DNA of 64,000 nucleotides. Origin: Candidatus Fervidifonticultor secundus (GTDB lineage Bacteria; Sysuimicrobiota; Sysuimicrobiia; Sysuimicrobiales; Humicultoraceae). The stretch spans positions 113,006 to 177,005 of the forward strand of contig JAVKIP010000003.1 of assembly GCA_031459385.1 (NCBI GenBank), in the 5' to 3' direction. The notes beneath the pieces were generated by a model. The model saw only the letters and a list, made by a program, of their open reading frames with translations. It made no database searches and was not told the origin of the DNA. Positions 1-64,000 of this stretch are shown here, in pieces. Numbering within the stretch: the first letter of the stretch is position 1; each line of letters opens with the position of its first letter. The translations under genes were made by a program, and so were the position numbers.

Positions 1-206
1 CGCCGGTGCTCTTCGTCGAGATCCCCACCGACTTCACCGCGGTCCGGAGCCGGGACCGCGGGCTGGCGCAGGCCTGGCGGCTGGCCACGCGCCAGGTCTT
101 CCCGCACTATTTCGCCCGCGGGTACCGGGCGGTCGACTTCCTCCTGCGCCCGGACGACCGGCTCCGCGGCGACTATGTGTTGGTCGGAGGCGCCCATGCG
201 GATTGA
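1..206 (+). CDS. 3' end of a gene entering from upstream; possibly a GNAT-like acyltransferase (tentative)
   Basis: The frame is open to the left window edge (...VEIPTDFTAVRSRDRGLAQAWR...RGYRAVDF...). The stop TGA 204-206 overlaps the next gene start (ATGCGGATTGA). The family call is only a guess, based on the known GNAT succinyltransferase / N-succinylamino-acid racemase gene pairing. Confidence 0.35.
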   Translation, partial: PVLFVEIPTDFTAVRSRDRGLAQAWRLATRQVFPHYFARGYRAVDFLLRPDDRLRGDYVLVGGAHAD

Positions 207-1320
207 GGCCGTCGACCTCTACCAGGTCGAGATGCCGCTGCGGTGGCCGTTCGAGACGTCGTTCGGCCGCTCGACCGCCAAGGTCTGCGTGCTGGTGCGC
301 CTGCTGGCCGACGGCCTCGAGGGGTGGGGCGAGGCCCCGGTGGATCACGCGCCGCTGTACAACGAGGAAACGGTGGAGACCGCGTGGGCCGTGCTCGAGC
401 GGTTCCTGCTGCCCCCCCTGCTGGGACAGCCCGCCCCGGCCCCGCGCGCCTTCGCCAAGCAGGTGGCCCACATCCGCCGCCACCACATGGCCAAGGCGGC
501 GGTCGAGGCGGCGCTGTGGGACCTTCACGCCCGGGCCCAGGGCGTGCCGCTGGCGCGGCTGCTGGGCGGGGTCCGCGACCGGGTACCGGTGGGCGTCAGC
601 CTGGGCATCGAGCCCACGGTGGACGCGCTGCTGGACCGCGTTGAGCGGTTCCTCGCCCTGGGCTACCGCCGCATCAAGATCAAGATCAAGCCGGGGTGGG
701 TGCTGGAACCGGTGGAGGCGGTCCGGCGGCGGTTCGGCCCCGTGCAGCTCCAGGTGGACGCCAACTCGGCCTTTTCCCTGGCGGACGCGCCGCTGCTGCG
801 GGCGCTGGACGACTACGACCTCCTCTTGATCGAGCAGCCGCTGGAGGAGGACGACATCGTCGACCACGCCAAGCTCCAGGCGCAGCTGCGCACTCCCATC
901 TGCCTGGACGAGTCCATTGTGCACGCCCGCGCGGCGCGCGCGGCGCTGGAGCTGCGGGCATGCCGGGTGATCAACATCAAGCAGGCGCGGGTGGGCGGCC
1001 TGGCGGAGGCGGCGGCGACCCACGACCTCTGCCAGAGCCACGGCGTACCGGTCTGGTGCGGCGGCATGCTGGAGACCGGGCCCGGCCGCGCGGCCAACCT
1101 GGCGCTGGCGTCGCTGCCCAACTTCACGCTGCCCGGCGATATCTCGGCCAGCGATCGGTACTTCGACGAGGACCTGATCGACCCCCCGGTGGTGCTGAAC
1201 GCCGACGGGACGATCACGGTGCCGGCCGGTGCGGGCCTGGGCGTGCACGTGGTGGGAGAGCGCGTGGAGCGGTACGCGGTGCGCCGGGCCAGGGTCGCAG
1301 CCCCCGGGGTCCGCGCCTGA
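196..1320 (+). CDS. Enolase-superfamily o-succinylbenzoate synthase / N-acyl(succinyl)amino acid racemase family protein
   Basis: MR/MLE-type motifs are visible in the translation: YRRIKIKIKPGW (Lys pair), QVDANSAF, LIEQPL, CLDES, NIKQARVGG, CGGMLETG. ATG 196 (MRIEAVDLYQVEMPL) is preferred to the ORF-track start at 175. Confidence 0.8.
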   Translation: MRIEAVDLYQVEMPLRWPFETSFGRSTAKVCVLVRLLADGLEGWGEAPVDHAPLYNEETVETAWAVLERFLLPPLLGQPAPAPRAFAKQVAHIRRHHMAKAAVEAALWDLHARAQGVPLARLLGGVRDRVPVGVSLGIEPTVDALLDRVERFLALGYRRIKIKIKPGWVLEPVEAVRRRFGPVQLQVDANSAFSLADAPLLRALDDYDLLLIEQPLEEDDIVDHAKLQAQLRTPICLDESIVHARAARAALELRACRVINIKQARVGGLAEAAATHDLCQSHGVPVWCGGMLETGPGRAANLALASLPNFTLPGDISASDRYFDEDLIDPPVVLNADGTITVPAGAGLGVHVVGERVERYAVRRARVAAPGVRA

Positions 1321-1403
1321 CGGATGACGATGATCCTGGCACGCCGGCAGCCGACGCGCGTTGCAGCGGGCGGTCGCAGGGCGCGCACCGGGAGGGACGC
1401 ACG

Positions 1404-2282
1404 ATGCGCACACGGTGGATGATGGTGCTGGCGGTGGTGGTCATGGCGGTGCCCGGGCTGGCGCAGGCCGGCCCCGCGCCGCAGAAGCTGGTGCTGGGCA
1501 TGGTGCCCTCCCGAGAGATCGGGCGGATGATGGAGAACCTGGTGCCCCTCTCGCGGATGCTGACCGAGCGGATCGGGCTGCCGGTGGAGCCCTACGTGGC
1601 CACCAACTTCACCGGCCTGATCGAGGCCATGGGGACCGGCAGGGCTGACATCGGCATCTTCGGGCCGTTCGCGCTGGTCCTGGCCGAGGAGCGGCACAAG
1701 GTGCGGATCATCGCCAAGTCCATCCGCCGCAGCCGGGGGGCGTTCGTGACCAGTTACCACGCGGCCATCAACGTCCGGGTGGACAGCCCCTACCAGCGAC
1801 TGGCCGACCTCAAGGGTGCCCGCTTCGCCTTCGTGGACCCGGCCTCCACATCCGGGTACCTCTTCCCGTACATGATGCTCCTGGACGCCGGCGTCAACCC
1901 GGAGCGCGACCTGAAGGTCATCTTCGCGGGATCCCACGATGCGGCCGTGGTGGCTGTCTACAAGAAGGACGTCGATGCCAGCGCCACTCACGACAACGCC
2001 ATTCCCGACATCAGACGTGAGATTCCCGACGTCGACCGGGTGGTCAGGATCCTGGTCCGGAGCGCACCGATCCCCAACGACGGCGTGGCGGTCCGCCGCG
2101 GGCTGGCCGACGACCTGGTGGGGAAGATCCAGGAGGCGTTCGTCGACCTGGGCAAGCACCCCGAGGGCGTCAAGCTGCTGGATGCGCTGTACAACGTGGT
2201 GGGCTACGCCAGGTCCGACGGCACCGAGTTCGCCATCATCCGCCGCACCTACCAGCTGATGCGGGACAAGATCCGCATTTGA
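1404..2282 (+). CDS. phnD: Phosphonate/phosphite ABC transporter substrate-binding protein
   Basis: ATG 1404 lies inside a longer ORF. The signal peptide is MRTRWMMVLAVVVMAVPGLAQA, followed by LVLGMVPS..TNFTGLIEAMGTGRADIG..FVDPASTSGY, typical of PhnD. It is followed by phnC and two phnE genes. Confidence 0.85.
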   Translation: MRTRWMMVLAVVVMAVPGLAQAGPAPQKLVLGMVPSREIGRMMENLVPLSRMLTERIGLPVEPYVATNFTGLIEAMGTGRADIGIFGPFALVLAEERHKVRIIAKSIRRSRGAFVTSYHAAINVRVDSPYQRLADLKGARFAFVDPASTSGYLFPYMMLLDAGVNPERDLKVIFAGSHDAAVVAVYKKDVDASATHDNAIPDIRREIPDVDRVVRILVRSAPIPNDGVAVRRGLADDLVGKIQEAFVDLGKHPEGVKLLDALYNVVGYARSDGTEFAIIRRTYQLMRDKIRI

Positions 2283-3079
2283 GGATGCCGCCGGCCTCGC
2301 CGGTGCCGCAGATCGAGCTGCGCGGGGTCTCGGTCGCGTTCCCGGGCGGCGTGCAGGCCCTGCGCGGCGTCGACCTGGCGGTCGATCGCGGCGAGTTCGT
2401 GGCCATCGCGGGCCTCTCGGGCGCGGGGAAGTCCACCCTCCTGCGCACCATCAACCGCCTGGTGGAGCCCTCCGCCGGCCGGGTGTTCTTCGAGGGTGAG
2501 GACCTGACTGCCGCGCCGCCGGCACGGCTGCGGGAGGTGCGGGCGCAGATCGGCATGATCTTTCAGACCTTCAACCTGGTCAAGCGCGCCTCCGTCCTCC
2601 ACAACGTCCTGTGCGGACGTGTGGCCCGCCTGTCCACGCTGCGGGCGGTGCTGGGATGGTTTCGCCGCCAGGACCTGGAGCTGGCCCACGCGGTGCTCCA
2701 CAAGCTGGAGATCGGCGACAAGGCCTTCGTGCGTGCTGACGCCCTGAGCGGCGGGCAACAGCAGCGGGTGGGCATCGCCAGGGCGCTGGCCCAGCAGCCC
2801 ACGGTCCTGCTGGCCGACGAGCCGGTGGCCTCCCTCGACCCCCCGACGTCGCACCTGGTGATGCGCGACCTGCGCCGCATCAACCGAGAGGACGGCATCA
2901 CCGTCCTTGTCAGCCTGCACTTCGTGGACCTGGCGCGCAGCTACGCCGACCGCATCGTGGGCCTGCGGGCCGGCGCGGTGGTCTTCGACGGTCCGGCCGC
3001 TGGCGTCGACGAGCCCACCTTCCGGCACATCTACGGCCGACCGCTGCGGGCCGAGGACTTCCGGGATGCCGAGGGCTAA
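2279..3079 (+). CDS. phnC: Phosphonate ABC transporter ATP-binding protein
   Basis: Walker A GLSGAGKST, ABC signature LSGGQQQRVGIARAL and Walker B LLADEP are present. The start overlaps the phnD stop. Confidence 0.9.
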   Translation: MRMPPASPVPQIELRGVSVAFPGGVQALRGVDLAVDRGEFVAIAGLSGAGKSTLLRTINRLVEPSAGRVFFEGEDLTAAPPARLREVRAQIGMIFQTFNLVKRASVLHNVLCGRVARLSTLRAVLGWFRRQDLELAHAVLHKLEIGDKAFVRADALSGGQQQRVGIARALAQQPTVLLADEPVASLDPPTSHLVMRDLRRINREDGITVLVSLHFVDLARSYADRIVGLRAGAVVFDGPAAGVDEPTFRHIYGRPLRAEDFRDAEG

Positions 3080-3827
3080 GGCCAGGCTGGCGCTGGGGGT
3101 GCTCCTGGTCGGCGCCCTCTACACCTGGAGCATCGTCGGGCTGCGGGCCTATCCGGCCACGGTGTGGGCGGGGCTCCCGGTCTTCCTGCGGCTGTTCGCG
3201 GACATGGTGCCGCCCAACCTGGCGATCCTGCCGGCGCTGGTCGATCCCCTCGTCCAAACGCTCCAGATCGCGTTCGTGGGCACCGCGCAGGGCGCGGTGC
3301 TGGCGGTCCCGCTCATCCTGCTGGCAGCCCGGAACGTGACCCGCGCGCCGTGGCTGTACCTCGCCGCACGGGGGCTGTTGAACCTCCTGCGCACCATCCC
3401 CGACCTCCTCTACGCTGCCGTGCTGGTGGCTGCGGTGGGCATCGGGCCCTTTGCGGGCATCCTGGCCCTTACCATCTTCTCGCTGGCCGTGATCGCCAAG
3501 CTCACCAGCGAAAGCCTGGAAGCCATCGACCCGGGACCGCTCGAGGCGCTGGAGGCTGCCGGCGCCACCCGCCTGACCATGGTCCGCTTTGCCGTCATCC
3601 CGCAGATCCTGCCGGTCTACCTCAGTTACACGTTGTTCGTCTTCGAGATCAACATCCGGGTCTCGTTCGTGCTGGGGCTCGTCGGCGCCGGCGGCATCGG
3701 GCAAACGTTGAACACCACCCTCCAGCTGTTCCGTTACCAGAGTGCCCTCACCATCATCCTGGTCATGCTGGCCATCGTGATCGCCATCGATACGGGCAGT
3801 GCCCGGCTCCGGCAGGTACTGACGTAA
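3066..3827 (+). CDS. phnE: Phosphonate ABC transporter permease
   Basis: ATG 3066 (MPRAKARLALGVLLVG...) lies inside a longer ORF. The protein is multi-TM with LLNLLRTIPDLLYA and EAIDPGPLEALEAAGATR motifs typical of PhnE. Confidence 0.85.
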   Translation: MPRAKARLALGVLLVGALYTWSIVGLRAYPATVWAGLPVFLRLFADMVPPNLAILPALVDPLVQTLQIAFVGTAQGAVLAVPLILLAARNVTRAPWLYLAARGLLNLLRTIPDLLYAAVLVAAVGIGPFAGILALTIFSLAVIAKLTSESLEAIDPGPLEALEAAGATRLTMVRFAVIPQILPVYLSYTLFVFEINIRVSFVLGLVGAGGIGQTLNTTLQLFRYQSALTIILVMLAIVIAIDTGSARLRQVLT

Positions 3828-3831
3828 GCCG

Positions 3832-4617
3832 ATGCGGTCCGCCGCTGCCGGGCCGCTGGTCCCGCCGGGCCGCTGGAAGACGTGGGCCGGCCTGGCGGCG
3901 TTCGCCCTGGCCTACCTGTGGGCCATCCAGCGGGTCGAGATCAGCGCCGCGCGCCTGGTGGGGGGCCTCCCCCTGCTGGCCCGCATCCTGGGCCTGATGT
4001 TGTCGCCGGACTGGTCCTGGCTGGGCCGATCGGTGGCCGGCATGGCCGTCTCGGTCCAGATCGCGGTGCTGGGCACCACCACCGGGATGGTCCTGGCCGT
4101 CCCCCTGGCGTTCGTGGCCGCGGCGAACATCGGCCGGCCTGCCGCCAGCCTGGTGGGCAAGCAGCTGCTGAATCTCATCCGGACGTTCCCGGAGATCATC
4201 CTGGCGGTGTTCTTCGTGGCAGCGTACGGGCCGGGGCCCCTGGCGGGCATGATGGCCATCGGCCTGCACTCGTCCGGCAGCCTCGGCAAGCTCTACGCCG
4301 AGGTGGTGGAGACCATCGACCCCGGGCCCCTGGAGGCCCTGCGGGCCGCCGGCGCGACCCGGTGGAGGGTCTTCCGTTTCGCAGTGCTCCCCCAGGTGCT
4401 GCCGGAGTTCCTGGCCCTCTCCCTCTACCGGCTCGAGATCAATGCCCGCGCCGCCTCGGTGCTGGGCCTGGTGGGCGCCGGCGGCATCGGGACGCTGCTG
4501 GTGCAGGCGCTGCAGTTCCGCCGGTGGGAGGTGGTCGGTGTGGCCCTGCTCGTCATCGTCGTCGCCGTCGTTGTCATCGACACCGTCAGCGCCGCGCTGC
4601 GACGGCGGCTGGTCTGA
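3832..4617 (+). CDS. phnE: Phosphonate ABC transporter permease (second copy)
   Basis: It is a paralogue of the previous gene, with LLNLIRTFPEIILAVFFV and ETIDPGPLEALRAAGATRW. Confidence 0.85.
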   Translation: MRSAAAGPLVPPGRWKTWAGLAAFALAYLWAIQRVEISAARLVGGLPLLARILGLMLSPDWSWLGRSVAGMAVSVQIAVLGTTTGMVLAVPLAFVAAANIGRPAASLVGKQLLNLIRTFPEIILAVFFVAAYGPGPLAGMMAIGLHSSGSLGKLYAEVVETIDPGPLEALRAAGATRWRVFRFAVLPQVLPEFLALSLYRLEINARAASVLGLVGAGGIGTLLVQALQFRRWEVVGVALLVIVVAVVVIDTVSAALRRRLV

Positions 4618-4636
4618 GTCAGCCGCAGGACGGCCC

Positions 4637-7393
4637 TCACGGCCCCGTCGCCTGGCGCAGCTCCTCCAGCAGGGCGCCCAACCGCTCCATCTCGCGGCCG
4701 TAGCCGGTCAGGTCGCCGGCCCGCAGCCGCTCCTGCGCGCGGCGGTAGGTGGCCAGCGCGTCCGCCGCCAGGACACGGGCCCGATCCGAGGTCACGCCGC
4801 CCGGTGTTGCGCCAGACGGGGGCCCGGCCGCACTGCCCGGAGCCGGGCCGGATGGCGCGGCCGCGGCGCCTGCATCCGGCGGGGCCGGGCGCCCTGGCGG
4901 CTGCGTCCCGAACAACGCAGCCAACGCCTCGTCCAGCGTGGGGGCCATGACGATGCGCGCGCCGCTGATGGCGATGATGCGCTTCAGCTCCGGCAACTGG
5001 CTGCGCTCCGCCTGCAGGTACAGGGGCTCCACGTAGAGCAGCCCCTCCTCGATGGGGATGACCAGCAGGTTGCCGCGGATCACCTGCGAGCCCTGCTGGT
5101 TCCACAACGAGAGCTGCTGGGAGATGAACGGATCCTGATCGATGCGCGACTCGACCTGCAGCGGGCCGAACACCGTCCGCGCCTTGGGGAACCGGTAGAC
5201 GACCAGCTGGCCGTAGTGCGGTGGATCGTTGCGGGCGGCCATCCAGGCGATCAGGTTCTCGCGGCCGGCCGAGACCAGGGGCAGGATCAGCACGAACTCA
5301 GGGGCGGAGCCTTCCGCCAGGCGCATCGTGACGTAATAGGGCTCCATGCGGATCGTCTCGTTGCCGAAGATCTCCCGCGGGATCGCCCACACATCCTCCC
5401 GGTTGTAGAAGACCTGCGGATCGCGCATGTGGTACGTGGCGTACACCTGCGCCTGGACCTCGAACAGGTCCACCGGGTACCGCAGGTGGGCGGCGATCGC
5501 GGGCGGCATCTGCGTCGCCGGCCGGAACAGCTCCGGGAAGACGGCGGCCAGCGTCCGCAGGATGGGCTCGTCGGGCTGCACCGCATAGAACGTCACCGCG
5601 CCGTCGTAGGCGTCCACGACGACCTTGACGCTGTTGCGCATGTAGTTCACGTCGCCAAACGGCGCCGCGTACGGGTAGCGGCCGGTGACGGTATAGGCGT
5701 CGATCACCCAGACGAGCCGGCCGTCGGCCACCACCAGGTAGGGGTCGCGATCGTAGCGCAGGAAGGGCGCGATGCGCGCCACGCGCTGCGTGATCTGCCG
5801 CGCGAAGAGCAGGCGGCTCCCGGCGTGGATGTCGGTGGACAGTGCCAGCTTCAGGTCGCCGAACCGGTAAGCGAGCGCCAGGCGGGGCAGGTACCCCAGA
5901 CGGATGCCCCCTTTGCCTGCGTAACGCGTGTACGCGTTGTCGTCGCCCTGCGGGTAGTCGAACTCGCGCACGCGGGTGTTGACCACGACGTAGTCGGTGG
6001 TCAGCTCGCCGTAGTAGATCTCGGGCCGGGTGACGACGATCCCGCGGACTGTCTGCAGGGGGATGTCGCGGACGAAGAATTCGGGCATCCCCTCTTCCGA
6101 GATCTCGTTCACCGGGCTCATGACGAGCCCATAGCCGTGCGTGTAGACCAGGTGGCGGTTGACCCAGTTCCGGGCCTGCGGGGGCAGCTGGGCGGTCGCC
6201 AGCTCGCGGGCGGCCAGCATCACCTGCCGCGGCCGGCCGTTGATGACGTACCGGTCGATGTCCACGTCGGAGAAGACGTAGTAACGGCGGAAGCTCTGCA
6301 GCTGGCCATAGGCGCGCAGCAGCGGGCGGTAGTCCCACAGGCGGACGTTCTCCACCGTGGCGCGGTTGCGGGCGATGGCCGAGGCCTCCAGCGGCGCGGT
6401 GGGGAACTCGCGCTCGCGCACCCCCTCGAGCCCGAAGGCGCGCAGCGTGGACGCCACGGCATGCCGGATGTACGGCGTCTCCGCCGTGAGCTCGTTGGGC
6501 CGTACGCGCACCGCCTGCACGAAGCCCGGGTAGACCACCAGGCCCACCGCCCACGCGGCCACGATCAGGAACACGGTGGCCAGGGCGAACCGCACGGTAC
6601 GCAGCCAGGCGTTGGCCACGAGCAGCAGGCCGCAGGCGGCGAAGAGCACCGTCAACACCCGCAGGGCCGGCAGCACCGCGTGCACGTCGGTGTAGGAGGC
6701 CCCGAACGCCGCCCCCCGCGTCGAGTAGAGCAGGTCGAACCCATCAAGCCAGAACCCGGCGCCCCGCACCAGCACCGCAGCGCCGAGCAGCAGCGAGAGG
6801 TGCGCGCGGACCCCCGGCGGGGCCACCCACACCCCGCGCAGCATCAGCCGCCCGTACGCCGACGCGTAGCCCACCGCTGCGCCGGCAGTGAGCACCACCA
6901 GCCAGGCGAACAACCCGTCGGCGATGAGCCGGTAGACCGGGAGCCGGAACACGTAGAAGCCCACGTCACGGCCGAAGAGCGGGTCGACCTGGCCGAACGG
7001 CGTCGCGCGCAGGAACTGCTGGAGGGCCACCCACTCCCGCGAGGCCGCGATCCCACCCGCCGCAGCGACGGCCACGAGCGCCCATCCCCACCAGCCGGTG
7101 GGCCCCCGCCGCGGGCGTACCCCCCGGTAGCGGCCGCCGCCACGGTCGATCAGTTCCAGCACCTCGGCGCGGCTGGCGCGGAGCACGGGACGCAGGTTGA
7201 CGTACGCCAGCCCCCAGAGCACGCCACCGACCACGACGGCCACTGCCAGTCGGGAGATCAGCGGCACCCAGAAGACCCGCACATAGCCGACCTCGTGGAA
7301 CCACAGCCAGTCCGTGTACCACCGGGCCAGCGCGGGCCCCAGGATCAGGAAGACGATGACGAGCGCCCACAGCAGCCACCGCAGTCGAGGCAT
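4637..7393 (-). CDS. UPF0182 family large membrane protein
   Basis: ATG at 7393 (MPRLRWLLWALVIVFLILGPALARWYTDWLWFHEVGY). The DWLWF..GY hallmark, the N-terminal multi-TM block and the large soluble C-domain fit UPF0182. The C-terminus has a Pro/Ala/Gly-rich tail. Confidence 0.8.
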   Translation of the reverse strand: MPRLRWLLWALVIVFLILGPALARWYTDWLWFHEVGYVRVFWVPLISRLAVAVVVGGVLWGLAYVNLRPVLRASRAEVLELIDRGGGRYRGVRPRRGPTGWWGWALVAVAAAGGIAASREWVALQQFLRATPFGQVDPLFGRDVGFYVFRLPVYRLIADGLFAWLVVLTAGAAVGYASAYGRLMLRGVWVAPPGVRAHLSLLLGAAVLVRGAGFWLDGFDLLYSTRGAAFGASYTDVHAVLPALRVLTVLFAACGLLLVANAWLRTVRFALATVFLIVAAWAVGLVVYPGFVQAVRVRPNELTAETPYIRHAVASTLRAFGLEGVREREFPTAPLEASAIARNRATVENVRLWDYRPLLRAYGQLQSFRRYYVFSDVDIDRYVINGRPRQVMLAARELATAQLPPQARNWVNRHLVYTHGYGLVMSPVNEISEEGMPEFFVRDIPLQTVRGIVVTRPEIYYGELTTDYVVVNTRVREFDYPQGDDNAYTRYAGKGGIRLGYLPRLALAYRFGDLKLALSTDIHAGSRLLFARQITQRVARIAPFLRYDRDPYLVVADGRLVWVIDAYTVTGRYPYAAPFGDVNYMRNSVKVVVDAYDGAVTFYAVQPDEPILRTLAAVFPELFRPATQMPPAIAAHLRYPVDLFEVQAQVYATYHMRDPQVFYNREDVWAIPREIFGNETIRMEPYYVTMRLAEGSAPEFVLILPLVSAGRENLIAWMAARNDPPHYGQLVVYRFPKARTVFGPLQVESRIDQDPFISQQLSLWNQQGSQVIRGNLLVIPIEEGLLYVEPLYLQAERSQLPELKRIIAISGARIVMAPTLDEALAALFGTQPPGRPAPPDAGAAAAPSGPAPGSAAGPPSGATPGGVTSDRARVLAADALATYRRAQERLRAGDLTGYGREMERLGALLEELRQATGP

Positions 7394-7486
7394 GACCCAC
7401 CCGCCCCTCCGCGTTCCTCGTGCGCCGGTCCGCCGCAGCGTGCCGGCGCCCGGCCCCGACCGCCCCGCGCCCGCAGAGCCGGGCGT

Positions 7487-7516
7487 TTGACCCTGCCTGC
7501 GGAGGACCGGTATAAT
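7487..7516 (+). promoter_or_regulatory. Sigma-70-type promoter for the SufT-like gene
   Basis: TTGACC (7487-7492), an 18-nt spacer, then TATAAT (7511-7516). This is a near-consensus pair and very conspicuous in this GC-rich background. It implies that the ORF-track ATG 7515 lies upstream of the transcription start and that ATG 7560 is the real start. Confidence 0.6.
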
Positions 7517-7559
7517 GAAACGAACCCTGCGGCCCGGGGCCGGTGCGAAGGAATTCGCG

Positions 7560-7877
7560 ATGGAGGACGCAATCACCCGCGAGCGCGTCGTCGAGGTCTT
7601 GAAGACGGTCTTCGACCCGGAGATCCCCGTGAACATCTGGGATCTGGGGTTGATCTACGACCTGCGCATCGACGGCGAGAACGTCGGCATCACGATGACC
7701 CTGACCGCACCCGGCTGCCCCGTGGGTCCGATGATCGCCGCCGAGATCGAGAACAAGCTACAGGCGATCGGCGCCGAGGCTGTCACTGTGGAGTTCGTCT
7801 GGACCCCGCCGTGGACGACCGACAAGGTGACCGACGAAGGCCGGCTGCAGCTCCAGACGATGGGCATTCCCGTCTAG
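7560..7877 (+). CDS. DUF59/MIP18-family Fe-S cluster assembly protein (SufT/PaaD-like)
   Basis: The translation MEDAITRERVVEVLKTVFDPEIPVNIWDLGLIY...TLTAPGCPVGPMI...VWTPPWT is a typical DUF59 pattern. Confidence 0.8.
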   Translation: MEDAITRERVVEVLKTVFDPEIPVNIWDLGLIYDLRIDGENVGITMTLTAPGCPVGPMIAAEIENKLQAIGAEAVTVEFVWTPPWTTDKVTDEGRLQLQTMGIPV

Positions 7878-7972
7878 CCGCCCGGCCGGTCCGCCGCGCC
7901 GTCGACCGCAGCCTGCCAGGAGGCGCGCCATCACCGTAGACGGCATCCCGTTGGCCCTCGTGGAGGACCGCG

Positions 7973-8494
7973 GTGCCTGACCGACCGCGGCAGGGCAAGG
8001 GCCGACCGCGGTCTCCACAGGCCGTGGCGGCGCGGCGTCCCAGCCCCGCGCCGTGGGCCGCCGCCGCCGTCGCGCTCGTGGCCGTGGTGGGAGTGCTGGT
8101 GGTGCTGGGGAGCCGGCCGGCGCCGCGCCTCCCGCGCATCGGAGACCACTGGCACGCGCCGTTCCGGGTCGTGCTGTGCGGCGAGCGCACGCCGCCGCTG
8201 CCGCCGTCGCCGGGCAACGTCCACACCCACGGCGACGACGTCATCCACATCCATCCTGCCCTGCCCGAGGAGGCAGGCCGCAACGCGACCCTGGGCGCCT
8301 TCCTGCGCAGCGTCGGCATGCAGGTGACCGAGACGTCCCTCACAGTGCGCGGCGTGACCTACACCACCGGTGACCGCTGTCCCGACGGCCGCACCGGGCG
8401 CGTGGCCGTGCTGGTGAACGGGAAGCCCATCCAGAAGGTCGACGCCTACGCGCCGGCAGACGGCGACCAGATCGAGTTCCGGTTCGGCCCGTGA
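7973..8494 (+). CDS. Membrane-anchored hypothetical protein with His-rich motifs
   Basis: GTG start. It has one N-terminal TM helix (WAAAAVALVAVVGVLVVLG), then DHWHAPF and NVHTHGDDVIHIHP motifs. I cannot name a family with confidence. Confidence 0.55.
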   Translation: MPDRPRQGKGRPRSPQAVAARRPSPAPWAAAAVALVAVVGVLVVLGSRPAPRLPRIGDHWHAPFRVVLCGERTPPLPPSPGNVHTHGDDVIHIHPALPEEAGRNATLGAFLRSVGMQVTETSLTVRGVTYTTGDRCPDGRTGRVAVLVNGKPIQKVDAYAPADGDQIEFRFGP

Positions 8495-8925
8495 GCCTCC
8501 GCGGGCGGCCGCGCCTCCCGTCGACCGGGGTCTTCCTGCTGGCCGCTGTCCTCCTGGCGGCGGCGTGCAGCCGCGCGCGCGGGCAGGCGCTGGGCGACCT
8601 CCGCTTCTTCCCCGGTGCCACCGTGGTGGGCACCGCCGCATTCGTCGGCGAAGCCTACGGGTTTCCCCGCGCCGCCTGGGAGCAGGTCGAGCTCCGCTCC
8701 GAGGCGCGCTACGAGCAGGTGCGCGACTTCTACCAGCGGTTGCAGATCGGGGGCTGGACGGGCACGTTCGAGAGCGAGACGCGCAAGAGTGACGGCCGGC
8801 GCTACACGCGCTACCTCGTGGACAGCCGCCGCCAGCGCTTCTACGTCGTCGTCGTGGAAGAACGGCGGCGCGCCCACGACGTCGCGATCCTGCTGCGGCG
8901 GGGCCGCGGCCAGGGCCGCCCCTGA
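8491..8925 (+). CDS. Hypothetical lipoprotein
   Basis: The start overlaps the previous stop. The signal peptide carries a lipobox-like LLAAAC. No recognisable catalytic motifs. Confidence 0.5.
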   Translation: MSLRGRPRLPSTGVFLLAAVLLAAACSRARGQALGDLRFFPGATVVGTAAFVGEAYGFPRAAWEQVELRSEARYEQVRDFYQRLQIGGWTGTFESETRKSDGRRYTRYLVDSRRQRFYVVVVEERRRAHDVAILLRRGRGQGRP

Positions 8926-9251
8926 GCGCCGGGGACGCCCGCGGCTGTTGCCATCGCGCGGGGGCGCATGCTATGCTCCACCCATCGACCACCGTGTCCA
9001 GGTGGCTGACGAGAAAGGAGGTGAGGCCGACGATGAAACCGCAGACCCCGGCCCACCGGTGGAGGATGTCCCGGTAGCGACCCCGCGCACGCGCGGGAGG
9101 CGTCCTGGCTCGGTGGGCCGGGGCGCTTTTCTTTTGGGCCCAGACCGCGCTCGGGCTGCGCCCCCGCGGCAGGAGTTCGGGCGCGCCACCGCGTATCACC
9201 GCGCAAGCGGGTCGCCCCGACCGTGGGCCCGACAGCGTCGCACACCCGATC

Positions 9252-10652
9252 GTGACGACACATCGCGCCTCGCGACGCCCCCTGAATGTCTCTGGGCTGC
9301 TGGTCGGCCTAGCCGTCCTCCTCTGCCCGCGCCCCGCGCATGCCGTCACCCCGGCGCGTCTGCTCGACGTCCAGTGGTCGTCCAGCGGGCCGGCTGTCTA
9401 TGTCGTGACACGGCTCGCGGGTGCCGTCCGGTACCGCACTACGACCGTCGCGGGGACCGTTGTCGTGGACCTGTGGACCGTGGAAGGCCAGGCCGACCGC
9501 GTCGTGGCCGTTGGCCACGGGGCCGTGGACCAGGTCATGATACGCCGCCTGACGCCCGAGGTGATCCGGCTGGAGATCGGACTGCGGGGACCCGCACGGT
9601 ACAGGGTCTACACCGGCACCGACCGTCTGACCGTCGCGGTCTTTCCGCCGGCGTGGAGCAGCGTGCCGCTTCCTCAGAGTGTGGCGTACGAGCGGTTGCG
9701 CGTCCCCAGCGGTGCGCGCCACGCCACCGTCCACGTGGTGACGCTGGACCCGCAGGCGCTGGAGATCCGCCCGGCGCTGGGCGGCGTGGTCGTCAAGGCC
9801 ACCGAGCCGACCAGCCTGGCCGCCACGCGGCTGGCAGCGGTGGCGGCGATCAACGGCTCGTACTACTCGCACGCAGGGCTGCCCCTGGGGCTGATCGTCA
9901 TCAACGGCCGCATTCTTTCGGCGCCGCTCGAGCGCCGCGCGGTCTTCGCCGTCGACCGTGCGGGCCGGCCCTGGATCGGCGAGACGGCCTTCAGCGGTCG
10001 CGTCGTCACCGACACGGGGCTCGCGGTGCCCATCTCCGCCATCAACCGGCCGCCGCGGTGGAACGGCCTGGCGCTCTACACGCCGGAGTTCGGCCCGCTG
10101 ACGCCCCCGCAAGCGTTGCTGGCCATCGTCCGGGAGGATCGTGTCGTCTCGTTCACACGCGGCCGCCCGGTGATTCCTCCGGACGGCTACGCGCTGGCCG
10201 CCGCAGAGTCGCAGCAGGCGATGCTGCAGGACATCCGGATCGGCCAGCCGCTTCTCCTGCACCTCGGCCTCAGCCCTGACGGGATCAAGCACGCGCTGCA
10301 GGGCGGGCCGCGCCTGGTGCGCGACGGCCGCGTGGACATCCCGTACGCATGGGAGCGCTTCTCGCCGGCCTTCTTCCGCGTCCGCACGGCGCGGTCGGCG
10401 GTGGCGATCACGCGGGCCGGCAAGGTGCTGTTCGTCACCGTAGACCGGCCCGGGCACGGCAGCGCCGGGATGGACCTGGCGGGCTTGGCGGCGCTGCTGG
10501 TGCGGCTCGGCGCGCGCGACGCCATGAACCTCGACGGCGGCGGCTCCGCGACGCTGGTCGTCGGCGGGCGCGTGGTGAGCGCCCTCCCCCACGGCGGCGA
10601 GCGCACCGTCTCGTCGGTGCTGGTCGCCCTCCCCCGACCCGACGAGCCGTAG
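9252..10652 (+). CDS. Secreted phosphodiester glycosidase (DUF2233) family protein with an N-terminal AMIN-like domain
   Basis: The signal peptide ends at ...RPAHA. The C-terminal part has AINGSYYSHAGLPLGLIVINGRILS and DAMNLDGGGSATLVVGG, typical of the DUF2233/NAGPA-like family. Confidence 0.7.
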   Translation: MTTHRASRRPLNVSGLLVGLAVLLCPRPAHAVTPARLLDVQWSSSGPAVYVVTRLAGAVRYRTTTVAGTVVVDLWTVEGQADRVVAVGHGAVDQVMIRRLTPEVIRLEIGLRGPARYRVYTGTDRLTVAVFPPAWSSVPLPQSVAYERLRVPSGARHATVHVVTLDPQALEIRPALGGVVVKATEPTSLAATRLAAVAAINGSYYSHAGLPLGLIVINGRILSAPLERRAVFAVDRAGRPWIGETAFSGRVVTDTGLAVPISAINRPPRWNGLALYTPEFGPLTPPQALLAIVREDRVVSFTRGRPVIPPDGYALAAAESQQAMLQDIRIGQPLLLHLGLSPDGIKHALQGGPRLVRDGRVDIPYAWERFSPAFFRVRTARSAVAITRAGKVLFVTVDRPGHGSAGMDLAGLAALLVRLGARDAMNLDGGGSATLVVGGRVVSALPHGGERTVSSVLVALPRPDEP

Positions 10653-10734
10653 CCTGCCCGCGCACGCCCACGGAACACTCGCGCCCGCCTCCGACGTTAC
10701 GTGGATGTTGCAGGATCTCTGGTAGTGTCATCTC

Positions 10735-11571
10735 GTGGCGTCGTGTCCGGCCCCGCGGCTGCACCGGCCATGGCGCCGCCGGGTAGGTACACGACCTCGG
10801 ACAGCGACATCTGGCTGGAGGGCAACCGGGCGCGTGCGCTATCCTCCCAAGCGCCAGGACGCCGAGTTTCTGGACACGCCGGGACAGGATCCGCGGGAGT
10901 TCGCGGGGCTGCTGGCGGCCGTGCGCCGCACCAACCGCTGGTACGGTGGCTACACGCTCGTCACCCGGTATCTGGAGCGCTTCGTGGCGCTGCTGCCCCG
11001 ACGCCCCCTGACCGTGCTCGATGTCGCCACCGCCTCTGCCGACGTGCCGGCGGTCATGGCCGCCTGGGCCCGCCGGCGGCGGGTGCCGCTGCGCGTGATC
11101 GCCCTCGACAGGAGCCCCGAGATCCTGGCCGCGGCGCGGGGGATCGTGCGCCCCTGGCCCGAGATCGCGCTGGTGCGCGGCGACGCCCTGGCCCTGCCGT
11201 GCCCCGACCGGAGCGTGGACATCGTGACGTGCGCCCTGGCGCTGCACCACTTCACCTTTGACGCCGCGGCCCGCGTGTTGCACGAGATCGCACGCGTCGC
11301 GCGCAGCGGCTTCGTGGTCAACGACGTGCTGCGCTCGTGGCCCGCGTACCTGGGCGCCCTGGCCGATGTCTGGCTCCTCTCCCGCAACCGGCTGGCCCGG
11401 CACGACGGCCCGCTGTCGGTGTTGCGCGCGTTCACCTGGCCCGAAGTGCACGCGCTGGCGGCGGCGGCCGGCCTGCGCGACGTGGAGATCCGCCGTCACC
11501 GGTTGCAGCGGGTCGTGCTGGTGCGGTGGCCCGGCGGCGCCGTGCCGGATGCGCCGCGAGGTGCGCGCTGA
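10735..11571 (+). CDS. Class I SAM-dependent methyltransferase
   Basis: LTVLDVATASADV (motif I-like), VIALDRSPEIL and DIVTCALALHHF are present. The start is uncertain: the ORF track gives 10735, and an in-frame GTG at 10834 (VRYPPKRQDAEFLD) is an alternative. Confidence 0.75.
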   Translation: MASCPAPRLHRPWRRRVGTRPRTATSGWRATGRVRYPPKRQDAEFLDTPGQDPREFAGLLAAVRRTNRWYGGYTLVTRYLERFVALLPRRPLTVLDVATASADVPAVMAAWARRRRVPLRVIALDRSPEILAAARGIVRPWPEIALVRGDALALPCPDRSVDIVTCALALHHFTFDAAARVLHEIARVARSGFVVNDVLRSWPAYLGALADVWLLSRNRLARHDGPLSVLRAFTWPEVHALAAAAGLRDVEIRRHRLQRVVLVRWPGGAVPDAPRGAR

Positions 11572-12743
11572 TGGACGCCGACGTGATCGTCGTCGGCGCG
11601 GGGCCTGCGGGCAGTGCCACCGCGCTGGGGCTCGCGCGAGCCGGCTGGCGCGTCCTCATCGTGGACCGCGCGGTCTTTCCACGGTTCAAGCCCTGCGGCG
11701 AGTACCTGAACCCAGCGGCCGTGGCCGCGCTGGACCGGCTCGGGCTGGGCGGCGAGGTCGCGGCGGCCGGCGCGTCCCTGTCGGGGATGTTCGTCGCCGG
11801 GCCGGACGGCGCGGCGTTCTGGGCGCCGTTCCCCTCCGGGCGCGGGCTGCTGGTGCCGCGGGCGCGGCTGGACGCGCTGCTGCTGGCGGCGGCGGCGCGC
11901 GCGGGCGTGCGCGTCATGGAAGGATGCCGGGTCGATGCGGCGCACCCTGGCCCGGCACCGACGGTGGGGGTGCGGTGCAGCGGCCGGAGCCTGCGCCTCG
12001 CCGCCCGCCTCGTGGTGGGCGCCGACGGCCTGCGGTCGGCCGTCGCGCGGTGGGCCGGCCCGTTGCGCCCGGCTGCGGGCGCCCGGTACACCGTGGGCGC
12101 GTACTTCGAAGGGTTGCGGGTCGCGGGGCCGCGGGGCGACCTCCATCTCGGCACCGCCTGCTACGCGGGCGCCGCGATCTACGGCGGGGGCGCGGGCAAC
12201 GTCGTCGCCGCCGTGCCGGTGGCCTGGCTGCGCGCGCGCCGCGCGGCCGATGGAGCCTTCGCCGCGGCCGTAGCCGCGCTGCCGCTGCTGGCGCCCATGC
12301 TCGCGGGCGCCCGCCGGGTCTCGCCGTTCGCCGCCGTCGGCCCCCTGGGCTTCACGCGCCGTCCGGCCATCGCCGATGGCCTGCTCCTGGTCGGCGACGC
12401 CGCCGGCACGATCGACCCGATGACCGGGGAGGGCATCGCGCTGGCCCTGCGGGGGGCTGAGCTCGCGGTCGCGATCGCCGGGGCTGCGCTGGCCACCGGG
12501 CCGGCGACCCGGCGGGCGCTAGTCGAATACGAGCGGGCACGCGCGCGCGCCTTCGGCGACACCTGGCGCGCGAGCCGGCTGCTCCAGTGGCTCGTGCGGC
12601 GCCCCCGCCTGCTCCCCAGGCTCGTGCGGCGGCTGGCAGCCCGCCCGCCGCTGGCGGCCGCGGTGCTCGGGGCCGTCAGCGAGGTGCGGCCGGCAGCCGA
12701 CCTGCTGACGCCCCGCCGCCTCCTGGAACTGGTGACGCCCTGA
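11571..12743 (+). CDS. FAD-dependent oxidoreductase (geranylgeranyl reductase / aromatic-ring hydroxylase-like)
   Basis: ATG 11571 overlaps the upstream TGA (CTGATGG). The dinucleotide fold is MDADVIVVGAGPAGSATALGLARAGWRVLIVDR, and a later GDAAGTIDPMTGEGI motif is present. Confidence 0.8.
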   Translation: MDADVIVVGAGPAGSATALGLARAGWRVLIVDRAVFPRFKPCGEYLNPAAVAALDRLGLGGEVAAAGASLSGMFVAGPDGAAFWAPFPSGRGLLVPRARLDALLLAAAARAGVRVMEGCRVDAAHPGPAPTVGVRCSGRSLRLAARLVVGADGLRSAVARWAGPLRPAAGARYTVGAYFEGLRVAGPRGDLHLGTACYAGAAIYGGGAGNVVAAVPVAWLRARRAADGAFAAAVAALPLLAPMLAGARRVSPFAAVGPLGFTRRPAIADGLLLVGDAAGTIDPMTGEGIALALRGAELAVAIAGAALATGPATRRALVEYERARARAFGDTWRASRLLQWLVRRPRLLPRLVRRLAARPPLAAAVLGAVSEVRPAADLLTPRRLLELVTP

Positions 12744-13192
12744 TGCGCCTGACGCACCGCATCGTGATCGCCGCGCCGTTCGAGGCGGTCTTCGCCCTCG
12801 CGCGGGACGTCGAAGCCTGGACCACCCTGCTCCCCGAGTACCGCTGGTGCCGGGTGCTGGAGCGCGCGCCGGGCCGGCTGGTCTTCGCGATGGGCGGGTG
12901 GGTCCGCGGCTGGCCGGCGCGCTGGCTGGCCGTGCAGGAGACCGATCCGGCGCACGGCCGCATCACCTTCCGCCACATCGGCGGGCTCACGACGGGCATG
13001 CACGTCGAGTGGCGGCTCGCGCGCGCCGGCGACGCCGTCCGGGTCGAGATCGTCCACGACCTGGTGCTGCGGTGGCCGCTCGTCGGCCGCTGGGTCAGCG
13101 ATCGGATCGTGGGGCCGCTCTTCATCGACCATATCGCCCGTCGGACCCTGGCCGCGGTGAAGGCGCGTGCGGAGGCCGCGGCGAGCGGGTAG
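12743..13192 (+). CDS. SRPBCC-family protein (polyketide cyclase/dehydrase-like)
   Basis: ATG 12743 overlaps the upstream stop (TGATG). The size (149 aa) and the pattern MRLTHRIVIAAPFEAVFALARDVEAWTTLLPEY fit the SRPBCC/START-like fold. Confidence 0.6.
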   Translation: MRLTHRIVIAAPFEAVFALARDVEAWTTLLPEYRWCRVLERAPGRLVFAMGGWVRGWPARWLAVQETDPAHGRITFRHIGGLTTGMHVEWRLARAGDAVRVEIVHDLVLRWPLVGRWVSDRIVGPLFIDHIARRTLAAVKARAEAAASG

Positions 13193-13196
13193 CGCC

Positions 13197-14438
13197 ATGC
13201 CACATCGCGTGGCGGTCACCGGCATCGGCGCGATCACGCCCATCGGACACGGCGCCGGGGGCCTGTTCGAAGGGATCGTGGCCGGCCGGCCGGGTGTCCG
13301 GCTGGTGGAGCGGTTCGACGCCTCGGCGTTCGGCAGCCGCGTGGCAGCCGAGGTCGCCGACTTCGACCCGCTCCAGCACCTCGACACCAGACAGGCGCGC
13401 CGGCTGGACCGCTTCGCACAGTTCGCGGTCGTCTGCGGCCGTCAGGCCGCGGCCGATGCGGGCCTCACCCTGGATACCCTGGACCGCGAGCGGGCCGGCG
13501 TCTTCATCGGCACCGCGCTGGGCGGCGCAGCCTTTGCGGAGGAGCAGCACCACGTCTACCTGCGGGAAGGGATCCGCCGGGTCCGGCCGACCCTGGCGCT
13601 GTCGGTCTTCGGCGGCGCCGCGTCCTGCAACATCGCCATCGACCTGGGGCTGACCGGGCCCACCAGCGCCAACACCGATTCGTGCGCGTCGGGCACCATT
13701 GCCATCGGCGAGGCGGCGCGGCTGATTCGCAACGGCGAGGCGGACCTCATGCTGGCCGGCGGCGTGGAGGTGCCGCTGACGCCCATGATCTTCGGTGCCT
13801 TCGACCTGATCCGGGCCATGTCCACGCGCAACGACGCGCCCGCCGCGGCGTGCCGGCCGTTCGACCGGGGCCGCGACGGCTTCGTGATGGGCGAGGGCGC
13901 CGCGGTGCTGGTGCTGGAGCGCCTCGAGCACGCCCTGGCCCGCGGCGCCCGGGTCTACGGTGAGGTATTGGGCTACGCGTCGACCAACGACGCCTACCAC
14001 ATGACGGCACCCCTGCCCGACGGCGCTCAGGCGATCCGCGCGATGCGCCTCGCGCTGCAGGACGCCGGGCTGGCACCCGAGCAGATCGATCACATCAACG
14101 CCCACGCCTCCTCGACGCCGCTCAACGACCCCACCGAGACCCGGGCGATCAAGGCGGTCTTCGGCCCGCACGCCGCGCGGGTGCCGGTCAGCGGCACCAA
14201 GTCGATGCACGGTCACGCGCTGGGGGCCTCCGGCGCCATCGAAGCGGCCATCTGCATGCTGGCGCTGGCGCGCGACTACCTGCCGCCCACGATCAACCTC
14301 GACGATCCCGACCCCGAGTGCGACCTCGACTACGTCCCCCACCGGGGCCGGTGGCAGCGGGTCCGGCACGTGATGAGCACCTCGTTCGGCTTCGGCGGCA
14401 TCAACGCGGTCCTGGTGTTCGGACGGGTGGGGGCGTAG
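13197..14438 (+). CDS. Beta-ketoacyl synthase (KAS I/II-type, Cys-His-His)
   Basis: MPHRVAVTGIGAITPIG is present, with active-site Cys in NTDSCASG, His in INAHASSTPLND and KSMHGHALGASG. It is not obviously the housekeeping fabF, because there are no fab neighbours. Confidence 0.8.
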   Translation: MPHRVAVTGIGAITPIGHGAGGLFEGIVAGRPGVRLVERFDASAFGSRVAAEVADFDPLQHLDTRQARRLDRFAQFAVVCGRQAAADAGLTLDTLDRERAGVFIGTALGGAAFAEEQHHVYLREGIRRVRPTLALSVFGGAASCNIAIDLGLTGPTSANTDSCASGTIAIGEAARLIRNGEADLMLAGGVEVPLTPMIFGAFDLIRAMSTRNDAPAAACRPFDRGRDGFVMGEGAAVLVLERLEHALARGARVYGEVLGYASTNDAYHMTAPLPDGAQAIRAMRLALQDAGLAPEQIDHINAHASSTPLNDPTETRAIKAVFGPHAARVPVSGTKSMHGHALGASGAIEAAICMLALARDYLPPTINLDDPDPECDLDYVPHRGRWQRVRHVMSTSFGFGGINAVLVFGRVGA

Positions 14439-14554
14439 CCGCGCGCAGGATCCCGCCGATCGGACAACGAATATTACTACTCAACAGTTGCATACGGGCT
14501 GCTCATCTGCGTGACTCTGGTGTTCCTTGCGGCAGGGGCCGAGGAGGTACTGTC

Positions 14555-15246
14555 ATGCAGAGCCAACGGGGACGTCTGGTGCTGGTCGTGCTGTGCGCGG
14601 CCGGGCTGGCCGCCGGCGTACAGGCGGGGGTCGTCGCGCAGGACCTCACCCCCATGGACCGCCGGGACTGAAGACGGGCGACCGGTGGGTCTTCTCCTGG
14701 AAGGACTCCCGGGGGCAGACCGGGCGGGGTGTGTGGACCGTGGCCCGCCTCGACGACTTCGAGGGCACGCGGGCCTACTTCATCGAGCGCACCAATGAAT
14801 GGACGACGCCGCAAGGGCAACGGCGGAGCAGCCGCGATGTGCAGATCCGCGATCTCGAATGGAACTACATCGGCCGGCTCAATGAGCAACGGCATCCCGT
14901 GTTCCGGCGGAAGATGGCGTACATGAGGTAGCCCCTGACGCCGGGCGCGCAGTGGGAGACGGAAGGCGCCTACGAGTTCCTGAACCAGGGAATCTGGACG
15001 AAGCGGCAGAGCAAGATGTTCGTCCACGTGAAAGGCGTAGAGGATGTCACTACTCCGGCGGGCGCCTTCCGGAGCTACCGCCTCTACGCCATCTGGCGAT
15101 GGTTCAGCGATGCCGGCACGGCGCTCGGCCACGCCGAGACCGAGGACTGGCTCTCGCCGCAGGTGCGGTTCTTCGTCATGGGGAGAACCAAAGAGGGCAC
15201 CTACACCTCGGAGTACGAGCTCGCAGAGTACCACCTGACGCCGTGA
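14555..15246 (+). pseudogene. Disrupted secreted hypothetical protein (one frameshift plus one in-frame TAG)
   Basis: GAGGAGG-N7-ATG 14555 gives a clean signal peptide (MQSQRGRLVLVVLCAAGLAAGVQAG) that stops at 14671. The protein-like sequence continues in another frame (LKTGDRWVFSWKDSRGQTGRGVWTVARLDDFEG...). That frame is interrupted by TAG 14929-14931 and resumes in the same frame (PLTPGAQWETEGAYEF...VKGVEDVTTPAGAFRSYRLY...) up to 15246. Confidence 0.55.
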
Positions 15247-15253
15247 GGGCTTC

Positions 15254-15748
15254 GTGACCTCCGGGGGCGACCACCCTGGCGCGCGCAGCGCACCCGTAGT
15301 CTTCACCCTGGGTACCAGCACGCGTACATCCGAGGAGTTCGTCGCCTGCTGCCGCGCCTTCGGGATAACCCGCGTCGTCGACGTCCGGCGGTTCCCGACC
15401 AGCCACAAGTACCCACAGTTCGTCCGCGAGGCCTTTGCAACGTTCCTCCGCGACGCCCAGATCGACTACGCGCACCTCGGGCCCACCCTTGGCGGCTATC
15501 GGACCGGCGGGTATGAGACGTACATGGCCACCGCGGCGTTCCGCGAGGGCCTGGCGGAACTCGAGCGGCTCGCGCGTGCGGCGCCCACCGCCGTCGTCTG
15601 CAGCGAGCGGCTGCCGTGGCGCTGCCACCGGCGCTTCATCGCGCGGGCCCTCGAGGCCCGCGGGTGGCGGGTCGTGCACGTCATCGAGCCGGACCCCGTG
15701 TGGACCCCCGAGCCCGCCGCCACGCCTTTCAACGGCTCTGCGCCGTAG
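15254..15748 (+). CDS. DUF488 family protein
   Basis: VFTLGTSTRTSEEFVACCRAFGITRVVDVRRFP...VCSERLPWRCHRRFIA is the typical DUF488 pattern. Confidence 0.75.
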   Translation: MTSGGDHPGARSAPVVFTLGTSTRTSEEFVACCRAFGITRVVDVRRFPTSHKYPQFVREAFATFLRDAQIDYAHLGPTLGGYRTGGYETYMATAAFREGLAELERLARAAPTAVVCSERLPWRCHRRFIARALEARGWRVVHVIEPDPVWTPEPAATPFNGSAP

Positions 15749-15766
15749 GTAGCCCGCGGTCGCCGG

Positions 15767-17086
15767 CTACAGCCGCGCCACCTGCGGCGCACCCAGCGCG
15801 ACCAGCCCCGCCACAGCGACGACCACCGCGCCGCCCAGCGCCAGCGCCGCGCCGACGCCGATGGCCCCGGCCAGCGCGCCCAGTGGCAGCGTGCCGAGCG
15901 CGAACATGCCGAAGGTGACCATCCCGTAGAGCCCCATGATGCGGCCGCGCTGCTCGGGCCGCACCGTCGTCTGCAGCACTGTGTTGGCCGCAGCCAGGGC
16001 CACAGCCTGAGCGGTGCCGACGGTCACGAGCAGGGCGACCGACAGCAGGAACCACCGGGACAACGCGACGAGCACTACCAGCGTCCCCATGGCCGCTCCG
16101 GCGCGCAGGAGCAGCCGGCCCCGCGGGGCGTCGCCCAGCGCGCCGATCGCGAAGACCGCCAGCACGGTGCCGATGCCCGGTGCGGCCTGGAGCACGCCCA
16201 GCCCCTGCGGCCCGACGCCCAGGACCTCGCGGGCCATCGCGGGCATCAGCCGGATGTACGGCCGGCCGAAGAAGCTCACCACCGCTACCAGCCCCAGCAC
16301 CGCGAGCACATGGCGGTGCCGCACCAGCAGCGCCAGCCCCTCACGGATGTCCTGGCCGACGGACTCGCGGGCCTGGCTCTGCCGGGGCGGGACCTGCATG
16401 CGGAGCAACGCCGCCAGCACGGCGATGTACGTGAGGGCGTTGGCGAAGAAGCACCCGGCCACGCCGACCGTGGCGATGACCACGCCGCCGATGGACGGGC
16501 CGATGATGCCGGATCCGTTGAACGCCATGGAGTTGAGGCTCACCGCGGCCATCAGGTGGCGCTCCCCGACCAGGCTCGGCACCATCGACTGCCGCGCGGG
16601 CATGTCGAACGAGTTGGCGAACGAGTTGAACGCGCCGATCACCAGGACGTGCCACACCTGGATGCGCCCCGTGACCGCCAGCACGCCGAGCAACGTGGCC
16701 GAGGCCATGAGCGCCGCGTTGGTGACCAGGAGCACCATGCGCCGGTCGAGCCGGTCGGCGGCCACCCCGCCCAGGAAGGCGAACAGCAGCCGGGGCACGG
16801 CCTGCACGAGCCCCAGGAGTCCCAGGTAGACGGGCGCGCGGGTCAGATCGTCGATCAGGTAGCCCAGGGCGGTGAACTGCATCCACGACCCGACGTGGGA
16901 GATGAGCAGACCGCTCCAGAGCAGCCGGTAGTTGCGCAGGCGAAGGAGCGCGAACGCCGCGCGCGGGTCGCGCCGGCGGCCGGGGACAGCCGGCGCCGCG
17001 ACCGCGACATCGCCGGGCGCCGACGCCGCGGCTGCGACATCGCCGGGGGCCGACGCCGCGGCCGGCGCGAGTTCGCTATCGGCCAT
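15767..17086 (-). CDS. MFS transporter
   Basis: ATG at 17086 (MADSEL...). Twelve-TM-like hydrophobic periodicity, with LLWSGLLISHVGSWMQFTALGYLI and GGVAADRLDRR motifs. The ORF-track start at 17317 would overlap the next gene. Confidence 0.8.
   Translation of the reverse strand: MADSELAPAAASAPGDVAAAASAPGDVAVAAPAVPGRRRDPRAAFALLRLRNYRLLWSGLLISHVGSWMQFTALGYLIDDLTRAPVYLGLLGLVQAVPRLLFAFLGGVAADRLDRRMVLLVTNAALMASATLLGVLAVTGRIQVWHVLVIGAFNSFANSFDMPARQSMVPSLVGERHLMAAVSLNSMAFNGSGIIGPSIGGVVIATVGVAGCFFANALTYIAVLAALLRMQVPPRQSQARESVGQDIREGLALLVRHRHVLAVLGLVAVVSFFGRPYIRLMPAMAREVLGVGPQGLGVLQAAPGIGTVLAVFAIGALGDAPRGRLLLRAGAAMGTLVVLVALSRWFLLSVALLVTVGTAQAVALAAANTVLQTTVRPEQRGRIMGLYGMVTFGMFALGTLPLGALAGAIGVGAALALGGAVVVAVAGLVALGAPQVARL
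17004..17063 (-). repeat. Tandem 30-nt direct duplication inside the MFS N-terminus
   Basis: GCGACATCGCCGGGCGCCGACGCCGCGGCT is followed by GCGACATCGCCGGGGGCCGACGCCGCGGCC (2 mismatches). It encodes AAASAPGDVA twice. Confidence 0.8.
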
Positions 17087-17112
17087 GGGGCACCCTGGGG
17101 GGTGGGGGCCGC

Positions 17113-17703
17113 TCACCAGGGTGAGGAGTAGCGCTCTTCCTTCCACGGGTCGCCGCGCATGTGGTACCCGTTGCGCTCCCAGAAACCGGCGCGATCCGAC
17201 GCCACGAGCTCGAGACCGCGGACCCATTTGGCGCTCTTCCAGAAGTAGAGGCGGGGCACCACCAGGCGCAGGGGCCATCCGTGCTCGGGCGTCAGGTCCC
17301 TGCCGTCCGCCCGCCACGCGAAGAGCGCGTCGTCGGCCTGCAGGTACTCGAGGGGCAGGTTGGTCTCGTAGCCCTGCTCGGCGTGCACCATGACGAACCT
17401 GGCCTCAGGCCGGGGCGCCGCCAGCCCCAGCACGGTCCTCGCGGCGACGCCCTCGAAGACCACGCCCAACCGGCTCCATGCGGTCACGCAGTGGATGTCG
17501 CAGGTGAGGACGGTGGTCGGCAGCGCCCGGAACTCCTCGTAGGAAAGGGTGACCGGCTGCTCGACGAGCCCGAACAGCCGGAAGTCCCAGCGGAGGGGAT
17601 CGAACTGCGGGATGCTGCCGTAGTGCAGGACCGGCCACTTCTCGGTTACGTACTGCCCGGGCGGCACGCGCCCGGCGCTCTGCCGCATCGCCAACCTCCT
17701 CAT
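17113..17703 (-). CDS. Molybdopterin-dependent (sulfite-oxidase-like) oxidoreductase, small form
   Basis: LTCDIHCVTAWSRLGVVFEGV, GYETNLPL, GWPLRLVVPRLYFWKSAKWVRGLEL and FWERNGYH are typical of the Oxidored_molyb domain. Confidence 0.75.
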   Translation of the reverse strand: MRRLAMRQSAGRVPPGQYVTEKWPVLHYGSIPQFDPLRWDFRLFGLVEQPVTLSYEEFRALPTTVLTCDIHCVTAWSRLGVVFEGVAARTVLGLAAPRPEARFVMVHAEQGYETNLPLEYLQADDALFAWRADGRDLTPEHGWPLRLVVPRLYFWKSAKWVRGLELVASDRAGFWERNGYHMRGDPWKEERYSSPW

Positions 17704-17761
17704 CGGACCTCATGGGCCCCGGTGTTCTGAACCTGTCTTCCACGCCTATATGAAACACCCG

Positions 17762-18343
17762 TCAGGATCGCGGCGTCACGGGCCGTGCGTTGCAGAAGCG
17801 CATGGCGGCCTGCGGGCCGTCGCGCACCCACTGCACGATCCCCTCGACCGCGCGCGCAACCGCGTCGTCGAGCCGCGCGCGCTCCTCGGGCGTGGGCCGC
17901 TCGAGCACGTAGTCTGCAGGGTCCATCCCGGCCGGCGGCCGCCCGATGCCCACCCGCAGGCGCGGAAAGGCCGTCGTGCCCAGCGCCTCGATCACCGACT
18001 GGAGACCGTTGTGCCCGCCGGCGCTGCCCTGCTCGCGAAAGCGGATCGTCCCCGGCGGCAGGTCGAGGTCGTCGTACACGACCAGCAGGTGTGCGAGGGC
18101 GATCCGGTGGCGGCGGCGCAGATCGGCCACGGCCGGCCCGGCCACGTTCATGTAGGTCTCGGGCCACGCCAGCAGCACGCGCTGCCCCGCGACCGTCCCC
18201 CCTCCGGTCGTCGCCCGGCCGTCCCTGGCGTCCAGCCGAATGCCGCAGGCCGCCGCGAGATGCTCGACGACCTCCCGGCCCATGTTGTGCCGCGTGCCGC
18301 GGTACCGGCGCCCGGGATTCCCCAGACCGACGATGAGTCGCAT
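17762..18343 (-). CDS. pth: Peptidyl-tRNA hydrolase
   Basis: ATG at 18343. MRLIVGLGNPGRRYRGTRHNMG, YMNVAG and GSAGGHNGLQS are present. Confidence 0.92.
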   Translation of the reverse strand: MRLIVGLGNPGRRYRGTRHNMGREVVEHLAAACGIRLDARDGRATTGGGTVAGQRVLLAWPETYMNVAGPAVADLRRRHRIALAHLLVVYDDLDLPPGTIRFREQGSAGGHNGLQSVIEALGTTAFPRLRVGIGRPPAGMDPADYVLERPTPEERARLDDAVARAVEGIVQWVRDGPQAAMRFCNARPVTPRS

Positions 18344-18423
18344 GCAACCAGGAGCACGCAGACCGGCAGGCCACCGCGTGCCGTGCACGATCGGGCGCGC
18401 CGGGGGCCAGCAGGGCTGCGGGA

Positions 18424-19092
18424 CTACCGCCCGGGCCCGGGCGTCTTCTCGGTGGGCGCCGCGCCAGGCGCCGCGGGCACGCCGGGCGCGGCAGGCGCCG
18501 CCTCGGGAGCCGCCGCCGGGGCTTCCTCGTGCACGCGTGGTGCGACCACGGTCACGACTACCTCTTCCGGCGGGGTCAGGAGCCTGACGCCCTCAGGCGG
18601 CGTCAGGTCGCTCGCGTGCAGCGACCGCCCGACACCCAGAGCGCTGATGTCCACCTCGAGGCTGTCGGGAATCTGCGTCGGCAGACACTCGACGAGCGCC
18701 TCCCGCAGGTGGTGCTCCACCACACCGCCTTCGGCGACGCCTTTCGGGACGCCCTTGAGCACGATCGGCACGTGGGCCTGCAGAGTCGCGCTGAGCGACA
18801 CCGCGCAGAAGTCGACGTGAATCGGCTCGTGTCGGAAGAGGTCGCGCTGGACCTCTTTCACCATGACCGTGGCGGGTTCGCCGTTGCCCGCCACCTCCAG
18901 GTCGATGAGGACGTTCAACCCCGCATGGGTGCGCAGCACGGCGTTCAGCGCCCTGGCGTCCACTGCGAGCGGCCTCGGTGCGCGGCCGTGCCCGTACAGC
19001 ACCCCGGGGACCATGCCCTGCCGCCGCAGCGCGCGGGCCACCCCCTTGCCCACCCCGGCGCGCGCCTGCGCCTTCAGCGCCACCCGTTCCAT
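18424..19092 (-). CDS. rplY: 50S ribosomal protein L25 / general stress protein Ctc
   Basis: ATG at 19092 (MERVALKAQARAGVGKGVARALRRQGMVPGVLYGHG). It has a Ctc-type C-terminal extension with a Pro/Ala-rich tail and the conserved rplY-pth order. Confidence 0.9.
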   Translation of the reverse strand: MERVALKAQARAGVGKGVARALRRQGMVPGVLYGHGRAPRPLAVDARALNAVLRTHAGLNVLIDLEVAGNGEPATVMVKEVQRDLFRHEPIHVDFCAVSLSATLQAHVPIVLKGVPKGVAEGGVVEHHLREALVECLPTQIPDSLEVDISALGVGRSLHASDLTPPEGVRLLTPPEEVVVTVVAPRVHEEAPAAAPEAAPAAPGVPAAPGAAPTEKTPGPGR

Positions 19093-19147
19093 CGCCAGCT
19101 CCCTCCGACACGCAACAGGCCCCGGCTCCGGGGCCCGAACGCTGTGT

Positions 19148-19175
19148 ATTATAGCACGCACCCTCTGCCTCGCAA
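19148..19175 (-). promoter_or_regulatory. Promoter of rplY-pth (extended -10)
   Basis: On the minus strand: TTGCGA, a 16-nt spacer, then TATAAT preceded by TGC (GTGCTATAAT). A 5' UTR follows, with hairpin GGCCCCGG-AGC-CGGGGCC and SD GGAGGGAG before ATG 19092. Confidence 0.55.
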
Positions 19176-19278
19176 GGGAACCGCACGCGGCCCCCCGACA
19201 CGCGCCCGTCGCCGTGCCGCGAGCAGCAGGCCGTGCTGGCCGCCGCCCGATGCCCTGCGAGTGTGTTATCGTGGGGCC

Positions 19279-20247
19279 ATGACGCCCGTGCACTGGCTTG
19301 CCGACGATCTCGTCCTCATCGATACGCTCTACCACGAGACCGAGCGGGCGGTCGGCGCGTATCTCCTGCTCGGCCGCCGGCCCGCGCTCATCGAGACCGG
19401 TCCTGCCTCCAGGGTCGAGACGCTCCTGGCGGGCGTGCGCGCTGCCGGTCTCGACCCCGCCGCGCTGCAGGCGGTGGCCGTCACGCACATCCACCTCGAC
19501 CACGCCGGCGCCGCCGGCGCGCTGGTGCGCCGCTTCCCCCACCTGGAGGTGTACGTGCACCCGATCGGTGCGCCGCACCTTGCCGATCCGTCGCGGCTGG
19601 TGGCGAGCGCCGGCCGGCTGTACGGCGACCGGCTCGGCCCGCTCTTCGGGGACGTGGTCCCCGTGCCGGCCGACCGCATCCGCCCGCTGGACGACGGTAC
19701 GGCGGTGGCGCTGGGCTCGCGCCGGCTGGTCGCTCTGGCGTCGCCGGGCCACGCCCGCCACCATCTCGTCTACCACGACGCGGCTCGCGGAGAGCTGTTC
19801 ACCGGCGACGCGGCCGGCGTGGCGCTGCCCGGGAGGCGCGCCGTGCGGGCGCCCACGCCGCCGCCGGAGCTCGATATCCCCGCATGGCTGCAGACCCTCG
19901 AGCGGCTGCGCACCCTGCGCCCGCGGCGGCTGCTGCTCACCCACTTCGGCCCCCACGACTGGGCCGACGGCCTGCTGGCGACGCTGGCGGCGCAGCTGCA
20001 GACGCTCGAACGCCTAGCGCTCGAGGCGGTAGATGCCGGGCTGGACGAGCCGTCCGCGCTGGCCCGACTCGCGCGCGCCGTCGCGGGCAGCGGGCAGGAT
20101 CAGGCGAGCGCGGCAGCCGCGGAAGACCGCGCAGGTGCGGCAGGCCAGGGCGCGGGCAGCGACGCCGAGCGGCTCGAGGTGATCATGGCCTCGTGGCAGA
20201 GCGCACAGGGGCTGTTGCGGTACGCGCGGACGCGCCGGGAGCGCTGA
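19279..20247 (+). CDS. MBL-fold metallo-hydrolase
   Basis: ATG 19279 (MTPVHWLADDLVLIDTLY) and the HxHxDH motif THIHLDHAGAAG. Confidence 0.8.
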   Translation: MTPVHWLADDLVLIDTLYHETERAVGAYLLLGRRPALIETGPASRVETLLAGVRAAGLDPAALQAVAVTHIHLDHAGAAGALVRRFPHLEVYVHPIGAPHLADPSRLVASAGRLYGDRLGPLFGDVVPVPADRIRPLDDGTAVALGSRRLVALASPGHARHHLVYHDAARGELFTGDAAGVALPGRRAVRAPTPPPELDIPAWLQTLERLRTLRPRRLLLTHFGPHDWADGLLATLAAQLQTLERLALEAVDAGLDEPSALARLARAVAGSGQDQASAAAAEDRAGAAGQGAGSDAERLEVIMASWQSAQGLLRYARTRRER

Positions 20248-20272
20248 GACATCCCGCCCGTGTGACCCTGCC

Positions 20273-22378
20273 TCAAAACCGGGGGTTATCGTACCAGCGG
20301 TCGATGATCTGATAGGCTGCTCGCAGGAACCGGGCATCCACGCCGCCCCCGGGGTCGAGGACGTACCCGACGCCCTGGTTGATGTGGATGTACTGGCCCA
20401 GCAGCGCCCCGGTGAACTCGCCCGCCTGGTTGATGCTGATGTTGGCCCTCGGGGCGAAAACCACTGCCGACACCCGGTTCTCCTGATCCCACCAGATGGA
20501 CGCGACGCCGGTCTCCTCGTACGACGGGTCGCTGGCGCAGCTCAGCACCTGGATGCGGTCCCCCGGCCAGACGAGCAGCGCGCCCGGCTTGGTGTCGTCC
20601 ACGCCGAACCACGACCGCTGCCCCAGACGGAACGTCCTCCCCACGTGGAAGTACACTTTTCCTCTCCCGGAGATGGCCAGGACCGCGTCCCGCTCGAAGA
20701 TGACGCTGGTGGCATGGATGTGCAGTTCGGCCGCGGGGTTGTCCGGCGTGCTGATCGTCATCCGCTGCCCGGCCCCCGGATGCACCTCATCGTAGCGGAG
20801 TTCCTTCACCAGGCCCTCGGCCTCGCTGTGCACGATGCGCAGCGGCGCATCGTTGTTCGGGTCTGGGCTCGGCGTGCACGGGGGCGGCACGAACGGCGCG
20901 CACAGGACCTCCCGCACGTGCTCCCGCACCACGCCGTCGACCTGCGCGGCACAGCCCTGCGAGCAGTTCACGTCGCGCCCTGCGAAGGCGTTGCCGAAGA
21001 TCGCGCGCGGCTCGGCGTAGATGACCGCCGTATCGGCGACCTTGTCGATATACCCTCGCTCGACGACCGAGGGGTTGGGGTTCAGATCGTCGAGCTGGTC
21101 GTTCCTCGGCGCGATCTCCGCGACGAACCGCCACGGCGCATTCGGCGTGCCGTCTTCCCTGCGCCGGTAGATGCGCCGCTTGAGCACGGTGGCGCTCTCG
21201 GGAATGCCGGTGAGCTTCGTGTACTGGCCGTTCAGGTCCAGTGGACCGGCGGCGGGGCTCGCGGGGCTGCTCCCCACGGACTCGATCTCGGCGGTCGTGG
21301 AACCCGGGTAGCGGTACACGTACGTGACCTTGTACGTGTAGCGGCCAGTCAGTCCCGGGGGCCGGACCGGCGGGTCGGCGGGAGCGGCCGCCGGCGCGCT
21401 CGCCGGCGCGGGCGGGCTGGGCGCCGTGGGGATCTGATGGATGAGCTCGCCGTCGACCCGCGTGTCGAGGTAGGTCTGCGTGCTATTGTCCGGAATCTCG
21501 CCCACGAAGAACCACGGCCCCGTCGCCGCCTGCCCCGCGCGGGTTCTGTAGACTCTCCGCTTGACGATCGCCGCGGCGCCCAGAGGGATATTCGTCAGGG
21601 ACCCGCTCTGGTTCGACAGCGCGACCGCGCCCGTCGCCGGGCTGCCGGCAGACTCGGCGCCGGCTGCGGTCACAAAGGTGACCTTCCAGGAGTAGGTGCC
21701 GGTCAGCCCGCGCGGCGCCTCGTCAGGGTCGATGGCGGTGGGCGTAAACCCGGCAGCGCCGGGGGGCGCCGCGAGGTCGTCGTCCCTCGCCTGGATGGTC
21801 CCCGGGTTGCGCCGTGGCCCCGCAACGGAGATGTCCCGATTGCTGGCCACATCGGCGGTGACAGACGTACCCTGGTCGAGCCGGACGCCCCGCCGGCCGC
21901 AGAACCCGCCGAACGCATCGCCGCCCGGCGGCGAGCGCCGCACCCATACCTCGATCCGACGCCGAGCGCGCCCGACGCTGCTGGTGGCGATGACGTGCCG
22001 CACCTCGTTGTCCTGACAGCCTGTGGCTCCGGGCGCGGCGCCGTCGGTGCACCGCACGGCGACCTGGAACACCCCTGGACCGAATGCGATGGGTGTTCCC
22101 GACCCCGTCCAGCACTCGTCGTTGGAATGGTTCGGGGCGCACACCCAGGGCGGAGTGGTCTGCACGGCCCGGTCGTAGAGCTGCGAAATCGCGTAGGCGA
22201 CGCCGGCCTCCGCCACGTTCAGCGTCTGGATCGCGAGACGGTTGGCCACCGCGCCGTGCAGGTCGCTCATGACCACCGAGAACACGCCGATGCCCATGAG
22301 CCCGACGAGGAGCGAGGTCACGAGCACGAGGGGAAGGGCGAAGCCTGGCTCCCTCCGCAGCCGGCGACACGTCACCAT
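20273..22378 (-). CDS. Module 1 X: large PilX/GspK-like minor pilin (701 aa)
   Basis: ATG at 22378 inside a longer ORF. The N-terminus RREPGFALPLVLVTSLLVGLMGIGVFSVVMSDLHGAVANRLAIQTLNVAEAGV has PilX-N-terminal-domain character: a hydrophobic helix, no Glu5, and ..Q(A/T)..(V/L)AEAG. It ends ...IIDRWYDNPRF and contains an internal ~90-aa duplication. Confidence 0.7.
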   Translation of the reverse strand: MVTCRRLRREPGFALPLVLVTSLLVGLMGIGVFSVVMSDLHGAVANRLAIQTLNVAEAGVAYAISQLYDRAVQTTPPWVCAPNHSNDECWTGSGTPIAFGPGVFQVAVRCTDGAAPGATGCQDNEVRHVIATSSVGRARRRIEVWVRRSPPGGDAFGGFCGRRGVRLDQGTSVTADVASNRDISVAGPRRNPGTIQARDDDLAAPPGAAGFTPTAIDPDEAPRGLTGTYSWKVTFVTAAGAESAGSPATGAVALSNQSGSLTNIPLGAAAIVKRRVYRTRAGQAATGPWFFVGEIPDNSTQTYLDTRVDGELIHQIPTAPSPPAPASAPAAAPADPPVRPPGLTGRYTYKVTYVYRYPGSTTAEIESVGSSPASPAAGPLDLNGQYTKLTGIPESATVLKRRIYRRREDGTPNAPWRFVAEIAPRNDQLDDLNPNPSVVERGYIDKVADTAVIYAEPRAIFGNAFAGRDVNCSQGCAAQVDGVVREHVREVLCAPFVPPPCTPSPDPNNDAPLRIVHSEAEGLVKELRYDEVHPGAGQRMTISTPDNPAAELHIHATSVIFERDAVLAISGRGKVYFHVGRTFRLGQRSWFGVDDTKPGALLVWPGDRIQVLSCASDPSYEETGVASIWWDQENRVSAVVFAPRANISINQAGEFTGALLGQYIHINQGVGYVLDPGGGVDARFLRAAYQIIDRWYDNPRF

Positions 22379-22395
22379 CGTGCGCACCTCGCCTT

Positions 22396-23034
22396 CTATG
22401 GCCCGCGTAGGCTGACGACCGTCTGGTACGTCTGCCGCTCGGGCGGCCGCCCTGCGGCCGATGCCGCCTCCACGGTCATCGTGATCCTCAGCGAGTGGAC
22501 CTGCCGGCGATCGGCGGTCACGTTGCCGTCCCGATCGAGGTAGACGAACCCGCCCCCACTCTGCACGATGGGTGGGGTGAGGGCGATGCGGCTGGGATCC
22601 GGGGCGGTCCGGGTGGTGACCTCGTCGGTGCACGGCTCCACTTCCTCGGGGCGGGTCTCCTGATAGAGCGTCTGGTTCTCCACGTAGTACACGTAGCGCA
22701 GTCGATCGTCGGGAGGTGCGCCGGGTGGGGACCGGTCCTCGAGGATGGCGTGGAAGGCCAGCCGCTGGCCGAATCCGTTGCCGGTGCCGATGACCAGGAA
22801 GCCCTCGGGGCAGGGCCGGTCGGCGTCGTAGTTCACCTGGCGCACCCGGTCGGCCAGCCACGCCATGGCCTGCCGTGCGCGCTCCTGGTCCGAGACCCGG
22901 GCGTGGACGATGAACCGCCCCCTGATGACGGCGCTGAGCAGCAGGTAGAGGCTGCTCACGACCAGCGCGGCGATGGCTAGGCTGGAGACCAGCTCGATCA
23001 GGGTCAGGCCCTCGGCGCGGCGCAGCAGCTTCAC
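22396..23034 (-). CDS. Module 1 W: PilW/GspJ-like prepilin-type minor pilin
   Basis: GTG at 23034 overlaps the upstream stop (GTGA). The class III signal is VKLLRRAEG|LTLIELVSSLAIAALVV. Confidence 0.75.
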   Translation of the reverse strand: MKLLRRAEGLTLIELVSSLAIAALVVSSLYLLLSAVIRGRFIVHARVSDQERARQAMAWLADRVRQVNYDADRPCPEGFLVIGTGNGFGQRLAFHAILEDRSPPGAPPDDRLRYVYYVENQTLYQETRPEEVEPCTDEVTTRTAPDPSRIALTPPIVQSGGGFVYLDRDGNVTADRRQVHSLRITMTVEAASAAGRPPERQTYQTVVSLRGP

Positions 23035-23555
23035 GGCGGGCACCGTCCGGTGAAGATCTCCGCAACGTACGTCGTGGTGGAGGCGTCCGGCGGGTACACA
23101 TCCGGGTCTGGCCGCGGTCCGGGCCCCCAATCGGTCTTGTAGTAGTACACGGTGACGCGCTGCATCGCGGGCCCCGCCGGCTCGACCTCCACGTACCCTG
23201 CGTCGGGAGCCGTCCCGGCCCGGCCCTCGACCACGGCCGGCAGCGCCGGTTCGCCCCGCAGCGTCGGATGCGGGACCTTCCAGCCCGGTTCGGGCAGCGG
23301 GGAGCACAGACGCCGCAGGAACTCGATCTCCCCCTGCATCCACAGGGTGGCTGCGCTGCGATCCTGGGACTGCTGGCGAGTGATGGTCAGGCTGCCGACG
23401 ATCGCGCCCATCATGAGCGGTGTCGCCAGCCCCAGGATCAGCATCGTGACGAGCAACTCGACCAGCGTGAAGCCCCCGCGCCCAGACCAGGACGCGAGGG
23501 CCCTCGCCGTGGCTGCGGGTGCCCTATCCACAGTCGGACGGTCGCCGCGTGTCAT
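23031..23555 (-). CDS. Module 1 V: PilV/GspI-like prepilin-type minor pilin
   Basis: The class III signal is ...WSGRGG|FTLVELLVTMLILGL. Confidence 0.75.
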   Translation of the reverse strand: MTRGDRPTVDRAPAATARALASWSGRGGFTLVELLVTMLILGLATPLMMGAIVGSLTITRQQSQDRSAATLWMQGEIEFLRRLCSPLPEPGWKVPHPTLRGEPALPAVVEGRAGTAPDAGYVEVEPAGPAMQRVTVYYYKTDWGPGPRPDPDVYPPDASTTTYVAEIFTGRCPP

Positions 23556-24078
23556 CGGTGATCGCTCCGGTCTGCGCCGCCACGCAGATGTGGTAGGCCT
23601 TGCCTGTCAGGCTGCTGCGCACCCTGAGGGTCCCGCCGGCCTGCGGAATGCCCGTGGGGTCCCAGGCGAGCGCGGCCGGCAGGGACGACCATTCGACATC
23701 GGCGGGGAAGCAGTAGCGCTTGATCACGGCCGCCGCCTGCGCAATCGTGTACGACGGTCGGTCGACGCATGCCGGATCGCTGGCCGCGAACGTCACATCG
23801 ACGTCGGCGCGGCGCGTCAGCGCTTCCTGCTGGGCGACGCGCAGATCGGACGCCAGGGTGCGCGCCACGGCCAGCGCGCGCTGGTTGCTCTGGTAGTTGC
23901 GGTACGAGGGCAGGCTGAGCCCGAGGACGACGCCCGCCAGCGCGAGGACGAGCACGGTCTCCAGATACGAGACACCACGCTGACCCCTGTAGGGAACCGC
24001 CGCCCCGCCCATCGGCGCCGACGCCTGCGCTCGGCCCTCGCGCGCCGAGCGCCGCTCAGAATCACGAAGAGAGCGCAT
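23524..24078 (-). CDS. Module 1 H: FimT/GspH-like prepilin-type minor pilin
   Basis: ATG 24078 lies 8 nt after the AGAGGG of the upstream riboswitch-like element. The signal is ...YRGQRG|VSYLETVLVLALAGVV, followed by ARTLASDLRVAQQEA (GspH/FimT-like). Confidence 0.7.
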   Translation of the reverse strand: MRSLRDSERRSAREGRAQASAPMGGAAVPYRGQRGVSYLETVLVLALAGVVLGLSLPSYRNYQSNQRALAVARTLASDLRVAQQEALTRRADVDVTFAASDPACVDRPSYTIAQAAAVIKRYCFPADVEWSSLPAALAWDPTGIPQAGGTLRVRSSLTGKAYHICVAAQTGAITDDTRRPSDCG

Positions 24079-24086
24079 CCGCGCGG

Positions 24087-24176
24087 CCCTCTTCGGTAGC
24101 CCGGCCGACCCGCCGACACAGCCGGGTCCCGCAGCTTTGCGCCCCCGGATCGCTCCGGGGTCAGCCCGTTCGGAGG
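24087..24176 (-). promoter_or_regulatory. c-di-GMP-I (GEMM-I)-like riboswitch, copy A, leader of module 1
   Basis: The minus-strand RNA is CCUCCGAACGGGCUGACCCCGGAGCGAUCCGGGGGCGCAAAGCUGCGGGACCCGGCUGUGUCGGCGGGUCGGCCGGGCUACCGAAGAGGG. It shares the GGC(A/U)(A)ACC - hairpin - GGG(A/G)CGCAAAGC - hairpin - GGGYUACCGA layout that I recall from GEMM-I (for example Vc2). Two further copies occur in the window. Confidence 0.7.
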
Positions 24177-24343
24177 TGTCGGCTCGAACCTTCCCTGCAA
24201 GCTCCCTGGACCTTCACCGGAGGTGCCCCACCGCCGGCGAAGGGTTGTGAGTGTTCTCCAGGCCGGCGAGAACTCCTCCTGACGATCCCCTGGGCGATTT
24301 GCCCCGGGGTGAAGGTCCCCGGGGTGATGTTCCCCTGCGGGGC

Positions 24344-24940
24344 TCAGTCCGGAACCTTCTCGGGCCCCCTGTTCCGGTAGGCGTTGATGAACGCCACGAT
24401 CCGGCCCTCGTCGTAGGCGTCGAGCGTCAACAGCCGCTCCCAGGCCGCCACGGCAATGGCGCGGTCGTTCTGCGGCCGCGGCGTCAGGATGACCTTGCTG
24501 CGATACCGCCCCACCAGCTCTTCCAGCTTCTCCACCAGCGCGGTGTCCTTCGGATCCCGGTAGGAGATCCAGATGCCGCCGTGTTCCAGGTTGTGAACGA
24601 CGATCTCGTCGGGGATCGGCTCGCGATGGACGCCCCAGGGCGCCACCTGGTTCCCGGTGTGCCAGCCAGAGGTGGGCGGGTTGGAGTTGTATGGCGGGTG
24701 CGGTTGGCCCAGCGCGATGTGCTGTCGGCCCTGACCCGGGATGCGGTCGCCCGGGCCGGGGCGCAGCGCCGACCAGACGATGAGCGCCACCAGCACGACC
24801 GCACCCGCCGCCACGCTGCCGTAGACCGTGACCTGCCGCCTGCGCCGGCGCGTCTGCTCCTGCCGCTGGGCCTGGCGCCGGGCCTCGCGGGCGGCTTCCC
24901 GACGCTGGTGCTTGGCTTCTCGCGCGGTGGACCCGGCCAT
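24344..24940 (-). CDS. DUF3105 domain-containing membrane-anchored protein
   Basis: It has an Arg-rich N-terminus and one TM helix, then HPPYNSNPPTSGWH and VVHNLEHGGIWISY motifs typical of DUF3105. Confidence 0.7.
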   Translation of the reverse strand: MAGSTAREAKHQRREAAREARRQAQRQEQTRRRRRQVTVYGSVAAGAVVLVALIVWSALRPGPGDRIPGQGRQHIALGQPHPPYNSNPPTSGWHTGNQVAPWGVHREPIPDEIVVHNLEHGGIWISYRDPKDTALVEKLEELVGRYRSKVILTPRPQNDRAIAVAAWERLLTLDAYDEGRIVAFINAYRNRGPEKVPD

Positions 24941-25133
24941 GAGGACGCTCCCTGAGCCTTCCCCCAGAGCCTGCAGGGGAGTTCTTCGATCGTGGTGTAA
25001 TCTTCCCGCCGGCGCGCCTGGCGCACGGCGGTGGACCTGGCACGCTCCCTAGTCTAGCAGTTGCGTCAAGGGCCGGCACTGTCGCCTGGCGGCCTGGATC
25101 GCTTCGGCCACAGGCACTGAGGGACCGACTGGG

Positions 25134-25862
25134 ATGCACCGCCGGTGGGCACTGTTGCTATGGAGCAGGAGTCGCGACGTCCTCCGACAATGGCCACCCC
25201 GGAGCGATCCGGGGGCGCAAAGTCCCAGGGCCCGCGCGATCCGCGGGCTGGCTGCACTGCCGAAGAGGGCGACGTGTGAGTCATGCCAGGGCACACGCGC
25301 TGGCTCGGAGGCGAGGACCATCACGTCCAGGGCGCGAGACGGATTCACCCTGCTGGAAACCCTGATCGTTGTGGCGGTGCTGGGCCTGCTCCTGGGCTTC
25401 TCTGTGCCCCTCTACCGCGGCTCCCTGGCCGACCGCGCCGTCTGGAACGCCGCCTTTCAGGTCCAGAACGACCTCCGGCTGGCGCAGCAGGTCGCCCTCG
25501 CCAGGGCAGGGCGCGGGCCGAGGGTGGAGCTGTGCTTCCTGAGCGCGAACCATGACGCCGGCTACGAGATCTACACGGTGGACTACACCGACCGGTTTGC
25601 GCGGACGGGCGCGGTGATCGGCCAGACGGTGAAGGTCGTCAGGGCCGGCGAGGCCTTCCGCACCGGCCTCGACGTGGACGTGGAGGCAGGGGCAACGCAG
25701 GCCTGCCTGGCCGGTGGCGGCAGACCGGCACTGGTCTACCTGAGCACGGGCAGCCCGACGTTTGCCACCGAGCGGCGCATCACCCTTACCTATCAGGGCC
25801 GCTCGCGGTGCGTCACGATCACCCCCACGACGGGCCGCGCCACGGCGGGGCGGTGTCCGTGA
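25134..25862 (+). CDS. Module 2 H: FimT/GspH-like prepilin-type minor pilin (start unresolved)
   Basis: The signal is ...SRARDG|FTLLETLIVVAVLGLLLG, followed by AAFQVQNDLRLAQQVA. The only canonical in-frame start is ATG 25134, which lies upstream of the riboswitch-like element. The real start is probably downstream (see findings). Confidence 0.6.
   Translation: MHRRWALLLWSRSRDVLRQWPPRSDPGAQSPRARAIRGLAALPKRATCESCQGTRAGSEARTITSRARDGFTLLETLIVVAVLGLLLGFSVPLYRGSLADRAVWNAAFQVQNDLRLAQQVALARAGRGPRVELCFLSANHDAGYEIYTVDYTDRFARTGAVIGQTVKVVRAGEAFRTGLDVDVEAGATQACLAGGGRPALVYLSTGSPTFATERRITLTYQGRSRCVTITPTTGRATAGRCP
25181..25269 (+). promoter_or_regulatory. c-di-GMP-I (GEMM-I)-like riboswitch, copy B, leader of module 2
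   Basis: CCUCCGACAAUGGCCACCCCGGAGCGAUCCGGGGGCGCAAAGUCCCAGGGCCCGCGCGAUCCGCGGGCUGGCUGCACUGCCGAAGAGGG. It has the same conserved blocks as copies A and C, with a different but still self-complementary second hairpin. Confidence 0.7.
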
Positions 25863-26413
25863 GGGCGGTCCGTGGCAGCCGGACCGGCCCTCCCCGACTG
25901 CGCGCCGCCGGCTTTACCACCTTCGAGGTCCTGCTGGCCGCCGTGGTGGTGGCGCTCGTGGTGGCGTTCACGATCCGGGTGGTTGTCGCGACACTGGGGC
26001 TCGTGGGAAGTTCCGAGCGGGACCCGCAGCACGGCGCGCGCGCCCGGTCGCAGGCGACCGAGTGGATCCAGGCAGCGATCGAATACAGCCGGGCCGTCGG
26101 GTTCGACGCGCTGCGCAGGGCGCCGACGTGCGCTGCGCTGACCGCGCTGTCGCCATGTCACTTCTGGATTCCGCCGGCGGTCGACAGCGCGGATAGGCCG
26201 TTCGACCTGGGGCCGGCGCTGCCTTCTGGCTTCGACTGCGGCCATGTGCAACTGGCGCAGTGGAGCGCCAGCCCGCCGCCCGGCGGCGATCTCGACAACC
26301 TGCTGTCGCTGACCGTGGAGGTCTACCGGTCCCGCACGTCCTGCGACGCCGGCGGGACCGGGCAGGCGTTCATGACCGCTCAGACCGCCATCGCCAGGCG
26401 GCAGGGACCGTAG
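25859..26413 (+). CDS. Module 2 V: PilV/GspI-like prepilin-type minor pilin
   Basis: GTG 25859 overlaps the upstream stop (GTGA). The signal is VRAVRGSRTGPPRLRAAG|FTTFEVLLAAVVVALVV. Confidence 0.75.
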   Translation: MRAVRGSRTGPPRLRAAGFTTFEVLLAAVVVALVVAFTIRVVVATLGLVGSSERDPQHGARARSQATEWIQAAIEYSRAVGFDALRRAPTCAALTALSPCHFWIPPAVDSADRPFDLGPALPSGFDCGHVQLAQWSASPPPGGDLDNLLSLTVEVYRSRTSCDAGGTGQAFMTAQTAIARRQGP

Positions 26414-26427
26414 ACGAGGAACCGGGC

Positions 26428-27018
26428 GTGGTCAGGGCGACCGGCCGGGTGCGCGAGCGGGGCATGACCCTGATGGATGTGGTGGTGGGCCTGGCGCTCA
26501 TGACCGTCGCGGCCCTGGGGATCTTCGCCGGCTTCAAGGGCGCGCTCACCGGCTGGACCGTGGCCCAGCAGGTCACCGCGGAATCCCACAACGCGCGCTT
26601 CGTGCTCGAGTACGTGGCGCGGCTGCTCCGGATGGCCGGGAACGAGTACGCCGGCGGTCCGCCGCTGGCCGTGACGAACCCAGACGAGGTCGTCTTCCTG
26701 GGCAACGTGGACGACGACCCGCAGGTGGAGTGCTACAGCATCTACCGCGACGGGCAGGGCGTCGTCCGCATCTTCGCGATGGAGCTGGGGGGCGCGGACC
26801 CGCCGCCGGCGGCGTGCACCGGCGCCCGGGCCGCGGGAGCGGGCCAGCCGCTGACGACCCAGGTCGAGGCGCGGAACATCACCGTGGAAGACCTGCGGCT
26901 CTCGTACAGCCCGACGGTGCTGCCGCGACGGGTGACGCTCGAGATCCGCGTGCGCGGGGTCGGCTCACCCGGACCGTTGACGATGTCCACCCAGGTGTTC
27001 TTGCGCGCAGGACAGTAG
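26428..27018 (+). CDS. Module 2 W: PilW/GspJ-like prepilin-type minor pilin
   Basis: GTG 26428. The signal is VVRATGRVRERG|MTLMDVVVGLALMTVAALG, with Asp rather than Glu at +5. Confidence 0.7.
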   Translation: MVRATGRVRERGMTLMDVVVGLALMTVAALGIFAGFKGALTGWTVAQQVTAESHNARFVLEYVARLLRMAGNEYAGGPPLAVTNPDEVVFLGNVDDDPQVECYSIYRDGQGVVRIFAMELGGADPPPAACTGARAAGAGQPLTTQVEARNITVEDLRLSYSPTVLPRRVTLEIRVRGVGSPGPLTMSTQVFLRAGQ

Positions 27019-27029
27019 GGGGCGAGCCC

Positions 27030-28826
27030 ATGGGACGCGAGGCGCACACCCACGGCGCGCACGGGCACGGCCCGCACGCACGCCGCGGGCGGGGCGAGCG
27101 GGGCACCGCGATGCTGATGGCCCTGGTGGTGGTCCTGATCCTGGCCCTGCTGACCATCGCCCTGGCCAACGTCGCCGTCACCGAGTACTCCACGGCCGCC
27201 GCGCTGGATCGCAGCCTAAAGGCCCTGATCGGCGCCGAAGGGGCGGGCGAGGCCCTCATCGCGTTCCTGCGCACCCAGGCAGACTGGACAAACCTGGCAA
27301 CCACCGGTGGCTGGACGAACGGCAGCCTGCCCGCCGCCCTCCGGCAGGGCACGCTGCCGGGCAGCGACGTCAGCTATGAGATTCGCGTGCGCCACCTGTC
27401 CGGCCCGGGTTACGATCCGGCGGTCAACATCCTGGTGCGGGTCGTGGGCGAGGCGCGCGGACAGAGCCGGGCCGTCGAGTTCCTGCTGCACAGGGTGGGC
27501 CCGGCAGACTTCATCTTCTATTCGGTAGACAACGTGGACATCTGCTCGATCGCGGGCGGCGGCAGCCTGCAGTTCCACGGCTCGGCCTACTTCCAGGCCG
27601 ATCTGTGTCTCAAGGGGGGCGCCGAGTCGGGCTTCTACAACGACCGCCCGGTGTCCACGGCGCACCGCGACGCCAACGGGAACCAGCTCTTCCTCAACCA
27701 TCTGTACGTGCAGGGCAACCTGGACGGCACCGGCAACCCCTCCATCGGGACCGCCTCGCAGCACTACTTCTTCCTGCACGTGGCCGGGACGCTTACCAAC
27801 AGCAACAAGTTCTTCTATGACAACTTCGACCGGAACGTGAAAGACCCGTTCTATCCCGCCGTGGTGCAGATCGTCGCGCAGGCCGCCAGCAACCCGGCCA
27901 ATGCGGGGCGACAGCAGGGCACACAGATGGAGCTGGCCATCTGCGAGTACAACCCGGCCGGCAACACGTGGGCGAAGGTCTACACCCCGAACCTGAGCCT
28001 GCAGGCCGGCAAGGTCTTCTACCTGCCGCGCCCTACGGTCGAGACCGGCTACTGGCTCGCGGACACGAGCCCCTGCCCGAACTCCGGGACACTCCCCGAC
28101 GCGGTCCGCGCCTCGTCGCTCTACGCCCTCTACTGGGACGGACGGTCGAGCCCGGCCAGCGGGACCAGCAACCTGGTGATCCCGGTGTCCGACCGGCCGA
28201 TCTACGTGCCGGGGAAAGTGCTGCACGGGCAGAACGTCCGGTTCGAGGGCAAAGGGCAGATCGTGGCAGCCAACCAGCCCGGAGCCGGCGTCAGGCTCGC
28301 CGACGGCACGCGGGTGGCGGTAGCCGCGCAGAGCACGTGTGCCTGGAACCTGGACGACCCCACCGCTGCCAACGCCACCGGCAACGACTGCGGGGACAGC
28401 AACAATGCGGGCTACTGGGTCAGAGCGAAGGTCTCGCCATGCCGCCAGCCCCCGGGGCCGGGGCCGTTCGCCAACGACAACCCCGCCTCGACGTTCGTCC
28501 GGCGCTATGGCGCCAACGCCGCCGGCGATGTGGTCGTGTTCGTCGTCAACGGGAGTGCCGGGTCGCGGCTGAACGCCAACGCCTGCGACCAGGAGATGAA
28601 CCTGATGGCCGTCGTCGGCGACGCGGCCTCGAGCGCAGGCTTCCGGATGGCCTACAAGCTGCAGTGGTACGGCGTGTTGATGACCAGGCAGATGCGCCTG
28701 GGACAGGTGCCCGACTTCTGGCAGATGCCGGATACGTTCGGCGAGCTCCCCGGCTGGATGAAGAACATCCTGCTCGGGCAGAACTCCGGGGTGGTCCGCG
28801 TGGAGCGCTGGCGGGAGCTCTTCTAA
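27030..28826 (+). CDS. Module 2 X: large PilX/GspK-like minor pilin (598 aa)
   Basis: ATG 27030. It has a His-rich leader (HTHGAHGHGPH), then RG|TAMLMALVVVLILALLTIALANVAVTEYSTAAALDRSLKALIGAEGAGEA. The C-terminus is ...VRVERWRELF. Confidence 0.7.
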   Translation: MGREAHTHGAHGHGPHARRGRGERGTAMLMALVVVLILALLTIALANVAVTEYSTAAALDRSLKALIGAEGAGEALIAFLRTQADWTNLATTGGWTNGSLPAALRQGTLPGSDVSYEIRVRHLSGPGYDPAVNILVRVVGEARGQSRAVEFLLHRVGPADFIFYSVDNVDICSIAGGGSLQFHGSAYFQADLCLKGGAESGFYNDRPVSTAHRDANGNQLFLNHLYVQGNLDGTGNPSIGTASQHYFFLHVAGTLTNSNKFFYDNFDRNVKDPFYPAVVQIVAQAASNPANAGRQQGTQMELAICEYNPAGNTWAKVYTPNLSLQAGKVFYLPRPTVETGYWLADTSPCPNSGTLPDAVRASSLYALYWDGRSSPASGTSNLVIPVSDRPIYVPGKVLHGQNVRFEGKGQIVAANQPGAGVRLADGTRVAVAAQSTCAWNLDDPTAANATGNDCGDSNNAGYWVRAKVSPCRQPPGPGPFANDNPASTFVRRYGANAAGDVVVFVVNGSAGSRLNANACDQEMNLMAVVGDAASSAGFRMAYKLQWYGVLMTRQMRLGQVPDFWQMPDTFGELPGWMKNILLGQNSGVVRVERWRELF

Positions 28827-28929
28827 CCTTATCACTCGCAGGTAGCAGACGCCCGGGCGCCCGGCCGTGCCCTCCCGTCGTCGCCCCTCCCGCCCGGCTG
28901 GGCGGGTCTAGGACCGCGGTCTCCGGGGC

Positions 28930-29469
28930 ATGACCCTCCCGGGGGGACTCCGGTCAGAGGAGTGGGATCGCGTGCGGTGCCTTTGGCAGGCGGCCTGGCG
29001 TGGCCACACAGCTCCGACGGCCGCCGGCGTCACAGTCCTGGAGCTCGGGGTCGCGCTGGGCCTGGGGGCGTTGCTCCTGGCCCTAGCGATGCCACTGTAC
29101 TTCGGCTTCGTGCGCGAGCGCCGGGTGGCCCGCGTGGCCGAGGACCTGGCCGGCCTGCTGCGCTTCGCACAGCAGCGGGCGGTGGCCCAGTCGGTCGACA
29201 GCTGCGGCGTGCAGGTCGTCACCCTGAGCTCCCGCGCCGAGGTCCGGCGGATCCCGCGGGAGGCGGACGGCGACTGCGCCGACCCGGTGACGATCCGGGT
29301 CGGCGAGCCGTACCCGCAGGGTGTCGCCGTGGCCGAGGTCACCGTCGAGTTCTCCAGTGCGGGATCCCTGGCCACGGGCAGCGCGACCTCGATCGGCATC
29401 GCCTCGGGGGGTCGCACGCGCACGGTGTCGGTGCAGGCCGCCACGGGAAGGGTGGAGATCACGCCATGA
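28930..29469 (+). CDS. Module 3 H: FimT/GspH-like prepilin-type minor pilin
   Basis: The signal is ...HTAPTAAG|VTVLELGVALGLGALLLA, followed by AEDLAGLLRFAQQRA. An alternative start is GTG 28972, preceded by GAGGAG at 9 nt. Confidence 0.7.
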   Translation: MTLPGGLRSEEWDRVRCLWQAAWRGHTAPTAAGVTVLELGVALGLGALLLALAMPLYFGFVRERRVARVAEDLAGLLRFAQQRAVAQSVDSCGVQVVTLSSRAEVRRIPREADGDCADPVTIRVGEPYPQGVAVAEVTVEFSSAGSLATGSATSIGIASGGRTRTVSVQAATGRVEITP

Positions 29470-29996
29470 CGCCGCGCAAGCCGGATGGCGGGTTCACGCT
29501 GATCGAGGTGGTCATCGCCATGCTGCTGCTTGGCATCGTGGCGCTGGGGAGCAGCGGCGTGGTCCGGTCGCTGGGCCTGCTGGGGCGCTCGCAGATCTCC
29601 AGCGACCGCCACGAGCGGCCCGCGCGGCTGCGCACGCTGGCCATGGAGTACATCCAGGCCGAACTGGAGTACCTGCAGAACCGCTCGTACTACGCCCTGC
29701 GCGACGCCTCGGCGTGCAACCCGCCCGGGGCGCCCACGCCGATCGCCGCGGCGCGCCGCGTCCCGAGCAGCTACCTGGACGCCAGCGAGCCTCGCCTGCC
29801 GGCCTCGTTCGCAGCGGCGGACATCATCATCACGACGGATCCGACCATCACCGCGCCGGCGTCCCCGCCCCTGGACTGCCGGCCCAGGGTCATGAGCGTC
29901 ACCGTCTACCTGGCGCCCGGCGACCTGCCGGCTGTGCCCGGCGGCGCAGGCGGCACCCCCTTCATCCGCGGCGCCACGGCCCGGTCGTGGCGATAG
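29466..29996 (+). CDS. Module 3 V: PilV/GspI-like prepilin-type minor pilin
   Basis: ATG 29466 overlaps the upstream stop (ATGA). The signal is MTPRKPDGG|FTLIEVVIAMLLLGIVALG. Confidence 0.8.
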   Translation: MTPRKPDGGFTLIEVVIAMLLLGIVALGSSGVVRSLGLLGRSQISSDRHERPARLRTLAMEYIQAELEYLQNRSYYALRDASACNPPGAPTPIAAARRVPSSYLDASEPRLPASFAAADIIITTDPTITAPASPPLDCRPRVMSVTVYLAPGDLPAVPGGAGGTPFIRGATARSWR

Positions 29997-30025
29997 CCAC
30001 CGGACGCCGCCGGGAGGACGGAACG

Positions 30026-30661
30026 ATGCCACGGCACGCGACGCGGACGGCTGACCGGCGGGGCGAGCGGGCATTCACCGTGCTGGAAGTGCTGGTGGCG
30101 CTCAGCCTCTTCGGGGTGGTCCTGCTCACGGGCTTTGCGGCGTTCAACGCCAGCTACCGCGGTCTGGTGGCGGGCAAGGAGCTGGCCGACGAGCACCAGA
30201 ACGCGCGGCTGGTCCTGGAGTGGATCACCCGCCGGATTCGCCTTGCCGGCATCGGCGCGCCCCCCGGCACCACGGCCTTCTTCAGCGAAGCCGGTACCAG
30301 CGCCCTGGCGTTCGTCGCCGATACCGACGCCGACGGGGTACTCGAGTGGCGCCGGTACTGCCTGGATGCCGCCGCAGGCGCGGTCCGCGAGCAGGTGCTC
30401 GAACCCGCACCCACCCCGCTGCCGTCCCCCGGCGACGCCTGCGCCGGCGCGACCATCACCTCCCAGGGGCTGCATGCGCTGCGCGTCTCCCTGCTGCAGT
30501 TCTCGTACTTCAACGGGCAGGAGGCGGCAACCAGCGCCCTGTCCCAGATCCGCCGGGTCCGGATCGTGCTGGGCCTGGACTCGAACCGCTCGGGCGCCTA
30601 CGACGCCGCCCAGGACGTCACCTTCACGATGGACGCCGTGCTGCGGAACCCGCTCCAGTAG
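30026..30661 (+). CDS. Module 3 W: PilW/GspJ-like prepilin-type minor pilin
   Basis: ATG 30026. The signal is MPRHATRTADRRGERA|FTVLEVLVALSLFGVVLL, with Ala instead of Gly at -1. Confidence 0.7.
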   Translation: MPRHATRTADRRGERAFTVLEVLVALSLFGVVLLTGFAAFNASYRGLVAGKELADEHQNARLVLEWITRRIRLAGIGAPPGTTAFFSEAGTSALAFVADTDADGVLEWRRYCLDAAAGAVREQVLEPAPTPLPSPGDACAGATITSQGLHALRVSLLQFSYFNGQEAATSALSQIRRVRIVLGLDSNRSGAYDAAQDVTFTMDAVLRNPLQ

Positions 30662-30696
30662 CGGGGACGCCGTCTGCCGCCGGAGGGCATGTGACC

Positions 30697-32568
30697 ATGG
30701 ACAGCGCGCGACCCACAACGTCGGTCAGGCGATCGCCCGGCGAGGCCGGGCTGGCGCTGGCCCTCGTGCTCTTGACCATCAACGTCATCCTGATCGTCAC
30801 CGCGACCCTGGTGGCCATCGCGCTGAACGAGTACCAGGCCGCGGCTAGCGGCGAGCGGTCGCGCCAGGCATTTCAGCTGGCCGAGGCCGGGCTGGAGAAG
30901 GCGATCTACGAGCTAAAGCGCGACCTGGACTGGACCGACTCCGGCGCATCCGCAGCCGCCACCAGGAACCTCAACGACCCGCGGGAGTGGGCACCGCTGT
31001 GGGACGGGAGCGCGAACCTCGTCGACACGCCGTTCCCGGCGGGGGCGACGATCGGCGAGATCACCGTCGAGCTGTGCCGCGACGACAACTTCGGCGACGG
31101 CAACGGCTGCCCGGGCGTGCCCGCGCCGACCGTGGCCGGGTGCACCCCGAATGCCTGCATCTGGGTGCGGGCCACCGGGCGCATCCCCGGGCTGGCCGCG
31201 CGGCAGATCGAGTTCCTCCTGAGCCAGATGGCGCCGGGGTACGACCTGATCAACTACTCGGCGAGCCCCATCAACATCGGCGCCGGCGGCGGCGGCAACG
31301 GCAGTTTCATCCTCCACGGCTCGCTCTACATCGCCTCGTGCCTCGACCCCGACGGGGGCGGTCCCCAGCCGTGCGTGGGTCTCGTCATGCAGGGTGACGG
31401 CGCCATCCTCAACGACGTGCCGTATCCCACGCCGGGCGACCCGGACACCACCCCACCCTACAACAACAAGGTCTATGTGGTCGGTCAGATCCAGGGCCAG
31501 GGCAACTCGTGGCAGATCGGCCTGGACAGCCAGCCCATGCAGGGCGTCTATGCCACCCTGGGCTGGTCCAGCGGCTACGAGAACCAGATCGACGCGCTCG
31601 ACAAGGGGACCGTGGTGCCATTTGTACCCTTCCCCGACCCCTCGAAGCTCTGTGAGCCGGGGGCCCCCGGCGATCCACCGCGGTGCCTAATGAACCGGCT
31701 CAACCTGCCACCGGCCGACGGCGGCATCACGCCCATCAACGCCGACCTGGCGTACGTCTGCACGGCCGCCACCTGCACCACTGCGGCCTCGTGGACGCCG
31801 GTGTACATCCGGGGGCCCCTGGCCGACCCCCTCACGCCGCTGCGGCTCTCGGCGAACAACCCGACGCGCACCCGGGTCGTGATTCCCGACCGCAACCCCG
31901 ACGGCTCGCCGGCGGTGAACTGCACGACGACGCCGTCGACGTGCAATGTCGCCGCCGGGACCGGCAGCGTGAACGGGTCGGGGAACTTCTCCCTGGTCTA
32001 CAACGGCTACGCGGGCGCCGGCCAGGTGAACCTGTGGACGCAGTCCGGGGCCGATGCCTTCATCCACACCACCAAGCACGTTCGGATCGACGGCGACGTG
32101 CGCTACGCCGGCCGCACGACGTTCCTGATCGAGAACGCCGACGACGTGGGCGCGGCGATGCCGGCACTGGAGATCCGCGGGTCGGTCACGCCGCTGTGCC
32201 GGGCCAGCCAGACCACCTGCGCCCAGACGTTCGGTCAGGCCAACGGGGACACCTACGCGTTCGCGGTCGGCCCCAAGTGCACGGGCGCGCCGCCCAGCGG
32301 TTCGCTGGTCTGCACGCCGACCGGGGGCGGCGTCTACGTCCGGGGGTCGGGGATCGAGCTGAACCTGGTGGTGCTGGCCCACGGGACGCTCAAGAACGAC
32401 AACCCGCAGACCTGGTACGGCATGTTCATCGCGGGCCTGCTGGACTGGGACAACAACCCGTCCATCTATCCCGTGGCCAACCTGAAGGCGAACCTCCCGC
32501 CCGGCATCGCTCCGCTGGCCAAGCCGGGGTTCGGGCTGCAGATCACGCGATGGCGCGAGGTCTTTTAG
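30697..32568 (+). CDS. Module 3 X: large PilX/GspK-like minor pilin (623 aa)
   Basis: ATG 30697. The N-terminus is ...RRSPGEAG|LALALVLLTINVILIVTATLVAIALNEYQAAASGERSRQAFQLAEAGLEKA. The C-terminus is ...LQITRWREVF. Confidence 0.7.
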   Translation: MDSARPTTSVRRSPGEAGLALALVLLTINVILIVTATLVAIALNEYQAAASGERSRQAFQLAEAGLEKAIYELKRDLDWTDSGASAAATRNLNDPREWAPLWDGSANLVDTPFPAGATIGEITVELCRDDNFGDGNGCPGVPAPTVAGCTPNACIWVRATGRIPGLAARQIEFLLSQMAPGYDLINYSASPINIGAGGGGNGSFILHGSLYIASCLDPDGGGPQPCVGLVMQGDGAILNDVPYPTPGDPDTTPPYNNKVYVVGQIQGQGNSWQIGLDSQPMQGVYATLGWSSGYENQIDALDKGTVVPFVPFPDPSKLCEPGAPGDPPRCLMNRLNLPPADGGITPINADLAYVCTAATCTTAASWTPVYIRGPLADPLTPLRLSANNPTRTRVVIPDRNPDGSPAVNCTTTPSTCNVAAGTGSVNGSGNFSLVYNGYAGAGQVNLWTQSGADAFIHTTKHVRIDGDVRYAGRTTFLIENADDVGAAMPALEIRGSVTPLCRASQTTCAQTFGQANGDTYAFAVGPKCTGAPPSGSLVCTPTGGGVYVRGSGIELNLVVLAHGTLKNDNPQTWYGMFIAGLLDWDNNPSIYPVANLKANLPPGIAPLAKPGFGLQITRWREVF

Positions 32569-32610
32569 GGGTCTAGGGCGGCCCGGAAACGGGCAAAGAG
32601 TTCCAGGGCT

Positions 32611-32700
32611 CCTCCGACAAAGGCTACCCCGGAGCGATCCGGCGGGCGCAAAGCTCCAGAACCCGGGTTCTCCCAGGTTGGCTGAGCTACCGAAGAGGGG
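32611..32700 (+). promoter_or_regulatory. c-di-GMP-I (GEMM-I)-like riboswitch, copy C, leader of module 4
   Basis: CCUCCGACAAAGGCUACCCCGGAGCGAUCCGGCGGGCGCAAAGCUCCAGAACCCGGGUUCUCCCAGGUUGGCUGAGCUACCGAAGAGGGG. GTG 32707 follows after 6 nt. Confidence 0.7.
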
Positions 32701-32706
32701 AGAGTT

Positions 32707-33231
32707 GTGGGAACTGCCTTCTGCAGAGCCACGCGCACGGGCTCGAGCCCGTCCGCTCCGCACCGCACGCGCCGAATCCCACACGGTGCTCGTCAGGCGC
32801 CCTCTGGGCGCTGGCAGGCCGGGTACACGGTCCTGGAGCTGCTCATCGTCTCGGCGATCGGCCTGCTGGTGCTGTCGTTCGGGGTCGGCAGCATCAGCCG
32901 GGCCATGGCCCGCGAGGAGCTGGATGGCTGGGCCCGGGCCATCGCCGTCGAACTCACGGCCGCCCAGCAGGCGGCCATGACGCGCCGGACCAGCGTCACG
33001 GTGTCGTTCCAGAACAACGCCTTCATCGTGGTGGCCAGCGGCGGCGGCACGCTGCGCGCGCAGGACCTGCCGTCCCACATCAGCTTCGGCGCCACGCTGC
33101 AGACGGTGACGTTCGACCGGCGGGGGGTGCCAGGCGGCGCGTCCTCCGTATCGCTGACGAGCACGCGCGCCGGGAAGACCTACACCATCACGATCCAGCC
33201 CAACACGGGACGGGTGACCGCAGATGGCTGA
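32707..33231 (+). CDS. Module 4 H: FimT/GspH-like prepilin-type minor pilin
   Basis: GTG 32707 follows directly after the AGAGGGG of the leader element. The signal is ...SGRWQAG|YTVLELLIVSAIGLLVL, followed by ARAIAVELTAAQQAA. Confidence 0.7.
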   Translation: MGTAFCRATRTGSSPSAPHRTRRIPHGARQAPSGRWQAGYTVLELLIVSAIGLLVLSFGVGSISRAMAREELDGWARAIAVELTAAQQAAMTRRTSVTVSFQNNAFIVVASGGGTLRAQDLPSHISFGATLQTVTFDRRGVPGGASSVSLTSTRAGKTYTITIQPNTGRVTADG

Positions 33232-33661
33232 CCGCCCGCGCGCCCGCCGCGCCAGCGGCGGGTTCACCCTGATCGAGGTCGTCGTCGCCATGGCCGTGCT
33301 CTCCCTGGTGGCCACCACCGCGCTGGGCGGGCTGCTGTTCACCATGACCCAGACCCGGCGCGGCTTCGACCGGGCCCAGGCCGCGGCATGGGTCCAGGCC
33401 GAGCTGGACTTCCTGCGCACCATGGGGTACGGGCTGGCGCCGGGGACGCGCACTGTGCCCACTGACGGCTATCTGGCCAACAGCGACCTGCAGGAACCGC
33501 GGATTCCCGACGGGTTCGACCGGGCCGAGATCGTCGTCGAGGACCTCACCGGCAGCCTGGGCATTCCCCTGAAGTCCATGACGGTGCGCCTGTACCAGAC
33601 GCCGACCTCCCCGCCCTACACGATCCTCGTCACGTATGTGGCGAACTTCGACTACCCGTGA
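33224..33661 (+). CDS. Module 4 V: PilV/GspI-like prepilin-type minor pilin
   Basis: The signal is MADRPRARRASGG|FTLIEVVVAMAVLSLV. It overlaps the H gene by 8 nt. Confidence 0.8.
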   Translation: MADRPRARRASGGFTLIEVVVAMAVLSLVATTALGGLLFTMTQTRRGFDRAQAAAWVQAELDFLRTMGYGLAPGTRTVPTDGYLANSDLQEPRIPDGFDRAEIVVEDLTGSLGIPLKSMTVRLYQTPTSPPYTILVTYVANFDYP

Positions 33662-34371
33662 GCGGACCAGCGATGCGCCGGCCTGGGGCAGCACGGCACG
33701 GACAGGCGGGGATCTCCCTCGTCGAGGTCATGGTGGCCATGGTCATCATGACGGTCGTCATCGGGACGATCGCGACGCTGGTGGGCGCGTCGGTCCGCAG
33801 CAAGATGATCGTGGCCAGCCGGTCCTCCGACACGGAGACGGCACGCCAGACGCTGGAGATGATGTCCGAGCGGCTGCGCAACGCGGGGCTGAACATCGAC
33901 CCTGCGGCCCAGCCCGACCGCTGCGACGACATGGTCGTGGCCAAGGACCCGGCCCTGCGGCCGACGGCGACCCAGCTCTACGTGGCCGGCGAGATCTTCA
34001 ACTCGAACACGACCGCGGGCGACCAGGTGATCGTGCTGGGCTACCGGCTCACCGGCGGCCGGATCGTCGAGGACCGCAGCGCGTGCGGCGTATGGGCTCC
34101 GACGACCAGCGATGTCTCGAACCCCGGGATCACGGTGACGAGCCTGCTCTTCCGGTACTTCGGCTCAAGCGGCGGCGAGATCACCGTACCCACAACCGAC
34201 GAGGAGGCGATCCGGAGCATCCGCGTGGTGCAGATCAGCCTCACGGTCCGGGCCGAGGAGGGACGGTCGGGCGCCCAGATCCAGCGCTTCAGCCGGCAGG
34301 TGATGCTGCGCAACCCCCGGCCGGACCGCAGTGGCTGGCTGCCGCCGGCCGGATGGGAGACGAATCCATGA
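33658..34371 (+). CDS. Module 4 W: PilW/GspJ-like prepilin-type minor pilin
   Basis: GTG 33658 overlaps the upstream stop (GTGA). The signal is ...ARHGQAG|ISLVEVMVAMVIMTVVIG. Confidence 0.75.
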   Translation: MSGPAMRRPGAARHGQAGISLVEVMVAMVIMTVVIGTIATLVGASVRSKMIVASRSSDTETARQTLEMMSERLRNAGLNIDPAAQPDRCDDMVVAKDPALRPTATQLYVAGEIFNSNTTAGDQVIVLGYRLTGGRIVEDRSACGVWAPTTSDVSNPGITVTSLLFRYFGSSGGEITVPTTDEEAIRSIRVVQISLTVRAEEGRSGAQIQRFSRQVMLRNPRPDRSGWLPPAGWETNP

Positions 34372-35777
34372 AAAGAGGCACGATGCGGCCCGCCGGCGCC
34401 GGGCGCCTGCGCCGCACGCCGGCGGGCGGCCAGGCTGGCGCGGCGCTGCTCTCGGTGGTGCTCTTCCTGCTGCTGATCCTGATGGTCACGGTGGGTGTCA
34501 TGGCGGTGGTCCGCAGCGACCTGGCGGCCGGCATCCGCCAGCAGCAGGCCGTGCAGGTCTTCAACGTGGCGGAGGCGGGCGTGCACTACGCCATCGCGCG
34601 CCTGCAGACCTCTGGGGCGAACCGGTACGACGGGGCCACGGTCCCCATCACCGACGGCAGCACCACCATCGGGACCGCCACCATCCAGGTCCGCTGCCTG
34701 GACGGCACCCTCCCGAGCGCCAGCGCCTGCAACGGTGCCGAGCCGGCCTACCGGCGGATCGCCTCCACCGGAACGCTCACGGTGGCAGGACCCCGTCGGG
34801 TGGTGACGGCGGTGGTCGAGGGCACGACCTCAGTGACACGGACCTACGCGGTGTGCGCCTACGACGCCCTGACCCTCGACCAGCAGGTGACGGTCTACGG
34901 GTCGGTGGGCACCAACGGCATTATGACGCTCAGCGGGCCCAACAACCTCAACCGTGCGGCGATCTGCGACTCCACCCCGGGCGGGCTGGGCGGCCGGTGC
35001 GGCACGCCCAATCCCGCACCCGCCAGCTCGTTCACGGCCGGCGCCTCCGCCGTGGGGACCATCACGTGCAACGGGGGCGGCTGTGCCAACCAGGTGGAAG
35101 GGCCGACGACACCCAACCAGCCGGCCGGGTCGGTATGCCCGACGGTCACGCTCCCGGGCTGGGGGCCCCCGGGCACCACGCCCCTGTCGGTGCCCCTCGG
35201 CAGCACGGTGTTCGCCAACCCCGCCACCAACTACGGCTCCGTGACGCTGGCGGATACGCCCGGCAACCCCAACCCCTGCCCGTCGGACCCCGCGCAGCGC
35301 GCCACGCTGGTGCTGGACGCGGGCAGCGACCCCACCGCGACGGTCACGTTCCAGATGGCCACGCTGTCGGTCGGCAAGTGCGCCCGCGTCGAGATCCGCG
35401 GGCAGGGGAAGGTCGAACTGCGGTTGCTCGCGCCGACCACCACGGCGCTGCGCACCGTCCAGCGCTCGGTCCTGGGGACCACCTCGCAGACCGTCGGCAG
35501 CGAGGTGGCCGTGGAGGGCCACCGGTTCACGGTCAAGGTGGTGTCCACCCACTCGACCGCCGCCGTCGACTTCAACCAGTCGGGCTTGATCGCCGGCACG
35601 TTCATCGTGCCCAACGGCGGGTTCCACCTGGACCAGGCACAGATCACCAACGGCGCGATCCTGGCGAGGGCCGTCGACTTCGACCAGGGCACCACCTTCA
35701 CGTGGGACCCGCGGTCGATCATCGGCGACCAGGTCTACGGCGACTTTCGCCGGCTGCGAGCCTGGAAGGACCAGTAG
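34368..35777 (+). CDS. Module 4 X: PilX/GspK-like minor pilin (469 aa)
   Basis: ATG 34368 overlaps the upstream stop (ATGA). The N-terminus is ...PAGGQAG|AALLSVVLFLLLILMVTVGVMAVVRSDLAAGIRQQQAVQVFNVAEAGVHYA. The C-terminus is ...FRRLRAWKDQ. Confidence 0.7.
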   Translation: MKRGTMRPAGAGRLRRTPAGGQAGAALLSVVLFLLLILMVTVGVMAVVRSDLAAGIRQQQAVQVFNVAEAGVHYAIARLQTSGANRYDGATVPITDGSTTIGTATIQVRCLDGTLPSASACNGAEPAYRRIASTGTLTVAGPRRVVTAVVEGTTSVTRTYAVCAYDALTLDQQVTVYGSVGTNGIMTLSGPNNLNRAAICDSTPGGLGGRCGTPNPAPASSFTAGASAVGTITCNGGGCANQVEGPTTPNQPAGSVCPTVTLPGWGPPGTTPLSVPLGSTVFANPATNYGSVTLADTPGNPNPCPSDPAQRATLVLDAGSDPTATVTFQMATLSVGKCARVEIRGQGKVELRLLAPTTTALRTVQRSVLGTTSQTVGSEVAVEGHRFTVKVVSTHSTAAVDFNQSGLIAGTFIVPNGGFHLDQAQITNGAILARAVDFDQGTTFTWDPRSIIGDQVYGDFRRLRAWKDQ

Positions 35778-35798
35778 GCGCCCGAGAGGGGCCCGGCG

Positions 35799-35846
35799 CA
35801 CACGCCGGGTGACGCCGCGCCCGCGTCACCCGGCGTTGTGTTTGTC
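35799..35846 (+). terminator. Intrinsic terminator after module 4 (hairpin shared with convergent ppa)
   Basis: CACACGCCGGGTGACGC (35799-35815) pairs with GCGTCACCCGGCGTTGTG (35823-35840) to give a 17-bp stem with one bulged T. The stem is followed by TTTGT. The ppa stop codon lies inside the 3' arm. Confidence 0.55.
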
Positions 35847-36437
35847 GCCGGTCCCGCGTCCTGTGCCCCGAGGCGAAGGAGAGCGCCGCGCGCTATCGAC
35901 AGCCGTTGTGGCGGGCGGCGATCCGGATCGGATGGGTCGCAGACGGCCCGTCGCGAACCGCTCCCGCGCTTCCGCTACTAGCCGCCAGGCCTCGGGGGCC
36001 GGAGCCCAGCCGTAGATCTCGACCGCCTTCTCCTCCAGGGTCTTGTACACGGTGAAGAAGTGCTCGACCTCTTTCAGGAAGTGGGGCGGCACGCCGTTCA
36101 GGTCGGTGACGTCCGCAAAGCGCGGGTCACCCACGGGCACCGCCAGGATCTTCTGGTCGACGCCCTTCTCGTCCCGCATGTTCAGGACGCCGATGGGTCG
36201 TACCTCGACCAGGCACCCCGGGAACGTTGGCTCGTAGGTGAAAATCAGGACGTCCAGGTGGTCGCCGTCCTCCGCCAGGGTCTCCTCAATGAACCCGTAG
36301 TCGGCCGGGTAGTGCAGCGGCGAGTAGAGCACGCGGTCCAGGCGCAGCCGGCTGGCGGCGGCATCCCATTCGTACTTGTTGCGGCTGCCTCGCGCGATCT
36401 CCACCAACGCCCAGACGGTAGGCCCGGGCCGCGACAT
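35826..36437 (-). CDS. ppa: Inorganic pyrophosphatase (family I)
   Basis: ATG at 36437. VEIARGSRNKYEWD, PADYGFIEETLAEDGDHLDVL and MRDEKGVDQKILAVP are present. A C-terminal extension of roughly 35 aa runs into the terminator hairpin. Confidence 0.9.
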   Translation of the reverse strand: MSRPGPTVWALVEIARGSRNKYEWDAAASRLRLDRVLYSPLHYPADYGFIEETLAEDGDHLDVLIFTYEPTFPGCLVEVRPIGVLNMRDEKGVDQKILAVPVGDPRFADVTDLNGVPPHFLKEVEHFFTVYKTLEEKAVEIYGWAPAPEAWRLVAEARERFATGRLRPIRSGSPPATTAVDSARRSPSPRGTGRGTGDKHNAG

Positions 36438-36439
36438 GC

Positions 36440-36850
36440 TCACCCTCTCGCCTCCTCCACCGCGGCCAGGGTCTGGGCCAGCGCGGCCACCCGACGCCCC
36501 AGCTCGTCGCGGACCGCGCGGTAGCCCTCGAGCCCGCCGCCAGCGGGGTTGGGCAGCGGCCAGTGCTCGCTGCGTACGCCCGGCACCACCGGGCAGGCCT
36601 CCTCCGCGCACAGCCCCACGATCAGGGCCACGTCGGGGCCCAGCGCCGCCTCCAGGGCCACGGGCCGATGCTGGCTGATGTCGAGGCCGACCTCGCGCAT
36701 CGCCTCCACCGCTTCCGGACGCACGCGCTCGCCGGGTTCCGTGCCCGCGGAACCCGCCCGCCAGCCAGCCGGCGCCACCGCGTTGAACAGCGCGGCGGCC
36801 ATCGGCGAGCGGGCGGTGTTGTGATGTCAGACGAACAGGACGCGCGGCAT
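36440..36850 (-). CDS. arsC: Arsenate reductase (thioredoxin-coupled LMW-PTP/ArsC family) with in-frame TGA at the catalytic Cys codon (selenocysteine candidate or pseudogene)
   Basis: The minus strand reads ATG(36850) CCG CGC GTC CTG TTC GTC TGA(36829-36827) CAT CAC AAC ACC GCC CGC TCG, which translates MPRVLFV*HHNTARSPMAAALFN. This aligns with the P-loop (V/I)LF(V/I)C-x2-N-x2-RS of ArsC/LMW-PTP. Downstream, ...SAGTEP...GLCAEEACP keeps the two resolving Cys residues. The ORF track only reports the part after the TGA (36440-36802). Confidence 0.6.
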
Positions 36851-36953
36851 GGCTCCAGGATACCACAGGCCCGCGGCTACGCCCCGCCCGGCCGCACGGT
36901 GACACGGTGACAGGGACGCCCGGAGGGCCTAGCATCGAGGTGGAGGGGGTGCG

Positions 36954-37715
36954 ATGCTGCTCGCGCTGGACATCGGCAACACCAACGTCAAGCTCGGGGC
37001 ATTCCGAGGATCGGAGCTACTGGCGACCTGGCGGGTCGCGACCGATGCGCGGCGGACGCCGGATGAGTACGCGGCGCTGGTGGCAGCGCTGCTGGGCATG
37101 CGTGGGATGACCCCGGCGCGGGTGGAGCGGGTGGTGCTGTGCAGTGTCGTGCCGCCGCTCACCGCAGTGTTTCGCGAGGTTGCGCGCGACGTGTTTGGCG
37201 CGGTCCCGCTGGTCGTCGGCGAGAACGTCGAGACCGGGCTGCGCGTGCTCTACGACCCGCCCTCCGACGTCGGGGCCGACCGGCTGGTGGCGTCGACCGC
37301 GGCCTACCGGCGCCTGGGCGGACCGGTGATCGTGGTGGAGTTCGGAACCGCCACGGTGTTCGACGCGGTCTCGGATGCCGGCGAGTACCTCGGCGGCGCC
37401 ATCCACCCTGGCCTCCAGCTGGCGGCTGAGGCCCTGTTCACGGGCACCTCCCAGCTTCGTCGCATCGAGCTGCGTCGGCCGGCGGCGGCCATCGGCCGCA
37501 CGACAATTGCCGCGATCCAGTCCGGGGTGGTGCTGGGACACGTCGGCATGGTCGAGGGCATGGTTGCGCGGTTCCGGCGCGAGGTGGGCGAGCGCGCCCA
37601 GGTGGTGGCCACGGGCGGGCTCGCGCGGCTGATCGCCGCAGAGACGCCCGTCTTCGCTGCCGTCGACGAGGACCTGATCCTGCACGGCCTGCGGCTCATC
37701 GCCGAGGCCACCTGA
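36954..37715 (+). CDS. coaX: Type III pantothenate kinase
   Basis: MLLALDIGNTNVKLGAF, VGADRLV and VVEFGTATVFD are present. Confidence 0.9.
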   Translation: MLLALDIGNTNVKLGAFRGSELLATWRVATDARRTPDEYAALVAALLGMRGMTPARVERVVLCSVVPPLTAVFREVARDVFGAVPLVVGENVETGLRVLYDPPSDVGADRLVASTAAYRRLGGPVIVVEFGTATVFDAVSDAGEYLGGAIHPGLQLAAEALFTGTSQLRRIELRRPAAAIGRTTIAAIQSGVVLGHVGMVEGMVARFRREVGERAQVVATGGLARLIAAETPVFAAVDEDLILHGLRLIAEAT

Positions 37716-37753
37716 CGGCGCCACGGCCGGCGCCGGGACGGGGGACGGCCAGC

Positions 37754-38977
37754 ATGCCCACGGTGCTCCACGGCAAACACATCGTCCTGGGGGTCACGGG
37801 CAGCATCGCGGCTTTCAAAGCCGCCGACCTGGCGAGCAAGCTCACGCAGCACGGCGCAGCTGTGGACGTAGTGCTCACGCCGGACGCCGCCCGGTTCGTC
37901 ACGCCGCTCACGTTCCAGGCCCTGACCCATCGCCCGGTCACCACCGACCTCTTCGACCCGCGGGCCGCGATCGCCATGGATCACGTGGCCCTGGCGCAGC
38001 GGGCCGACGTCATCGTCGTCTGCCCGGCGACGGCGCACACGCTGGCACGGCTGGCGCTGGGCCTGGCCGATGACGCGCTGGCGGCCACGGTGCTGGCTTC
38101 GCGCGCGCCGCTGGTGGTGGTTCCGGCGATGGACGCCCAGATGTTCGACCACCCGGCGGTGCAGGAGCACGTGGCGCGGCTGCACGCGCGGGGCGCCCGC
38201 ATCGTCGGCCCCATGGAGGGTCGGCTCGCCTCGGGGCTGGTTGGCCGCGGGCGCATGGCCGAGGTTCCGGAGGTGCTGGGCCACCTGCGCGCGGTGCTCG
38301 GCGCGGCGACCGGGGACCTGCGGGGTACGACGATCGTGGTGACCGCAGGCGGCACGCGAGAGCCGCTGGACCCCGTGCGGGTGCTGACCAACCGGTCGTC
38401 GGGCAAGATGGGCTACGCGGTGGCCGAGGCGGCCAGGGATCGCGGGGCGCGCGCGATCCTGATCACCGCGCCGACGGCGCTCCCCGACCCGCCGGGCGTG
38501 GACGTCCGACGGGTGGAGACCGCCCTGGAGATGCGGGAGGCCGTCCTGGCGGCCTGCCGCGATGCCGACGCCCTGGTCATGACCGCGGCGGTGGCCGACT
38601 ACCGCCCCGCGGCACCGGCCCCGCAGAAGGTGAAGAAGGGCGCGCCCACCTGGACCGTCGAGCTCGTGGAGACCCCCGACATCCTCACCGAGGCCGGCGC
38701 GGCCGCGCCGGCGCTGGTCCGGGTGGGCTTTGCCGCCGAGACGACGGACCTGGTGGCGGCCGCCCGCGCCAAACTGGTGCGCAAGGGGCTCGACCTGATC
38801 GCCGCCAACGACGTCTCGGCAGCCGGCAGTGGGTTCGGCGCCGACACGAACCGCCTGGTCCTCATCGATCGCGAGGGGCGGGTCGAGGACCTGCCCGTGC
38901 TCCCCAAGTTCGACGCCGCCTGGATCCTCCTGGACCGCGTCAGGGCCCTGCTGGCGTCTGGGTGGACGCGCCCCTAG
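37754..38977 (+). CDS. coaBC: Bifunctional phosphopantothenoylcysteine decarboxylase / phosphopantothenate-cysteine ligase
   Basis: The flavoprotein N-domain has GKHIVLGVTGSIAAFKAADLASKL. The C-domain has VTAGGTREPLDPVRVLTNRSSGKMG and AAVADYRP. Confidence 0.92.
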   Translation: MPTVLHGKHIVLGVTGSIAAFKAADLASKLTQHGAAVDVVLTPDAARFVTPLTFQALTHRPVTTDLFDPRAAIAMDHVALAQRADVIVVCPATAHTLARLALGLADDALAATVLASRAPLVVVPAMDAQMFDHPAVQEHVARLHARGARIVGPMEGRLASGLVGRGRMAEVPEVLGHLRAVLGAATGDLRGTTIVVTAGGTREPLDPVRVLTNRSSGKMGYAVAEAARDRGARAILITAPTALPDPPGVDVRRVETALEMREAVLAACRDADALVMTAAVADYRPAAPAPQKVKKGAPTWTVELVETPDILTEAGAAAPALVRVGFAAETTDLVAAARAKLVRKGLDLIAANDVSAAGSGFGADTNRLVLIDREGRVEDLPVLPKFDAAWILLDRVRALLASGWTRP

Positions 38978-39036
38978 CAGGGAACCGCCCGCGGCGATGG
39001 AATGCACACGTAGCCAGACCCAGGAGGACTCCCGGC

Positions 39037-39654
39037 ATGGCGTTGCGCCTGCTCCCCCGCGAGGAGATCTTCTTCGAGCTGTTCAACCAGGCGGCCGACA
39101 ACGTGCTCGAAGCCGCCCGCAAGCTGCAGGAACTGCTGGACGACTACAGGGACGTCGAGTCCCGTGCGGCCGCGATCAAGGCCCTGGAGGACCGCGGCGA
39201 CGAGCTCACCCACACCATCATCGACCGGCTCAACCGCACCTTCGTGGCGCCGCTGGACCGTGAGGACATCTTCGCGCTGGCCAAGCAGCTGGACGACGTC
39301 CTGGACTGGATCGAGGCCTCATCGGCGCGCATGGCCATCTACCACATCGCGCGCGCCACGCCCGAGGCCCGCGAGCTGGGCCACATCATCGCCAGCGCCT
39401 GCCAGGCCATCGTCGAGGCGATCCGCGATCTCCGCCGGCTCGACCGGGTCGGCGCCACGCTCCGCGAGATCAACCGGCTCGAGAACCTGGCCGACCATGT
39501 GCAGCGCGATGCCATCGCCAAACTGTTCGCCGCCGGCGGCGACCCCATCGAGATCATCAAGTGGAAAGAGGTCTACGAAACGCTGGAAGAGGCCACCGAC
39601 CAGGCCGAGCATGTCGCGCACCTGCTCGAGGGCATGCAGGCCAAGCATCTCTAG
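39037..39654 (+). CDS. DUF47 family (PhoU-like) phosphate-transport regulator
   Basis: ATG 39037 follows CAGGAGGA. FFELFNQAADNV, EDRGDELTH, FVAPLDREDI and the pairing with a Pit-type transporter support the call. Confidence 0.8.
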   Translation: MALRLLPREEIFFELFNQAADNVLEAARKLQELLDDYRDVESRAAAIKALEDRGDELTHTIIDRLNRTFVAPLDREDIFALAKQLDDVLDWIEASSARMAIYHIARATPEARELGHIIASACQAIVEAIRDLRRLDRVGATLREINRLENLADHVQRDAIAKLFAAGGDPIEIIKWKEVYETLEEATDQAEHVAHLLEGMQAKHL

Positions 39655-39692
39655 GAGGCGCCGCTGGCTGGCCGGCCGTCCCCCCCTCGCTG

Positions 39693-40688
39693 ATGCCGAC
39701 CGTCCTCCCCCTGGGGTTGCTGCCCGTCCTGGTGCTGGTGCTGGCCGCCGAGTTCGTCAACGGGTGGACCGACGCGCCCAACGCCATCGCCACGGTGGTC
39801 TCCACCCGGGTCCTGACGCCGTCAGTGGCGGTCGTCGTCGCCACGGTCCTCAACGTGGTCGGCGTGATGTCGGGCACCGCCGTGGCCGCCACCATCGGCA
39901 CGGGGATCGTGCGGGCCGACGTCATCGACCCGGTCACCATCGCGGCGGCCATGACGGCCATCGTCATCTGGAGCACGCTGGCATGGCTGCGCGGGCTGCC
40001 GACCAGCGAGAGCCACGCGCTGGTCGCCTCGCTGGCCGGCGCCGGCCTGGCCACCGCCGGGCCCGCCGCCCTGCTGTGGGACGGCTGGCGCAAGGTGCTG
40101 CTCGGCCTGGGCTTCTCGACCCTGCTGGGCTTCGCCGGCGGCTTCCTGTTGATGCTCACGATCAGCTGGCTGTTCCGGCGCACGCCGCTGGGAGCGGTCC
40201 GCCGGCTGTTCGGGCGGCTGCAGATCCTGTCGGCAGGCTTCATGGCCTTCAGCCACGGCAGCAACGACGGGCAGAAGTTCATGGGGGTCTTCGTCCTGAC
40301 GCTGGTGCTGGGGGGTGTGCTGCCGGAGTTCCGGATCCCCTTCTGGGTGATCGTGCTGTGCGCGCTGACCATGGGGCTGGGCACGGCCCTCGGGGGCTGG
40401 CGCATCGTGCACACCATGGGCATGCGGCTGACCAAGCTGGAGCCCTTCCAGGGCTTCTCCGCCGAAACGGCGGCCGCCACGGCCATCGAGGCGGCCAGCC
40501 GGCTGGGCATTCCGGTCAGCACGACCCACACGATCAACACCGCCATCATGGGGGTCGGGGCGACCCGCCGCCTGTCCGCGGTGCGCTGGGGCGTGGGTCT
40601 GGAGATTGTGACCGCGTGGATCCTCACGTTTCCGGTCTGCGCGCTCGTGGCCGCCGTGGTCGCGCGGTGCCTGCGGGCCGTGTTCTGA
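39693..40688 (+). CDS. pit: Inorganic phosphate transporter (PiT/PHO4 family)
   Basis: ATG 39693. AAEFVNGWTDAPNAIATVVSTR and FSHGSNDGQKFMGV are the duplicated PHO4 signatures. Confidence 0.88.
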   Translation: MPTVLPLGLLPVLVLVLAAEFVNGWTDAPNAIATVVSTRVLTPSVAVVVATVLNVVGVMSGTAVAATIGTGIVRADVIDPVTIAAAMTAIVIWSTLAWLRGLPTSESHALVASLAGAGLATAGPAALLWDGWRKVLLGLGFSTLLGFAGGFLLMLTISWLFRRTPLGAVRRLFGRLQILSAGFMAFSHGSNDGQKFMGVFVLTLVLGGVLPEFRIPFWVIVLCALTMGLGTALGGWRIVHTMGMRLTKLEPFQGFSAETAAATAIEAASRLGIPVSTTHTINTAIMGVGATRRLSAVRWGVGLEIVTAWILTFPVCALVAAVVARCLRAVF

Positions 40689-40713
40689 GCGCCAGAGCGG
40701 CGCGCTCGTTTAA

Positions 40714-41955
<1,242 letters not shown>

Positions 41956-42281
41956 ACGAAACGGGCGATGCCGCCATGTGCACCGCCCGTTTCTGAAGAC
42001 GCAACGATGACGACCGCTTCCACTATAACAGGGAACTGGGAACTGCGCAATGCCTTGGATCGCTGGCTTCCTGGAGTTCTTCCTGAGCGTGCCGCTCGCA
42101 GAACTCCAGCGGGTCAGGATATGGTGCAGCGGGCGCGGCGGGCCCGGCAGCCGCGGGCACAGCCGCTGCTGCCGAGCGTGGGGACCCCGTGGCCAGGTAT
42201 CCTAGGACATTGCGGCCATCATACGTATTGTTAGTACATCCCCTGTCCGTTCCAAGGGATTCGGCCGATGATACTGGCAGG

Positions 42282-42806
42282 ATGGAACGCGCGGTGCGGC
42301 AGCTCATGCGGGTCGGGAACAGCACGGCCGTGACCCTGCCTCCGGGGCGCCTGGCGTTCCTGGGGCTGGACCGCGGGTCGCTCGTGGAGATCCGGGATGG
42401 CCTCGGAGGCCTCCTGGTCCGGCCGGTTGGCCTGTGGGCGCTGCCGGCGGCAAGGGAGTCGGGCCGTGGCAGCGCCCACACCGCTGCGGCGCTCGCCCAG
42501 GACTTTCGGATGGCCCTGACGTCCATCTACGGGCGGCGTCTCCAAACCGTGCACCGGGAACATCCCACCGCCGGAGAAGTGCGGTTTTGGGTGGTACTCG
42601 ACCGGATCGACGACTACGCCGCCGAGATTGAGCGGACGGGAGAGCTGGTGGCCACGCTGTCTGTCATCCACGGGCTCACGGTGAGCCGCGTCTTCGTCCC
42701 AGCACAGGCGTGGAGCCGCTGGAAGCGGCGAGTTGGACACCGGATGGAGCCCCTGCAACGTCTCGCCGGCGACGATCGGCGTGCGGCACGTGGAGAGCAC
42801 GCGTGA
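42282..42806 (+). CDS. AbrB/SpoVT-type DNA-binding domain fused to a degenerate nucleotidyltransferase (MNT-like) domain; putative antitoxin
   Basis: ATG 42282. MERAVRQLMRVGNSTAVTLPPGRLAFLGLDRGSLVEIR is a looped-hinge AbrB-like domain. IYGRRLQTV..GEVRFWVVLDRIDD then resembles the hG(S/G)..D.D nucleotidyltransferase core but is degenerate. Confidence 0.45.
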   Translation: MERAVRQLMRVGNSTAVTLPPGRLAFLGLDRGSLVEIRDGLGGLLVRPVGLWALPAARESGRGSAHTAAALAQDFRMALTSIYGRRLQTVHREHPTAGEVRFWVVLDRIDDYAAEIERTGELVATLSVIHGLTVSRVFVPAQAWSRWKRRVGHRMEPLQRLAGDDRRAARGEHA

Positions 42807-43351
42807 GGCGTGACACACAACGACTCCTCGACCGCGCCTGGCGGACGTTCCTGGGAGCGCGCATGGTGGCTCGCCGGGGCAACGGGGATCTCGTCGCGGT
42901 GCTGGCATACCGGGCAATGGAAACCGTCGCCCGGGCGCTGTTGGTCCAGCAGCAGATCTACTGCGGGGCCTCAGACGACGTGCGCGAGCAGTTCACGCGC
43001 CGGCTGGTCGGCGAAGATGCGCGCACCCGGCGATGGCTCCAGTGGATGCTGGACGCGCGCGACATGTGCGCGCAGGCAGAGGTCGAGGGGGATGCGCCCA
43101 TCAGCGACGATGCAGCCCGCAGGCTGATCGAACGGGCAGGGACCATGGTGCGCGAGGCCCGCGACGCCCTCTGGCTCGATGCGGCGCGACGTCGCGGCAG
43201 TCTGCTCCTCGATCCGCGCCCGGCTACAGGAGGGGATCCTCCTCTCGAACCTCGACCCGCGCCAGGTCCACCCCTGCTGCCTCCAGCAACGACCGTGCCA
43301 GGGGATCGGGGTAGTCGCCAGCAAACACGACGCGCCGGATCCCGGCGTTGA
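42803..43351 (+). CDS. HEPN domain protein (putative toxin partner)
   Basis: GTG 42803 overlaps the upstream stop (GTGA). An all-helical pattern (RLLDRAWRTFLGARMVA...AYRAMETVARALLV...MLDARDMCAQAE...AARRLIERAGTMVREARDAL) fits HEPN. The low-complexity Pro-rich tail overlaps the convergent deaminase gene. Confidence 0.45.
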   Translation: MRRDTQRLLDRAWRTFLGARMVARRGNGDLVAVLAYRAMETVARALLVQQQIYCGASDDVREQFTRRLVGEDARTRRWLQWMLDARDMCAQAEVEGDAPISDDAARRLIERAGTMVREARDALWLDAARRRGSLLLDPRPATGGDPPLEPRPAPGPPLLPPATTVPGDRGSRQQTRRAGSRR

Positions 43352-43691
43352 GGAGCATCTTGGCACAGGTCAGGCATGGCTGGTGTGTCACGTAGATGGC
43401 GGCGCCGTTGATGCTGACCCCGTGGTAGGCGGCCTGGATCACGCAGTTCATCTCCGCGTGAATGCACAGGCAGGTGTCGTGCCCGGTACCCGACGGCACC
43501 GGGCCGGCGCAGCGGGCGCAGCCTCCATCTCCGCAGTTGGGGACGCCGCGGGGCGTGTCGTTGTACCCCGTGGAGAGCACCATCCGGTCCTTGACGATGA
43601 CGGCTCCCACCCGCCGCCGCCGACACGTCGACCGGCTCGAGGCGAGGTGGGCGATTCGCATGAAGTACTCATCCCAGGATGGCCGCATCAT
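43224..43691 (-). CDS. dCMP deaminase (ComEB/CMP-dCMP deaminase zinc-binding family)
   Basis: MMRPSWDEYFMRIAHLASSRSTCRRRRVGAVIV, the HAEMNC motif and the PCLTCAKML zinc ligands are present. Confidence 0.88.
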   Translation of the reverse strand: MMRPSWDEYFMRIAHLASSRSTCRRRRVGAVIVKDRMVLSTGYNDTPRGVPNCGDGGCARCAGPVPSGTGHDTCLCIHAEMNCVIQAAYHGVSINGAAIYVTHQPCLTCAKMLLNAGIRRVVFAGDYPDPLARSLLEAAGVDLARVEVREEDPLL

Positions 43692-43732
43692 CGATCCCCC
43701 TCCGGCCTCTGCGCAGCCAGCGCGCAACGCCG

Positions 43733-45511
43733 CTACCCGCCCCCAGGGGTTCGCGACGTGGTGCGGCGATTTCCCCGCGGCTCACTCACCGGAGGCGCGC
43801 CGGCCAGCACCTCGAACCCCAGCGCGGCCCCGCGGGCCACGAAGTACTCGATCTCCTCGGTCCGGGTGCGGTCGCCCAGGCTCACGCGGTCGTATGCCCG
43901 CTCGAGCCCGATGATCACCGTCTCGGCCAGACACGCTGGCACCTTGCCCGGGCCGTAGCCGAAGTCGAGCTGCCCTCCCGGGGTCCCGGGAAGGCGCACG
44001 ACCCCCCCGGCCACCACCTCGACCCCCTCCACAGCGGCCACGGCCGGATGCACGTCAGGTGGACGTCCCAGGTCGATGAGCAGCGCGCCAGGCTTCACGT
44101 GCTCGGGGTACACCACGGGCGTCGGCTCGGAGGTGGCCGCAAAGATCACGTCGGCATCGCGCAGGGCAGCGTATGCGGTCGTGGCGTCGACCTGGAGCCC
44201 CGGATGCCGCCGCGCCAGCAACTCCCGGGACCGCTCGAGCCGGTCCTGGTGGCGGCCGAGCATCACCAGGCGCCGCACGTGCCCGGCGACGGCCCGGCAG
44301 ATGCCGAAGCCGACCACGCCGCTGGCGCCGACCACGGCCGCTGTCACCTCCGCGGGATCGACGCCGCGCAGGCGCAGCCGCTCCAGTACGAAGGGCACGA
44401 CCATCTTCACTGTCCCGGCCGTGTAGGCGCCGCCGTTGGTGATGGCGATCGGCGAGCGGGCCTGGACGTCGGTCCCCTTGTTGCCGACCACCGACCAGTA
44501 CGCGCCCAGCCCCAGCACCGTGGCACCGAGGTTGGCGGCCAGCTGTGCCGCCTCCACCGCCCGCCGCACCGCCAGGTCCGGCTCGGCCTGGATCTGGTCG
44601 GGGAACAGCGGCACGCCGATGAGGTAGACGCGCACCCGCCGGCCGTCGGCTGTGACGATCGGGTGCACATCGTCCACCTTCATGGGCCGCACGTGGCGCG
44701 CCAGCAGCCGCAGCGTCCGCTCGGTCACCACGCCGCGCCGGTAGAGCGGCTCGAGCCAGCCGAACCGCCGGGCCTGCCAGAAGTCGGCCGCCGTCATGGG
44801 GTGAATCAGGAACGCGCAGACCGCGTCCTCGCCGGGGCGGCCAGGCAGCGGCAGGCGCTCGTGCACCCGCGGCTCGGTCCCGTCGGCGATCCTGGCCAGG
44901 TGTTCCTTGTAGTTCCAGAGAGTGACCAGCGCGTAGGCCAACGCGCCTGCCACGTAGGGCACCGGCGCACGCGTGAGCGCCAGCAGTGCGGGTAGGGTGG
45001 CGGAGGCCAGCACTGTGGCGAGCGAGAGAAACCCCCACCGACCCCATGCGAACCGGGGGAAGCCCAGCGTTATCGCCGCCACGAGCGCCGGGATGACCAC
45101 TGCGGCCCCTGCGATCCCGCCTGCGGCGGCCAGCGCACCCAGCGCGCCGGCGGCGGCGACCACCCCTTTCACCCGCACGCCGGCCGGTGGCGGCAGGAAG
45201 ACCTGCGGCGACCGGGCGTGACTGACCAGGAGCACGGCGACCGCCAGCACGAGCCCCCAGCCCCCGACCCCGAGCCACGACGCCACGAGCACCGCCAGCG
45301 CGCCCTTGGCCAGATCCAGGGCGGCGGCCAGGGCAACCGTGCGGGCGCCGGCCGCCGCCAGGACGCCGTGGAGGCCCAGGTTGTGCGGCGAGTACCGCCG
45401 CACGTCCATGCCCCCCAACCACCGGCCCGCCAGGTACCCGGTGGGGACGGCCCCCAGGACTGCGGCGGCGAGTGCGGCCAGCAACGTCGCGCCCAGTGGG
45501 GACGCCATCAC
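43733..45511 (-). CDS. Fusion protein: divergent PlsY-like membrane domain + acyl-ACP reductase (AAR)-like NAD(P)-binding domain
   Basis: The N-terminal ~215 aa is polytopic, with PlsY-like blocks (GAVPTGYL, DLAKG, HLARIADGTE) but a degenerate GSGNxGATN block. The C-terminal ~360 aa aligns by eye with cyanobacterial acyl-ACP reductase: LIHPMT, LGLGAYWSVVGN, ITNGGAYTAGTV, AAVVGASGVVGFGICR, LIDLGRPPDV and the Cys-containing PACLAE. Confidence 0.6.
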   Translation of the reverse strand: MMASPLGATLLAALAAAVLGAVPTGYLAGRWLGGMDVRRYSPHNLGLHGVLAAAGARTVALAAALDLAKGALAVLVASWLGVGGWGLVLAVAVLLVSHARSPQVFLPPPAGVRVKGVVAAAGALGALAAAGGIAGAAVVIPALVAAITLGFPRFAWGRWGFLSLATVLASATLPALLALTRAPVPYVAGALAYALVTLWNYKEHLARIADGTEPRVHERLPLPGRPGEDAVCAFLIHPMTAADFWQARRFGWLEPLYRRGVVTERTLRLLARHVRPMKVDDVHPIVTADGRRVRVYLIGVPLFPDQIQAEPDLAVRRAVEAAQLAANLGATVLGLGAYWSVVGNKGTDVQARSPIAITNGGAYTAGTVKMVVPFVLERLRLRGVDPAEVTAAVVGASGVVGFGICRAVAGHVRRLVMLGRHQDRLERSRELLARRHPGLQVDATTAYAALRDADVIFAATSEPTPVVYPEHVKPGALLIDLGRPPDVHPAVAAVEGVEVVAGGVVRLPGTPGGQLDFGYGPGKVPACLAETVIIGLERAYDRVSLGDRTRTEEIEYFVARGAALGFEVLAGAPPVSEPRGNRRTTSRTPGGG

Positions 45512-45536
45512 GCCCGCCCCGTCACACCGCGTCCGG

Positions 45537-46166
45537 CTACTTCGTCCCGAACAGGCGGTCCCCGGCGTCGCCCAGGCCGGGCACGATGTAGCCCTTCTCG
45601 TTCAGGTGACTGTCCACCGCGGCAGTATAGATGGCCACGTCCGGGTGCGTGCGGTGCACCTTCTCGATGCCCTCGGGAGCGGCGATGATCGCCATGACCT
45701 GGATGCGGCGACAGCCGGCGCGCTTGAGGGTGTCGATGGCAGCCACGGTGGAGCCCCCGGTCGCCAGCATCGGATCGAGGATCATCGCCTGGCGCTCGGC
45801 GATGTCGGGCGGCAACTTGACGAAGTAGCTCACGGGCTGCAGGGTGTCGTGCTCGCGGTAGATGCCGATGTGCCCCACCCGGGCCGTGGGCATCAGACGC
45901 ATGATGCCGTTCTCCATGATGAGCCCTGCCCGCAGGATCGGCACCACGGCGATCTCCTGCCCTGCGATCGACCACCCCGTGGTCCTCGCCAGCGGCGTCT
46001 CGACGTCGACCTCGCGGACCGGGTGGGACCGCGTCGCCTCGAACGCCATGAGCATGGCCAGCTCCTCGGTGAGCTCCCGGAACTCCTTGTGCCCGGTGCG
46101 CCGGTCGCGCAGGATCGTCAGCTTGTGCCTGATGAGCGGGTGGTCGAACACGTGCAGATCGCGCAC
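45537..46166 (-). CDS. upp: Uracil phosphoribosyltransferase
   Basis: [22 protein letters not shown] and [10 protein letters not shown] are present. Confidence 0.93.
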
Positions 46167-46262
46167 GATGTGCCTCCTCTCGTCGCGGGCCCGGCAGGCA
46201 GGCCGCCGCGGCCCACCGAAGATTCACCATAACACACCCGTACAGCCTCCCGGGAGGCCACC

Positions 46263-47591
46263 ATGGCGCTGGCCGCACAGGACCCTGAACTCTACACCTG
46301 GCTGGAGCGCGAGCGCGCGCGCCAGCGCGACGGCGTCGAGCTGATCCCCTCGGAGAACTACGCGTCGCCGGCGGTGCTGGAGGCGATGGGATCGGTCCTC
46401 ACCAACAAGTACTCGGAGGGCTACCCCGGGCGCCGCTACTACGGCGGCAACGAGGTCGTGGACGAGATCGAGCGGCTCGCCCAGCGCCGGGCGCAGCAGC
46501 TCTTCGGGGTGCCCCACGTCAACGTGCAGCCCTACTCCGGCAGCCCGGCCAACCTGGCCGTCTACCTGGCCACCTGCCAGCCCGGCGACGTGATCATGGG
46601 CCAGAACCTGCCCGACGGCGGCCACCTGACCCACGGGTGGAAGGTGAGCGCCACCGGCATCTTCTACCGCAGCGTGCCCTACCACGTGCGGCCCGACGGC
46701 TACATCGACTTGGAGGAGGTGCGCCAGCTGGCGCAGGCACAGCGGCCGCGGCTGCTCTGGTGCGGGGCGACCGCCTACGTGCGCGAGTTCCCCTTCGCCG
46801 CCCTGGCGGAGGTCGCGAACGAGGTCGGCGCCTACTTCGCCGCCGACATCGCCCACATCGCCGGTCTCGTCGCCGGCGGAGTGCACCCGAGCCCGGTGCC
46901 CCACGCGCACATCGTGACCACCACCACCCACAAGACGCTGCGCGGCCCGCGTGGGGCGATGATCATGGTGACCGAACGTGGCCTGGCCAAGGATCCGGAG
47001 CTGGCGGAGAAGGTGGATCGGGCGATCTTCCCGGGGCTCCAGGGCGGGCCCCACGACCACACCACCGCGGCCATCGCCGTGGCGCTGGGCGAGGCGATGC
47101 GGCCCGAGTTCCGGGCCTACGCGGCGCAGGTCGTCGCCAACGCCAAGGCCCTGGCCGCGGCCCTGCTGGAGCGCGGCTTCCGGCTGGTCACCGGCGGCAC
47201 CGACAACCACATGCTGCTGGTGGACCTGACCCCCGGCGGGGCGGGCCGCGGGGTGTTCCTGCAGGAGGCTCTGGACGCCGTCGGCATCACCGTGAACAAG
47301 AACACGATCCCCGGCGAGCCGTCCTCGGCATTCTACCCCTCGGGCATCCGCCTGGGCACCCCGGCGGCGACCACCCGCGGGATGCGCGAGCCGGAGATGG
47401 TCCGGCTGGCAGGCTGGATCGCCCGGGTCCACACGCTGATCGAGGGAGCGCAGCTCCCTGCCGATCCCAGGGCCCGCGCGGGCGCGGTACGGGAGTTCCG
47501 GGCGATGCTGGCGGGGCATCCGACGCTGCGCGCCATCCGCGAGGAGGTGCGCGCGTTCTGCCGGCAGTTCCCCGTGCCGGGGATCGGCTGA
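46263..47591 (+). CDS. glyA: Serine hydroxymethyltransferase
   Basis: LIPSENYASPAVLEAMGSVLTNKYSEGYPGRRYYGG and the PLP-Lys motif TTTTHKTLRGPRG are present. Confidence 0.95.
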   Translation: MALAAQDPELYTWLERERARQRDGVELIPSENYASPAVLEAMGSVLTNKYSEGYPGRRYYGGNEVVDEIERLAQRRAQQLFGVPHVNVQPYSGSPANLAVYLATCQPGDVIMGQNLPDGGHLTHGWKVSATGIFYRSVPYHVRPDGYIDLEEVRQLAQAQRPRLLWCGATAYVREFPFAALAEVANEVGAYFAADIAHIAGLVAGGVHPSPVPHAHIVTTTTHKTLRGPRGAMIMVTERGLAKDPELAEKVDRAIFPGLQGGPHDHTTAAIAVALGEAMRPEFRAYAAQVVANAKALAAALLERGFRLVTGGTDNHMLLVDLTPGGAGRGVFLQEALDAVGITVNKNTIPGEPSSAFYPSGIRLGTPAATTRGMREPEMVRLAGWIARVHTLIEGAQLPADPRARAGAVREFRAMLAGHPTLRAIREEVRAFCRQFPVPGIG

Positions 47592-47619
47592 GGTTGCCTC
47601 GTGTCGCTTCCCGGGCCCC

Positions 47620-48069
47620 TCAACACCTGCGTTCGCGCTCGTAGCGGTGGATCTTCTCCACCCGCGGAATGTGGCGGCCGCCTTCAAACGGCGTCGTGAG
47701 GAACGTTCGCACGATCTCCTTGGCCACCTCGGACCCGACGATGCGCGCCCCCAGCGCGATCATGTTGGCATCGTTGTGGAACCGCGCCAGGCGCGCCGTG
47801 GTCACGTCGTGCACGACGGCGCAGCGGATACCCCGGACCTTGTTGGCCGCCATCGCCTCGCCGTTCCCCGTGCCCCCGAAGATGATGCCACGGTCGGCCT
47901 CGCCCCGCGCCACGGCCTCGGCCACGGGAATGCAGAAGTCGGGGTAGTCTACCGGCTCGGCGCTGTTCGTGCCGAGGTCGCGGACCTCGTGCCCCAGCTC
48001 CAGCAGCAGCCGCGCGATGTCGGCCTTGAGGATGACCCCCGCGTGGTCGCCGCCGATTGCGATCCGCAT
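47620..48069 (-). CDS. rpiB: Ribose-5-phosphate isomerase B
   Basis: [28 protein letters not shown] and [14 protein letters not shown] are present. Confidence 0.92.
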
Positions 48070-48093
48070 CGTCGCTTCACCTCGCCTGGTCCG

Positions 48094-48534
48094 TCACGCC
48101 GCCGCCGGCAGCGCCCCGACGCGCCCGGCGTCCAGCACCAGGTCTACCTCGTCGCCCACCACGAAGACGACCTGCTGCGCCGTGGGTGCCGGCCGCCCGC
48201 CCGCGGGAGCCGTCGCGGCGGCCAGCGCCACCCCGGCATCGCGCAGCAGGGCCCGCGCCACCGGGTGCGCGGGCGCCCGCGCGAGGCCGCCCGCGCCGGC
48301 TGCATCCTGCTCGGAGGCGACGAACCGCACGATCTGATCGGGCGCGGCGCCGGTGACCTGCCGCAACCGGTCCACCGCGGCCGCGTCGGACGCCGCGCAG
48401 CCCACGTAGTAGCCATCCTCGGCGGGAAAGACGAGGAGTCCGCCGGCGCGCAGCACGTCCACCGCCCGGCGCGGCGCCGCACCTTCTGCGGGGTCGACGC
48501 GGATGATCGGCACGGGATTCGGCTGCCGGGTCAC
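48094..48534 (-). CDS. Short YrdC/Sua5-domain-like protein (threonylcarbamoyl-AMP synthase family, truncated/divergent)
   Basis: AVDVLRAGGLLVFPAEDGYYVGCAASDAAAVDRL and ...VDLVLDAGRVG resemble YrdC blocks. It sits in the usual prfA-prmC-ywlC-rpiB-glyA neighbourhood. The start is uncertain, with in-frame GTG at 48513, 48534 or 48567. Confidence 0.5.
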   Translation of the reverse strand: MTRQPNPVPIIRVDPAEGAAPRRAVDVLRAGGLLVFPAEDGYYVGCAASDAAAVDRLRQVTGAAPDQIVRFVASEQDAAGAGGLARAPAHPVARALLRDAGVALAAATAPAGGRPAPTAQQVVFVVGDEVDLVLDAGRVGALPAAA

Positions 48535-48548
48535 CGCCGGCTGGAACG

Positions 48549-49433
48549 TCAGCTGGTAATAGCGCACCGGTCGTCGTCCGCAGCCCGCAGACGCGCGCTC
48601 ACCACCCGCTCCCATCCCGCCAGGTCGCGGTGGGTGGCGATCTGCACATACCGGGCTGCGCGCTCTAGCAGTTCGACGACCTGGGCGGCCTGGCCTGCCG
48701 CGACCTCCATGGCCAGCAGGCCGCCCGGCCGCAGCACGCGGGGGCTCTGGGCCACCAGCCGGCGGTGCACGCTCACCCCCTCCGGGGCTACCACCGCCTC
48801 CCGCGGCTCGAAGTTGCGGATCTCGACGGGCAGGGTCGCCGCCGTGGCGGGGTCGACGTACGGCGGGTTGCAGGCCAGTGCATCGAGGCGCACGGAGGAC
48901 GCGGCGAGGGGCTCGACCAAATCCCCGCACAGGAAGCGCACGCGCCCGCCCACCCCGTGCCGGGCGGCGTTTGTCCGCGCCACTTCCAGCGCCCCCGGCG
49001 AGATGTCGGTGGCGAAGACCAAGGCGTCCGGGCGCGCCACTGCCAGGCTCACCGCGATGGCGCCGCTCCCCGTCCCAATGTCGGCCACGAGGGGTGCCGC
49101 CTGTCCGGCCAGCGCTGCCAGCACCACGTCCACCAGCAGTTCCGTCTCGGGCCGCGGGATCAGCACCCGCTCGTCCACCAGGAACTCCAGTCCCCAGAAC
49201 TCGCGGCGCCCGACGATGTAGGCCACGGGACGGCCGCGCGCCCGCTCGGCGAGCAGCGCCTCGTAGCGCGGCCATGCGGCGGGATCGAGAGGACGGTGCC
49301 AGTGCAGGTAGAGATCGGTGCGGGACCAGCCCAGGGCGTGGCGCAAGAGCACCTCGGCGCTTGCGCCCGGCTCCGGCACCCCCAGGGCCGCCAGGTGCTC
49401 ACGCCCTGCCATCCAGGCCTCGCCGACCGTCAC
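48549..49433 (-). CDS. prmC: Release-factor glutamine N5-methyltransferase
   Basis: VADIGTGSGAIAVSLA and the NPPY motif (ACNPPYV) are present. It lies downstream of prfA. Confidence 0.9.
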   Translation of the reverse strand: MTVGEAWMAGREHLAALGVPEPGASAEVLLRHALGWSRTDLYLHWHRPLDPAAWPRYEALLAERARGRPVAYIVGRREFWGLEFLVDERVLIPRPETELLVDVVLAALAGQAAPLVADIGTGSGAIAVSLAVARPDALVFATDISPGALEVARTNAARHGVGGRVRFLCGDLVEPLAASSVRLDALACNPPYVDPATAATLPVEIRNFEPREAVVAPEGVSVHRRLVAQSPRVLRPGGLLAMEVAAGQAAQVVELLERAARYVQIATHRDLAGWERVVSARLRAADDDRCAITS

Positions 49434-49453
49434 CCCGGCGGGTGCCGCCGCGC

Positions 49454-50533
<1,080 letters not shown>

Positions 50534-50549
50534 GGCCCTCACCGCCCCG

Positions 50550-50558
50550 ATTATAGCA
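50550..50558 (-). promoter_or_regulatory. Extended -10 box upstream of prfA
   Basis: The minus strand reads GTGCTATAAT, the same decamer as upstream of rplY. It lies about 16 nt before the GTG start, implying a very short leader. Confidence 0.4.
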
Positions 50559-50599
50559 CCGGCGGCCGCGACACCCTGCCGTGGCAACGCCACAGCCGC

Positions 50600-50623
50600 G
50601 GCGCCATCACCCGCGATGGCGCC
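50600..50623 (-). terminator. Hairpin after rpmE (possible terminator, no U-tract)
   Basis: GGCGCCATC-N6-GATGGCGCC forms a 9-bp perfect stem between the rpmE stop and the prfA promoter. Confidence 0.35.
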
Positions 50624-50655
50624 GGCGCCCCCGTCGCGTGCTGGGGGAGCGACCG

Positions 50656-50859
50656 CTAGACCTTCAGGCCGTACTTGCGGGCGAACTTCTGGACCCGGCC
50701 CTCGGTGTCGACGAGGCGCCGCTGGCCGGTGTAGTAGGGGTGGCACTTCGAGCAGATCTCGACCCGGATCTGCTTGCGCGTCGAGCCGGTGACGAACGTC
50801 TCACCGCATGCGCACACGACCTGCGCCTGGTAGTACGCGGGGTGAATGCCCTGCTTCAT
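50656..50859 (-). CDS. rpmE: 50S ribosomal protein L31 (Zn-ribbon type A)
   Basis: The translation is [22 protein letters not shown]...[10 protein letters not shown]. Confidence 0.95.
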
Positions 50860-50904
50860 CGTCGCTCCTCGTACGGCATGGATCGGGAAGATGGCAACAC
50901 GCGC

Positions 50905-50913
50905 ATTATATCA
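50905..50913 (-). promoter_or_regulatory. Extended -10 box upstream of rpmE
   Basis: The minus strand reads TGATATAAT, about 45 nt upstream of ATG 50859. GAGGAG lies 5 nt before the start. Confidence 0.5.
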
Positions 50914-50953
50914 GACCGCGGCGGCCCTACTCTACCGGTCTGCCCTGCGCTCC

Positions 50954-52198
50954 CTACCGCAGGTATCTGATGGGGTTGACGGGACGGCCGCCGATGTGCA
51001 CCTCGAAGTGCAGATGCGGCCCGGTGCAGGCGCCGGTGCACCCGACGCGGGCGATGAGCTGTCCCCGCGTCACGGGCTCGCCGGCCCGCACCAGGAGCTG
51101 GCTGGCGTGGGCGTACACAGAGGTGACCCCGTCGTGATGCCGCAGGTAGACCACGCGCCCGTAGCCGCCCCGCCAGCCCGCGAACTCCACCACGCCGTCG
51201 CTGGCGGCGTAGATCGGCGCCCCGGAGGGGGAGGCCACGTCGATGCCGTTGTGATGGTAGCGGTACCGGCGCCAGCCGAACCGCGAGGTGATGACGCCGC
51301 GGGCCGGCCAGATCAGCCTTAGCCCGGTGCGCAGCGCCGACCCGGCCCCCGCCACGGGTTCGCTGTGCCCTCCGCGCGCGCTCGGCGCGCGCCCGCTCAC
51401 GACCAGGCGCTGTCCGGGCTGGAGCCGGTCGGGGTCGTCGAGCCCGTTCAGGTCGAGCAGGGCCTCCACCGTGGTGCCGTACCGGTAGGCGATGCTCCAG
51501 AGGGTGTCCCCTGGCTGGACCTCGTAGGTCGAGCGCTGGACGCGGCCCGGGGTCCGGGGCGGGGTGCGACCCGCCGTGGCGCCCTCGTCGCTTTCCGGCA
51601 CCACCAGCGTCTTCCCCACCGGCAACACGGCCTGTGGGCCCAGGTCGTTGGCGGCGGCCAGGGCCTCGACCGATACCCCGTAGCGCCGCGCCAGTGACCA
51701 CAGCGTGTCGCCGCTCTGCAGGCGGTGCGTGCGGGTCGCCGCGGCGCCGCGCGACGCCACCGTCCGGACGGGAGGACGCGCCGGGCGGGCCGCCTGAGGC
51801 CCGGGGGCGCTGGCGCCCCGCGCCGGCGCAGCGGCCGGCAGCGCGGCCACCCGCGGCGCAGCGGCTGCCACCCGCATCCGTCGCACGGCCTCCAGGCCCG
51901 GTGTCGCGCGCAGCACCTCGCGGAACGCGTGCTCGCGGTCGGGCCCTGCCGTGGTCGCATCGGCCTGCGGCATCAGGCGCGCTGGAGGGAGTGCCGTCGC
52001 GTCGGGGGACCCCGACGCGCCCGGCCCGAGGGCCGGGGCGACGAGGAGCAAGATCGAGGCCACTGCAAACGGTGCACGCGCGCTTCGCACCACCACTACC
52101 TCGCGCCGCGACGTGCCGGACCGGCGCCGGCCGAAACGTCCTGAGTTGCACTGCTGCTGTCCTCGGCGCGCGCGCGGGCTGCGCGCGCCTGCCCGCAA
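50954..52198 (-). CDS. Secreted M23 family metallopeptidase with two LysM domains
   Basis: There are two LysM repeats (HRLQSGDTLWSLARRYGVSVEALAAAN and YEVQPGDTLWSIAYRYGTTVEALLDLN). The M23 motifs are HHNGIDVA and CTGPHLHFEV. The start is probably one of the GTG codons near 52096, before the signal peptide. Confidence 0.88.
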   Translation of the reverse strand: MRAGARSPRARRGQQQCNSGRFGRRRSGTSRREVVVVRSARAPFAVASILLLVAPALGPGASGSPDATALPPARLMPQADATTAGPDREHAFREVLRATPGLEAVRRMRVAAAAPRVAALPAAAPARGASAPGPQAARPARPPVRTVASRGAAATRTHRLQSGDTLWSLARRYGVSVEALAAANDLGPQAVLPVGKTLVVPESDEGATAGRTPPRTPGRVQRSTYEVQPGDTLWSIAYRYGTTVEALLDLNGLDDPDRLQPGQRLVVSGRAPSARGGHSEPVAGAGSALRTGLRLIWPARGVITSRFGWRRYRYHHNGIDVASPSGAPIYAASDGVVEFAGWRGGYGRVVYLRHHDGVTSVYAHASQLLVRAGEPVTRGQLIARVGCTGACTGPHLHFEVHIGGRPVNPIRYLR

Positions 52199-52289
52199 CG
52201 ACCAGTTAGGTTAGCGCCTCATCGAGCTGGCTGCAGACGAAACACGCAAATAGTTCGCCGCCGCGAGCCCATCTCCTGCCAGGCGTCCC

Positions 52290-52317
52290 AAAACGGGCAG
52301 GGAGGCGAGCCCCTCCC
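52290..52317 (-). terminator. Possible terminator after rho
   Basis: The minus strand reads GGGAGG-GGCTCG-CCTCCC, followed by TGCCCGTTTT. Confidence 0.3.
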
Positions 52318-52323
52318 CGGGGG

Positions 52324-53586
52324 TCAGTTGGTGTTCTCCTCGCTGCTCTTCACGATCGACCGCAGGAAGGCCGCGTTGTTCGCCGTCTTGCGCAGCCGGT
52401 CGAGGATCAGCTCGGTCATCGCCACGGTGTCGAGCTGCTCCAGGCTCTTGCGCAGCACCCACACCTTCCGCAACTCTTCCTCGGACAGGAGCAGTTCCTC
52501 CCGGCGGGTTCCCGACATCTTGATGTCGATCGCCGGGAACGTGCGGCGCTCCTGCAGTTTCCGGTTCAGGTGCAGTTCCATGTTGCCGGTGCCCTTGAAC
52601 TCCTCGTAGATGACGTCGTCCATGCGGCTGCCCGTGTCCACCAGGGCTGTAGCGATGATAGTCAGCGAGCCTCCCTCCTCGATCTTGCGCGCGGCGCCGA
52701 AGAAGCGCTTGGGCCGGTGCAGGGCCGCGGGGTCCAGGCCGCCGGACAGCGTGCGCCCCGACGGCGGGATGACCAGGTTGTTGGCCCGGGAGAACCGCGT
52801 CAGGCTGTCCAGCAGGATCACCACATCCCGGCCCCCCTCGACCAGGCGCTTGGCGCGGTCCAGGACCAGGTCCGCGACTTGAATGTGCTCCTCCGGCGCC
52901 TTGTCGAACGTCGACGCGATGACCTCGGCCTCGACCGAGCGCCGCATGTCGGTGACCTCTTCGGGCCGCTCGTCCAGCAGCAGCACGATCAGGTAGATCT
53001 CGGGATGGTTCTGGACGATCGCCTGCCCGATCTTCTTGAGGAGGGTGGTCTTGCCGGCCTTCGGCGGCGAGACGATCATGCCGCGCTGGCCCTTGCCGAT
53101 GGGCGCAAAGAGGTCGACCACGCGCACGGTCAGGTCGCCGTCGGGGGTCTCCAGCCGGATGCGCTCGTGGGGGAAGACCGGGGTGAGGTGCTCGAATCCC
53201 GGGCGCGTGCGCGCCTGCTCGGGGTCGAGGCCGTTGACCGCCTCGACGCGCAGCAGCGCGTAGTACTTCTCGTTGTCCTTGGGCGGCCGGACCTGGCCCA
53301 GTACCTCGTCGCCGACCCGCAGCCCGAAGCGCTTGATCTGCGACGGCGAGACGTAGATGTCCTCGCTGCCCGGCAGGTAGCCGCTCGTCCGCAGGAAGCC
53401 GTACCCTTCCGGCATGATCTCGAGGATCCCGGCCCGGATCTCCAACCCCTGGGCGGCGGTCTGTGCCTGGAGCACGCGCATGATCAACTCCTGCTTCCGG
53501 AAGCGCCGGAAGTTGGGAATATTGAGTTCCTTGGCCAGATCCTGGAGCTCCGCCAGGGTCTTGGCCTCAAGTTCTGCGATAGCCAC
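52324..53586 (-). CDS. rho: Transcription termination factor Rho
   Basis: GTG start. The N-terminus is [14 protein letters not shown], followed by an RNA-binding domain, Walker [11 protein letters not shown] and RTFPAIDI. Confidence 0.95.
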
Positions 53587-53717
53587 GAGGGGGTCACGCT
53601 CCTGTCAGTTGTTCTATGCCCGATTCCCCGGACATCTCTCCACGCTCTACGGCCCCCGGCGGCACCCTCCGGGCGGGGCACGGCGGCCGCCGCGGCCCGA
53701 ATCGCCTCGAGACCGAC

Positions 53718-54389
53718 CTATACCCGGGTCCGACGGGCCTCCAGCTCTGCCTGCAGGCGCCGGGCGTCCGCGAGGAACCGCTCCAGCCCCACGTCGGTCA
53801 GGGTGTGCTTGAAGAGTTGCTCCATGACCTTGAAGGGCATGGTGGCCACGTCGGCGCCCGCCCGGGCCGCTTCGACGACGTGCACGGGGTGGCGCAGGCT
53901 CGCGGCCAGCACTCTGGTCTCGAACCGGTAGGTCCGGAAGACCGTCACGATGTCGCGCACGACCTGCATGCCGTCGTGCCCGATGTCGTCCAACCGGCCC
54001 ACGAACGGGCTGACGTAGGTGGCACCGGCCTTGGCCGCCAGCAGCGCCTGGTTCACGGAGAAGACCAGGGTGACGTTGACCGGGATGCCCCGGGCGCGCA
54101 GGGCGCGCAGCGCCAGAAGGCCCGCAGGGGTGACGGGCACCTTGACCACCACGTTGGGCGCCCACGTGGCGAACTCCTCGCCTTCGCGAACCATACCGTC
54201 GGCGTCGGCCACGGTGGTCTCGACACTCACGGGGCCGGACGTGATGCGGCAGATCTCCTCGATCTGGGCCCGATGCGGGCGCCCTTCCTTCGCCACCAGG
54301 GTCGGGTTGGTGGTGACGCCATCCAGGATGCCCCACCCGTGCGCCGTGCGGATCTCCTCCAGGTTGGCGGTGTCCACGAAGAAGAGCAT
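53718..54389 (-). CDS. tal: Transaldolase family 3B / fructose-6-phosphate aldolase
   Basis: [22 protein letters not shown], Schiff-base Lys in VVVKVP and [13 protein letters not shown] are present. Confidence 0.9.
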
Positions 54390-54393
54390 CGCC

Positions 54394-55884
54394 TCACCGT
54401 CCCGTGGCTTCGATGTACATGACCTCGCCGGCGTCGGTCGGCTTGAGCATCTTCAACTGGTCGCCGGGGCGCAGCTGCAGCAGCAGCACCGGCTGGTCGT
54501 TGCGGTAGATCGCGCTCAAGACCGCGACGCGGTGCGAGCGGATCTGCTTGTTGGCGTCTTCGACAACCACGATGGGCGGCGGGCCGCCGCGGATCTCGCG
54601 CAGGGTGGCGGTGGTGTAGTCATAGCGGCCCAGCGCCTCCATGAGGGCGTTGAAGGCCAGCACGGCGTCGCCGCGGGTCGCGGTCCGGCCCGGCCGGAAC
54701 GCCCCGTCGCCGGCCGGCAGCACCAGCCGGCGCTCGAGCGCGACGACCACGCTCCCGCGGTGCTCGACCGGCACGTCCCCGGCGTCAGGGATGCGCAGCG
54801 GGTCGTTGGCCTTGTGCACCGCCTCGCCGGCCAGGCCCATGGCCCGCACGACGAAGGCGGCCAGTTCGGCCCGCGTCACGGGCTGGCGCGGCCGGAAGGT
54901 GTTGTCGGGAAACGCCGTGATGACCCCCCGCTGGAAGCCGATCACCAGCTGCGTCGGGTTGTCCTTGGTGGTGTGCACGGCCACCAGCTCGTAGCGCCCG
55001 GGCCGCACCGGCTGGTCGTTCTGGTCGAGCTGCCGCCACCGCGTCATCTCGACGTACCTGGCCCCGGCCGCCAGCGGCCACGGCCGGTCGACGGCCTGGA
55101 ACGGCCGGTTCAGCGACCAGCGGGCCACCTCGTTGCCCTCGACGTCGCGCACGATGAAGTCGTGGAACTGCGAGGTGGCGTACTCGAACCAGACGTCCGG
55201 GAGGAAGAACACCCGGAGGCCGGCCCTGGGCTCGACCTTCCCCGGCTCGACCACCTCCAGCAACGTGCCGTCGTTGCGCACGTCGACCACGCGGACGCGG
55301 CCCACGGCCTCGCGCCCCGGCCCCTGGGGCCGCTGGGTCTCGACGTAGAGCTGGCCCTCGTACCCCGCCCGGAGCCCTTCGCTGAGCCGGATGCGCGGGC
55401 GGCCCCGGTCGAGCCCGGTGATGACAGTCTCGCGTCCGGGGCCCTCGTTGGCGATGGTGAGGGTCATCTCGACCGTTTCATCGGGCGCGTAAGAGACCTT
55501 GTTCACGGTGAACGTGTAGGTGACGGTCCCCTTGCGCAGCTCCACCCGGCGGGCCGAGACCGTCCCCAGGCTGACAGCCGCCGCCACCGCCGGCCGGTCG
55601 CCGGGCGGGATCTGGTCGACGTCGCGGAAGTCGGGGACGCGCACCCCCCCGGTGGGGAGCCCGATCGTGCGTGCCAGGAAGACCGCCATGTCCAAGCGCG
55701 TCAGCGGCTCGTCGGGCGCCAGCCGGCCGTCGGGGAGCCGCGTGACGATCCCCTTGGCGGCCAGGCGCTCGGCGGCCCGACGCGACGGGTGATCGCGCAT
55801 GTCGGTGAAGATCTGGGCCGCCGCCGGCACCCCCAGCAGCACCAGCGCCGCCACCGCGGCGAGCACGCGCATCAGCATCGTCAT
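54394..55884 (-). CDS. SLH-domain cell-wall-anchored protein with BsuPI-like inhibitor domains
   Basis: It has a signal peptide and SLH-like repeats ([60 protein letters not shown]). The middle part has [20 protein letters not shown], resembling the BsuPI fold. Confidence 0.7.
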
Positions 55885-56054
55885 GGCGGAGGACGCCTCC
55901 TCGATCTGCGCTGGCAGCCTGCAGGTTGGTTATGCGTTGACGCCGGACTCACTATGGGTCTCACGTCGCCTGGGACACGGCCCGGACACTGAGGGCCGAG
56001 AAGGTCGCCGGCGGGCGGGACACACCAGCCGTCACGTGCGAATCGTGCGAAATA

Positions 56055-56084
56055 TTTGTACCACACTCCATGTCGCGGTTGCAA
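56055..56084 (-). promoter_or_regulatory. Candidate promoter of the SLH-protein gene
   Basis: On the minus strand: TTGCAA, an 18-nt spacer ending in TGG, then TACAAA. It sits in the only AT-rich patch of the argS/SLH intergenic region and implies a ~170-nt 5' UTR. Confidence 0.35.
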
Positions 56085-56160
56085 GCCTGGTCCCCTCGGC
56101 CTGCCCTGTCCCACGCCCTCCCAGCCCCCGAGGGGCTCCCTGAACCCTCGCCGCCCGGGT

Positions 56161-57852
56161 CTACATCCGGTCGGGGGCAGAGACCCCCAGCAGGCCCAGC
56201 ACCCGCCGGAGCACGGTGCGGGTGGCGTCCACCAGGGCCAGCCGGGCTGCGGTCAGCTCGGCATCGTCGCCGAGCACGCGGCAGTGGGTGTAGAACAGGT
56301 GGAAGGCTTCGGCCACCTCGCGCGCGTAGGCGCACAGCCGGTGCGGCTCCCGGCGCAGGCCGGCGGTGCGGACGACCTCGGGGAACTCGGCGAGGGTGTG
56401 GATCAGGATCGCCTCGTGCTCGTGCTCGAGGCGGGCCAGCGCGGCCCCGTGGGGGTTGCCCGGCGCAGCCGGCCGCAGGGCCTGCGCGGCGGCCTCGCGG
56501 AGGATGCCCGCGATCCGCGCGTGGGCGTACTGCACGTAGTAGACGGGGTTGTCCTGCGAGTGCCGCACCGCCAGCGCCACGTCGAAGTCCATGGGCACCG
56601 TGTACGAGGTCATGGCGTAGAAGTACCGGGCGGCGTCGGTGCCCACGGCGTCGATCAGGTCGCGCAGCGTGACGAACTCGCCGCTGCGCTTGGACATCCG
56701 GAGCACCTCGCCCTCGTTCTTCAGCCGCACGTGCTGGTGGATGAGCAGCTCCAGCGTCCCCGGGGACACGCCCAGGGCCTGCAGCCCGCCCTGCACCCGC
56801 GCCACGTCCCCGATGTGGTCGATCCCCCACACGTCGATGAGCAGGTCGAAGCCGCGGGCCAGCTTGTCGAGGTGGTACGCCAGATCGGTGGCGAAGTACG
56901 TCCAGCCGCCGTCGGGCCGCCAGACGACCCGGTCCTTCTCGTCGCCGAAGCTCGTCGCGCGGAACCACACCTTGTCGTCGGCCTCGTAGATGTAGCCACG
57001 CGCACGCAGCATCTCCAGGACGCGATCCACCGCGCCCGAGGCGACCAGCGCGCGTTCGCTGAACCACACGTCGAACCGGACGCGAAAGCGCGCCAGGACC
57101 TCGCGGATCTCGGCCAGAACCGCGTCCACCGCCACCTGCCGGAAGTGTTCCAGGCGCTGCGCCTCGGGCCGCTCGAGCCAGGCCGGGCCGTCCCGGGCGG
57201 CGATTGCGCGCGCCAGGTCCACCACGTAGTCGCCGCGGTAGCCGTCGTCGGGGAACGGCATGGCGCGGCCGAACTGCTCGAAGTACCGCGCCTCCACCGA
57301 GCGCGCCAGGTTCACGACCTGCTGGCCGGCGTCGTTGACGTAGTACTCGCGCGTGACCTCGAAGCCCAGCGCGGCCAGCAGGTTGGCGACGACGTCGCCC
57401 ACCACGGCGTTGCGGCCCGTGCCGACGTGCAGCGGCCCCGTGGGGTTGGCGCTGACGAACTCCACGTTCACGCGCACGCGCGACCCGTCGGGCCGCACCC
57501 CGAGCGGCTGGGTCCCGTACGCCTCGCCGGCCTGCAGAATCGCGGCGACCAGCTCGCGCCGCCACGGCCACGCCACCGTCAGGTTGATGAACCCGGGGCC
57601 GGCCACCTGCGCCCTGGCGATCCGCGCCGCCGGCGGCGCCCAGGCTGCCAGCAGCCGCTCGGCCACCTCCTGCGGCTTGAGGCCTGTGATCCGGGCCAGC
57701 ACCAGCGCCGCGTTGGTGGCGTAGTCGCCGTGGCGCCGGTCGCGTGGTACCTCGACCTCCACCTCGGGGAGATCGGCCGGCGGCAGCGCCCCGGTCTCCA
57801 TGGCCCGCCCGATGGCGGCCCGCAGCTCGGCTCGCAGCACGTCGCGAAACAT
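56161..57852 (-). CDS. argS: Arginine--tRNA ligase
   Basis: ATG at 57852 (MFRDVLRAELRAAI). It has the HIGH-type region SANPTGPLHVGTGRN and the C-terminal DALR anticodon-binding domain. Confidence 0.93.
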   Translation of the reverse strand: MFRDVLRAELRAAIGRAMETGALPPADLPEVEVEVPRDRRHGDYATNAALVLARITGLKPQEVAERLLAAWAPPAARIARAQVAGPGFINLTVAWPWRRELVAAILQAGEAYGTQPLGVRPDGSRVRVNVEFVSANPTGPLHVGTGRNAVVGDVVANLLAALGFEVTREYYVNDAGQQVVNLARSVEARYFEQFGRAMPFPDDGYRGDYVVDLARAIAARDGPAWLERPEAQRLEHFRQVAVDAVLAEIREVLARFRVRFDVWFSERALVASGAVDRVLEMLRARGYIYEADDKVWFRATSFGDEKDRVVWRPDGGWTYFATDLAYHLDKLARGFDLLIDVWGIDHIGDVARVQGGLQALGVSPGTLELLIHQHVRLKNEGEVLRMSKRSGEFVTLRDLIDAVGTDAARYFYAMTSYTVPMDFDVALAVRHSQDNPVYYVQYAHARIAGILREAAAQALRPAAPGNPHGAALARLEHEHEAILIHTLAEFPEVVRTAGLRREPHRLCAYAREVAEAFHLFYTHCRVLGDDAELTAARLALVDATRTVLRRVLGLLGVSAPDRM

Positions 57853-57859
57853 CGCCTGA

Positions 57860-59065
57860 CTATACCATACGCCCGGCGGCCGGTTTCGGCACCCACTTGC
57901 CCAGCACGCGCGGGCCTGCGGCGCCGGTGGCGGCCGGCACGTTGGTCGGCCGCCCCGCCACCGCCTCCGAGGCCAGCAGGGCAAACGCCATCGCTTCCTT
58001 CAACTTGGCGTCGACCCCGAACTCGTCGCAGGTCCGCACGGGCACCGACAGCCCCGCAGCGATGCGCCGGCGCAGGAACGCGTTGTACGCGCCGCCGCCG
58101 CACAGCACGACCTCGTCCAGGCCGGCGCGAGGCACCAGGAAGTCGCGGCAGGCGCGCACGATGCTGTCGGCGGTGAGCGCCGAGACCGTGGCCACGATGT
58201 CCTCGAGCACGAGCCCGCGCCGCCGGGCCTCCTCGAGCAGGCGAGCGGCGTGGGGCCGGCCGTAGACCTCGCGCCCGGTGGACTTGGGCGGGGGCAGGTG
58301 CAGGTACGGGTCGTCGAGCAGCGCCGCCAGCCACGCCTCGTCGACGCGGCCTGCGATGGCCATGGCGCCGTCGCGGTCGAACGCCTGGGCGCCGCCGGTG
58401 AGCGTGCGCACCGTCTCGTCGATGAGCATGTTGCCCGGGCCGGTGTCGAAGGCCACGGCCGCCCGCGGGCCCCTGGCCGCCGGCTCGGTGCCGGCCGGCA
58501 GGTACGTGACGTTCGCGATCCCCCCGATGTTCTGGACGGCGCGGGCCAGCGTCGGGTGGCGGAACACCACCAGGTCGAAGTAGGGCACCAGCGGCGCGCC
58601 GTGGCCGCCAGCGGCGATGTCGGCCACGCGGAAGTCGGCGACGACCGGCAGCCCGGTGCGCTCGGCGATCACCGCCGGCTCGCCGATCTGCAGCGTCGCG
58701 CCGGCTGGCGCGGGGATGTGCCAGACCGTCTGCCCGTGCGATCCGATCAGGTCTACCTGGTCGGGCCGCCGACCGCTGCGGGCGATCACGGCCAGCGCCG
58801 CCTCGGCGAACAGTTCGCCCAGCCGGAAGTTGAACCGGCAGATCCGGTCGACCGTGCCGGTGGCCGGCTCGAACAGGCGGAAGAGCTCCTCCCGGTCGGC
58901 CTGGGGCAGCGGGTGGGTCAGGCCCGCGAGCAGCCGCAGCCTGGCCTCCAGGCCCCAGCCCTGGATCTCCACGAGCGCCGCGTCGATGCCATCGGCAGAG
59001 GTCCCCGAGATCAACCCGACGACCACCCGCGGGTCCTTGCGGGCCAGGTCAGCGATCTCGCGCAT
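57860..59065 (-). CDS. anmK: Anhydro-N-acetylmuramic acid kinase
   Basis: ATG at 59065. The translation includes VVVGLISGTSADGIDAALVEI and IGGIANVTYLP. Confidence 0.9.
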   Translation of the reverse strand: MREIADLARKDPRVVVGLISGTSADGIDAALVEIQGWGLEARLRLLAGLTHPLPQADREELFRLFEPATGTVDRICRFNFRLGELFAEAALAVIARSGRRPDQVDLIGSHGQTVWHIPAPAGATLQIGEPAVIAERTGLPVVADFRVADIAAGGHGAPLVPYFDLVVFRHPTLARAVQNIGGIANVTYLPAGTEPAARGPRAAVAFDTGPGNMLIDETVRTLTGGAQAFDRDGAMAIAGRVDEAWLAALLDDPYLHLPPPKSTGREVYGRPHAARLLEEARRRGLVLEDIVATVSALTADSIVRACRDFLVPRAGLDEVVLCGGGAYNAFLRRRIAAGLSVPVRTCDEFGVDAKLKEAMAFALLASEAVAGRPTNVPAATGAAGPRVLGKWVPKPAAGRMV

Positions 59066-59135
59066 GGTGTCTCCTCCGGGCCAGGCAGTTCCCGTCGCAG
59101 CCGTCCGCGGTGACCGGCCCGTGGTTCCATGCGCG

Positions 59136-60104
59136 TCACCGCCGCGCCGCGGCACCCCCGACCGCCCGGCGCACGTGCCCGCCGGCACGGGCCAGCCGCC
59201 GCTCTGCCGCGGCCCGGCTGCAGCGGGCCAGCGCCATCACGATGGCTACCTTCGGCCGGCCCCCGGCCGCGCGCAGCAGCCGCGCGGCCTCGCCGGCATC
59301 GACGCCGGCGGCCTCGGCCACGATGCGCCAGGCCCGCGCCAGCAGCTTCCGGTTGGACGGTACCACGTCCACCATGAGGTTGGAGTAGACCTTGCCCAGA
59401 CGCACCATGGCCGCGGTGCTCAACATGTTCAGCACTAGCTTCTGCGCCGTGCCGGCCTTCATGCGCGTGGAGCCGGTGAGGACCTCGGGCCCCACGCGCG
59501 GCGTGATGGCCACGTGCGCGGTGCGCGCGAGCGGCGAACCGGGCGCGCTGGTGACGCCGACCACGACCGCGCCCCTGCGCCGCGCCTCGTCCACGGCGCC
59601 GAGCACGAACGGCGTGACGCCGCTCGCGGTCAGGCCCACCACCACGTCGCGACGGCCGACGCGCAGCGCCCTGATCTGCGCTGCGCCGCCCGCGCGGTCG
59701 TCCTCGGCCGGCGCGGCCGCGCCGATGGTCGCCCGGGCGCCGCCGGCGACCACGGTCCGGATACGGTCCGGGCGCACCCCGAACGTCGGCGGCCACTCCA
59801 GCGCGTCGAGCAGGCCGATGCGGCCGCTGGTGCCGGCGCCCACGTAGACGACGCGGCCGCCGGCGCGCAGCGCCCGCACCACGGCCGCGACCGCGCGCGC
59901 GATGCGCGGGATCTCGGCGGCCACCGCCGCGGGCACCCGCCGGTCCTCGCGGTTGATGAGGCGCAGGATCTCCACAACCGACAGGCGGTCGAGGTCGCGC
60001 GAGGCGGGGTTGCGCTGTTCCGTGGGCAGGCGGTCGAGGGTGCGCAACAGGGCAGCCTGCCGCCCGGTGGGGCGCGGGTCCGGGGCGGCGCGGCGGGCCG
60101 TCAC
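59136..60104 (-). CDS. murQ: N-acetylmuramic acid 6-phosphate etherase
   Basis: GTG at 60104 overlaps the upstream stop (GTGA). The SIS domain has VYVGAGTSGRIG, and LTGSTRMKAGTAQK is present. Confidence 0.9.
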   Translation of the reverse strand: MTARRAAPDPRPTGRQAALLRTLDRLPTEQRNPASRDLDRLSVVEILRLINREDRRVPAAVAAEIPRIARAVAAVVRALRAGGRVVYVGAGTSGRIGLLDALEWPPTFGVRPDRIRTVVAGGARATIGAAAPAEDDRAGGAAQIRALRVGRRDVVVGLTASGVTPFVLGAVDEARRRGAVVVGVTSAPGSPLARTAHVAITPRVGPEVLTGSTRMKAGTAQKLVLNMLSTAAMVRLGKVYSNLMVDVVPSNRKLLARAWRIVAEAAGVDAGEAARLLRAAGGRPKVAIVMALARCSRAAAERRLARAGGHVRRAVGGAAARR

Positions 60105-61090
60105 GGGTCGCGGCCGTCCTCTACCGCCACGGGCGGGAAGGCCCGCGAGAGGTCGCGGACCATCCCCTCGACGTCCGCACCCGCCGCCCGGGCGGCCAGC
60201 AGTGCCGCGCCCACCTCCGGCGGGAAGCGAGCCGGCCGCAGGCGAGGTACGCATCCGGCCGCAGCCAGGGCGCGGAGCATCGGGCCGCGCAGCATCTCCC
60301 CGGCCTCGAACATCCCGCCGGTGGCGACCAGCGCGAAGGGCGTCTGCGCCCACCCCAGCCGCCGCGCCACCGCCGCCACCATCGCGGCGAGCGCTTCCCC
60401 TGCGTTCGCCATGATCCGCAGCGCCACCGCATCGCCGGCGCGCGCCGCGCCCGCGGCCAGCGGCGCGACCGCTGCCACCTGGTCGATGCTCAGGCCCCGG
60501 ACGATGAGCTTCAGCGACGCCAGCGAGGCCAGGCCGAAGCGCGCCCGCACCTCCTCCGCCAGGGCCGTGGCCGGGCCGCGGCCGTCGAAGGCCTGCATAG
60601 CGGCGCGCAGGATGGCGCGGCCCACATCGTACCCGCTGCCTTCGTCGTTCAGCAGCGGCCCCCACCCGCCGGCGCGCGCCCGGCGGCCGGCCGCGTCGAC
60701 GCCGAAGGCAACAGAACCGGTCCCCGCGACGATCACGATGCCCGGCTGCAGGGCCGTGCCTCCGGCGAGCGCCACCGCCGCATCGTGGTCGATGGCGACC
60801 AGACGCGCCACACCGGCGCCGCGCAACGCTCGCTCGAGCCGCTCCCGGATGTCCGGGTCGTCCGCGCCCGCGAGCCCTGCCCCCAATGCGGCCACAGGTG
60901 GCGTCAGGCCGGCCTGCGCCAGGGCAGCCCGGGCCGCCTCGGCGACCACGGCTGCCGCTTCCTCGGGCTCGCGGTGGTAGGCGCTGGCCGACCGCACCGT
61001 CGCCACGTTTCGCGCCGCACCGCCGGCCAGGACCACCGCCCGGGTCTTGGTCGCGCCACCGTCCACGCCGATGAGCACCGCCTCAGCCAT
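60101..61090 (-). CDS. BadF/BadG/BcrA/BcrD-type ATPase (GlcNAc/MurNAc kinase-like)
   Basis: ATG at 61090. MAEAVLIGVDGGATKTR, VIVAGTGSVAFG and WGPLLNDEGSGYDVG are present. Confidence 0.8.
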   Translation of the reverse strand: MAEAVLIGVDGGATKTRAVVLAGGAARNVATVRSASAYHREPEEAAAVVAEAARAALAQAGLTPPVAALGAGLAGADDPDIRERLERALRGAGVARLVAIDHDAAVALAGGTALQPGIVIVAGTGSVAFGVDAAGRRARAGGWGPLLNDEGSGYDVGRAILRAAMQAFDGRGPATALAEEVRARFGLASLASLKLIVRGLSIDQVAAVAPLAAGAARAGDAVALRIMANAGEALAAMVAAVARRLGWAQTPFALVATGGMFEAGEMLRGPMLRALAAAGCVPRLRPARFPPEVGAALLAARAAGADVEGMVRDLSRAFPPVAVEDGRDP

Positions 61091-62282
61091 CGCACGCCTC
61101 GATGACGGCGTCGTGGAAGGCCGGGCGGAACGCCACGATGGCCTCGCCGGACGCCGATGGATGCACACGGTTCGTCAGCAGGACGATGACGAGCGCACGC
61201 GCCGGATCGACGAGCAGGGAGGTGCCGGTGAACCCCGTGTGGCCAAACGCCGCCGGGGAGGCGCGGCGGCCCGCGAACGGCCAGCCCGCCAGCGCCCATC
61301 CGAGTCCGCGCCGTCCTGGCTGTGCGTCCCCCGTGTGGTCGCGCGTCGCCTCTGCGATGACCTCTGCCGGCAGGAGCCGCGCGCCATCGGCGACGCCGCC
61401 GCCAAGCCAGGCCTCGCCCGCGCGCGCCACGTCGGCGGCAGTCCCGAACAGGCCAGCGTGGCCGGCCACTCCGCGCCCCACGTACCAGGCGTTGCCGTCG
61501 TGCACCTCGCCCCGCAGCACGTGGGTGCGCCAGCGAAACCTCGCCCCTAGTCCCTGTTCGGCCGCCCGCTGGCGCTCGTAGGCGTTGCCTGTCTCCGTGG
61601 CCACGCAGCGCCACGACGCCGGCGGCCGGTAGCGCAGCGTGCGCAGCCCCAGGGGCCGTGCGACGAGGCGTCGGACGAGCCGGTCCAGCGGCTCGCCTGC
61701 GACCCGCTCGACCAGATAGCCCAGCGCGATGAATCCCAGGTCGCTGTACTCCACCCTGGCGCCCGGAGGCGCGGCTAGCGGGGTGGCGGCGATGCGGCGG
61801 GTGGCCTCCGCCACCGTGCGGCAGGCGCGGTGGCGGAGGCCGCGGGGGGCGCCGGCCGCCGGCAGATAGAGCGGTTCCCACGCGGGCAGGCCCGCCGTGT
61901 GCACCAGGAGGTGGCGCACCGTGACAGCTGCGTGCGCCCCGTGCCCGAAGGCGGGGAGGTAGACGGCGACGGCCGCGTCCAGGTCGAGACGGCGCCGGCT
62001 CCAGAGGTCCAGGACCACGGCGGCCGTCGCCAGGGGCTTGGTCAGGCTGGCCAGGTCGAAGACGGCGTCGAGGGTCATCGGCCGAGGCCGCGGGACGACC
62101 TGGGCCCGGCCGAAGGCGGCGTGCGCGAGCCACCGCCCCTCCTGGCGCACGGCCACCACGGCGCCCGGGAACACCCCCCGCGCCAGGCCATCGGCGATCG
62201 CCGCGCGCACCGCGTCGCGCACCCGTGCCGCGGCGGCCGGCCGCTGGCGGGATGTTGTCGCGCGCAGCCCGGGAGGAGTCAC
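61083..62282 (-). CDS. Serine hydrolase (class C beta-lactamase / PBP4*-like family)
   Basis: The S-x-x-K motif is in FDLASLTKPLATA, and a Tyr-x-Asn-like region and HTGFTGTS are present. It overlaps the kinase gene by 8 nt. Confidence 0.75.
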   Translation of the reverse strand: MTPPGLRATTSRQRPAAAARVRDAVRAAIADGLARGVFPGAVVAVRQEGRWLAHAAFGRAQVVPRPRPMTLDAVFDLASLTKPLATAAVVLDLWSRRRLDLDAAVAVYLPAFGHGAHAAVTVRHLLVHTAGLPAWEPLYLPAAGAPRGLRHRACRTVAEATRRIAATPLAAPPGARVEYSDLGFIALGYLVERVAGEPLDRLVRRLVARPLGLRTLRYRPPASWRCVATETGNAYERQRAAEQGLGARFRWRTHVLRGEVHDGNAWYVGRGVAGHAGLFGTAADVARAGEAWLGGGVADGARLLPAEVIAEATRDHTGDAQPGRRGLGWALAGWPFAGRRASPAAFGHTGFTGTSLLVDPARALVIVLLTNRVHPSASGEAIVAFRPAFHDAVIEACDG

Positions 62283-62325
62283 GCGGGCCGCGGGCCCGGC
62301 AGGCCGCAGGACGTCGGCAGGCGCG

Positions 62326-63264
62326 TCATCGCAGCCTGGGGTCCAGCAGGTCGCGCAGCCCGTCGCCGAGCAGGTTGAACCCGAGCACCACCACCATGAT
62401 CGCCAGCCCCGGGAAGACCGCGTTCCAGGGCGCCAGCTCCAGGAACTGCCGGCCCTCGCTCAGCATGTTCCCCCACGAGGGCGTGGGTGGCTGCGTGCCC
62501 AGGCCCAGGAACGACAGGGCCGACTCCGAAAGGATTGCCAGCGACAGGCTCAGCGAGACCTGCACGATCACGGGCGCCAGCACGTTGGGCAGCACGTGGC
62601 GCCCGAGGATGCGCCCGTGGCCGAGCCCCAGTGCCCGGGCGGCGTCCACGAACTCGAGCCCGCGGACCGCGAGCGCGGCCGCCCGCGCCACCCGCGCGAA
62701 CTGCGGCGTGTAGACGATGCCGATGGCCAGCACCAGGTTGAACAGGCTCGTGCCGAGCACGGCCATGATGGCGATGGCCAGCAGGATCGCCGGGAACGCG
62801 AACAGGACGTCCATGGCGCGCATGACCACGGCGTCCCACCACCCGCCGTAGTAGCCCGCGGCCAGGCCGAGGGTCGTGCCCAGCGCCAGCGCCGTCAGCA
62901 CCGACAGGAAGGCCACCACCAGCGAGACGCGGGAGCCCACGAGCACCCGGCTGAACACGTCCCGGCCGAACTCGTCGGTGCCGAACCAGTAGCGCGCGCC
63001 CGGCGGGCGCAGGCTATCCTCCGGGTGCATCGCGCGCACGTCATGGGGCACGAGGCGCGGGGCCAGGGCGCCCACCAGCACCGACGTCAGCACGATAGCC
63101 AGGCCCAAAGGCGCCGCGCGGGTACGCCAGAACCGCCGCGCCCACCACCGCCAGCCGACCTGCAGGCGCGGCCCCTCGGCCGCGGCCGCCGCAGCCCGTC
63201 CCGCGCGGACGGCGGGGGCGGGCGCCGAGCTAGCCGTATCGGATCCGCGGGTCGATCCAGGCAT
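62326..63264 (-). CDS. ABC transporter permease (oligopeptide/dipeptide OppC/DppC type)
   Basis: The N-terminal FGTDEFGRDVFSRVL motif and the EAA loop (ARALGLGHGRILGRHVLPN) are present. Confidence 0.85.
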   Translation of the reverse strand: MPGSTRGSDTASSAPAPAVRAGRAAAAAAEGPRLQVGWRWWARRFWRTRAAPLGLAIVLTSVLVGALAPRLVPHDVRAMHPEDSLRPPGARYWFGTDEFGRDVFSRVLVGSRVSLVVAFLSVLTALALGTTLGLAAGYYGGWWDAVVMRAMDVLFAFPAILLAIAIMAVLGTSLFNLVLAIGIVYTPQFARVARAAALAVRGLEFVDAARALGLGHGRILGRHVLPNVLAPVIVQVSLSLSLAILSESALSFLGLGTQPPTPSWGNMLSEGRQFLELAPWNAVFPGLAIMVVVLGFNLLGDGLRDLLDPRLR

Positions 63265-64000
63265 AGGCCAGGTCCACGACCAGATTGGTGAGCACGAACA
63301 GGAGCGCGATCACCAGTACGACCCCCTGCACCACCGGGTAGTCGCGCTGGAAGATTGCCTGCAGCACGAGCCGGCCCATGCCGGGCAGGGCGAAGATCTC
63401 CTCGATGACGACCGTCCCGCCCAGCAGGTAGCCCATCTGGAAGCCCGCCACCGTGATCACCGGGATCAGAGCGTTGGGCAGGGCGTGGCGCAGCATCACC
63501 GTCTGCTCGCGCAGCCCCTTGCCCCGGGCGGTACGCACGTAGTCCTGCCCCAGCACCTCGAGCAGCGACGAGCGCACGTAGCGCATGAGGATCGCCGCGA
63601 TGGCCGCGCCGAGGGCCAGGGCCGGCAGGTAGAGGCTCTGCAGCGTCGCCAGCGGGTTCACCGTGACCGGCGTGTACTGGCCGAGCGACACGTGCAGGTA
63701 GCGCGAGAAGACCAGGATCAGCATGGCGCCCAGCCAGAAGTTGGGCATCGAGAGCCCCAGCAGGCCCCCGACGCGCACGGCGACGTCGAGGGCCGCGTTG
63801 CGCATCACCGCCGAAGCGATCCCCAGGGGGACCGCCAGCGCCACGGCCACCACCAGCGCCAGGGTCGCCAGCTGGAACGACAGCGGCAGCCGCTGCAGGA
63901 TGTCGGGCAGCACCGGCCGCGATGTGCGCAGCGAGACCCCGAAGTCGCCCCGCACCACCCGGCCCAGGTAGTCCAGGAACTGCGCCCAGAGCGGCTTGTC
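63230..64000 (-). CDS. ABC transporter permease (OppB/DppB type), 5' end outside the window
   Basis: The frame is open to the right window edge (DKPLWAQFLDYLGRVVRGDFGVS...). The EAA loop is YVRTARGKGLREQTVMLRHALPNALIPV. Confidence 0.85.
   Translation of the reverse strand, partial: DKPLWAQFLDYLGRVVRGDFGVSLRTSRPVLPDILQRLPLSFQLATLALVVAVALAVPLGIASAVMRNAALDVAVRVGGLLGLSMPNFWLGAMLILVFSRYLHVSLGQYTPVTVNPLATLQSLYLPALALGAAIAAILMRYVRSSLLEVLGQDYVRTARGKGLREQTVMLRHALPNALIPVITVAGFQMGYLLGGTVVIEEIFALPGMGRLVLQAIFQRDYPVVQGVVLVIALLFVLTNLVVDLAYAWIDPRIRYG

Follow-up and report, generated by a model that had tools for sequence, protein, structure and literature searches.

Background

Multiple minor-pilin sets are already known. 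In Myxococcus xanthus, one major pilin and one machine are served by three clusters, each with genes for four minor pilins and PilY1; either of two minor-pilin clusters suffices, and one of the three has no detectable expression in laboratory conditions (PMC7541494). Cyanobacteria possess two FimT-PilW-PilV-PilX sets with a β-solenoid PilX, which prime distinct filaments (preprint 10.64898/2026.02.12.705559), and in Synechocystis two minor-pilin operons respond oppositely to c-di-GMP (PMC10124867). The T4P minor pilins of Thermus and cyanobacteria are closer to T2SS pseudopilins than proteobacterial minor pilins are, and ComZ itself has a published likeness to both the pilin fold and ice-binding solenoids (PMC6561018).

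Here we describe four adjacent four-gene sets from an uncultured hot-spring bacterium of the Armatimonadota, lying within a 64-kb stretch of DNA that we call the window. PilY1 is missing from the window, as it is from cyanobacteria and Thermus. The claim of the first-pass annotation that no precedent had been described thus fails against the M. xanthus and cyanobacterial systems; what is distinctive here is the tandem arrangement of putative alternative tip/priming complexes that are individually riboswitch-gated.

Four gene sets in one array

The region 20273-35777 (15.5 kb) holds 16 intact genes forming four H-V-W-X quartets, with module 1 on the minus strand and modules 2, 3 and 4 on the plus strand, together with one unrelated DUF3105 gene. 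Order, orientation and X lengths are as first annotated. The 4-nt ATGA and GTGA overlaps and the 8-nt overlaps, also noted at that stage, were verified at the gene junctions, and third-position GC is high in all sixteen quartet ORFs. Two further features belong to the region:

24344..24940, minus strand: DUF3105 gene, 198 aa (Pfam DUF3105, 1.1e-27)
35802..35836, plus strand: strong hairpin terminator with a 14-bp stem, closing the array 3' of X4 (terminator-like site search)

The hairpin is the sole strong terminator-like site in 19800-37200. The DUF3105 gene is a bystander outside the quartet system: no homolog occurs in any related quartet-bearing locus, and the syntenic locus L015 has neither this gene nor module 1.

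All twelve class III motifs quoted for the H, V and W proteins are present; a strict regular expression recovered ten, and G|VSYLE and G|VTVLE were seen by eye in the translations. Elsewhere in the window (48 kb) the same expression matched no real ORF.

Identity of the subunits

All four H proteins exceed the Pfam gathering score for GspH.

23524..24012, minus strand: H1, GspH/FimT-type minor pilin, motif G|VSYLE (GspH 27.5 bits, cutoff 21)
25320..25862, plus strand: H2, GspH/FimT-type minor pilin, motif G|FTLLE (GspH 25.2 bits and N_methyl 25.1 bits, both above cutoff)
28930..29469, plus strand: H3, GspH/FimT-type minor pilin, motif G|VTVLE (GspH 22.6 bits, cutoff 21)
32707..33231, plus strand: H4, GspH/FimT/ComGD-type minor pilin, motif G|YTVLE (GspH 27.7 bits)

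H4 also matches ComGD across its full length (3.2e-12, below cutoff). Leader lengths of the H genes are generally uncertain, as is the start of H4 at GTG 32707, 12 nt past a riboswitch aptamer. For H2, the starts ATG 25134 and TTG 25155 were ruled out because an aptamer occupies 25182-25264. No canonical start codon lies downstream of this aptamer, and we infer that H2 begins at ATC 25320, the only in-frame start past it, which has a GGAGG Shine-Dalgarno sequence (25307-25311) 8 nt before.

23031..23555, minus strand: V1, prepilin-like, motif G|FTLVE, weakly of GspI/PilV class (N_methyl 27.4 bits, above cutoff; XpsI 2.4e-4)
25853..26413, plus strand: V2, prepilin-like, motif G|FTTFE (motif and ORF)
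29466..29996, plus strand: V3, prepilin-like, motif G|FTLIE (N_methyl 32.9 bits)
33224..33661, plus strand: V4, prepilin-like, motif G|FTLIE, weakly of GspI/XpsI class (N_methyl 33.4 bits; XpsI 1.7e-6, GspI 1e-4)
22396..23043, minus strand: W1, prepilin-like, motif G|LTLIE, start GTG 23043 or 23034 (N_methyl 19.2 bits, just below the 21.2 cutoff)
26428..27018, plus strand: W2, prepilin-like, motif G|MTLMD (motif and ORF)
30026..30661, plus strand: W3, prepilin-like, motif A|FTVLE (N_methyl 23.4 bits)
33673..34371, plus strand: W4, prepilin-like, motif G|ISLVE, start ATG 33673 or GTG 33658 (N_methyl 28.2 bits)

Family matches of the V proteins (XpsI in 10 of 15 members, HpsC in nine, ComGE in eight, PilV in six) lean to GspI/XpsI/ComGE, with GspI-model scores all below curated cutoffs; V2 itself has no Pfam or NCBIfam match. 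The W proteins are pilin-like, and the Asp at position 5 of W2 is kept in the X2-type modules of two relatives (L001 and L004). Their first assignment to PilW/GspJ is unproven, as neither model matches past the N-terminal helix.

20273..22378, minus strand: X1, large tip-pilin-like protein, 701 aa, subfamily X1, C-terminus RWYDNP (ORF, AF2 model, Foldseek)
27030..28826, plus strand: X2, large tip-pilin-like protein, 598 aa, subfamily X2, C-terminus RWRELF (ORF, blastp, hhalign)
30697..32568, plus strand: X3, large tip-pilin-like protein, 623 aa, subfamily X3, C-terminus RWREVF (PilX_N 0.004 and GspK 0.05, both below cutoff)
34368..35777, plus strand: X4, ComZ-like tip pilin, 469 aa, subfamily X4, C-terminus WKDQ (AF2 pLDDT 86.7, Foldseek against the PDB)

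As first described, the N-terminal helix of the X proteins is hydrophobic and without Glu at position 5, where L, M, L or S stands. Their topology consists of a long α1 helix, four strands, a large insertion and a closing conserved strand with an invariant Trp. Matches to GspK models all stay below curated cutoffs. The profile searches that the first-pass annotation had proposed bore out GspH in the H proteins and gave neither a PilX_N match above cutoff for X3 nor a PilW match past the helix for W. The type B proteins X2 and X3 have an N-terminal pilin-like domain in common with type A (hhalign 96.8%), the N-terminal ~200 aa of X2 being homologous to type A X proteins (E 2.8e-10).

The best PDB match of X4 is ComZ (6qvi; E 2.2e-6, probability 1.00), followed by ice-binding-protein β-solenoids including FfIBP, the same two similarities published for ComZ. 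The confident X4 model thus has a Thermus ComZ-like fold, a GspK-like pilin domain bearing an ice-binding-protein-like β-solenoid. The X1 model (pLDDT 75) has a helix at 14-72, a four-strand sheet, β-rich domains and a last strand at 689-697; ComZ 6qvi is again the best match (E 0.018), and ice-binding β-solenoids were also matched. X1 bears two phage-like Ig/FN3-type modules and matches DUF7305 below cutoff (2.6e-4). Differing domain orientations and the lack of α1N in the crystal construct keep the TM-scores to ComZ low (0.19-0.27). The original reading of each unit as a core minor-pilin set is thus borne out by the GspH scores, the GspI-class models matched by V and the X4 fold.

Riboswitches upstream of three sets

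H1, H2 and H4 are each directly preceded by a c-di-GMP-I aptamer on the correct strand, 60-130 nt 5' of the H prepilin motif, and all three aptamers exceed the gathering score of 35 for Rfam RF01051.

24092..24176, minus strand: c-di-GMP-I aptamer before H1 (43.0 bits, E 4.4e-5, full-length model match)
25182..25264, plus strand: c-di-GMP-I aptamer before H2 (47.3 bits, E 4e-6)
32612..32694, plus strand: c-di-GMP-I aptamer before H4 (43.1 bits, E 4.2e-5)
24066..24094, minus strand: module-1 leader hairpin GAAGAGGGCCGC...GCGCUCUCUUC (RNAfold minimum-free-energy structure)

These riboswitches before modules 1, 2 and 4, the most distinctive feature of the locus, had been overlooked in the first-pass annotation. 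An Rfam search upstream of H3 (28827-28929) gave nothing at E <= 1. H genes in five related loci are likewise preceded by RF01051 aptamers (L001, L002, L004 with two, L015 with two, and L017), and the H4 aptamer is ~93% identical to that at the equivalent place in L015. Over 10 copies, compensatory changes preserve 9 of 23 pairs. When ranked by E-value, the variant model c-di-GMP-I-GGC fits the aptamers slightly better, yet below its threshold, so the ligand could differ.

Two kinds of candidate expression platform were found: a terminator overlapping the 3' strand of P1, or an anti-SD paired with the SD. The module-1 hairpin, a candidate terminator and expression platform on the predicted fold, shares the 3' strand of the aptamer closing helix, and L004, L017 and L001 have this same layout with canonical U-tracts. 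In the module-2 leader, the aptamer's 5' CCUCCGA pairs with UCGGAGG at 25305-25311 in the minimum-free-energy fold. From these folds we predict ON switches. In module 1 and its homologs with canonical terminators, ligand would stabilise aptamer closure (5' CCUC with 3' GAGG) and remove the terminator's 5' arm, and in module 2 ligand-stabilised closure would free the Shine-Dalgarno sequence, such that binding would turn expression on in both. The polarity of the H4 riboswitch is uncertain because the H4 start is. The C. difficile pilA1 riboswitch is an ON switch and c-di-GMP ON control is typical for adhesive structures, although polarity of class I riboswitches is not safely carried over between species (PMC6366702).

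Proposed alternative tips on a shared machine

We think it likely that the locus encodes four alternative core minor-pilin sets with different tips, used by a shared machine encoded elsewhere and chosen among through c-di-GMP riboswitches. Each set would provide four type IV pilus subunits: one GspH/FimT-like, one GspI/PilV-like, one in the GspJ/PilW position and a large one that is GspK/ComZ-like. As in GspHIJK, FimU-PilVWX and Thermus PilA1-3/ComZ, to which we draw the analogy, the set would assemble in the inner membrane, prime the filament and remain at the pilus tip, where the bulky β-solenoid X protein may cap the fibre and serve as adhesin or receptor. A different X per set would mean a different tip specificity or filament type, as expected because the X proteins form four old subfamilies with different inserted domains. 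A cyclic dinucleotide, most probably c-di-GMP, would govern the choice through three riboswitch-led units: module 1; module 2, probably co-transcribed with module 3; and module 4. Neither the window nor ~10 kb past either end (in a sister assembly) contains a major pilin, prepilin peptidase, PilB/C/M/N/O/Q/T or secretin, so that a link with functional pilus machinery is an assumption.

The quartets might instead serve short periplasmic pseudopili of T2SS-like or competence type, with the X β-solenoids in the role proposed for ComZ, as receptors of DNA or substrate, and four uptake or secretion specificities. We regard this as unlikely, though worth weighing: NCBIfam matches are mainly to T2SS pseudopilin and Com families (GspH, XpsI, ComGD with H4 at 3e-12, ComGE), the top structural match is a competence protein, and in one relative a single quartet adjoins cinA-recA-recX. 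However, T2SS-pseudopilin-like minor pilins are also what Thermus and cyanobacterial T4P have, gsp and com machinery is absent nearby, and the predicted c-di-GMP ON control and the Ig/FN3-like adhesin-type domains of X1 would suit adhesive structures. Such pseudopili would depart from alternative pilus tips only in filament length and function, the molecular architecture being the same.

Age and conservation of the sets

That duplication or horizontal acquisition has left redundant modules behind, one functional and the rest silent or decaying, is in our view very improbable. It would fit the M. xanthus cluster with no detectable laboratory expression, the missing canonical start of H2 and the variation among close relatives: the syntenic L015 has three quartets against four here, and a close relative holds a different cassette in the module-2 slot. 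Against it stand the intact ORFs with their high third-position GC, the conserved riboswitches, and the X orthologs and dN/dS values given below.

Paralogy is position-specific, with best matches H-H, V-V, W-W and X-X. Module 1 pairs with module 4 at E 1e-10 to 1e-14 (H1-H4 1.6e-14, V1-V4 1.3e-10, W1-W4 1.8e-10), and module 2 with module 3 at E 1e-11 to 1e-13 (V2-V3 3.7e-11, W2-W3 1.4e-13; H2-H3 only 3e-4). The modules are thus paralogous, as first claimed; at 26-40% identity between copies, they are, judged by divergence, four old subfamilies and not recent tandem duplicates. The quartet was found in about 14 MAG loci, five of them multi-quartet (two each in L001, L004, L010 and L017, three in L015), and every X subfamily has orthologs in several other Armatimonadota MAGs (X1 in L001 and L004, 65-68% identity; X2 in L001, L004 and L017, 42-44% by blastp; X3 in L015, 78-79%). 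The dN/dS comparison covers modules 1, 3 and 4, with values of 0.10-0.27, similar to 0.14 for the housekeeping gene coaX (H1 0.26, V1 0.20, W1 0.17 against L004, X1 0.24; H3 0.23 against L015, V3 0.25, W3 0.25, X3 0.25; V4 0.10, W4 0.17, X4 0.19). By this measure these modules show purifying selection and so would not be decaying copies.

Least credible of all is that the cassettes are pilin-like yet type IV pilus-independent, e.g. membrane-anchored surface adhesin complexes like the 'Verru_Chthon cassette' proteins A-D, to which weak position-specific NCBIfam matches (H to D, best 5.6e-8; V to B; W to C, 6 of 15 members; X4 to A) and a window without machinery point, since those matches are far below family cutoffs and confined to the N-terminal 60 residues, the GspH domain scores above its threshold, the match to the ComZ fold is specific, a prepilin peptidase, and with it a type IV filament system, is implied by the class III signal peptides, and a literature search found no paper on the cassette family.

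The idea of alternative tip complexes, raised in the first annotation, is reasonable because of the minor-pilin identities, the ComZ-like fold of X4 and the conservation of modules 1, 3 and 4. That three of the sets stand behind a c-di-GMP riboswitch of their own suggests that this second messenger may select which tip the pili carry.

Composition of the array and a missed, probable regulatory layer

Codon-position GC, motif searches and a listing of start codons gave sixteen intact genes and one DUF3105 gene at 20273-35777, bearing out the array of four H-V-W-X quartets (modules 1-4, with module 1 on the minus strand) described in the first-pass annotation. At a GC content of 72% the window contains many spurious ORFs, and no further ORF with a coding signal was found within the array, nor any pilY1 or pilC beside the minor pilins. 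X is the last gene in every quartet, and the 4-nt and 8-nt overlaps at the gene junctions are present as reported.

Searched for with a strict regular expression, the class III signal appeared in ten real ORFs, all within 20273-35777, and in none in the remaining 48 kb of the window. The expression missed the G|VSYLE of H1 and the G|VTVLE of H3, which are readable in the translations, so that the signal is present in all twelve small proteins (H, V and W), as had been proposed: Gly or Ala at -1, a hydrophobic helix and an acidic residue at +5, as in type IV pilin-like proteins (PF07963/TIGR02532). This residue is Glu in eleven proteins and Asp in W2, and the Asp is kept in the orthologs of W2. 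The N_methyl family (PF07963) exceeded its 21.2-bit cutoff in V1, H2, V3, W3, V4 and W4, was below it in W1 (19.2 bits) and H4 (15.8 bits), and gave no match in H1, H3, V2 and W2; this is a short motif in divergent proteins. The X proteins (X1-X4: 701, 598, 623 and 469 aa) also have the expected hydrophobic N-terminal helix without Glu5, position 5 being L, M, L and S, respectively.

The earlier account made no mention of riboswitches, which are now central to our interpretation. Comparison of the module 1 boundaries revealed a non-coding element of ~90 nt upstream of H2, inverted upstream of H1 and present also before the first H gene of L015, a syntenic locus of a close relative. It is the c-di-GMP-I aptamer (GEMM-I, Rfam RF01051), with three matches in the window above the gathering score of 35 bits, covering model positions 1-87 of 87:

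25182-25264, plus strand: c-di-GMP-I aptamer before H2 (RF01051, 47.3 bits)
32612-32694, plus strand: c-di-GMP-I aptamer before H4 (RF01051, 43.1 bits)
24092-24176, minus strand: c-di-GMP-I aptamer before H1 (RF01051, 43.0 bits)

All three lie on the coding strand, 76-126 nt ahead of the Gly(-1) codon of H2, H4 and H1. There is no aptamer before H3 even at E <= 1, and no terminator was found between X2 and H3, so modules 2 and 3 may form one transcript. L015, which has three quartets, shows the same pattern, with aptamers before its first and third quartets and none before the X3-type quartet.

Seven further copies of RF01051 (45-60 bits) were found upstream of H genes in related loci from other MAGs and metagenomes (numbered L001-L018): in L001, L002, L004 (both quartets), L015 (first and third quartets) and L017. 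At threshold there were none in the quartet loci L005, L007-L010, L012-L014 and L018. The link between aptamer and quartet is thus frequent, not universal. Every aptamer shares the strand of its H gene and precedes the H motif by 60-132 nt. An RNAalifold analysis of ten copies yielded the two-helix GEMM-I fold with its closing helix P1 (5' CUCC with 3' GAGG). In this fold, 9 of 23 pairs are preserved although both partners have changed. The pocket consensus segments GGC, GCAAAG and CCGAA, which we take to map to G20, A47 and C92 of Vc2, are retained. The ligand is most likely c-di-GMP, since the aptamer sequences score above threshold with RF01051 and below it with the variant model c-di-GMP-I-GGC (RF03167; 38-45 bits in E-value mode, threshold 59 bits); a literature search found no ligand data for this variant.

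Two other riboswitches in the related loci are not linked to a quartet. A c-di-GMP-I-GGC variant above threshold (RF03167, 62 bits) lies at 9233-9307 (minus strand) of L011, before the gene for a 637-aa TPR/HTH-type regulator, which is divergent from a lone X4-like gene without H-V-W upstream. L004 has a third RF01051 aptamer at 13438-13506 (minus strand), cut by the contig end, upstream of small non-pilin ORFs including one of 142 aa (12357-12785).

Expression platforms and translation starts

In relatives of lower GC content the aptamer is directly followed by a textbook intrinsic terminator, whose 5' arm starts with the 3' strand of P1. An example from L004 reads GAAGAGGGCU-GCAACAG-AGCCCUCUUC-UCAUUUUUU, and the terminators of L017, of the X1-type quartet of L004 and of L001 resemble it. 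The same hairpin is found in module 1 at 24066-24094, with a poor U-tract. In the minimum-free-energy fold of module 2, CCUCCGA at the 5' end of the aptamer pairs with UCGGAGG, which holds the Shine-Dalgarno (SD) sequence GGAGG, 8 nt upstream of the ATC at 25320. In both designs, terminator and SD, a ligand-stabilised P1 would lead to expression, and from these modelled structures we infer an ON polarity for the switches of modules 1 and 2. Class I riboswitches occur in both polarities, and extrapolation from one to another has been warned against (PMC6366702).

The start codons of two H genes are unusual. H2 has no canonical start between riboswitch and prepilin motif, where the single in-frame candidate is ATC 25320; ATG 25134 and TTG 25155 lie 5' of the aptamer, which an ORF beginning there would have to traverse. 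Judging from the sequence, H2 probably depends on the non-canonical ATC start. For H4, the only canonical start is GTG 32707, 12 nt after the aptamer, and its SD-like sequence GAGGGGAG is the 3' strand of P1 itself. In both H4 (32695-32820) and its L015 ortholog (8283-8411) this sole canonical GTG directly follows the aptamer and is 38-39 codons before the cleavage site; the stretch may be translated as a long leader peptide, or it may be untranslated, with the gene starting at a non-canonical codon (ATC at -15/-17). The leaders of module 4 and L015 are ~55% identical and differ by indels of 6 nt and 3 nt.

The X proteins and a ComZ-like fold

Profile searches did not sustain the description of the X proteins as PilX- or GspK-like at any curated cutoff. 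X3 reached 17.5 bits (0.004) with PilX_N (PF14341; cutoff 25.5), X3 and X4 reached 13-17 bits (0.004-0.05) with GspK (NF037980; cutoff 130), and X1 and X2 matched neither profile. A match to DUF7305 among the X proteins (3e-4) was also below cutoff.

Structure prediction was more informative for X4. Its model, built from 47 sequences (pLDDT 86.7), has three chains of Thermus ComZ as first-ranking Foldseek matches (E 2e-6 to 9e-6, probability 1.00), followed by many β-solenoids of ice-binding proteins, including FfIBP (probability 0.9-1.0). In ComZ, a β-solenoid resembling ice-binding proteins is inserted between the last two strands of a GspK-like pilin domain, and a protein of this type has been argued to fit only at the pilus tip (PMC6561018). 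The two matches of X4 are the same two similarities that were published for ComZ (PMC6561018). The order of secondary structure elements, a helix at residues 22-78, four strands, an insertion of ~290 residues (156-446) and a last strand at 457-468, fits a solenoid inserted ahead of the last β-strand of a GspK-like pilin domain. On the predicted structure, we classify X4 as a ComZ-like β-solenoid tip pilin.

The X1 model (31 sequences, pLDDT 75) begins with an N-terminal helix of 59 residues and a sheet of four strands, continues with β-rich domains and ends in a last strand; its top PDB match is again ComZ, weakly (E 0.018). A Trp in the C-terminal strand is invariant in all X types. X1 and X4 (type A) are homologous to X2 and X3 (type B) over the N-terminal ~200 residues (hhalign 96.8%, E 3e-10) and the remainder differs; sequence searches of the PDB with type B proteins returned generic pilin-helix matches alone.

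X1 also contains two copies of a module of ~85 aa (residues ~225-300 and ~345-425) that is single-copy in homologs of 560 aa. The module matches PDB 8jov, a 'virion-associated phage protein', by sequence (E 1e-4), and the X1 model is structurally similar to uncharacterised virion proteins of phages, to 'stabilization' proteins and, less strongly, to FN3-like proteins. These matches suggest an adhesin-type Ig-like decoration.

Class assignment of the small pilins

The assignment of the H proteins to the FimT/GspH class held: the GspH domain (PF12019) scored above the Pfam gathering score of 21 in H1, H2, H3 and H4 (27.5, 25.2, 22.6 and 27.7 bits). H4 also aligned over its full length with ComGD (3e-12), below cutoff.

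For the 15 members of the V family, taken from the window and related loci, the NCBIfam models matched were XpsI (10/15), HpsC (9/15), ComGE (8/15), PilV (6/15) and GspI (4/15), all of them sub-cutoff and mainly N-terminal. XpsI (1.8e-8), ComGE (6.6e-7) and GspI (8e-6) gave the best scores, which were still far from the cutoffs and for the most part covered the N-terminal 60 residues, and no V protein reached a curated GspI, XpsI, PilV or ComGE model at its cutoff. Although sub-cutoff, the preference for the GspI/XpsI/PilV/ComGE class is consistent across the 15 members.

The W proteins are pilin-like and have the right position and size for the proposed PilW/GspJ class, but no specific GspJ or PilW match was obtained from Pfam, NCBIfam or PDB. 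In Pfam the family matched N_methyl alone; in NCBIfam there were scattered weak matches, to GspJ or PRK08808 in 1/15 and to 'Verru_Chthon C' in 6/15 members, and a literature search on the 'Verru_Chthon cassette' gave nothing usable. Profile searches of the PDB with V and W returned generic N-terminal pilin helices alone, and thus the PDB lends no support to a GspI or GspJ identity. By gene position and size, W is a putative equivalent of GspJ/PilW.

Origin and maintenance of the modules

In an all-against-all BLASTP the best paralog was always a protein of the same position (H-H, V-V, W-W, X-X). Module 1 pairs with module 4 (E 1e-10 to 1e-14) and module 2 with module 3 (V, W and X, E 1e-11 to 1e-13; H, 3e-4). 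A recent tandem duplication can be dismissed, as identities are 26-40% and every module is closer to orthologs elsewhere than to its paralogs in the window.

Relatives of X1 and X4 are few, all from metagenomes or MAGs labelled Armatimonadota or just 'bacterium'; in an exhaustive profile search, no more than 71 of 1.84 billion cluster representatives reached E <= 1e-10. Using position-specific HMMs built from the window proteins, we identified complete quartets in ~14 loci, five of which have more than one:

L004: X1-type and X2-type quartets, convergent; a third quartet is on L009, from the same MAG
L010: two X4-type sets in tandem
L017: an X2-type, then an X4-type quartet
L001: X2-type and X1-type quartets
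L015: three quartets in tandem

BLAST and the C-terminal signature (X1 RWYDNP, X2 W(R/Q)ELF, X3 RWREVF, X4 WKDQ) define four X subfamilies, each with orthologs in several genomes, and the window has one member of each. L015 lies on a 3.15-Mb contig, has a coaX that is 87% identical and is syntenic on both sides of the array (metallo-β-lactamase on one, ppa, coaX, coaBC and PHO4 on the other). Module 1 and the DUF3105 gene are missing from it, and its first slot holds an X3-like cassette, with no X2 ortholog there.

For orthologous pairs of modules 3 and 4 (against L015) and module 1 (against L004), module 2 being without a close enough ortholog, dN/dS was 0.10-0.27, compared with 0.14 for coaX. 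Together with the orthologs across genomes, these values indicate that the modules are old, maintained and combined differently in different genomes; they contradict a view of the modules as recent duplicates or decaying copies.

We considered the DUF3105 gene (24344-24940, minus strand) as a part of the system. It lies between modules 1 and 2, upstream of the module 1 riboswitch and on its strand, and is missing together with module 1 from L015; none of the related quartet loci has a counterpart, and the gene is thus a bystander. No mobile-element-type repeats were found flanking module 1 and DUF3105, the sole long inverted repeat being the two riboswitch copies.

Genomic surroundings

No major pilin, prepilin peptidase (peptidase A24), ATPase, platform protein or secretin was found in the 64-kb window or just beyond it, and there is no gspC-G or gspL-M near the array. 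Look-ups of the edge genes led to a fragmented sister assembly, with no pil genes beyond the window ends. The flanks are of a housekeeping nature and include L25, metallo-β-lactamase, ppa, coaX, coaBC, PHO4, a DEAD helicase, rho, RF1 and argS.

The longest ORF for the inorganic pyrophosphatase (35826-36935, minus strand) encodes 369 aa, of which only residues 177-327 form the domain. At this site ppa (161 aa) and a gene for a low-molecular-weight phosphatase (117 aa) are separate in L015, and hence the ORF in the window probably reaches too far or is a fusion. An SLH-domain protein with a BsuPI domain (54394-55884, minus strand) and a 999-aa UPF0182 membrane protein (4637-7636, minus strand) are envelope features consistent with a lineage of the Terrabacteria type.

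Several neighbours of the related quartets are also worth recording. A tRNA gene lies on the opposite strand, ~100 nt or less downstream of an X4-type X, in L010 (6019-6103), L013 (4348-4432) and L017 (11449-11533), and could mark a site of recombination or integration for cassettes of this type. The single X4-type quartet of L018 adjoins cinA-recA-recX and ftsK (4106-8238 and 8461-11374), a weak hint that the ComZ-like X4 type may be competence-related. Two adjacent ORFs of L001 (3104-4980), not preceded by H-V-W, match the profile of type B X proteins (C-terminus RWREIF); they perhaps represent a split X gene, or an additional one, lying between this contig's two quartets. Finally, a 602-aa protein without Pfam match follows the X of a single X1-type quartet in L002 (6776-8584; the same in L003) and may be an accessory tip or adhesin protein.

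Comparison with known pilus systems

A close structural parallel is pilA1-pilA2-pilA3-comZ-pilA4 of Thermus thermophilus (ComZ, PDB 6QVI), where three small pilins are likewise followed by a large pilin-like protein without Glu5; the X4 model matches ComZ first and next the ice-binding-protein β-solenoids to which the ComZ paper likens ComZ. Sequence similarity between the X proteins and ComZ was not detectable. Unlike in Thermus, X is not followed by a major pilin gene, a riboswitch lies upstream, and there are four sets instead of one, X1-X3 having other or additional domains.

In cyanobacteria, a 2026 preprint describes two conserved FimT-PilW-PilV-PilX sets, 'Com' and 'EPS', as priming filaments that differ in morphology, and proposes that they do so on shared machinery. 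Every cyanobacterial PilX has a ComZ-like β-solenoid, which is thought by its authors to stand in for PilY1, and the subfamilies of PilV co-vary with those of PilX (Schuergers et al., 10.64898/2026.02.12.705559). The minor-pilin operons pilA5-6 and pilA9-12 of Synechocystis respond to c-di-GMP in opposite directions, and no c-di-GMP riboswitch is known in cyanobacteria (PMC10124867). Several complete core sets per genome and a β-solenoid on the PilX/ComZ-like subunit, predicted here for X4, are shared features. The array differs in having four subfamilies rather than two, all adjacent, under predicted cis-acting control by c-di-GMP riboswitches and in the phylum Armatimonadota; links to the Com and EPS classes are confined to weak HpsC matches of the V proteins.

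In Myxococcus xanthus a single major pilin and a single machine are served by twelve minor pilins, encoded in three clusters that each comprise FimU-PilV-PilW-PilX and PilY1; for piliation, either cluster 1 or cluster 3 is sufficient on its own (PMC7541494). Related work states that many other bacteria have multiple sets too. M. xanthus is the direct precedent for interchangeable priming or tip complexes. Its sets are dispersed, under protein regulators, each with a PilY1 adhesin and a small PilX, whereas here the sets are in tandem, X is large, PilY1 is absent and riboswitches stand in front.

The c-di-GMP riboswitch Cdi-2-4 of Clostridioides difficile, in the 5' leader of the pilA1 operon, turns expression on by preventing an intrinsic terminator (PMC6366702), an architecture that module 1 and its homologs in L004, L017 and L001 would share. 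Cdi-2-4 is of class II and serves the major pilin and assembly genes; the three aptamers described here are of class I (RF01051), with one minor-pilin set apiece.

The quartets resemble the GspH-GspI-GspJ-GspK tip of type II secretion in gene order, size pattern, the GspH domain of H and the weak GspI-class matches of V, and X resembles GspK in lacking Glu5 and through its relative ComZ with a GspK-like pilin domain. In contrast to GspHIJK, the GspK α-domain is missing, no equivalog model comes anywhere near its cutoff, and gspC-G and gspL-M are not nearby.

Implications for a possible choice of the pilus tip

The first-pass annotation read the array as interchangeable pilus-tip complexes and knew of no described precedent. 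The reading of core minor-pilin sets with alternative tips stands, and we infer that each quartet assembles into a tip complex. The supposed lack of a precedent does not hold, M. xanthus (PMC7541494) and the cyanobacterial sets (10.64898/2026.02.12.705559) being precedents: that several interchangeable core minor-pilin sets can exist is established. New is that four subfamilies lie next to each other, that tips of the ComZ type without PilY1 occur in one more phylum, and that three of the four sets have individual class I riboswitches, all of this in combination. Literature searches returned no report on riboswitch-gated minor-pilin sets or on pilins of Armatimonadota.

It is possible, if rather doubtful, that the array works as a 'tip selector', in which one machine could be primed by each of four ComZ-like tip complexes and the three class I riboswitches, through their differing platforms, would choose the tip or filament as c-di-GMP rises. 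Such a selector would combine a terminator-type platform before module 1, an SD-release platform before modules 2 and 3, and, with the 3' strand of P1 itself SD-like, possibly the opposite polarity at module 4. If true, it would be a direct answer, at the RNA level, to the question of how bacteria with several minor-pilin sets choose between them.

Multiple minor-pilin sets are known from Myxococcus, cyanobacteria and Thermus, and the choice of a priming or tip complex for a single pilus machine is only partly understood; in the cases described in the cited literature, protein regulators are involved or the mechanism has not been identified. In this array the choice seems to be encoded in cis: three of the four adjacent sets have their own c-di-GMP riboswitch, and the arrangement of riboswitch before quartet is kept in several uncultured Armatimonadota. 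The findings extend the ComZ/β-solenoid tip-pilin architecture to another phylum and provide four naturally diversified, putative tip adhesins for ligand comparison. With three RNAs of ~85 nt and four tip proteins, this is a compact system that could tie the level of a second messenger to the identity of the tip.

Follow-up and report, generated by a model that had tools for sequence, protein, structure and literature searches.

What kind of RNA stands before the pilin gene clusters in this 64,000-nucleotide stretch of DNA (the window), and how might it act on each of them? By sequence and covariance-model match, the three leaders contain aptamers of the canonical class-I (GEMM-I) c-di-GMP riboswitch, a known switch type in a new host. 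We hold it highly probable that they act in the 5' leaders of paralogous FimU/GspH-PilV-PilW-PilX-type operons, with the closing helix P1 as the part that switches in each copy.

Three class-I aptamers in the window

The initial annotation had proposed three copies of a GEMM-I-like leader, and their positions and strands are borne out. The element is ~90 nt long, is bounded by CCUCCGA...CCGAAGAGGG, and was located at 24087–24176 on the minus strand (copy A, read from 24176 to 24087 and including the closing helix P1, 5' CCUC-CG ... CG-AA-GAGG 3'), at 25181–25269 on the plus strand (copy B) and at 32611–32700 on the plus strand (copy C, 32604–32723 with its outer extension). The blocks described as invariant also hold in a three-way alignment (CCUCCGA, GGC(N)1-2ACC, CCCCGGAGCGAUCCGG(C)GG, GGGCGCAAAG and CU(A/G)CCGAAGAGGG); beyond the aptamer ends, conservation among the three copies is absent. 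The Rfam c-di-GMP-I covariance model had been set beforehand as the check on this assignment. Using cmscan against 4227 Rfam families (128 kb searched), all three copies scored above the RF01051 (c-di-GMP-I, GEMM-I) gathering score of 35 bits, with 47.3 bits for copy B (25182–25264), 43.1 for copy C (32612–32694) and 43.0 for copy A (24092–24176). These matches, full-length in every copy (model positions 1–87 of 87; E-values 4e-6 to 4.4e-5), are far above chance expectation. RF01051 was the sole family to pass its gathering threshold in the window, the class-II c-di-GMP riboswitch being among those that did not. At E<=1, the Rfam search found no fourth copy in the window, and apart from members of clan CL00126 the sole extra match was a weak one to Metazoa_SRP.

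The aptamer fold and its covariation

GEMM-I RNAs are built from a conserved hairpin (2-bp stem, 3-4-nt internal loop, 6-7-bp stem, GNRA loop) joined by AAA to a second hairpin that is variable and covarying (PMC1950547). All three copies carry the conserved hairpin as GC/GC plus CCCCGGA-GCGA-UCCGGGG followed by GCAAAG, including the GNRA (GCGA) loop and the AAA linker. The segment from GCAAAG to CCGAAG, said earlier to differ in sequence from copy to copy and to fold in each, indeed forms a separate helix in every copy, as seen in the cmscan alignments and a field-by-field parse.

The compensatory pattern read from these differences is genuine and is shared by ~40 non-redundant relatives. In a comparison set of ~100 related aptamers from genomes and metagenomes, both P3 and the closing helix P1 covary; given 43 non-redundant sequences, RNAalifold arrives at the same fold, with compensatory changes in 11 of 20 pairs. 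The base pair that closes P2 is A-U in 31 of these 43 sequences and G-C in 12, with no mismatch, under a scan pattern that permitted any R/Y combination. In the window, P1 forms by pairing of CCUC·CG with CG·AA·GAGG, which explains the invariant blocks at the two ends of the element. Among 46 distinct relatives, P1 strands make 4.57 of 7 pairs with their own partners versus 3.08±0.18 with shuffled partners, and none of 2000 partner shuffles reached the observed value.

Minor-pilin modules behind the aptamers

As first described, a pilin module begins immediately 3' of each copy. Its opening gene, of GspH or prepilin type, encodes a GspH/FimT-like minor pilin, the first of a FimU-PilV-PilW-PilX-like cluster. 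Module 1 (20273–24078, minus strand; Pfam GspH and N_methyl with a weak DUF7305, and NCBIfam) comprises a GspH/FimT-like minor pilin (23524–24078), a prepilin-type pilin (23031–23555) and a large protein in the frame 20273–23101, whose start is uncertain. Modules 2 and 3 occupy 25320–32568 on the plus strand (Pfam, NCBIfam). In module 2, a GspH-like pilin (25320–25862) is followed by genes at 25808–26413, 26260–27018 and 26730–28826; module 3 holds a GspH-like pilin (28930–29469), an N_methyl pilin (frame 29321–30661) and a PilX_N-type large protein (frame 30220–32568). In both modules, the large proteins have listed ORF starts that are over-extended. Module 4 (32707–35777, plus strand; Pfam, NCBIfam) consists of a GspH/ComGD-like minor pilin (32707–33231), a prepilin-type pilin (33224–33661) and a large protein in the frame 33636–35777 with uncertain gene boundaries. 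The modules are paralogous in pairs, module 1 with module 4 and module 2 with module 3. No riboswitch stands before module 3, the interval 28827–28929 giving no Rfam match at all, and module 3 is probably co-transcribed by read-through from module 2.

The order riboswitch-module-module-riboswitch-module recurs in locus L119; the same layout is seen in a related Sysuimicrobiota-type MAG. Module 4 has syntenic orthologues in L113, L114 and L118 that share its endpoint at a pyrophosphatase gene, and prepilin genes follow the aptamer in many relatives of the CCUCCGA subtype. The host of the window is itself a relative of Candidatus Sysuimicrobiota, uncultured and high in GC.

P1 as the proposed switching element: copies A and C

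By binding at the three-helix junction, c-di-GMP would stabilise P1, and copies A, B and C would each use this helix differently. There are precedents for both modes of action: in the pilM ON switch the aptamer and the terminator exclude each other, while Vc2 is translational and acts via P1 (PMC9262584). In the window, a terminator scan found no terminator 3' of any copy, and the expression platforms are not conserved between orthologues. We infer all three polarities from thermodynamic folding and from alignments that are small or made of close relatives.

Copy A is predicted to be an ON switch. An alternative hairpin (CGAAGAGGGC...GCGCUCUCUUCG; 24065–24095, minus strand) captures the 3' strand of P1 and encloses GAGGG and ATG 24078. 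Without ligand, this hairpin (CGAAGAG/CUCUUCG, the latter strand at 24065–24071) would take the P1 3' strand and bury the SD-like GAGGG together with the ATG; with ligand, the stabilised P1 would block it and expression would follow. The hairpin has an energy of -17.4 kcal/mol, equalled by 21 of 2000 shuffled tails, and belongs to the unconstrained MFE structure, which beats the P1-enforced fold by 5-7 kcal/mol. The U-rich stretch UGAUUCU comes after it, but as a U-run this is too weak, and the terminator scan did not call the hairpin. Loci L002, L013, L024, L039, L060, L069 and others show this arrangement with true terminators. It is also the layout of Geobacter pilM (GEMM-Ib, cGAMP, transcriptional ON), which likewise lies upstream of type IV pilus genes and whose aptamer excludes a downstream hairpin made with the P1 3' strand. 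Unlike pilM, copy A has a hairpin with a start codon inside it and no proper U-run behind it, and its effect may therefore be on translation, not on termination. Because P1 itself also covers the GAGG, translation could in truth start at ATG 24012 instead of ATG 24078.

Copy C is tentatively an OFF switch acting on translation. Its P1 pairs CUCCUC (32609–32614) with GAGGGG (32695–32700), and an outer extension pairs CAGGG (32604–32608) with UUCUG (32719–32723), enclosing the SD GAGGGGA and GUG 32707. With ligand, the ribosome-binding site within P1 and its extension would be locked. Orthologous riboswitches in L113, L114 and L118 score 42.6–45.3 bits; on the four copy C leaders, RNAalifold returns the closing helix, which encloses the ribosome-binding site. 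The series GAGGGGA, 5-6 nt, GUG is conserved in all four leaders, each with an ORF open from the GUG that shows synonymous TGC/TGT changes among the orthologues. The outer helix shows almost no covariation in these four sequences because they are close relatives, and conservation of YCCUG there could be explained by the conserved Ser-Cys codons that it encodes.

The idea of a choice among alternative pilin modules by the switches is a plausible hypothesis. A competing reading is that copies A, B and C are all ON and high c-di-GMP induces every minor-pilin set, with no reciprocal choice of modules. It fits the relatives of the CCUCCGA subtype that precede prepilin genes, most of which have a layout of P1 3' strand and terminator predicting ON, as well as the published riboswitches of pilus genes, which are ON in both C. 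difficile pilA1 (class II) and Geobacter pilM (cGAMP) (PMC6366702, PMC9262584). Copy C speaks against it: here, as in the three orthologous leaders, the closing helix that ligand would stabilise contains the SD and GUG, and the 3' strand of copy C P1 has no predicted downstream partner (pairing probability <=0.2). We regard uniform induction as possible but rather unlikely.

Two further known systems come close to that of the window. Cdi-2-4 of C. difficile, upstream of pilA1, is also a leader RNA for c-di-GMP control of a type IV pilin; it differs in its class-II fold, unrelated to GEMM-I, and in its target, which is the major pilin and no set of minor pilins. Synechocystis pilA5-6 and pilA9-12, which c-di-GMP regulates inversely, resemble the window in having alternative minor-pilin sets under one messenger, possibly in opposite directions. 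Opposite polarity in the window is a prediction only, and the cyanobacterial regulation is not known to involve riboswitches, of which none was identified in cyanobacteria (PMC10124867).

Copy B and its unusual start region

The P1 of copy B is extended outward by pairing of 25174–25180 with 25270–25276 (CGUCCUC/GAGGGCG), which gives 7 contiguous pairs and a duplex energy of -15.5 kcal/mol; at this energy the extended helix may form even without ligand. A candidate anti-P1 element follows (25305–25322, plus strand), in which UCGGAGG (25305–25311) is a perfect complement to the P1 5' strand CCUCCGA and holds the SD GGAGG, 8 nt 5' of the in-frame AUC 25320. The unconstrained MFE structure pairs 25181–25187 with 25305–25311 (duplex -13.3 kcal/mol), and the chance expectation of TCGGAGG is ~0.014 per 130 nt of the window. 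Without ligand, the P1 5' strand could be paired with the SD-bearing UCGGAGG; with ligand, the SD would be freed, and copy B is tentatively read as an ON switch.

This copy is also the likeliest relic, should at least one of the three be aptamer-like but non-regulating, or stand before a decaying gene. The first gene of module 2 has AUC alone available, there being no in-frame ATG, GTG or TTG from the end of the aptamer up to the G|FTLLE site of prepilin cleavage. The platform of B-type riboswitches is wholly different in the window, in L039 (a terminator; riboswitch 83% identical to copy B) and in the orthologous L119 leader (neither element, UCGGAGG being absent), and a more distant orthologue of module 4, L116, is without any riboswitch. 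Moreover, 5 of 16 predicted c-di-GMP riboswitches in C. difficile are non-regulating (PMC6366702), so a good aptamer score is no guarantee of function. Against decay stand the top Rfam score of the three copies with fully intact contact nucleotides, the 53.6 bits of the L119 riboswitch at the same position, the spacing of the SD from the AUC, and the 8-residue leader ITSRARDG|F, which resembles a normal prepilin leader. On balance a relic appears improbable.

Ligand class and likeness to Vc2

In Vc2 of Vibrio cholerae, contacts by G20, A47 and C92 and a C-G inter-helical pair have been reported (PMC4744006, PMC6140456), the latter being the universally conserved Watson-Crick pair C44-G83 (PMC4744006). 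The roles of these key positions, of the GNRA loop and of the linker are drawn from PMC4744006, PMC6140456, PMC5888326 and PMC1950547, and cGAMP riboswitches have A in place of G20 (PMC6140456). All three window copies possess the two nucleotides that would form the inter-helical pair: the C that precedes GCAAAG, and in the GG bulge the second G. They likewise have G20, A47 and C92, under a mapping of positions that follows our own reading of the Rfam consensus and the Vc2 numbering. These contact nucleotides point to c-di-GMP as the ligand.

A specificity variant with another ligand, either 3'3'-cGAMP (GEMM-Ib, A20) or whatever the c-di-GMP-I-GGC and -UAU variants sense, is very improbable: position 19, immediately 5' of G20, does vary among the copies (G, U, A), and when thresholds are relaxed all three give a lower E-value with RF03167 (c-di-GMP-I-GGC) of the same clan (38.4–44.8 bits) than with RF01051, but none reaches its 59-bit gathering threshold while all pass that of RF01051, and position 20 is G in every copy, not the adenine that GEMM-Ib identity needs and pilM has, with A at 47 and C at 92.

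As c-di-GMP-I aptamers, the window copies share with Vc2 (RF01051) the three-helix junction with closing P1, variable P3 and AAA linker, a P2 made of a 2-bp stem, a 3-nt internal loop and a GNRA-capped stem, the G20/A47/C92 and C44-G83 nucleotides, and a place in the 5' leader of a gene for the cell surface or motility. They differ from it in the junction, which reads GGCGCAAAG and not GACGCAAAG, and in a P1 with a conserved AA bulge, whose CCUC/GAGG doubles as an anti-SD/SD-like pair. Their tetraloop is GCGA (GYRA type) and is without an evident 11-nt receptor, which fits the receptor-less subgroup of PMC1950547.

Identification of three c-di-GMP-I riboswitches

A scan of the 64-kb window with Rfam cmscan at gathering thresholds returned exactly three matches, all to RF01051 (c-di-GMP-I) and all spanning model positions 1–87 of 87: copy A at 24092–24176 on the minus strand (43.0 bits), copy B at 25182–25264 on the plus strand (47.3 bits) and copy C at 32612–32694 on the plus strand (43.1 bits). 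E-values range from 4e-6 to 4.4e-5, and all three scores exceed the gathering score of 35 bits. The three GEMM-I-like elements of about 90 nt proposed in the initial annotation (24087–24176 minus, 25181–25269 plus and 32611–32700 plus) are thus borne out, and their reading as c-di-GMP-I is supported. In a three-way alignment of the copies, every block listed there as invariant is so, the GCAAAG-to-CCGAAG stretch described as variable is different in each copy, and conservation sets in sharply at CCUCCGA and stops at GAAGAGGG. RF01051 was the sole Rfam family to reach its gathering threshold in the window, and a permissive Rfam scan of the window (E≤1) found no fourth or degenerate copy, including before module 3.

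Two related identities were weighed. The clan rival c-di-GMP-I-GGC (RF03167) scores 38–45 bits on the three copies versus a threshold of 59, and fails. GEMM-Ib RNAs, which sense cGAMP, have an A in place of G20 (PMC6140456); this identity fails too, position 20 being G in all three copies. Judged by sequence, A, B and C are c-di-GMP-I RNAs by every criterion. They are additional members of a known riboswitch class.

Aptamer architecture and covariation

A field-by-field parse recovered the same elements in all three copies, numbered here by a tentative mapping of Vc2 positions through the Rfam consensus: an unpaired G matching G20; a two-pair stem (G-C/G-C); a 3–4-nt internal loop; the stem CCCCGGA/UCCGG(C)GG, which ends in a GYRA-type GNRA loop, GCGA; C44, a GC pair, A47 and an AAA-type linker; a variable P3 with a GG bulge, the second G of which corresponds to G83; and C92 as the first C of CCGAA. 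In the crystal-structure nomenclature used here, P2 denotes the conserved GNRA-capped hairpin, P3 the variable hairpin and P1 the closing helix. The ligand is contacted by G20 (Hoogsteen, one guanine), C92 (Watson–Crick, the other guanine) and A47, and an inter-helical C-G pair is universally conserved (PMC4744006, PMC6140456, PMC5888326). GEMM members with a GYRA loop are usually without the tetraloop receptor, and the GEMM linker is almost always AAA (PMC1950547).

Relatives were collected by scanning a genome collection for the aptamer core (P2 capped by a GYRA loop and followed by GGGCGCAAAG), which gave 56 loci in many phyla, and metagenomes for the CCUCCGA subtype, which gave 56 further loci, 41 of them distinct. 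RNAalifold on 43 non-redundant sequences recovered the GEMM-I fold independently of the Rfam model, with compensatory changes in 11 of 20 pairs; the P2 closing pair is A-U in 31 sequences, G-C in 12 and mismatched in none, under a search pattern that permitted any R/Y. Because the variable junction length puts the 5′ strand out of register in a MAFFT alignment, P1 was assessed on sequences anchored on 5′ CG(A) and 3′ CCGAA, comparing own with swapped partner strands. Own strands (for example CCUC/GAGG, GGUGU/ACACC, AAGUGU/ACACUU, CCCCCU/AGGGGG and CCUCUC/GAGAGG) form 4.57 of 7 pairs versus 3.08±0.18 with partners swapped, and 0 of 2000 shuffles attain the own-strand value. The end blocks noted as invariant in the initial annotation are therefore the two P1 strands, laid out as CG/CG, an AA bulge and then CCUC/GAGG, with 4, 7 and 6 contiguous base pairs beyond the bulge in A, B and C, respectively. 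A role of GAAGAGGG as a Shine-Dalgarno (SD) sequence alone was rejected, since P1 covaries and relatives use this strand as the 5′ arm of true terminators.

The 25-nt core CCCGG-R-GYRA-Y-CCGG-GGGCGCAAAG is matched exactly by GEMM-I aptamers from very distant groups among the genome-scan loci (L001–L056), namely Bipolaricaulota, MAGs labelled Thermotogaceae, Elusimicrobiota, Omnitrophota, Geobacter, Brocadia and ANGP1. One of these loci, L050, carries two copies of the core 574 nt apart.

Paralogous minor-pilin modules downstream of the riboswitches

Copy A precedes module 1 (M1), copy B modules 2 and 3 (M2, M3) and copy C module 4 (M4). The pilin context proposed earlier holds: a GspH/FimT-type minor pilin (Pfam GspH, with partial NCBIfam matches to GspH and ComGD) comes after each copy, and behind it lie a large protein and, before that, one or two proteins of prepilin type (N_methyl). 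The large proteins have over-extended starts in the ORF listing; only the large protein of module 3 matches PilX_N, weakly, and no solved-structure relatives were found by sequence at E≤1. M1–M4 are old paralogues with 26–40% amino-acid identity, the closest pairs being M1/M4 and M2/M3. Ten large flanking ORFs were tested; none encodes pilus machinery or GGDEF/EAL proteins, and all ten are housekeeping. No sigma-70-like promoter was found in 23400–33400.

Gene boundaries within module 4 (33636–35812) are ambiguous: a 713-aa ORF at 33636–35777 is homologous along its length to the large protein of module 1, overlapping ORFs lie at 33658–34371 and 34331–35812, and syntenic relatives split the large-protein stretch into ~233 aa with N_methyl followed by ~470 aa. 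In the interval that separates the divergent A and B leaders, a gene for a DUF3105 protein (24344–24940, minus) sits directly upstream of riboswitch A and shares its strand, and the copy A transcript could therefore come by read-through from it.

Conservation of the layout in related genomes

Among the fetched loci, the nearest relative to bear a name is Candidatus Fervidifonticultor quintus, of the phylum Ca. Sysuimicrobiota, whose description paper mentions neither pili, c-di-GMP signalling nor riboswitches. A 3.15-Mb contig of a related MAG (L119) shares synteny with the window between the L25 and pyrophosphatase genes and has the order riboswitch (53.6 bits), module, module without riboswitch, riboswitch (45.3 bits), module, which is the B-M2-M3-C-M4 order of the window; it has no A-M1 counterpart. 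In another locus (L039), the riboswitch immediately ahead of an M3-like module shares 83% identity with copy B. M2 and M3 thus resemble a tandem duplication behind a single riboswitch, and co-transcription of M3 with M2 is probable. A distant module 4 orthologue (L116/L117, GCA_031458515.1; 58% amino-acid identity) keeps the gene order; at locus positions ~2870–3010 it has no riboswitch and shows a GGGAGGG SD followed by a short, 8-residue prepilin leader; the riboswitch was therefore gained or lost within this lineage.

Expression platforms of relatives

Relatives of the CCUCCGA subtype fall into two platform groups. In class 1 (L002, L013, L024, L039, L060, L069, L078 and L108 are examples), a hairpin has CGAAGAGGG as its 5′ arm and ends in GCCCUCUU and a U-run, and many loci have a prepilin gene ~100 nt downstream. 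This mutually exclusive aptamer/terminator design was foreseen in the first GEMM paper (PMC1950547) and is established for the Geobacter pilM ON switch (PMC9262584). Class 2 platforms are longer, with GAGGAAGCAC...GUGCUUCC...U-run and then a start region complementary to the aptamer 5′ strand.

This second platform family after CCUCCGA-type aptamers is well conserved and reads CCGAAGAGGAAGCAC...GAGUGCUUCC...CGCUCGC and a U-run, then GGGG-AUG-CCCGUYGG, a start region complementary to the aptamer 5′ strand CCGAACGGGC. It was seen at L058, L059, L062, L064, L067, L068, L070, L076, L079, L083, L085, L086, L093, L094, L096, L098, L099 and L103; in these metagenome loci, the first 700 nt from the start of the aptamer contain no detected prepilin motif.

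Predicted switching of copies A, B and C

Copy A is a predicted ON switch of class-1 logic. The hairpin CGAAGAGGGC...GCGCUCUCUUCG has a folding energy of -17.4 kcal/mol, a value reached by 21 of 2000 shuffled tails, and is the unconstrained optimum, 5–7 kcal/mol better than the P1-enforced fold. The hairpin contains GAGGG and ATG 24078 and is followed by UGAUUCU, which is weakly U-rich; the terminator scan called no intrinsic terminator after A, B or C. Copy A would act on termination or on translation, and module 1 may start at ATG 24078 or at ATG 24012.

Copy B is tentatively read as an ON switch that would act by SD release. UCGGAGG at 25305–25311 is the perfect complement of CCUCCGA, the 5′ strand of copy B P1; the pairing is in the best fold, its duplex energy is -13.3 kcal/mol and 0.014 occurrences are expected by chance. 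The GGAGG within it lies 8 nt before an in-frame AUC at 25320, the only candidate start, from which translation would give ITSRARDG↓F, a leader similar to that of a normal prepilin; in the frame of the GspH-like pilin (25053–25862), no ATG, GTG or TTG separates the aptamer from the G↓FTLLE processing site. Two results count against SD release, however: L119 lacks UCGGAGG in its orthologous leader, and the extended P1 of copy B is strong (-15.5 kcal/mol). The first gene of module 2 could have a non-canonical start, carry a frameshift or assembly error, or be decaying. Within 25270–25340, an ATG at 25283 is present in another frame.

Copy C is tentatively assigned as a translational OFF switch. 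Its orthologues were located by one protein search with the downstream pilin, followed by fetching of the loci; three syntenic loci carry the riboswitch (42.6–45.3 bits), and the more distant L116 is without it. GAGGGGA, a 5–6-nt spacer and GUG are kept in all four leaders (copy C and its three orthologues), the frame that begins at this GUG stays open up to the pilin motif in 4/4, and the leaders encode a conserved peptide, V-R/G-x-T-S/F-C..., with TGC/TGT changes that are synonymous, so that GUG 32707 is the real start. Its SD overlaps the 3′ strand of copy C P1. RNAalifold on the four leaders closes the aptamer by CG/CG and CUCCUC/GAGGGG and extends this helix by pairing CAGGG with YCCUG at codons 6–7, enclosing both SD and GUG. 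As the four sequences are closely related, the outer helix shows minimal covariation. The P1 3′ strand has no competing partner, its pairing probability with downstream sequence being at most 0.2.

Relation to known systems

An association of GEMM with pilus genes has been known since 2007 (PMC1950547), and characterised riboswitches that control pilus genes are those of C. difficile pilA1 (class II) and Geobacter pilM (cGAMP) (PMC6366702, PMC9262584). Several copies per genome are common, with 12 class-I copies in C. difficile 630, and class-I polarity may be ON or OFF, to be determined case by case (PMC6366702). Knowledge of riboswitch classes is unchanged by the three copies, which Rfam-based annotation pipelines would flag; they extend a textbook class to an uncultured Sysuimicrobiota-like lineage and predict that c-di-GMP governs surface and pilus behaviour there. 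Specific to this case are the host lineage, the conserved riboswitch-module-module-riboswitch-module layout, three different P1 wirings, and a position in front of paralogous minor-pilin sets, not of machinery or major-pilin genes. Layout and wirings form a compact natural system that could serve to study how a single aptamer is put to use again with different and possibly opposite outputs.

A combination in which A and B (M1, M2+M3) are ON and C (M4) is OFF, giving reciprocal RNA-level selection among pilus-tip cassettes, is conceivable and on balance unlikely. Synechocystis, where two minor-pilin operons are under inverse c-di-GMP control without riboswitches (PMC10124867), offers a physiological precedent for such mixed polarity. 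If true, one second messenger would swap the minor-pilin/tip set that primes the type IV pilus, and tip cassettes would be selected at the RNA level in a phylum without a cultured member.

Other features of the window

An ORF at 54394–55929 (minus) has S-layer homology (SLH) domains and a BsuPI domain, a hint at the type of cell envelope, which is relevant to type IV pili crossing it. In a 510-aa ORF at 18424–19956 (minus), ribosomal L25/TL5 domains are confined to residues 294–474; its start is probably over-called, as is typical of ORF listings at 71% GC.

What the first reader, a model, noticed from the sequence alone, without database searches (positions are those of the whole stretch)
36752..36850. 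In-frame TGA at the catalytic cysteine codon of ArsC, with a downstream hairpin: selenocysteine candidate
The minus strand reads ATG CCG CGC GTC CTG TTC GTC TGA CAT CAC AAC ACC GCC CGC TCG, which translates M P R V L F V [TGA] H H N T A R S. In thioredoxin-coupled ArsC/LMW-PTP enzymes this position is the nucleophilic Cys of the C-x5-R-S P-loop, and the two downstream resolving Cys residues (GLCAEEACP) are intact. A TGA exactly replacing a redox-active Cys is the classic signature of a Sec/Cys pair. As far as I recall, arsenate-reductase-like selenoproteins have been reported in metagenomic selenoproteome surveys.

A possible SECIS-like structure follows:
- ten nt after the TGA, an extended helix begins, with ACCGCCCGC pairing to GCGGGCGG(G)U
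- it encloses a 9-bp stem, GCCGCCGCG / CGCGGUGGC
- that stem has an 8-nt apical loop, CUGUUCAA, which contains GU, at about 37 nt from the TGA

These distances lie at the edge of the range described for bacterial SECIS elements. The alternative is a simple TGC/TGT-to-TGA nonsense mutation, which would make this a pseudogene with possible re-initiation at Met17.
Basis: partly seen in the sequence, partly recalled or inferred. Interest (0 to 1): 0.65.

Follow-up and report, generated by a model that had tools for sequence, protein, structure and literature searches.

The report
Selenocysteine arsenate reductase with split SECIS
The in-frame TGA is almost certainly a real selenocysteine codon at the catalytic site of a phosphatase-fold arsenate reductase, kept in more than 60 hot-spring and soil bacteria, and this enzyme type is missing from the selenoprotein catalogue checked here.

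Summary
On the minus strand an ATG (36850-36848) opens a 136-codon LMW-PTP/ArsC reading frame, and its 8th codon is TGA (36829-36827), at the P-loop nucleophile.

It is not a nonsense mutation:
- All 62 related genes recovered from genomes and metagenomes (56-86% identical) carry TGA there, never TAA, TAG or a sense codon.
- The seven codons before it and the codons after it are conserved as protein.
- More distant homologues (34-58%) carry TGC or TGT.
- Gene callers truncate about 118 of the 120 best database hits.

Two adjacent RNA hairpins follow the TGA. This second hairpin occurs only in TGA forms and is degraded in Cys forms.

Seven related contigs also carry a known selenoprotein gene (TIGR02187). 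The selA/B/C/D genes could not be checked in this genome.

The 2026 catalogue of 119 prokaryotic selenoprotein families lists only the unrelated PF03960-type arsenate reductases. The gene sits among phosphate-uptake genes, not in an ars operon.

The parts
36853..36856 (-). Shine-Dalgarno-like GGAG in front of the upstream ATG
   Evidence: Read directly from the sequence. An SD-like motif precedes the upstream start in at least 23 of 35 loci, and precedes the internal 'Met17' in none of 35.
36440..36850 (-). Full reading frame of the ArsC-like gene: 136 codons with TGA at codon 8, then stop TGA at 36442-36440
   Evidence: Translation. Pfam PF01451 E=3.7e-20. Closest solved structure is 1Y1L, Archaeoglobus fulgidus ArsC, E=1.5e-20, followed by the pI258 ArsC entries.
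36827..36829 (-). In-frame TGA at the P-loop nucleophile (U-x5-R-S): proposed selenocysteine codon
   Evidence: TGA in 34 of 34 genome loci and 28 of 28 close metagenome loci. Cys (TGC/TGT) at the aligned codon in distant homologues. It aligns with Cys10 of pI258 ArsC.
36758..36816 (-). Its base helix P1 pairs 36814-36808 with 36762-36756, and its apical loop is at 36790-36783.
   Evidence: Minimum-free-energy fold. A hairpin loop lies at columns 40-53 in 52 of 52 sequences. In P1, pair 18/72 switches from C-G (43) to G-C (7). This stretch folds better than synonymous-codon resamples in 32 of 33 Sec genes (mean z -1.74), against -0.13 in 45 Cys homologues.
36733..36756 (-). Hairpin 2 (P2): 9 bp in the window, conserved 6-bp core at 36753-36736, loop CGGGCA at 36747-36742. 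This is the proposed SelB-binding part of the SECIS.
   Evidence: -15.9 kcal/mol, z=-3.33. 98.4% of cells are paired in 52 sequences. Pair 78/93 shows six pair types and pair 81/90 changes from C-G to U-A in L110. Codons Ser26 TCC, Ala27 GCG and Thr29 ACG have no synonymous variation in 34 genome-derived sequences. All 6 pairs form in 47 of 52 TGA forms and 5 in the rest; 4 or fewer form in 57 of 58 Cys forms.
36608..36610 (-). Cys81 codon, equivalent to Cys82 of pI258 ArsC
   Evidence: Invariant in 40 aligned proteins. Aligned to the pI258 ArsC structures.
36593..36595 (-). Cys86 codon, equivalent to Cys89 of pI258 ArsC
   Evidence: Invariant in 40 aligned proteins. Aligned to the pI258 ArsC structures.
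35826..36443 (-). Inorganic pyrophosphatase gene. Its GTG start (36443-36441) overlaps the arsC stop as GTGA.
   Evidence: Sequence. Pfam Pyrophosphatase matches the homologue that lies directly downstream in 8 related loci and in L085.
38962..40688 (+). Phosphate context near the gene: PhoU_div (DUF47) followed by a PHO4/Pit phosphate transporter
   Evidence: Pfam PF01865 E=4.8e-27 and PF01384 E=8.4e-89.

Best explanation
The TGA at codon 8 is a selenocysteine codon in an intact, expressed gene for a 136-residue arsenate reductase of the LMW-PTP fold (thioredoxin-coupled type).

How the recoding would work. Translation starts at the ATG at 36850. When the ribosome reaches UGA, SelB carrying Sec-tRNA(Sec) is recruited by mRNA structure just downstream, and Sec is inserted as the P-loop nucleophile (U-HHNTA-R-S). 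The structure is two adjacent hairpins:
- a long, variable hairpin that starts 10-12 nt after UGA;
- one or two nt after its base, a short hairpin with an invariant CGGGNA loop.

I propose that the short hairpin is the SelB-binding element and that folding of the long hairpin brings it to working distance. Its loop is 79 nt from UGA along the chain, but 20 nt if the long hairpin is looped out. The ordinary SECIS of a neighbouring selenoprotein gene in the same lineage has its loop at 21 nt.

How the enzyme would work. The selenolate of Sec8 attacks arsenate. Cys81 then forms a Se-S bond and releases arsenite. Cys86 resolves this to a Cys81-Cys86 disulfide, which thioredoxin reduces. The gene is linked to phosphate uptake genes (pst, phoU, pit, ppa), which fits detoxification of arsenate that enters through phosphate transporters.

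Shown here: conservation of the TGA, protein-level constraint on both sides of it, and RNA-level constraint that occurs only together with the TGA.
Inferred: Sec insertion itself, SelB binding to hairpin 2, the role of hairpin 1 as a spacer, and arsenate as the substrate.
For: 1. TGA, and no other stop or sense codon, is at the catalytic codon in 34 of 34 species-representative genome loci and 28 of 28 close metagenome loci. Each has an ATG, GTG or CTG seven codons upstream and the conserved peptide xRVLFV-U-xxNxARSQMAE.
2. Synonymous sites vary freely in the seven codons before the TGA and in most codons after it, while the amino acids are kept.
3. About 118 of the 120 best database proteins start at or just after the TGA. 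This is the usual mark of selenoprotein genes truncated by gene callers. Only two are full length, and both have Cys.
4. The gene's own stop is TGA, so the genome uses TGA as a stop codon.
5. RNA structure:
   - The P1+P2 helices are 95.7% paired against 90.4 +/- 0.5% in shuffles (0 of 500), and 32-47% when the partners are slid.
   - Compensatory changes occur at pairs 18/72, 78/93 and 81/90.
   - Ser26, Ala27 and Thr29 show zero synonymous variation.
   - P2 is complete or nearly so in 52 of 52 TGA forms and absent in 57 of 58 Cys forms.
   - The two closest Cys-form relatives carry exactly the synonymous changes that break it (TCC to TCG, ACG to ACA, CGC to CGT).
6. P2 meets the bacterial SECIS rules for loop size, stem length and a G followed by G at loop positions 2-3 (rules from PMC13188914).
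7. Seven related contigs carry a second in-frame-TGA gene of a known selenoprotein family, TIGR02187 (232 bits against a cut-off of 185; motif VFVTPT-U-PHCP). It has a canonical SECIS, GCGGCC-AGGCU-GGCCGC, 21 nt after UGA.
8. Published work reports selABCD genes in about 90% of genomes with Sec-type group 4 hydrogenases, a set spanning nine phyla that includes MAGs labelled Armatimonadota, as several relatives found here are; for 5/5 of its UXXU-type Armatimonadota genomes it reports canonical selC (PMC13582414).
9. Enzyme type: PF01451. The closest solved structures are ArsC proteins. The P-loop and both resolving Cys residues align, and the two Cys are invariant.
Against: - No selA, selB, selD or tRNA-Sec gene is in the 64-kb window or in any fetched flank. 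The rest of the genome could not be searched.
- Along the chain, the P2 loop lies 79 nt from UGA, outside the 16-37 nt of the published bacterial SECIS model. The looping-out idea is untested.
- RNAalifold alone gave no strong consensus structure on the first 90 nt.
- The sequences are related to one another, so the shuffle statistics overstate independence.
- Enzyme assignment: the NCBIfam ArsC equivalog scores are far below cut-off (68.9 against 174.3). The general-acid Asp of pI258 ArsC is Asn in the window. No ars operon genes are nearby.
- No RNA or protein evidence exists. The one metatranscriptome from the same study has no contig on the gene.
Confidence: 0.8

Rival explanations
1. The UGA is recoded, but to cysteine rather than selenocysteine. 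A tRNA-ReC (SelC*) type tRNA would be delivered by SelB to the same SECIS, so the product would be an ordinary Cys enzyme.
For: PMC13582414 reports tRNA-ReC-like tRNAs, in addition to canonical selC, in 5 of 5 'Armatimonadota' genomes that carry UXXU-type NiFeSe hydrogenases. Several relatives found here carry that phylum label. Every piece of sequence evidence gathered here fits this reading as well as it fits Sec.
Against: Canonical selC was present in those same genomes. It is hard to see why selection would keep UGA plus about 95 nt of constrained RNA in more than 60 lineages when one base change gives TGC, a change that does occur and is then followed by decay of the hairpin. No tRNA of this type was seen in any sequence held here.
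Confidence: 0.1
2. Sec is inserted, but the working SECIS is the apex of the long hairpin. Its loop lies about 37 nt after UGA. Hairpin 2 would then serve another purpose, such as mRNA stability or pausing.
For: The long hairpin is present in 52 of 52 sequences, with its loop at columns 40-53. It folds better than synonymous resamples only in TGA forms. Its position along the chain is at the edge of the published 16-37 nt range.
Against: [quoted passage not shown] Many loops (for example UCUUCAAC) contain no G at all. The loop and upper stem vary in register and sequence. By contrast, the P2 loop bases C83, G84-G86 and A88 are invariant in 52 of 52 sequences, and its stem shows compensatory changes.
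Confidence: 0.2
3. The locus is a nonsense-disrupted arsC, either a pseudogene or a truncated product re-initiated at Met17.
For: Gene callers predict a 120-residue product starting at Met17. No Sec machinery was seen in the window.
Against: The same TGA is in 62 of 62 relatives at 56-86% identity, and the upstream peptide and start codon are conserved. A product starting at Met17 would lack the entire catalytic P-loop. No SD-like motif precedes Met17 in any of 35 loci, and that codon is Ile or Val in L003, L004, L017 and L020. Sequencing error is excluded by seven independent assemblies.
Confidence: 0.02
4. The UGA is read through at a low level by a near-cognate or suppressor tRNA (for example Trp), without SelB.
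For: UGA is the leakiest stop codon (general knowledge). No Sec machinery was observed directly.
Against: Any residue other than Cys or Sec at the P-loop nucleophile would inactivate the enzyme. The strict co-occurrence of the TGA with the downstream hairpins points to a structure-dependent mechanism.
Confidence: 0.03

Closest known systems
Thioredoxin-coupled arsenate reductase of the LMW-PTP fold (S. aureus pI258 ArsC, B. subtilis ArsC; nearest solved structure Archaeoglobus fulgidus ArsC, PDB 1Y1L)
   Same: Same fold family (PF01451). Same P-loop pattern, nucleophile-x5-R-S. Both downstream redox cysteines are present and invariant. 1Y1L also shares the motifs xIHNTARS, CEESSC (C-x4-C) and NPAG.
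   Different: The nucleophile codon is TGA instead of TGC/TGT. The Cys pair is spaced C-x4-C, not the C-x6-C of pI258. The pI258 general-acid Asp is Asn in the window and varies between Asn and Asp in the clade. Scores fall below the NCBIfam equivalog cut-offs. The gene lies among pst/phoU/pit/ppa genes, not in an ars operon.
Previously described 'arsenate reductase' selenoproteins (ArsC 1: pfam03960/TIGR00014, UxxS; ArsC 2 or arsenate reductase-like: cd03032/NF041106, UxxC)
   Same: They carry the same enzyme name and the same principle of Sec replacing a catalytic Cys. They too were found by in-frame TGA in metagenomes (PMC1088965, PMC2398784, PMC13188914).
   Different: They have a different, non-homologous fold (ArsC/Spx, thioredoxin-like) and different motifs. 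The window protein matches none of these models at E<=0.01.
Bacterial SECIS consensus model (Zhang and Gladyshev; summarised in PMC13188914)
   Same: Hairpin 2 has a 6-nt apical loop, a stem of 6-9 bp, G followed by G at loop positions 2-3, and -15.9 kcal/mol, so it meets those rules.
   Different: Its loop is 79 nt from UGA along the chain, not 16-37 nt. A hairpin of about 59 nt lies in between. The distance becomes 20 nt only if that hairpin is looped out.
TIGR02187 protein disulfide oxidoreductase selenoprotein (homologue of the AhpF N-terminal domain), found in related contigs
   Same: It occurs in the same lineage, often about 4 kb from the Sec-arsC, and also has UGA at a redox Cys. Its SECIS loop AGGCU shares the N-G-G start with the P2 loop CGGGNA.
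   Different: It is a catalogued selenoprotein family with an ordinary single-hairpin SECIS 21 nt after UGA. It is not present in the window itself.

Membership tests
Bacterial selenoprotein gene | In-frame UGA aligned with Cys in homologues | tested here: met
   TGA in the window and in 62 relatives; TGC or TGT in 58 more distant or Cys-form homologues.
Bacterial selenoprotein gene | Coding constraint on both sides of the UGA, with a usable start codon upstream | tested here: met
   Conserved peptide with variable synonymous sites before and after the TGA. ATG, GTG or CTG seven codons upstream in all loci, with an SD-like motif in at least 23 of 35.
Bacterial selenoprotein gene | Downstream stem-loop with a 3-9 nt apical loop, a 4-16 bp stem and G in the first two loop positions | tested here: met
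   Hairpin 2: loop CGGGNA, 6-9 bp, invariant G84-G86, compensatory changes in the stem. The apex of hairpin 1 meets the G rule in only 10 of 52 sequences.
Bacterial selenoprotein gene | 16-37 nt between UGA and the apical loop | tested here: inconclusive
   Hairpin 2 is at 79 nt along the chain (not met), or 20 nt if hairpin 1 is looped out. The apex of hairpin 1 is at 36-42 nt, which is borderline.
Bacterial selenoprotein gene | selA, selB, selC and selD in the same genome | not testable with these tools
Indirect support: a TIGR02187 selenoprotein gene in seven related contigs, and published selABCD genes in most Sec-type genomes of a set that includes 'Armatimonadota' MAGs, with canonical selC in 5/5 of these (PMC13582414).
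Bacterial selenoprotein gene | Selenium incorporated into the protein | not testable with these tools
   Needs 75Se labelling or mass spectrometry.
Thioredoxin-coupled ArsC (LMW-PTP fold, pI258 type) | LMW-PTP fold | tested here: met
   PF01451 E=3.7e-20 over residues 4-124. Sequence matches to ArsC structures 1Y1L, 1LJL, 1JL3 and others.
Thioredoxin-coupled ArsC (LMW-PTP fold, pI258 type) | P-loop C-x5-R-(S/T) with the nucleophile in first position | tested here: met
   U-HHNTA-R-S, aligned with Cys10 and the P-loop of pI258 ArsC. Sec stands in place of Cys.
Thioredoxin-coupled ArsC (LMW-PTP fold, pI258 type) | Two downstream redox cysteines (Cys82 and Cys89 equivalents) | tested here: met
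   C81 and C86 are invariant in 40 proteins and align with the pI258 residues. The spacing is C-x4-C, as in 1Y1L.
Thioredoxin-coupled ArsC (LMW-PTP fold, pI258 type) | General-acid Asp in the D-P motif (Asp105 of pI258) | tested here: not met
   The window has N-P (LPNPAG). The clade varies between Asn and Asp, and 1Y1L also has Asn.
Thioredoxin-coupled ArsC (LMW-PTP fold, pI258 type) | Score above the curated equivalog cut-off (TIGR02691 / NF010053) | tested here: not met
   68.9 bits against a cut-off of 174.3, and 75.5 against 215. The protein is therefore a divergent subfamily.
Thioredoxin-coupled ArsC (LMW-PTP fold, pI258 type) | ars operon context (arsR, arsB/acr3 and similar) | tested here: not met
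   The neighbours are pstSCAB, phoU, ppa, PhoU_div and Pit. No ars genes appeared among the recurrent neighbours.
Thioredoxin-coupled ArsC (LMW-PTP fold, pI258 type) | Arsenate reductase activity with thioredoxin | not testable with these tools
   Needs an enzyme assay.
Known Sec-containing arsenate reductases (PF03960: TIGR00014; NF041106/cd03032) | Homology to the ArsC/Spx fold models | tested here: not met
   No match to PF03960, TIGR00014 or NF041106 at E<=0.01.

The most novel reading that the evidence does not exclude
Two linked claims make up the most novel reading.

1. This is the first natural selenoenzyme of the protein-tyrosine-phosphatase superfamily, with Sec as the P-loop nucleophile.
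2. Its UGA is decoded through a discontinuous bacterial SECIS. The SelB-binding hairpin lies 79 nt downstream and is brought to the canonical distance of about 20 nt because an intervening hairpin of about 59 nt folds out of the path.

If true, the second claim would widen the search space that bacterial selenoprotein finders allow, which is currently 16-37 nt.
Probability: 0.4. Interest if true: 0.8.

Novelty: new member of a known kind. Interest (0 to 1): 0.68.

Why it matters
- **A missing family.** The gene adds a widespread selenoprotein family, with more than 100 database clusters at 90% identity, mostly in Candidatus Sysuimicrobiota (CSP1-3) and MAGs labelled 'Armatimonadota' from hot springs, soil and groundwater. 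Annotation pipelines currently truncate it and name it plain 'arsenate reductase ArsC'. The 2026 catalogue of 119 prokaryotic selenoprotein families does not list it.
- **New chemistry.** It places selenium in the nucleophile position of a C-x5-R phosphatase-type P-loop. That offers a natural system for comparing Se and S in arsenate or phosphate ester chemistry.
- **A gap in search tools.** Its downstream RNA suggests that some bacterial SECIS elements are built from two hairpins. If so, distance-limited search tools would miss such genes.
- **Physiology.** The linkage to phosphate uptake genes suggests arsenate detoxification coupled to phosphate import in arsenic-rich springs.

Tried and rejected
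- **Rfam.** No SECIS or other family matched the region. The only hit was chance-level (Xoo5, E=3.5).
- **RNAalifold.** On the first 90 nt it gave a weak consensus (-4.6 kcal/mol), because the alignment stopped inside hairpin 2 and the register of hairpin 1 varies.
- **Sec machinery.** I searched the window and about 140 fetched loci with ARAGORN for tRNA-Sec, and by tblastn with E. coli SelA, SelB and SelD. Nothing turned up except a SelB-like hit beside a Cys-type gene in an Acidobacteriota MAG.
- **Alternative helices.**
  - A helix between columns 17-21 and 82-86 is possible, but it conflicts with P2 and is not compensated where column 18 changes.
  - A helix pairing UCGUCUG (which includes the UG of UGA) with CAGAUGG is at least 85% conserved but shows almost no covariation, so it may simply follow from the conserved peptide.
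- **Structure prediction.** I did not pursue this, because sequence matches to solved ArsC structures already fix the fold.
- **Expression.** The one metatranscriptome from the same study has no contig on the gene, which is uninformative.
- **Other selenoprotein genes in the window.** A heuristic scan for in-frame TGA found none.
Full report
**Observation**

On the minus strand the window reads ATG (36850-36848) CCG CGC GTC CTG TTC GTC TGA (36829-36827) CAT CAC AAC ACC GCC CGC TCG. Reading through the TGA gives a 136-residue protein, MPRVLFV-U-HHNTARSPMAAALFN...GLCAEEACP..., which ends at TGA 36442-36440.
- It matches Pfam LMWPc (PF01451, E=3.7e-20).
- It matches the NCBIfam ArsC models, but below their cut-offs.
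- The closest solved structures are arsenate reductases: 1Y1L from Archaeoglobus fulgidus (E=1.5e-20) and the pI258 and B. subtilis ArsC entries. In those alignments the TGA falls on the P-loop nucleophile (Cys10), and Cys81 and Cys86 fall on Cys82 and Cys89.

The TGA is not an artefact. Seven independent assemblies of hot-springs metagenome runs carry the identical 54 nt, and two DNA runs match 36300-37000 without a difference.

**Is the TGA a mutation or a codon?**

Protein databases gave the first hint. Of the 120 best hits, about 114 begin at the Met that corresponds to Met17. Four begin at an alternative start immediately after the TGA position. Only two (P0014 and P0018) are full length, and both have Cys.

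I then fetched the DNA.
- Among one-genome-per-species contigs, 34 loci at 56-86% protein identity all have TGA at this codon. Each has ATG, GTG or CTG seven codons upstream and the conserved peptide xRVLFV-U-xxNxARSQMAE. The 45 more distant loci (39-50% identity; Gemmatimonadota, Acidobacteriota, Myxococcota and others) have Cys.
- A metagenome scan added 28 more TGA forms and 16 Cys forms.

Synonymous sites vary in the codons before the TGA (Arg has 5 codons, Val 3, Leu 5) and in most codons after it, while the amino acids are kept. The whole frame is therefore translated.

An SD-like motif precedes the upstream start in at least 23 of 35 loci and never precedes 'Met17'. That codon is Ile or Val in four loci. 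The gene's own terminator is TGA, so the genome has not reassigned the codon. A nonsense-mutation pseudogene is excluded for practical purposes.

**RNA structure**

Columns below are counted from the T of TGA as column 1. The window coordinate is 36830 minus the column number.

- Its shape is conserved: a hairpin loop lies at columns 40-53 in 52 of 52 sequences.
- Its base helix P1 (columns 16-22 with 68-74) shows a clean compensatory switch at pair 18/72, C-G in 43 sequences and G-C in 7.
- I resampled synonymous codons using each locus's own codon usage. Columns 10-78 (+9 to +78) fold better than expected in 32 of 33 TGA genes (mean z -1.74). In 45 Cys homologues they do not (mean z -0.13; Mann-Whitney p=1.7e-7; the sequences are phylogenetically related, so this overstates independence).
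- Its apical loop is a poor SECIS loop. [quoted passage not shown]

*Hairpin 2 (P2)* emerged from the synonymous-site entropy.
- Arg6 (CGC), Ser26 (TCC), Ala27 (GCG) and Thr29 (ACG) never vary in 34 sequences. Other Arg, Ser, Ala and Thr codons in the gene show 1.2-2.3 bits. Cys homologues use AGC for that Ser and a mix of codons for the Ala.
- The invariant codons 26-29 form a second hairpin. Columns 77-82 pair with columns 89-94, and the loop at columns 83-88 reads CGGGNA. In the window it is 9 bp long (36756-36733), at -15.9 kcal/mol and z=-3.33.
- Pair 78/93 is formed in 52 of 52 sequences using six pair types: C-G 35, G-C 12, A-U 2, U-A 1, G-U 1, U-G 1. The third base of codon 25 covaries with the third base of codon 30, and even with the Glu/Asp choice there.
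- In L110, pair 81/90 has changed from C-G to U-A, through Ser TCT together with Thr ACA.

*Statistics for P1 and P2 together.*
- 95.7% of cells are paired, against 90.4 +/- 0.5% in shuffles (0 of 500) and 32-47% in the slid controls.
- The covariation score is 0.134, against 0.041 in shuffles (0 of 500).

*P2 tracks the TGA.*
- All six pairs form in 47 of 52 TGA forms, and five in the other 5.
- Four or fewer pairs form in 57 of 58 Cys forms.
- The two closest Cys-form relatives carry exactly the synonymous changes that break it: L083 has TCG; L085 has TCG, ACA and Arg CGT. L085 keeps the same pstCAB-phoU-arsC-ppa gene order.

**SECIS interpretation (inferred)**

P2 meets the published bacterial SECIS rules for loop size, stem length, energy and a G followed by G early in the loop. 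It fails the distance rule of 16-37 nt, because its loop is 79 nt from the UGA.

Hairpin 1 starts 10-12 nt after the UGA and ends 1-2 nt before P2. If hairpin 1 is folded, the path from the UGA to the P2 loop is 20 nt.

A second selenoprotein gene in the same lineage has an ordinary SECIS, GCGGCC-AGGCU-GGCCGC, with its loop 21 nt after the UGA and the same N-G-G loop start.

I therefore propose a two-hairpin SECIS in which P2 binds SelB and hairpin 1 sets the spacing. I put about 0.55 on P2 being the SelB site and about 0.4 on the looping-out geometry.

**Does the lineage use Sec?**

No selA, selB, selD or tRNA-Sec gene is in the window or in any flank. The rest of the genome could not be searched, so the decisive test was not run. 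The indirect evidence is as follows.
- Seven related contigs (L006, L009, L015, L019, L022, L024, L097) carry an in-frame TGA at VFVTPT-U-PHCP in a gene scoring 232 bits on TIGR02187 (cut-off 185). This is a catalogued selenoprotein family (PMC13188914).
- A 2026 study found Sec-type NiFeSe hydrogenases in nine phyla, including MAGs labelled Armatimonadota. It detected selABCD (allowing one missing gene) in about 90% of the Sec-type genomes, and canonical selC in 5/5 of its UXXU-type Armatimonadota genomes (PMC13582414).
- The same study found tRNA-ReC-like tRNAs in 5 of 5 of those genomes. These can read a SECIS-dependent UGA as Cys, so Cys recoding is a live rival (about 0.1).

**Taxonomy and habitat**

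The named relatives are Candidatus Fervidifonticultor, Ca. Calidihabitans and Ca. Geohabitans, 'Armatimonadota bacterium' and 'Bacillati bacterium ANGP1'. Ca. Fervidifonticultor belongs to Candidatus Sysuimicrobiota, formerly CSP1-3. The window sequence comes from hot-springs metagenomes. The two CSP1-3 genome papers mention arsC and fdhA but not selenocysteine.

**Function and context**

The two redox cysteines are invariant, which marks the reductase branch of the LMW-PTP family rather than a plain phosphatase.

The recurrent neighbours are not ars genes. They are pstS, pstC, pstA, pstB and phoU (12-13 loci) and an inorganic pyrophosphatase directly downstream. In the window the ppa start overlaps the arsC stop as GTGA, and a PhoU_div plus PHO4/Pit pair lies 2 kb away.

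Arsenate enters cells through phosphate transporters (established knowledge). An arsenate reductase co-located with phosphate uptake genes is therefore plausible, but the substrate is inferred.

The protein also departs from the pI258 type in three ways: Asn replaces the general-acid Asp, the Cys pair is spaced C-x4-C, and the equivalog scores are below cut-off.

**Comparison with what is known**

'Arsenate reductase' selenoproteins have been reported since 2005, but they are pfam03960/TIGR00014 (UxxS) and cd03032/NF041106 (UxxC). That is the ArsC/Spx fold, which is unrelated to PF01451 (PMC1088965, PMC2398784). The window protein matches none of these models.

The 2026 inventory of 119 prokaryotic selenoprotein families has no PF01451, LMW-PTP or phosphatase entry. 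NCBI and JGI records for members of this clade are truncated and named 'arsenate reductase (ArsC)'. I could not query BSepDB or NCBI directly, so an unpublished annotation cannot be excluded.

**Verdict**

This is a genuine, conserved recoded UGA, most likely selenocysteine, in a functional LMW-PTP-type ArsC. It is a new member of the known class of Cys/Sec enzyme pairs. Its downstream RNA element is unusually arranged and deserves an experimental test.

Noticed in passing
L006 (TGA at about 5758, minus strand), L009 (2629), L015 (1919), L019, L022, L024 (2716), L097: A second selenoprotein gene lies about 4 kb from the Sec-arsC in seven related contigs. It is a TIGR02187 protein disulfide oxidoreductase with an in-frame TGA at VFVTPT-U-PHCP and a canonical SECIS, GCGGCC-AGGCU-GGCCGC. 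As a thioredoxin-fold protein it could be a redox partner of the ArsC. It is not present in the window.
   Followed up: partly
window 38962-40688; L002, L007, L010, L017, L085 and others: The Sec-arsC is embedded in phosphate-homeostasis genes (pstSCAB-phoU upstream, ppa downstream, PhoU_div plus Pit in the window) rather than in an ars operon.
   Followed up: partly
window 24092-24176 (-), 25182-25264 (+), 32612-32694 (+): Three c-di-GMP-I riboswitch aptamers score above Rfam's gathering score. The third lies just upstream of ORFs with prepilin-type N-termini (for example GFTLIEVVVAMAVLS, at 32707-35777).
   Followed up: no
window 39962-40043 (+): ARAGORN calls a tRNA-Gly(GCC) inside the PHO4/Pit reading frame. 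This is probably a false positive in G+C-rich coding sequence.
   Followed up: no
window 36440-36443: The arsC stop TGA overlaps the GTG start of the pyrophosphatase gene as GTGA. This suggests translational coupling, which would need ribosomes to read through codon 8.
   Followed up: no
window 36799-36834 (columns -4..2 with 25..31): A 7-bp helix, UCGUCUG with CAGAUGG, would include the UG of the UGA codon. It is at least 85% conserved in 34 sequences but shows almost no covariation, so it may just reflect the conserved peptide.
   Followed up: partly
L022, L023, L025 (three contigs of MAG DASXUC01); L011 and L034 (MAG DATDEG01): Some MAGs carry several copies of the Sec-arsC on different contigs. 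L034 holds a copy whose N-terminal part, including the TGA region, is replaced by unrelated sequence. That may be a pseudogene or an assembly join.
   Followed up: no
L054 183-1193: A SelB-like GTPase hit (28% identity to E. coli SelB over 341 residues) lies about 4 kb from a Cys-type arsC in an Acidobacteriota MAG.
   Followed up: no
protein P0100 (database entry, source 'src'): This is a full-length database protein with the odd N-terminus MPTGLFGLVGNRARS, where its relatives read VPTVLFV-TGA-VGNRARS. It looks like a translation or prediction artefact across the TGA.
   Followed up: no
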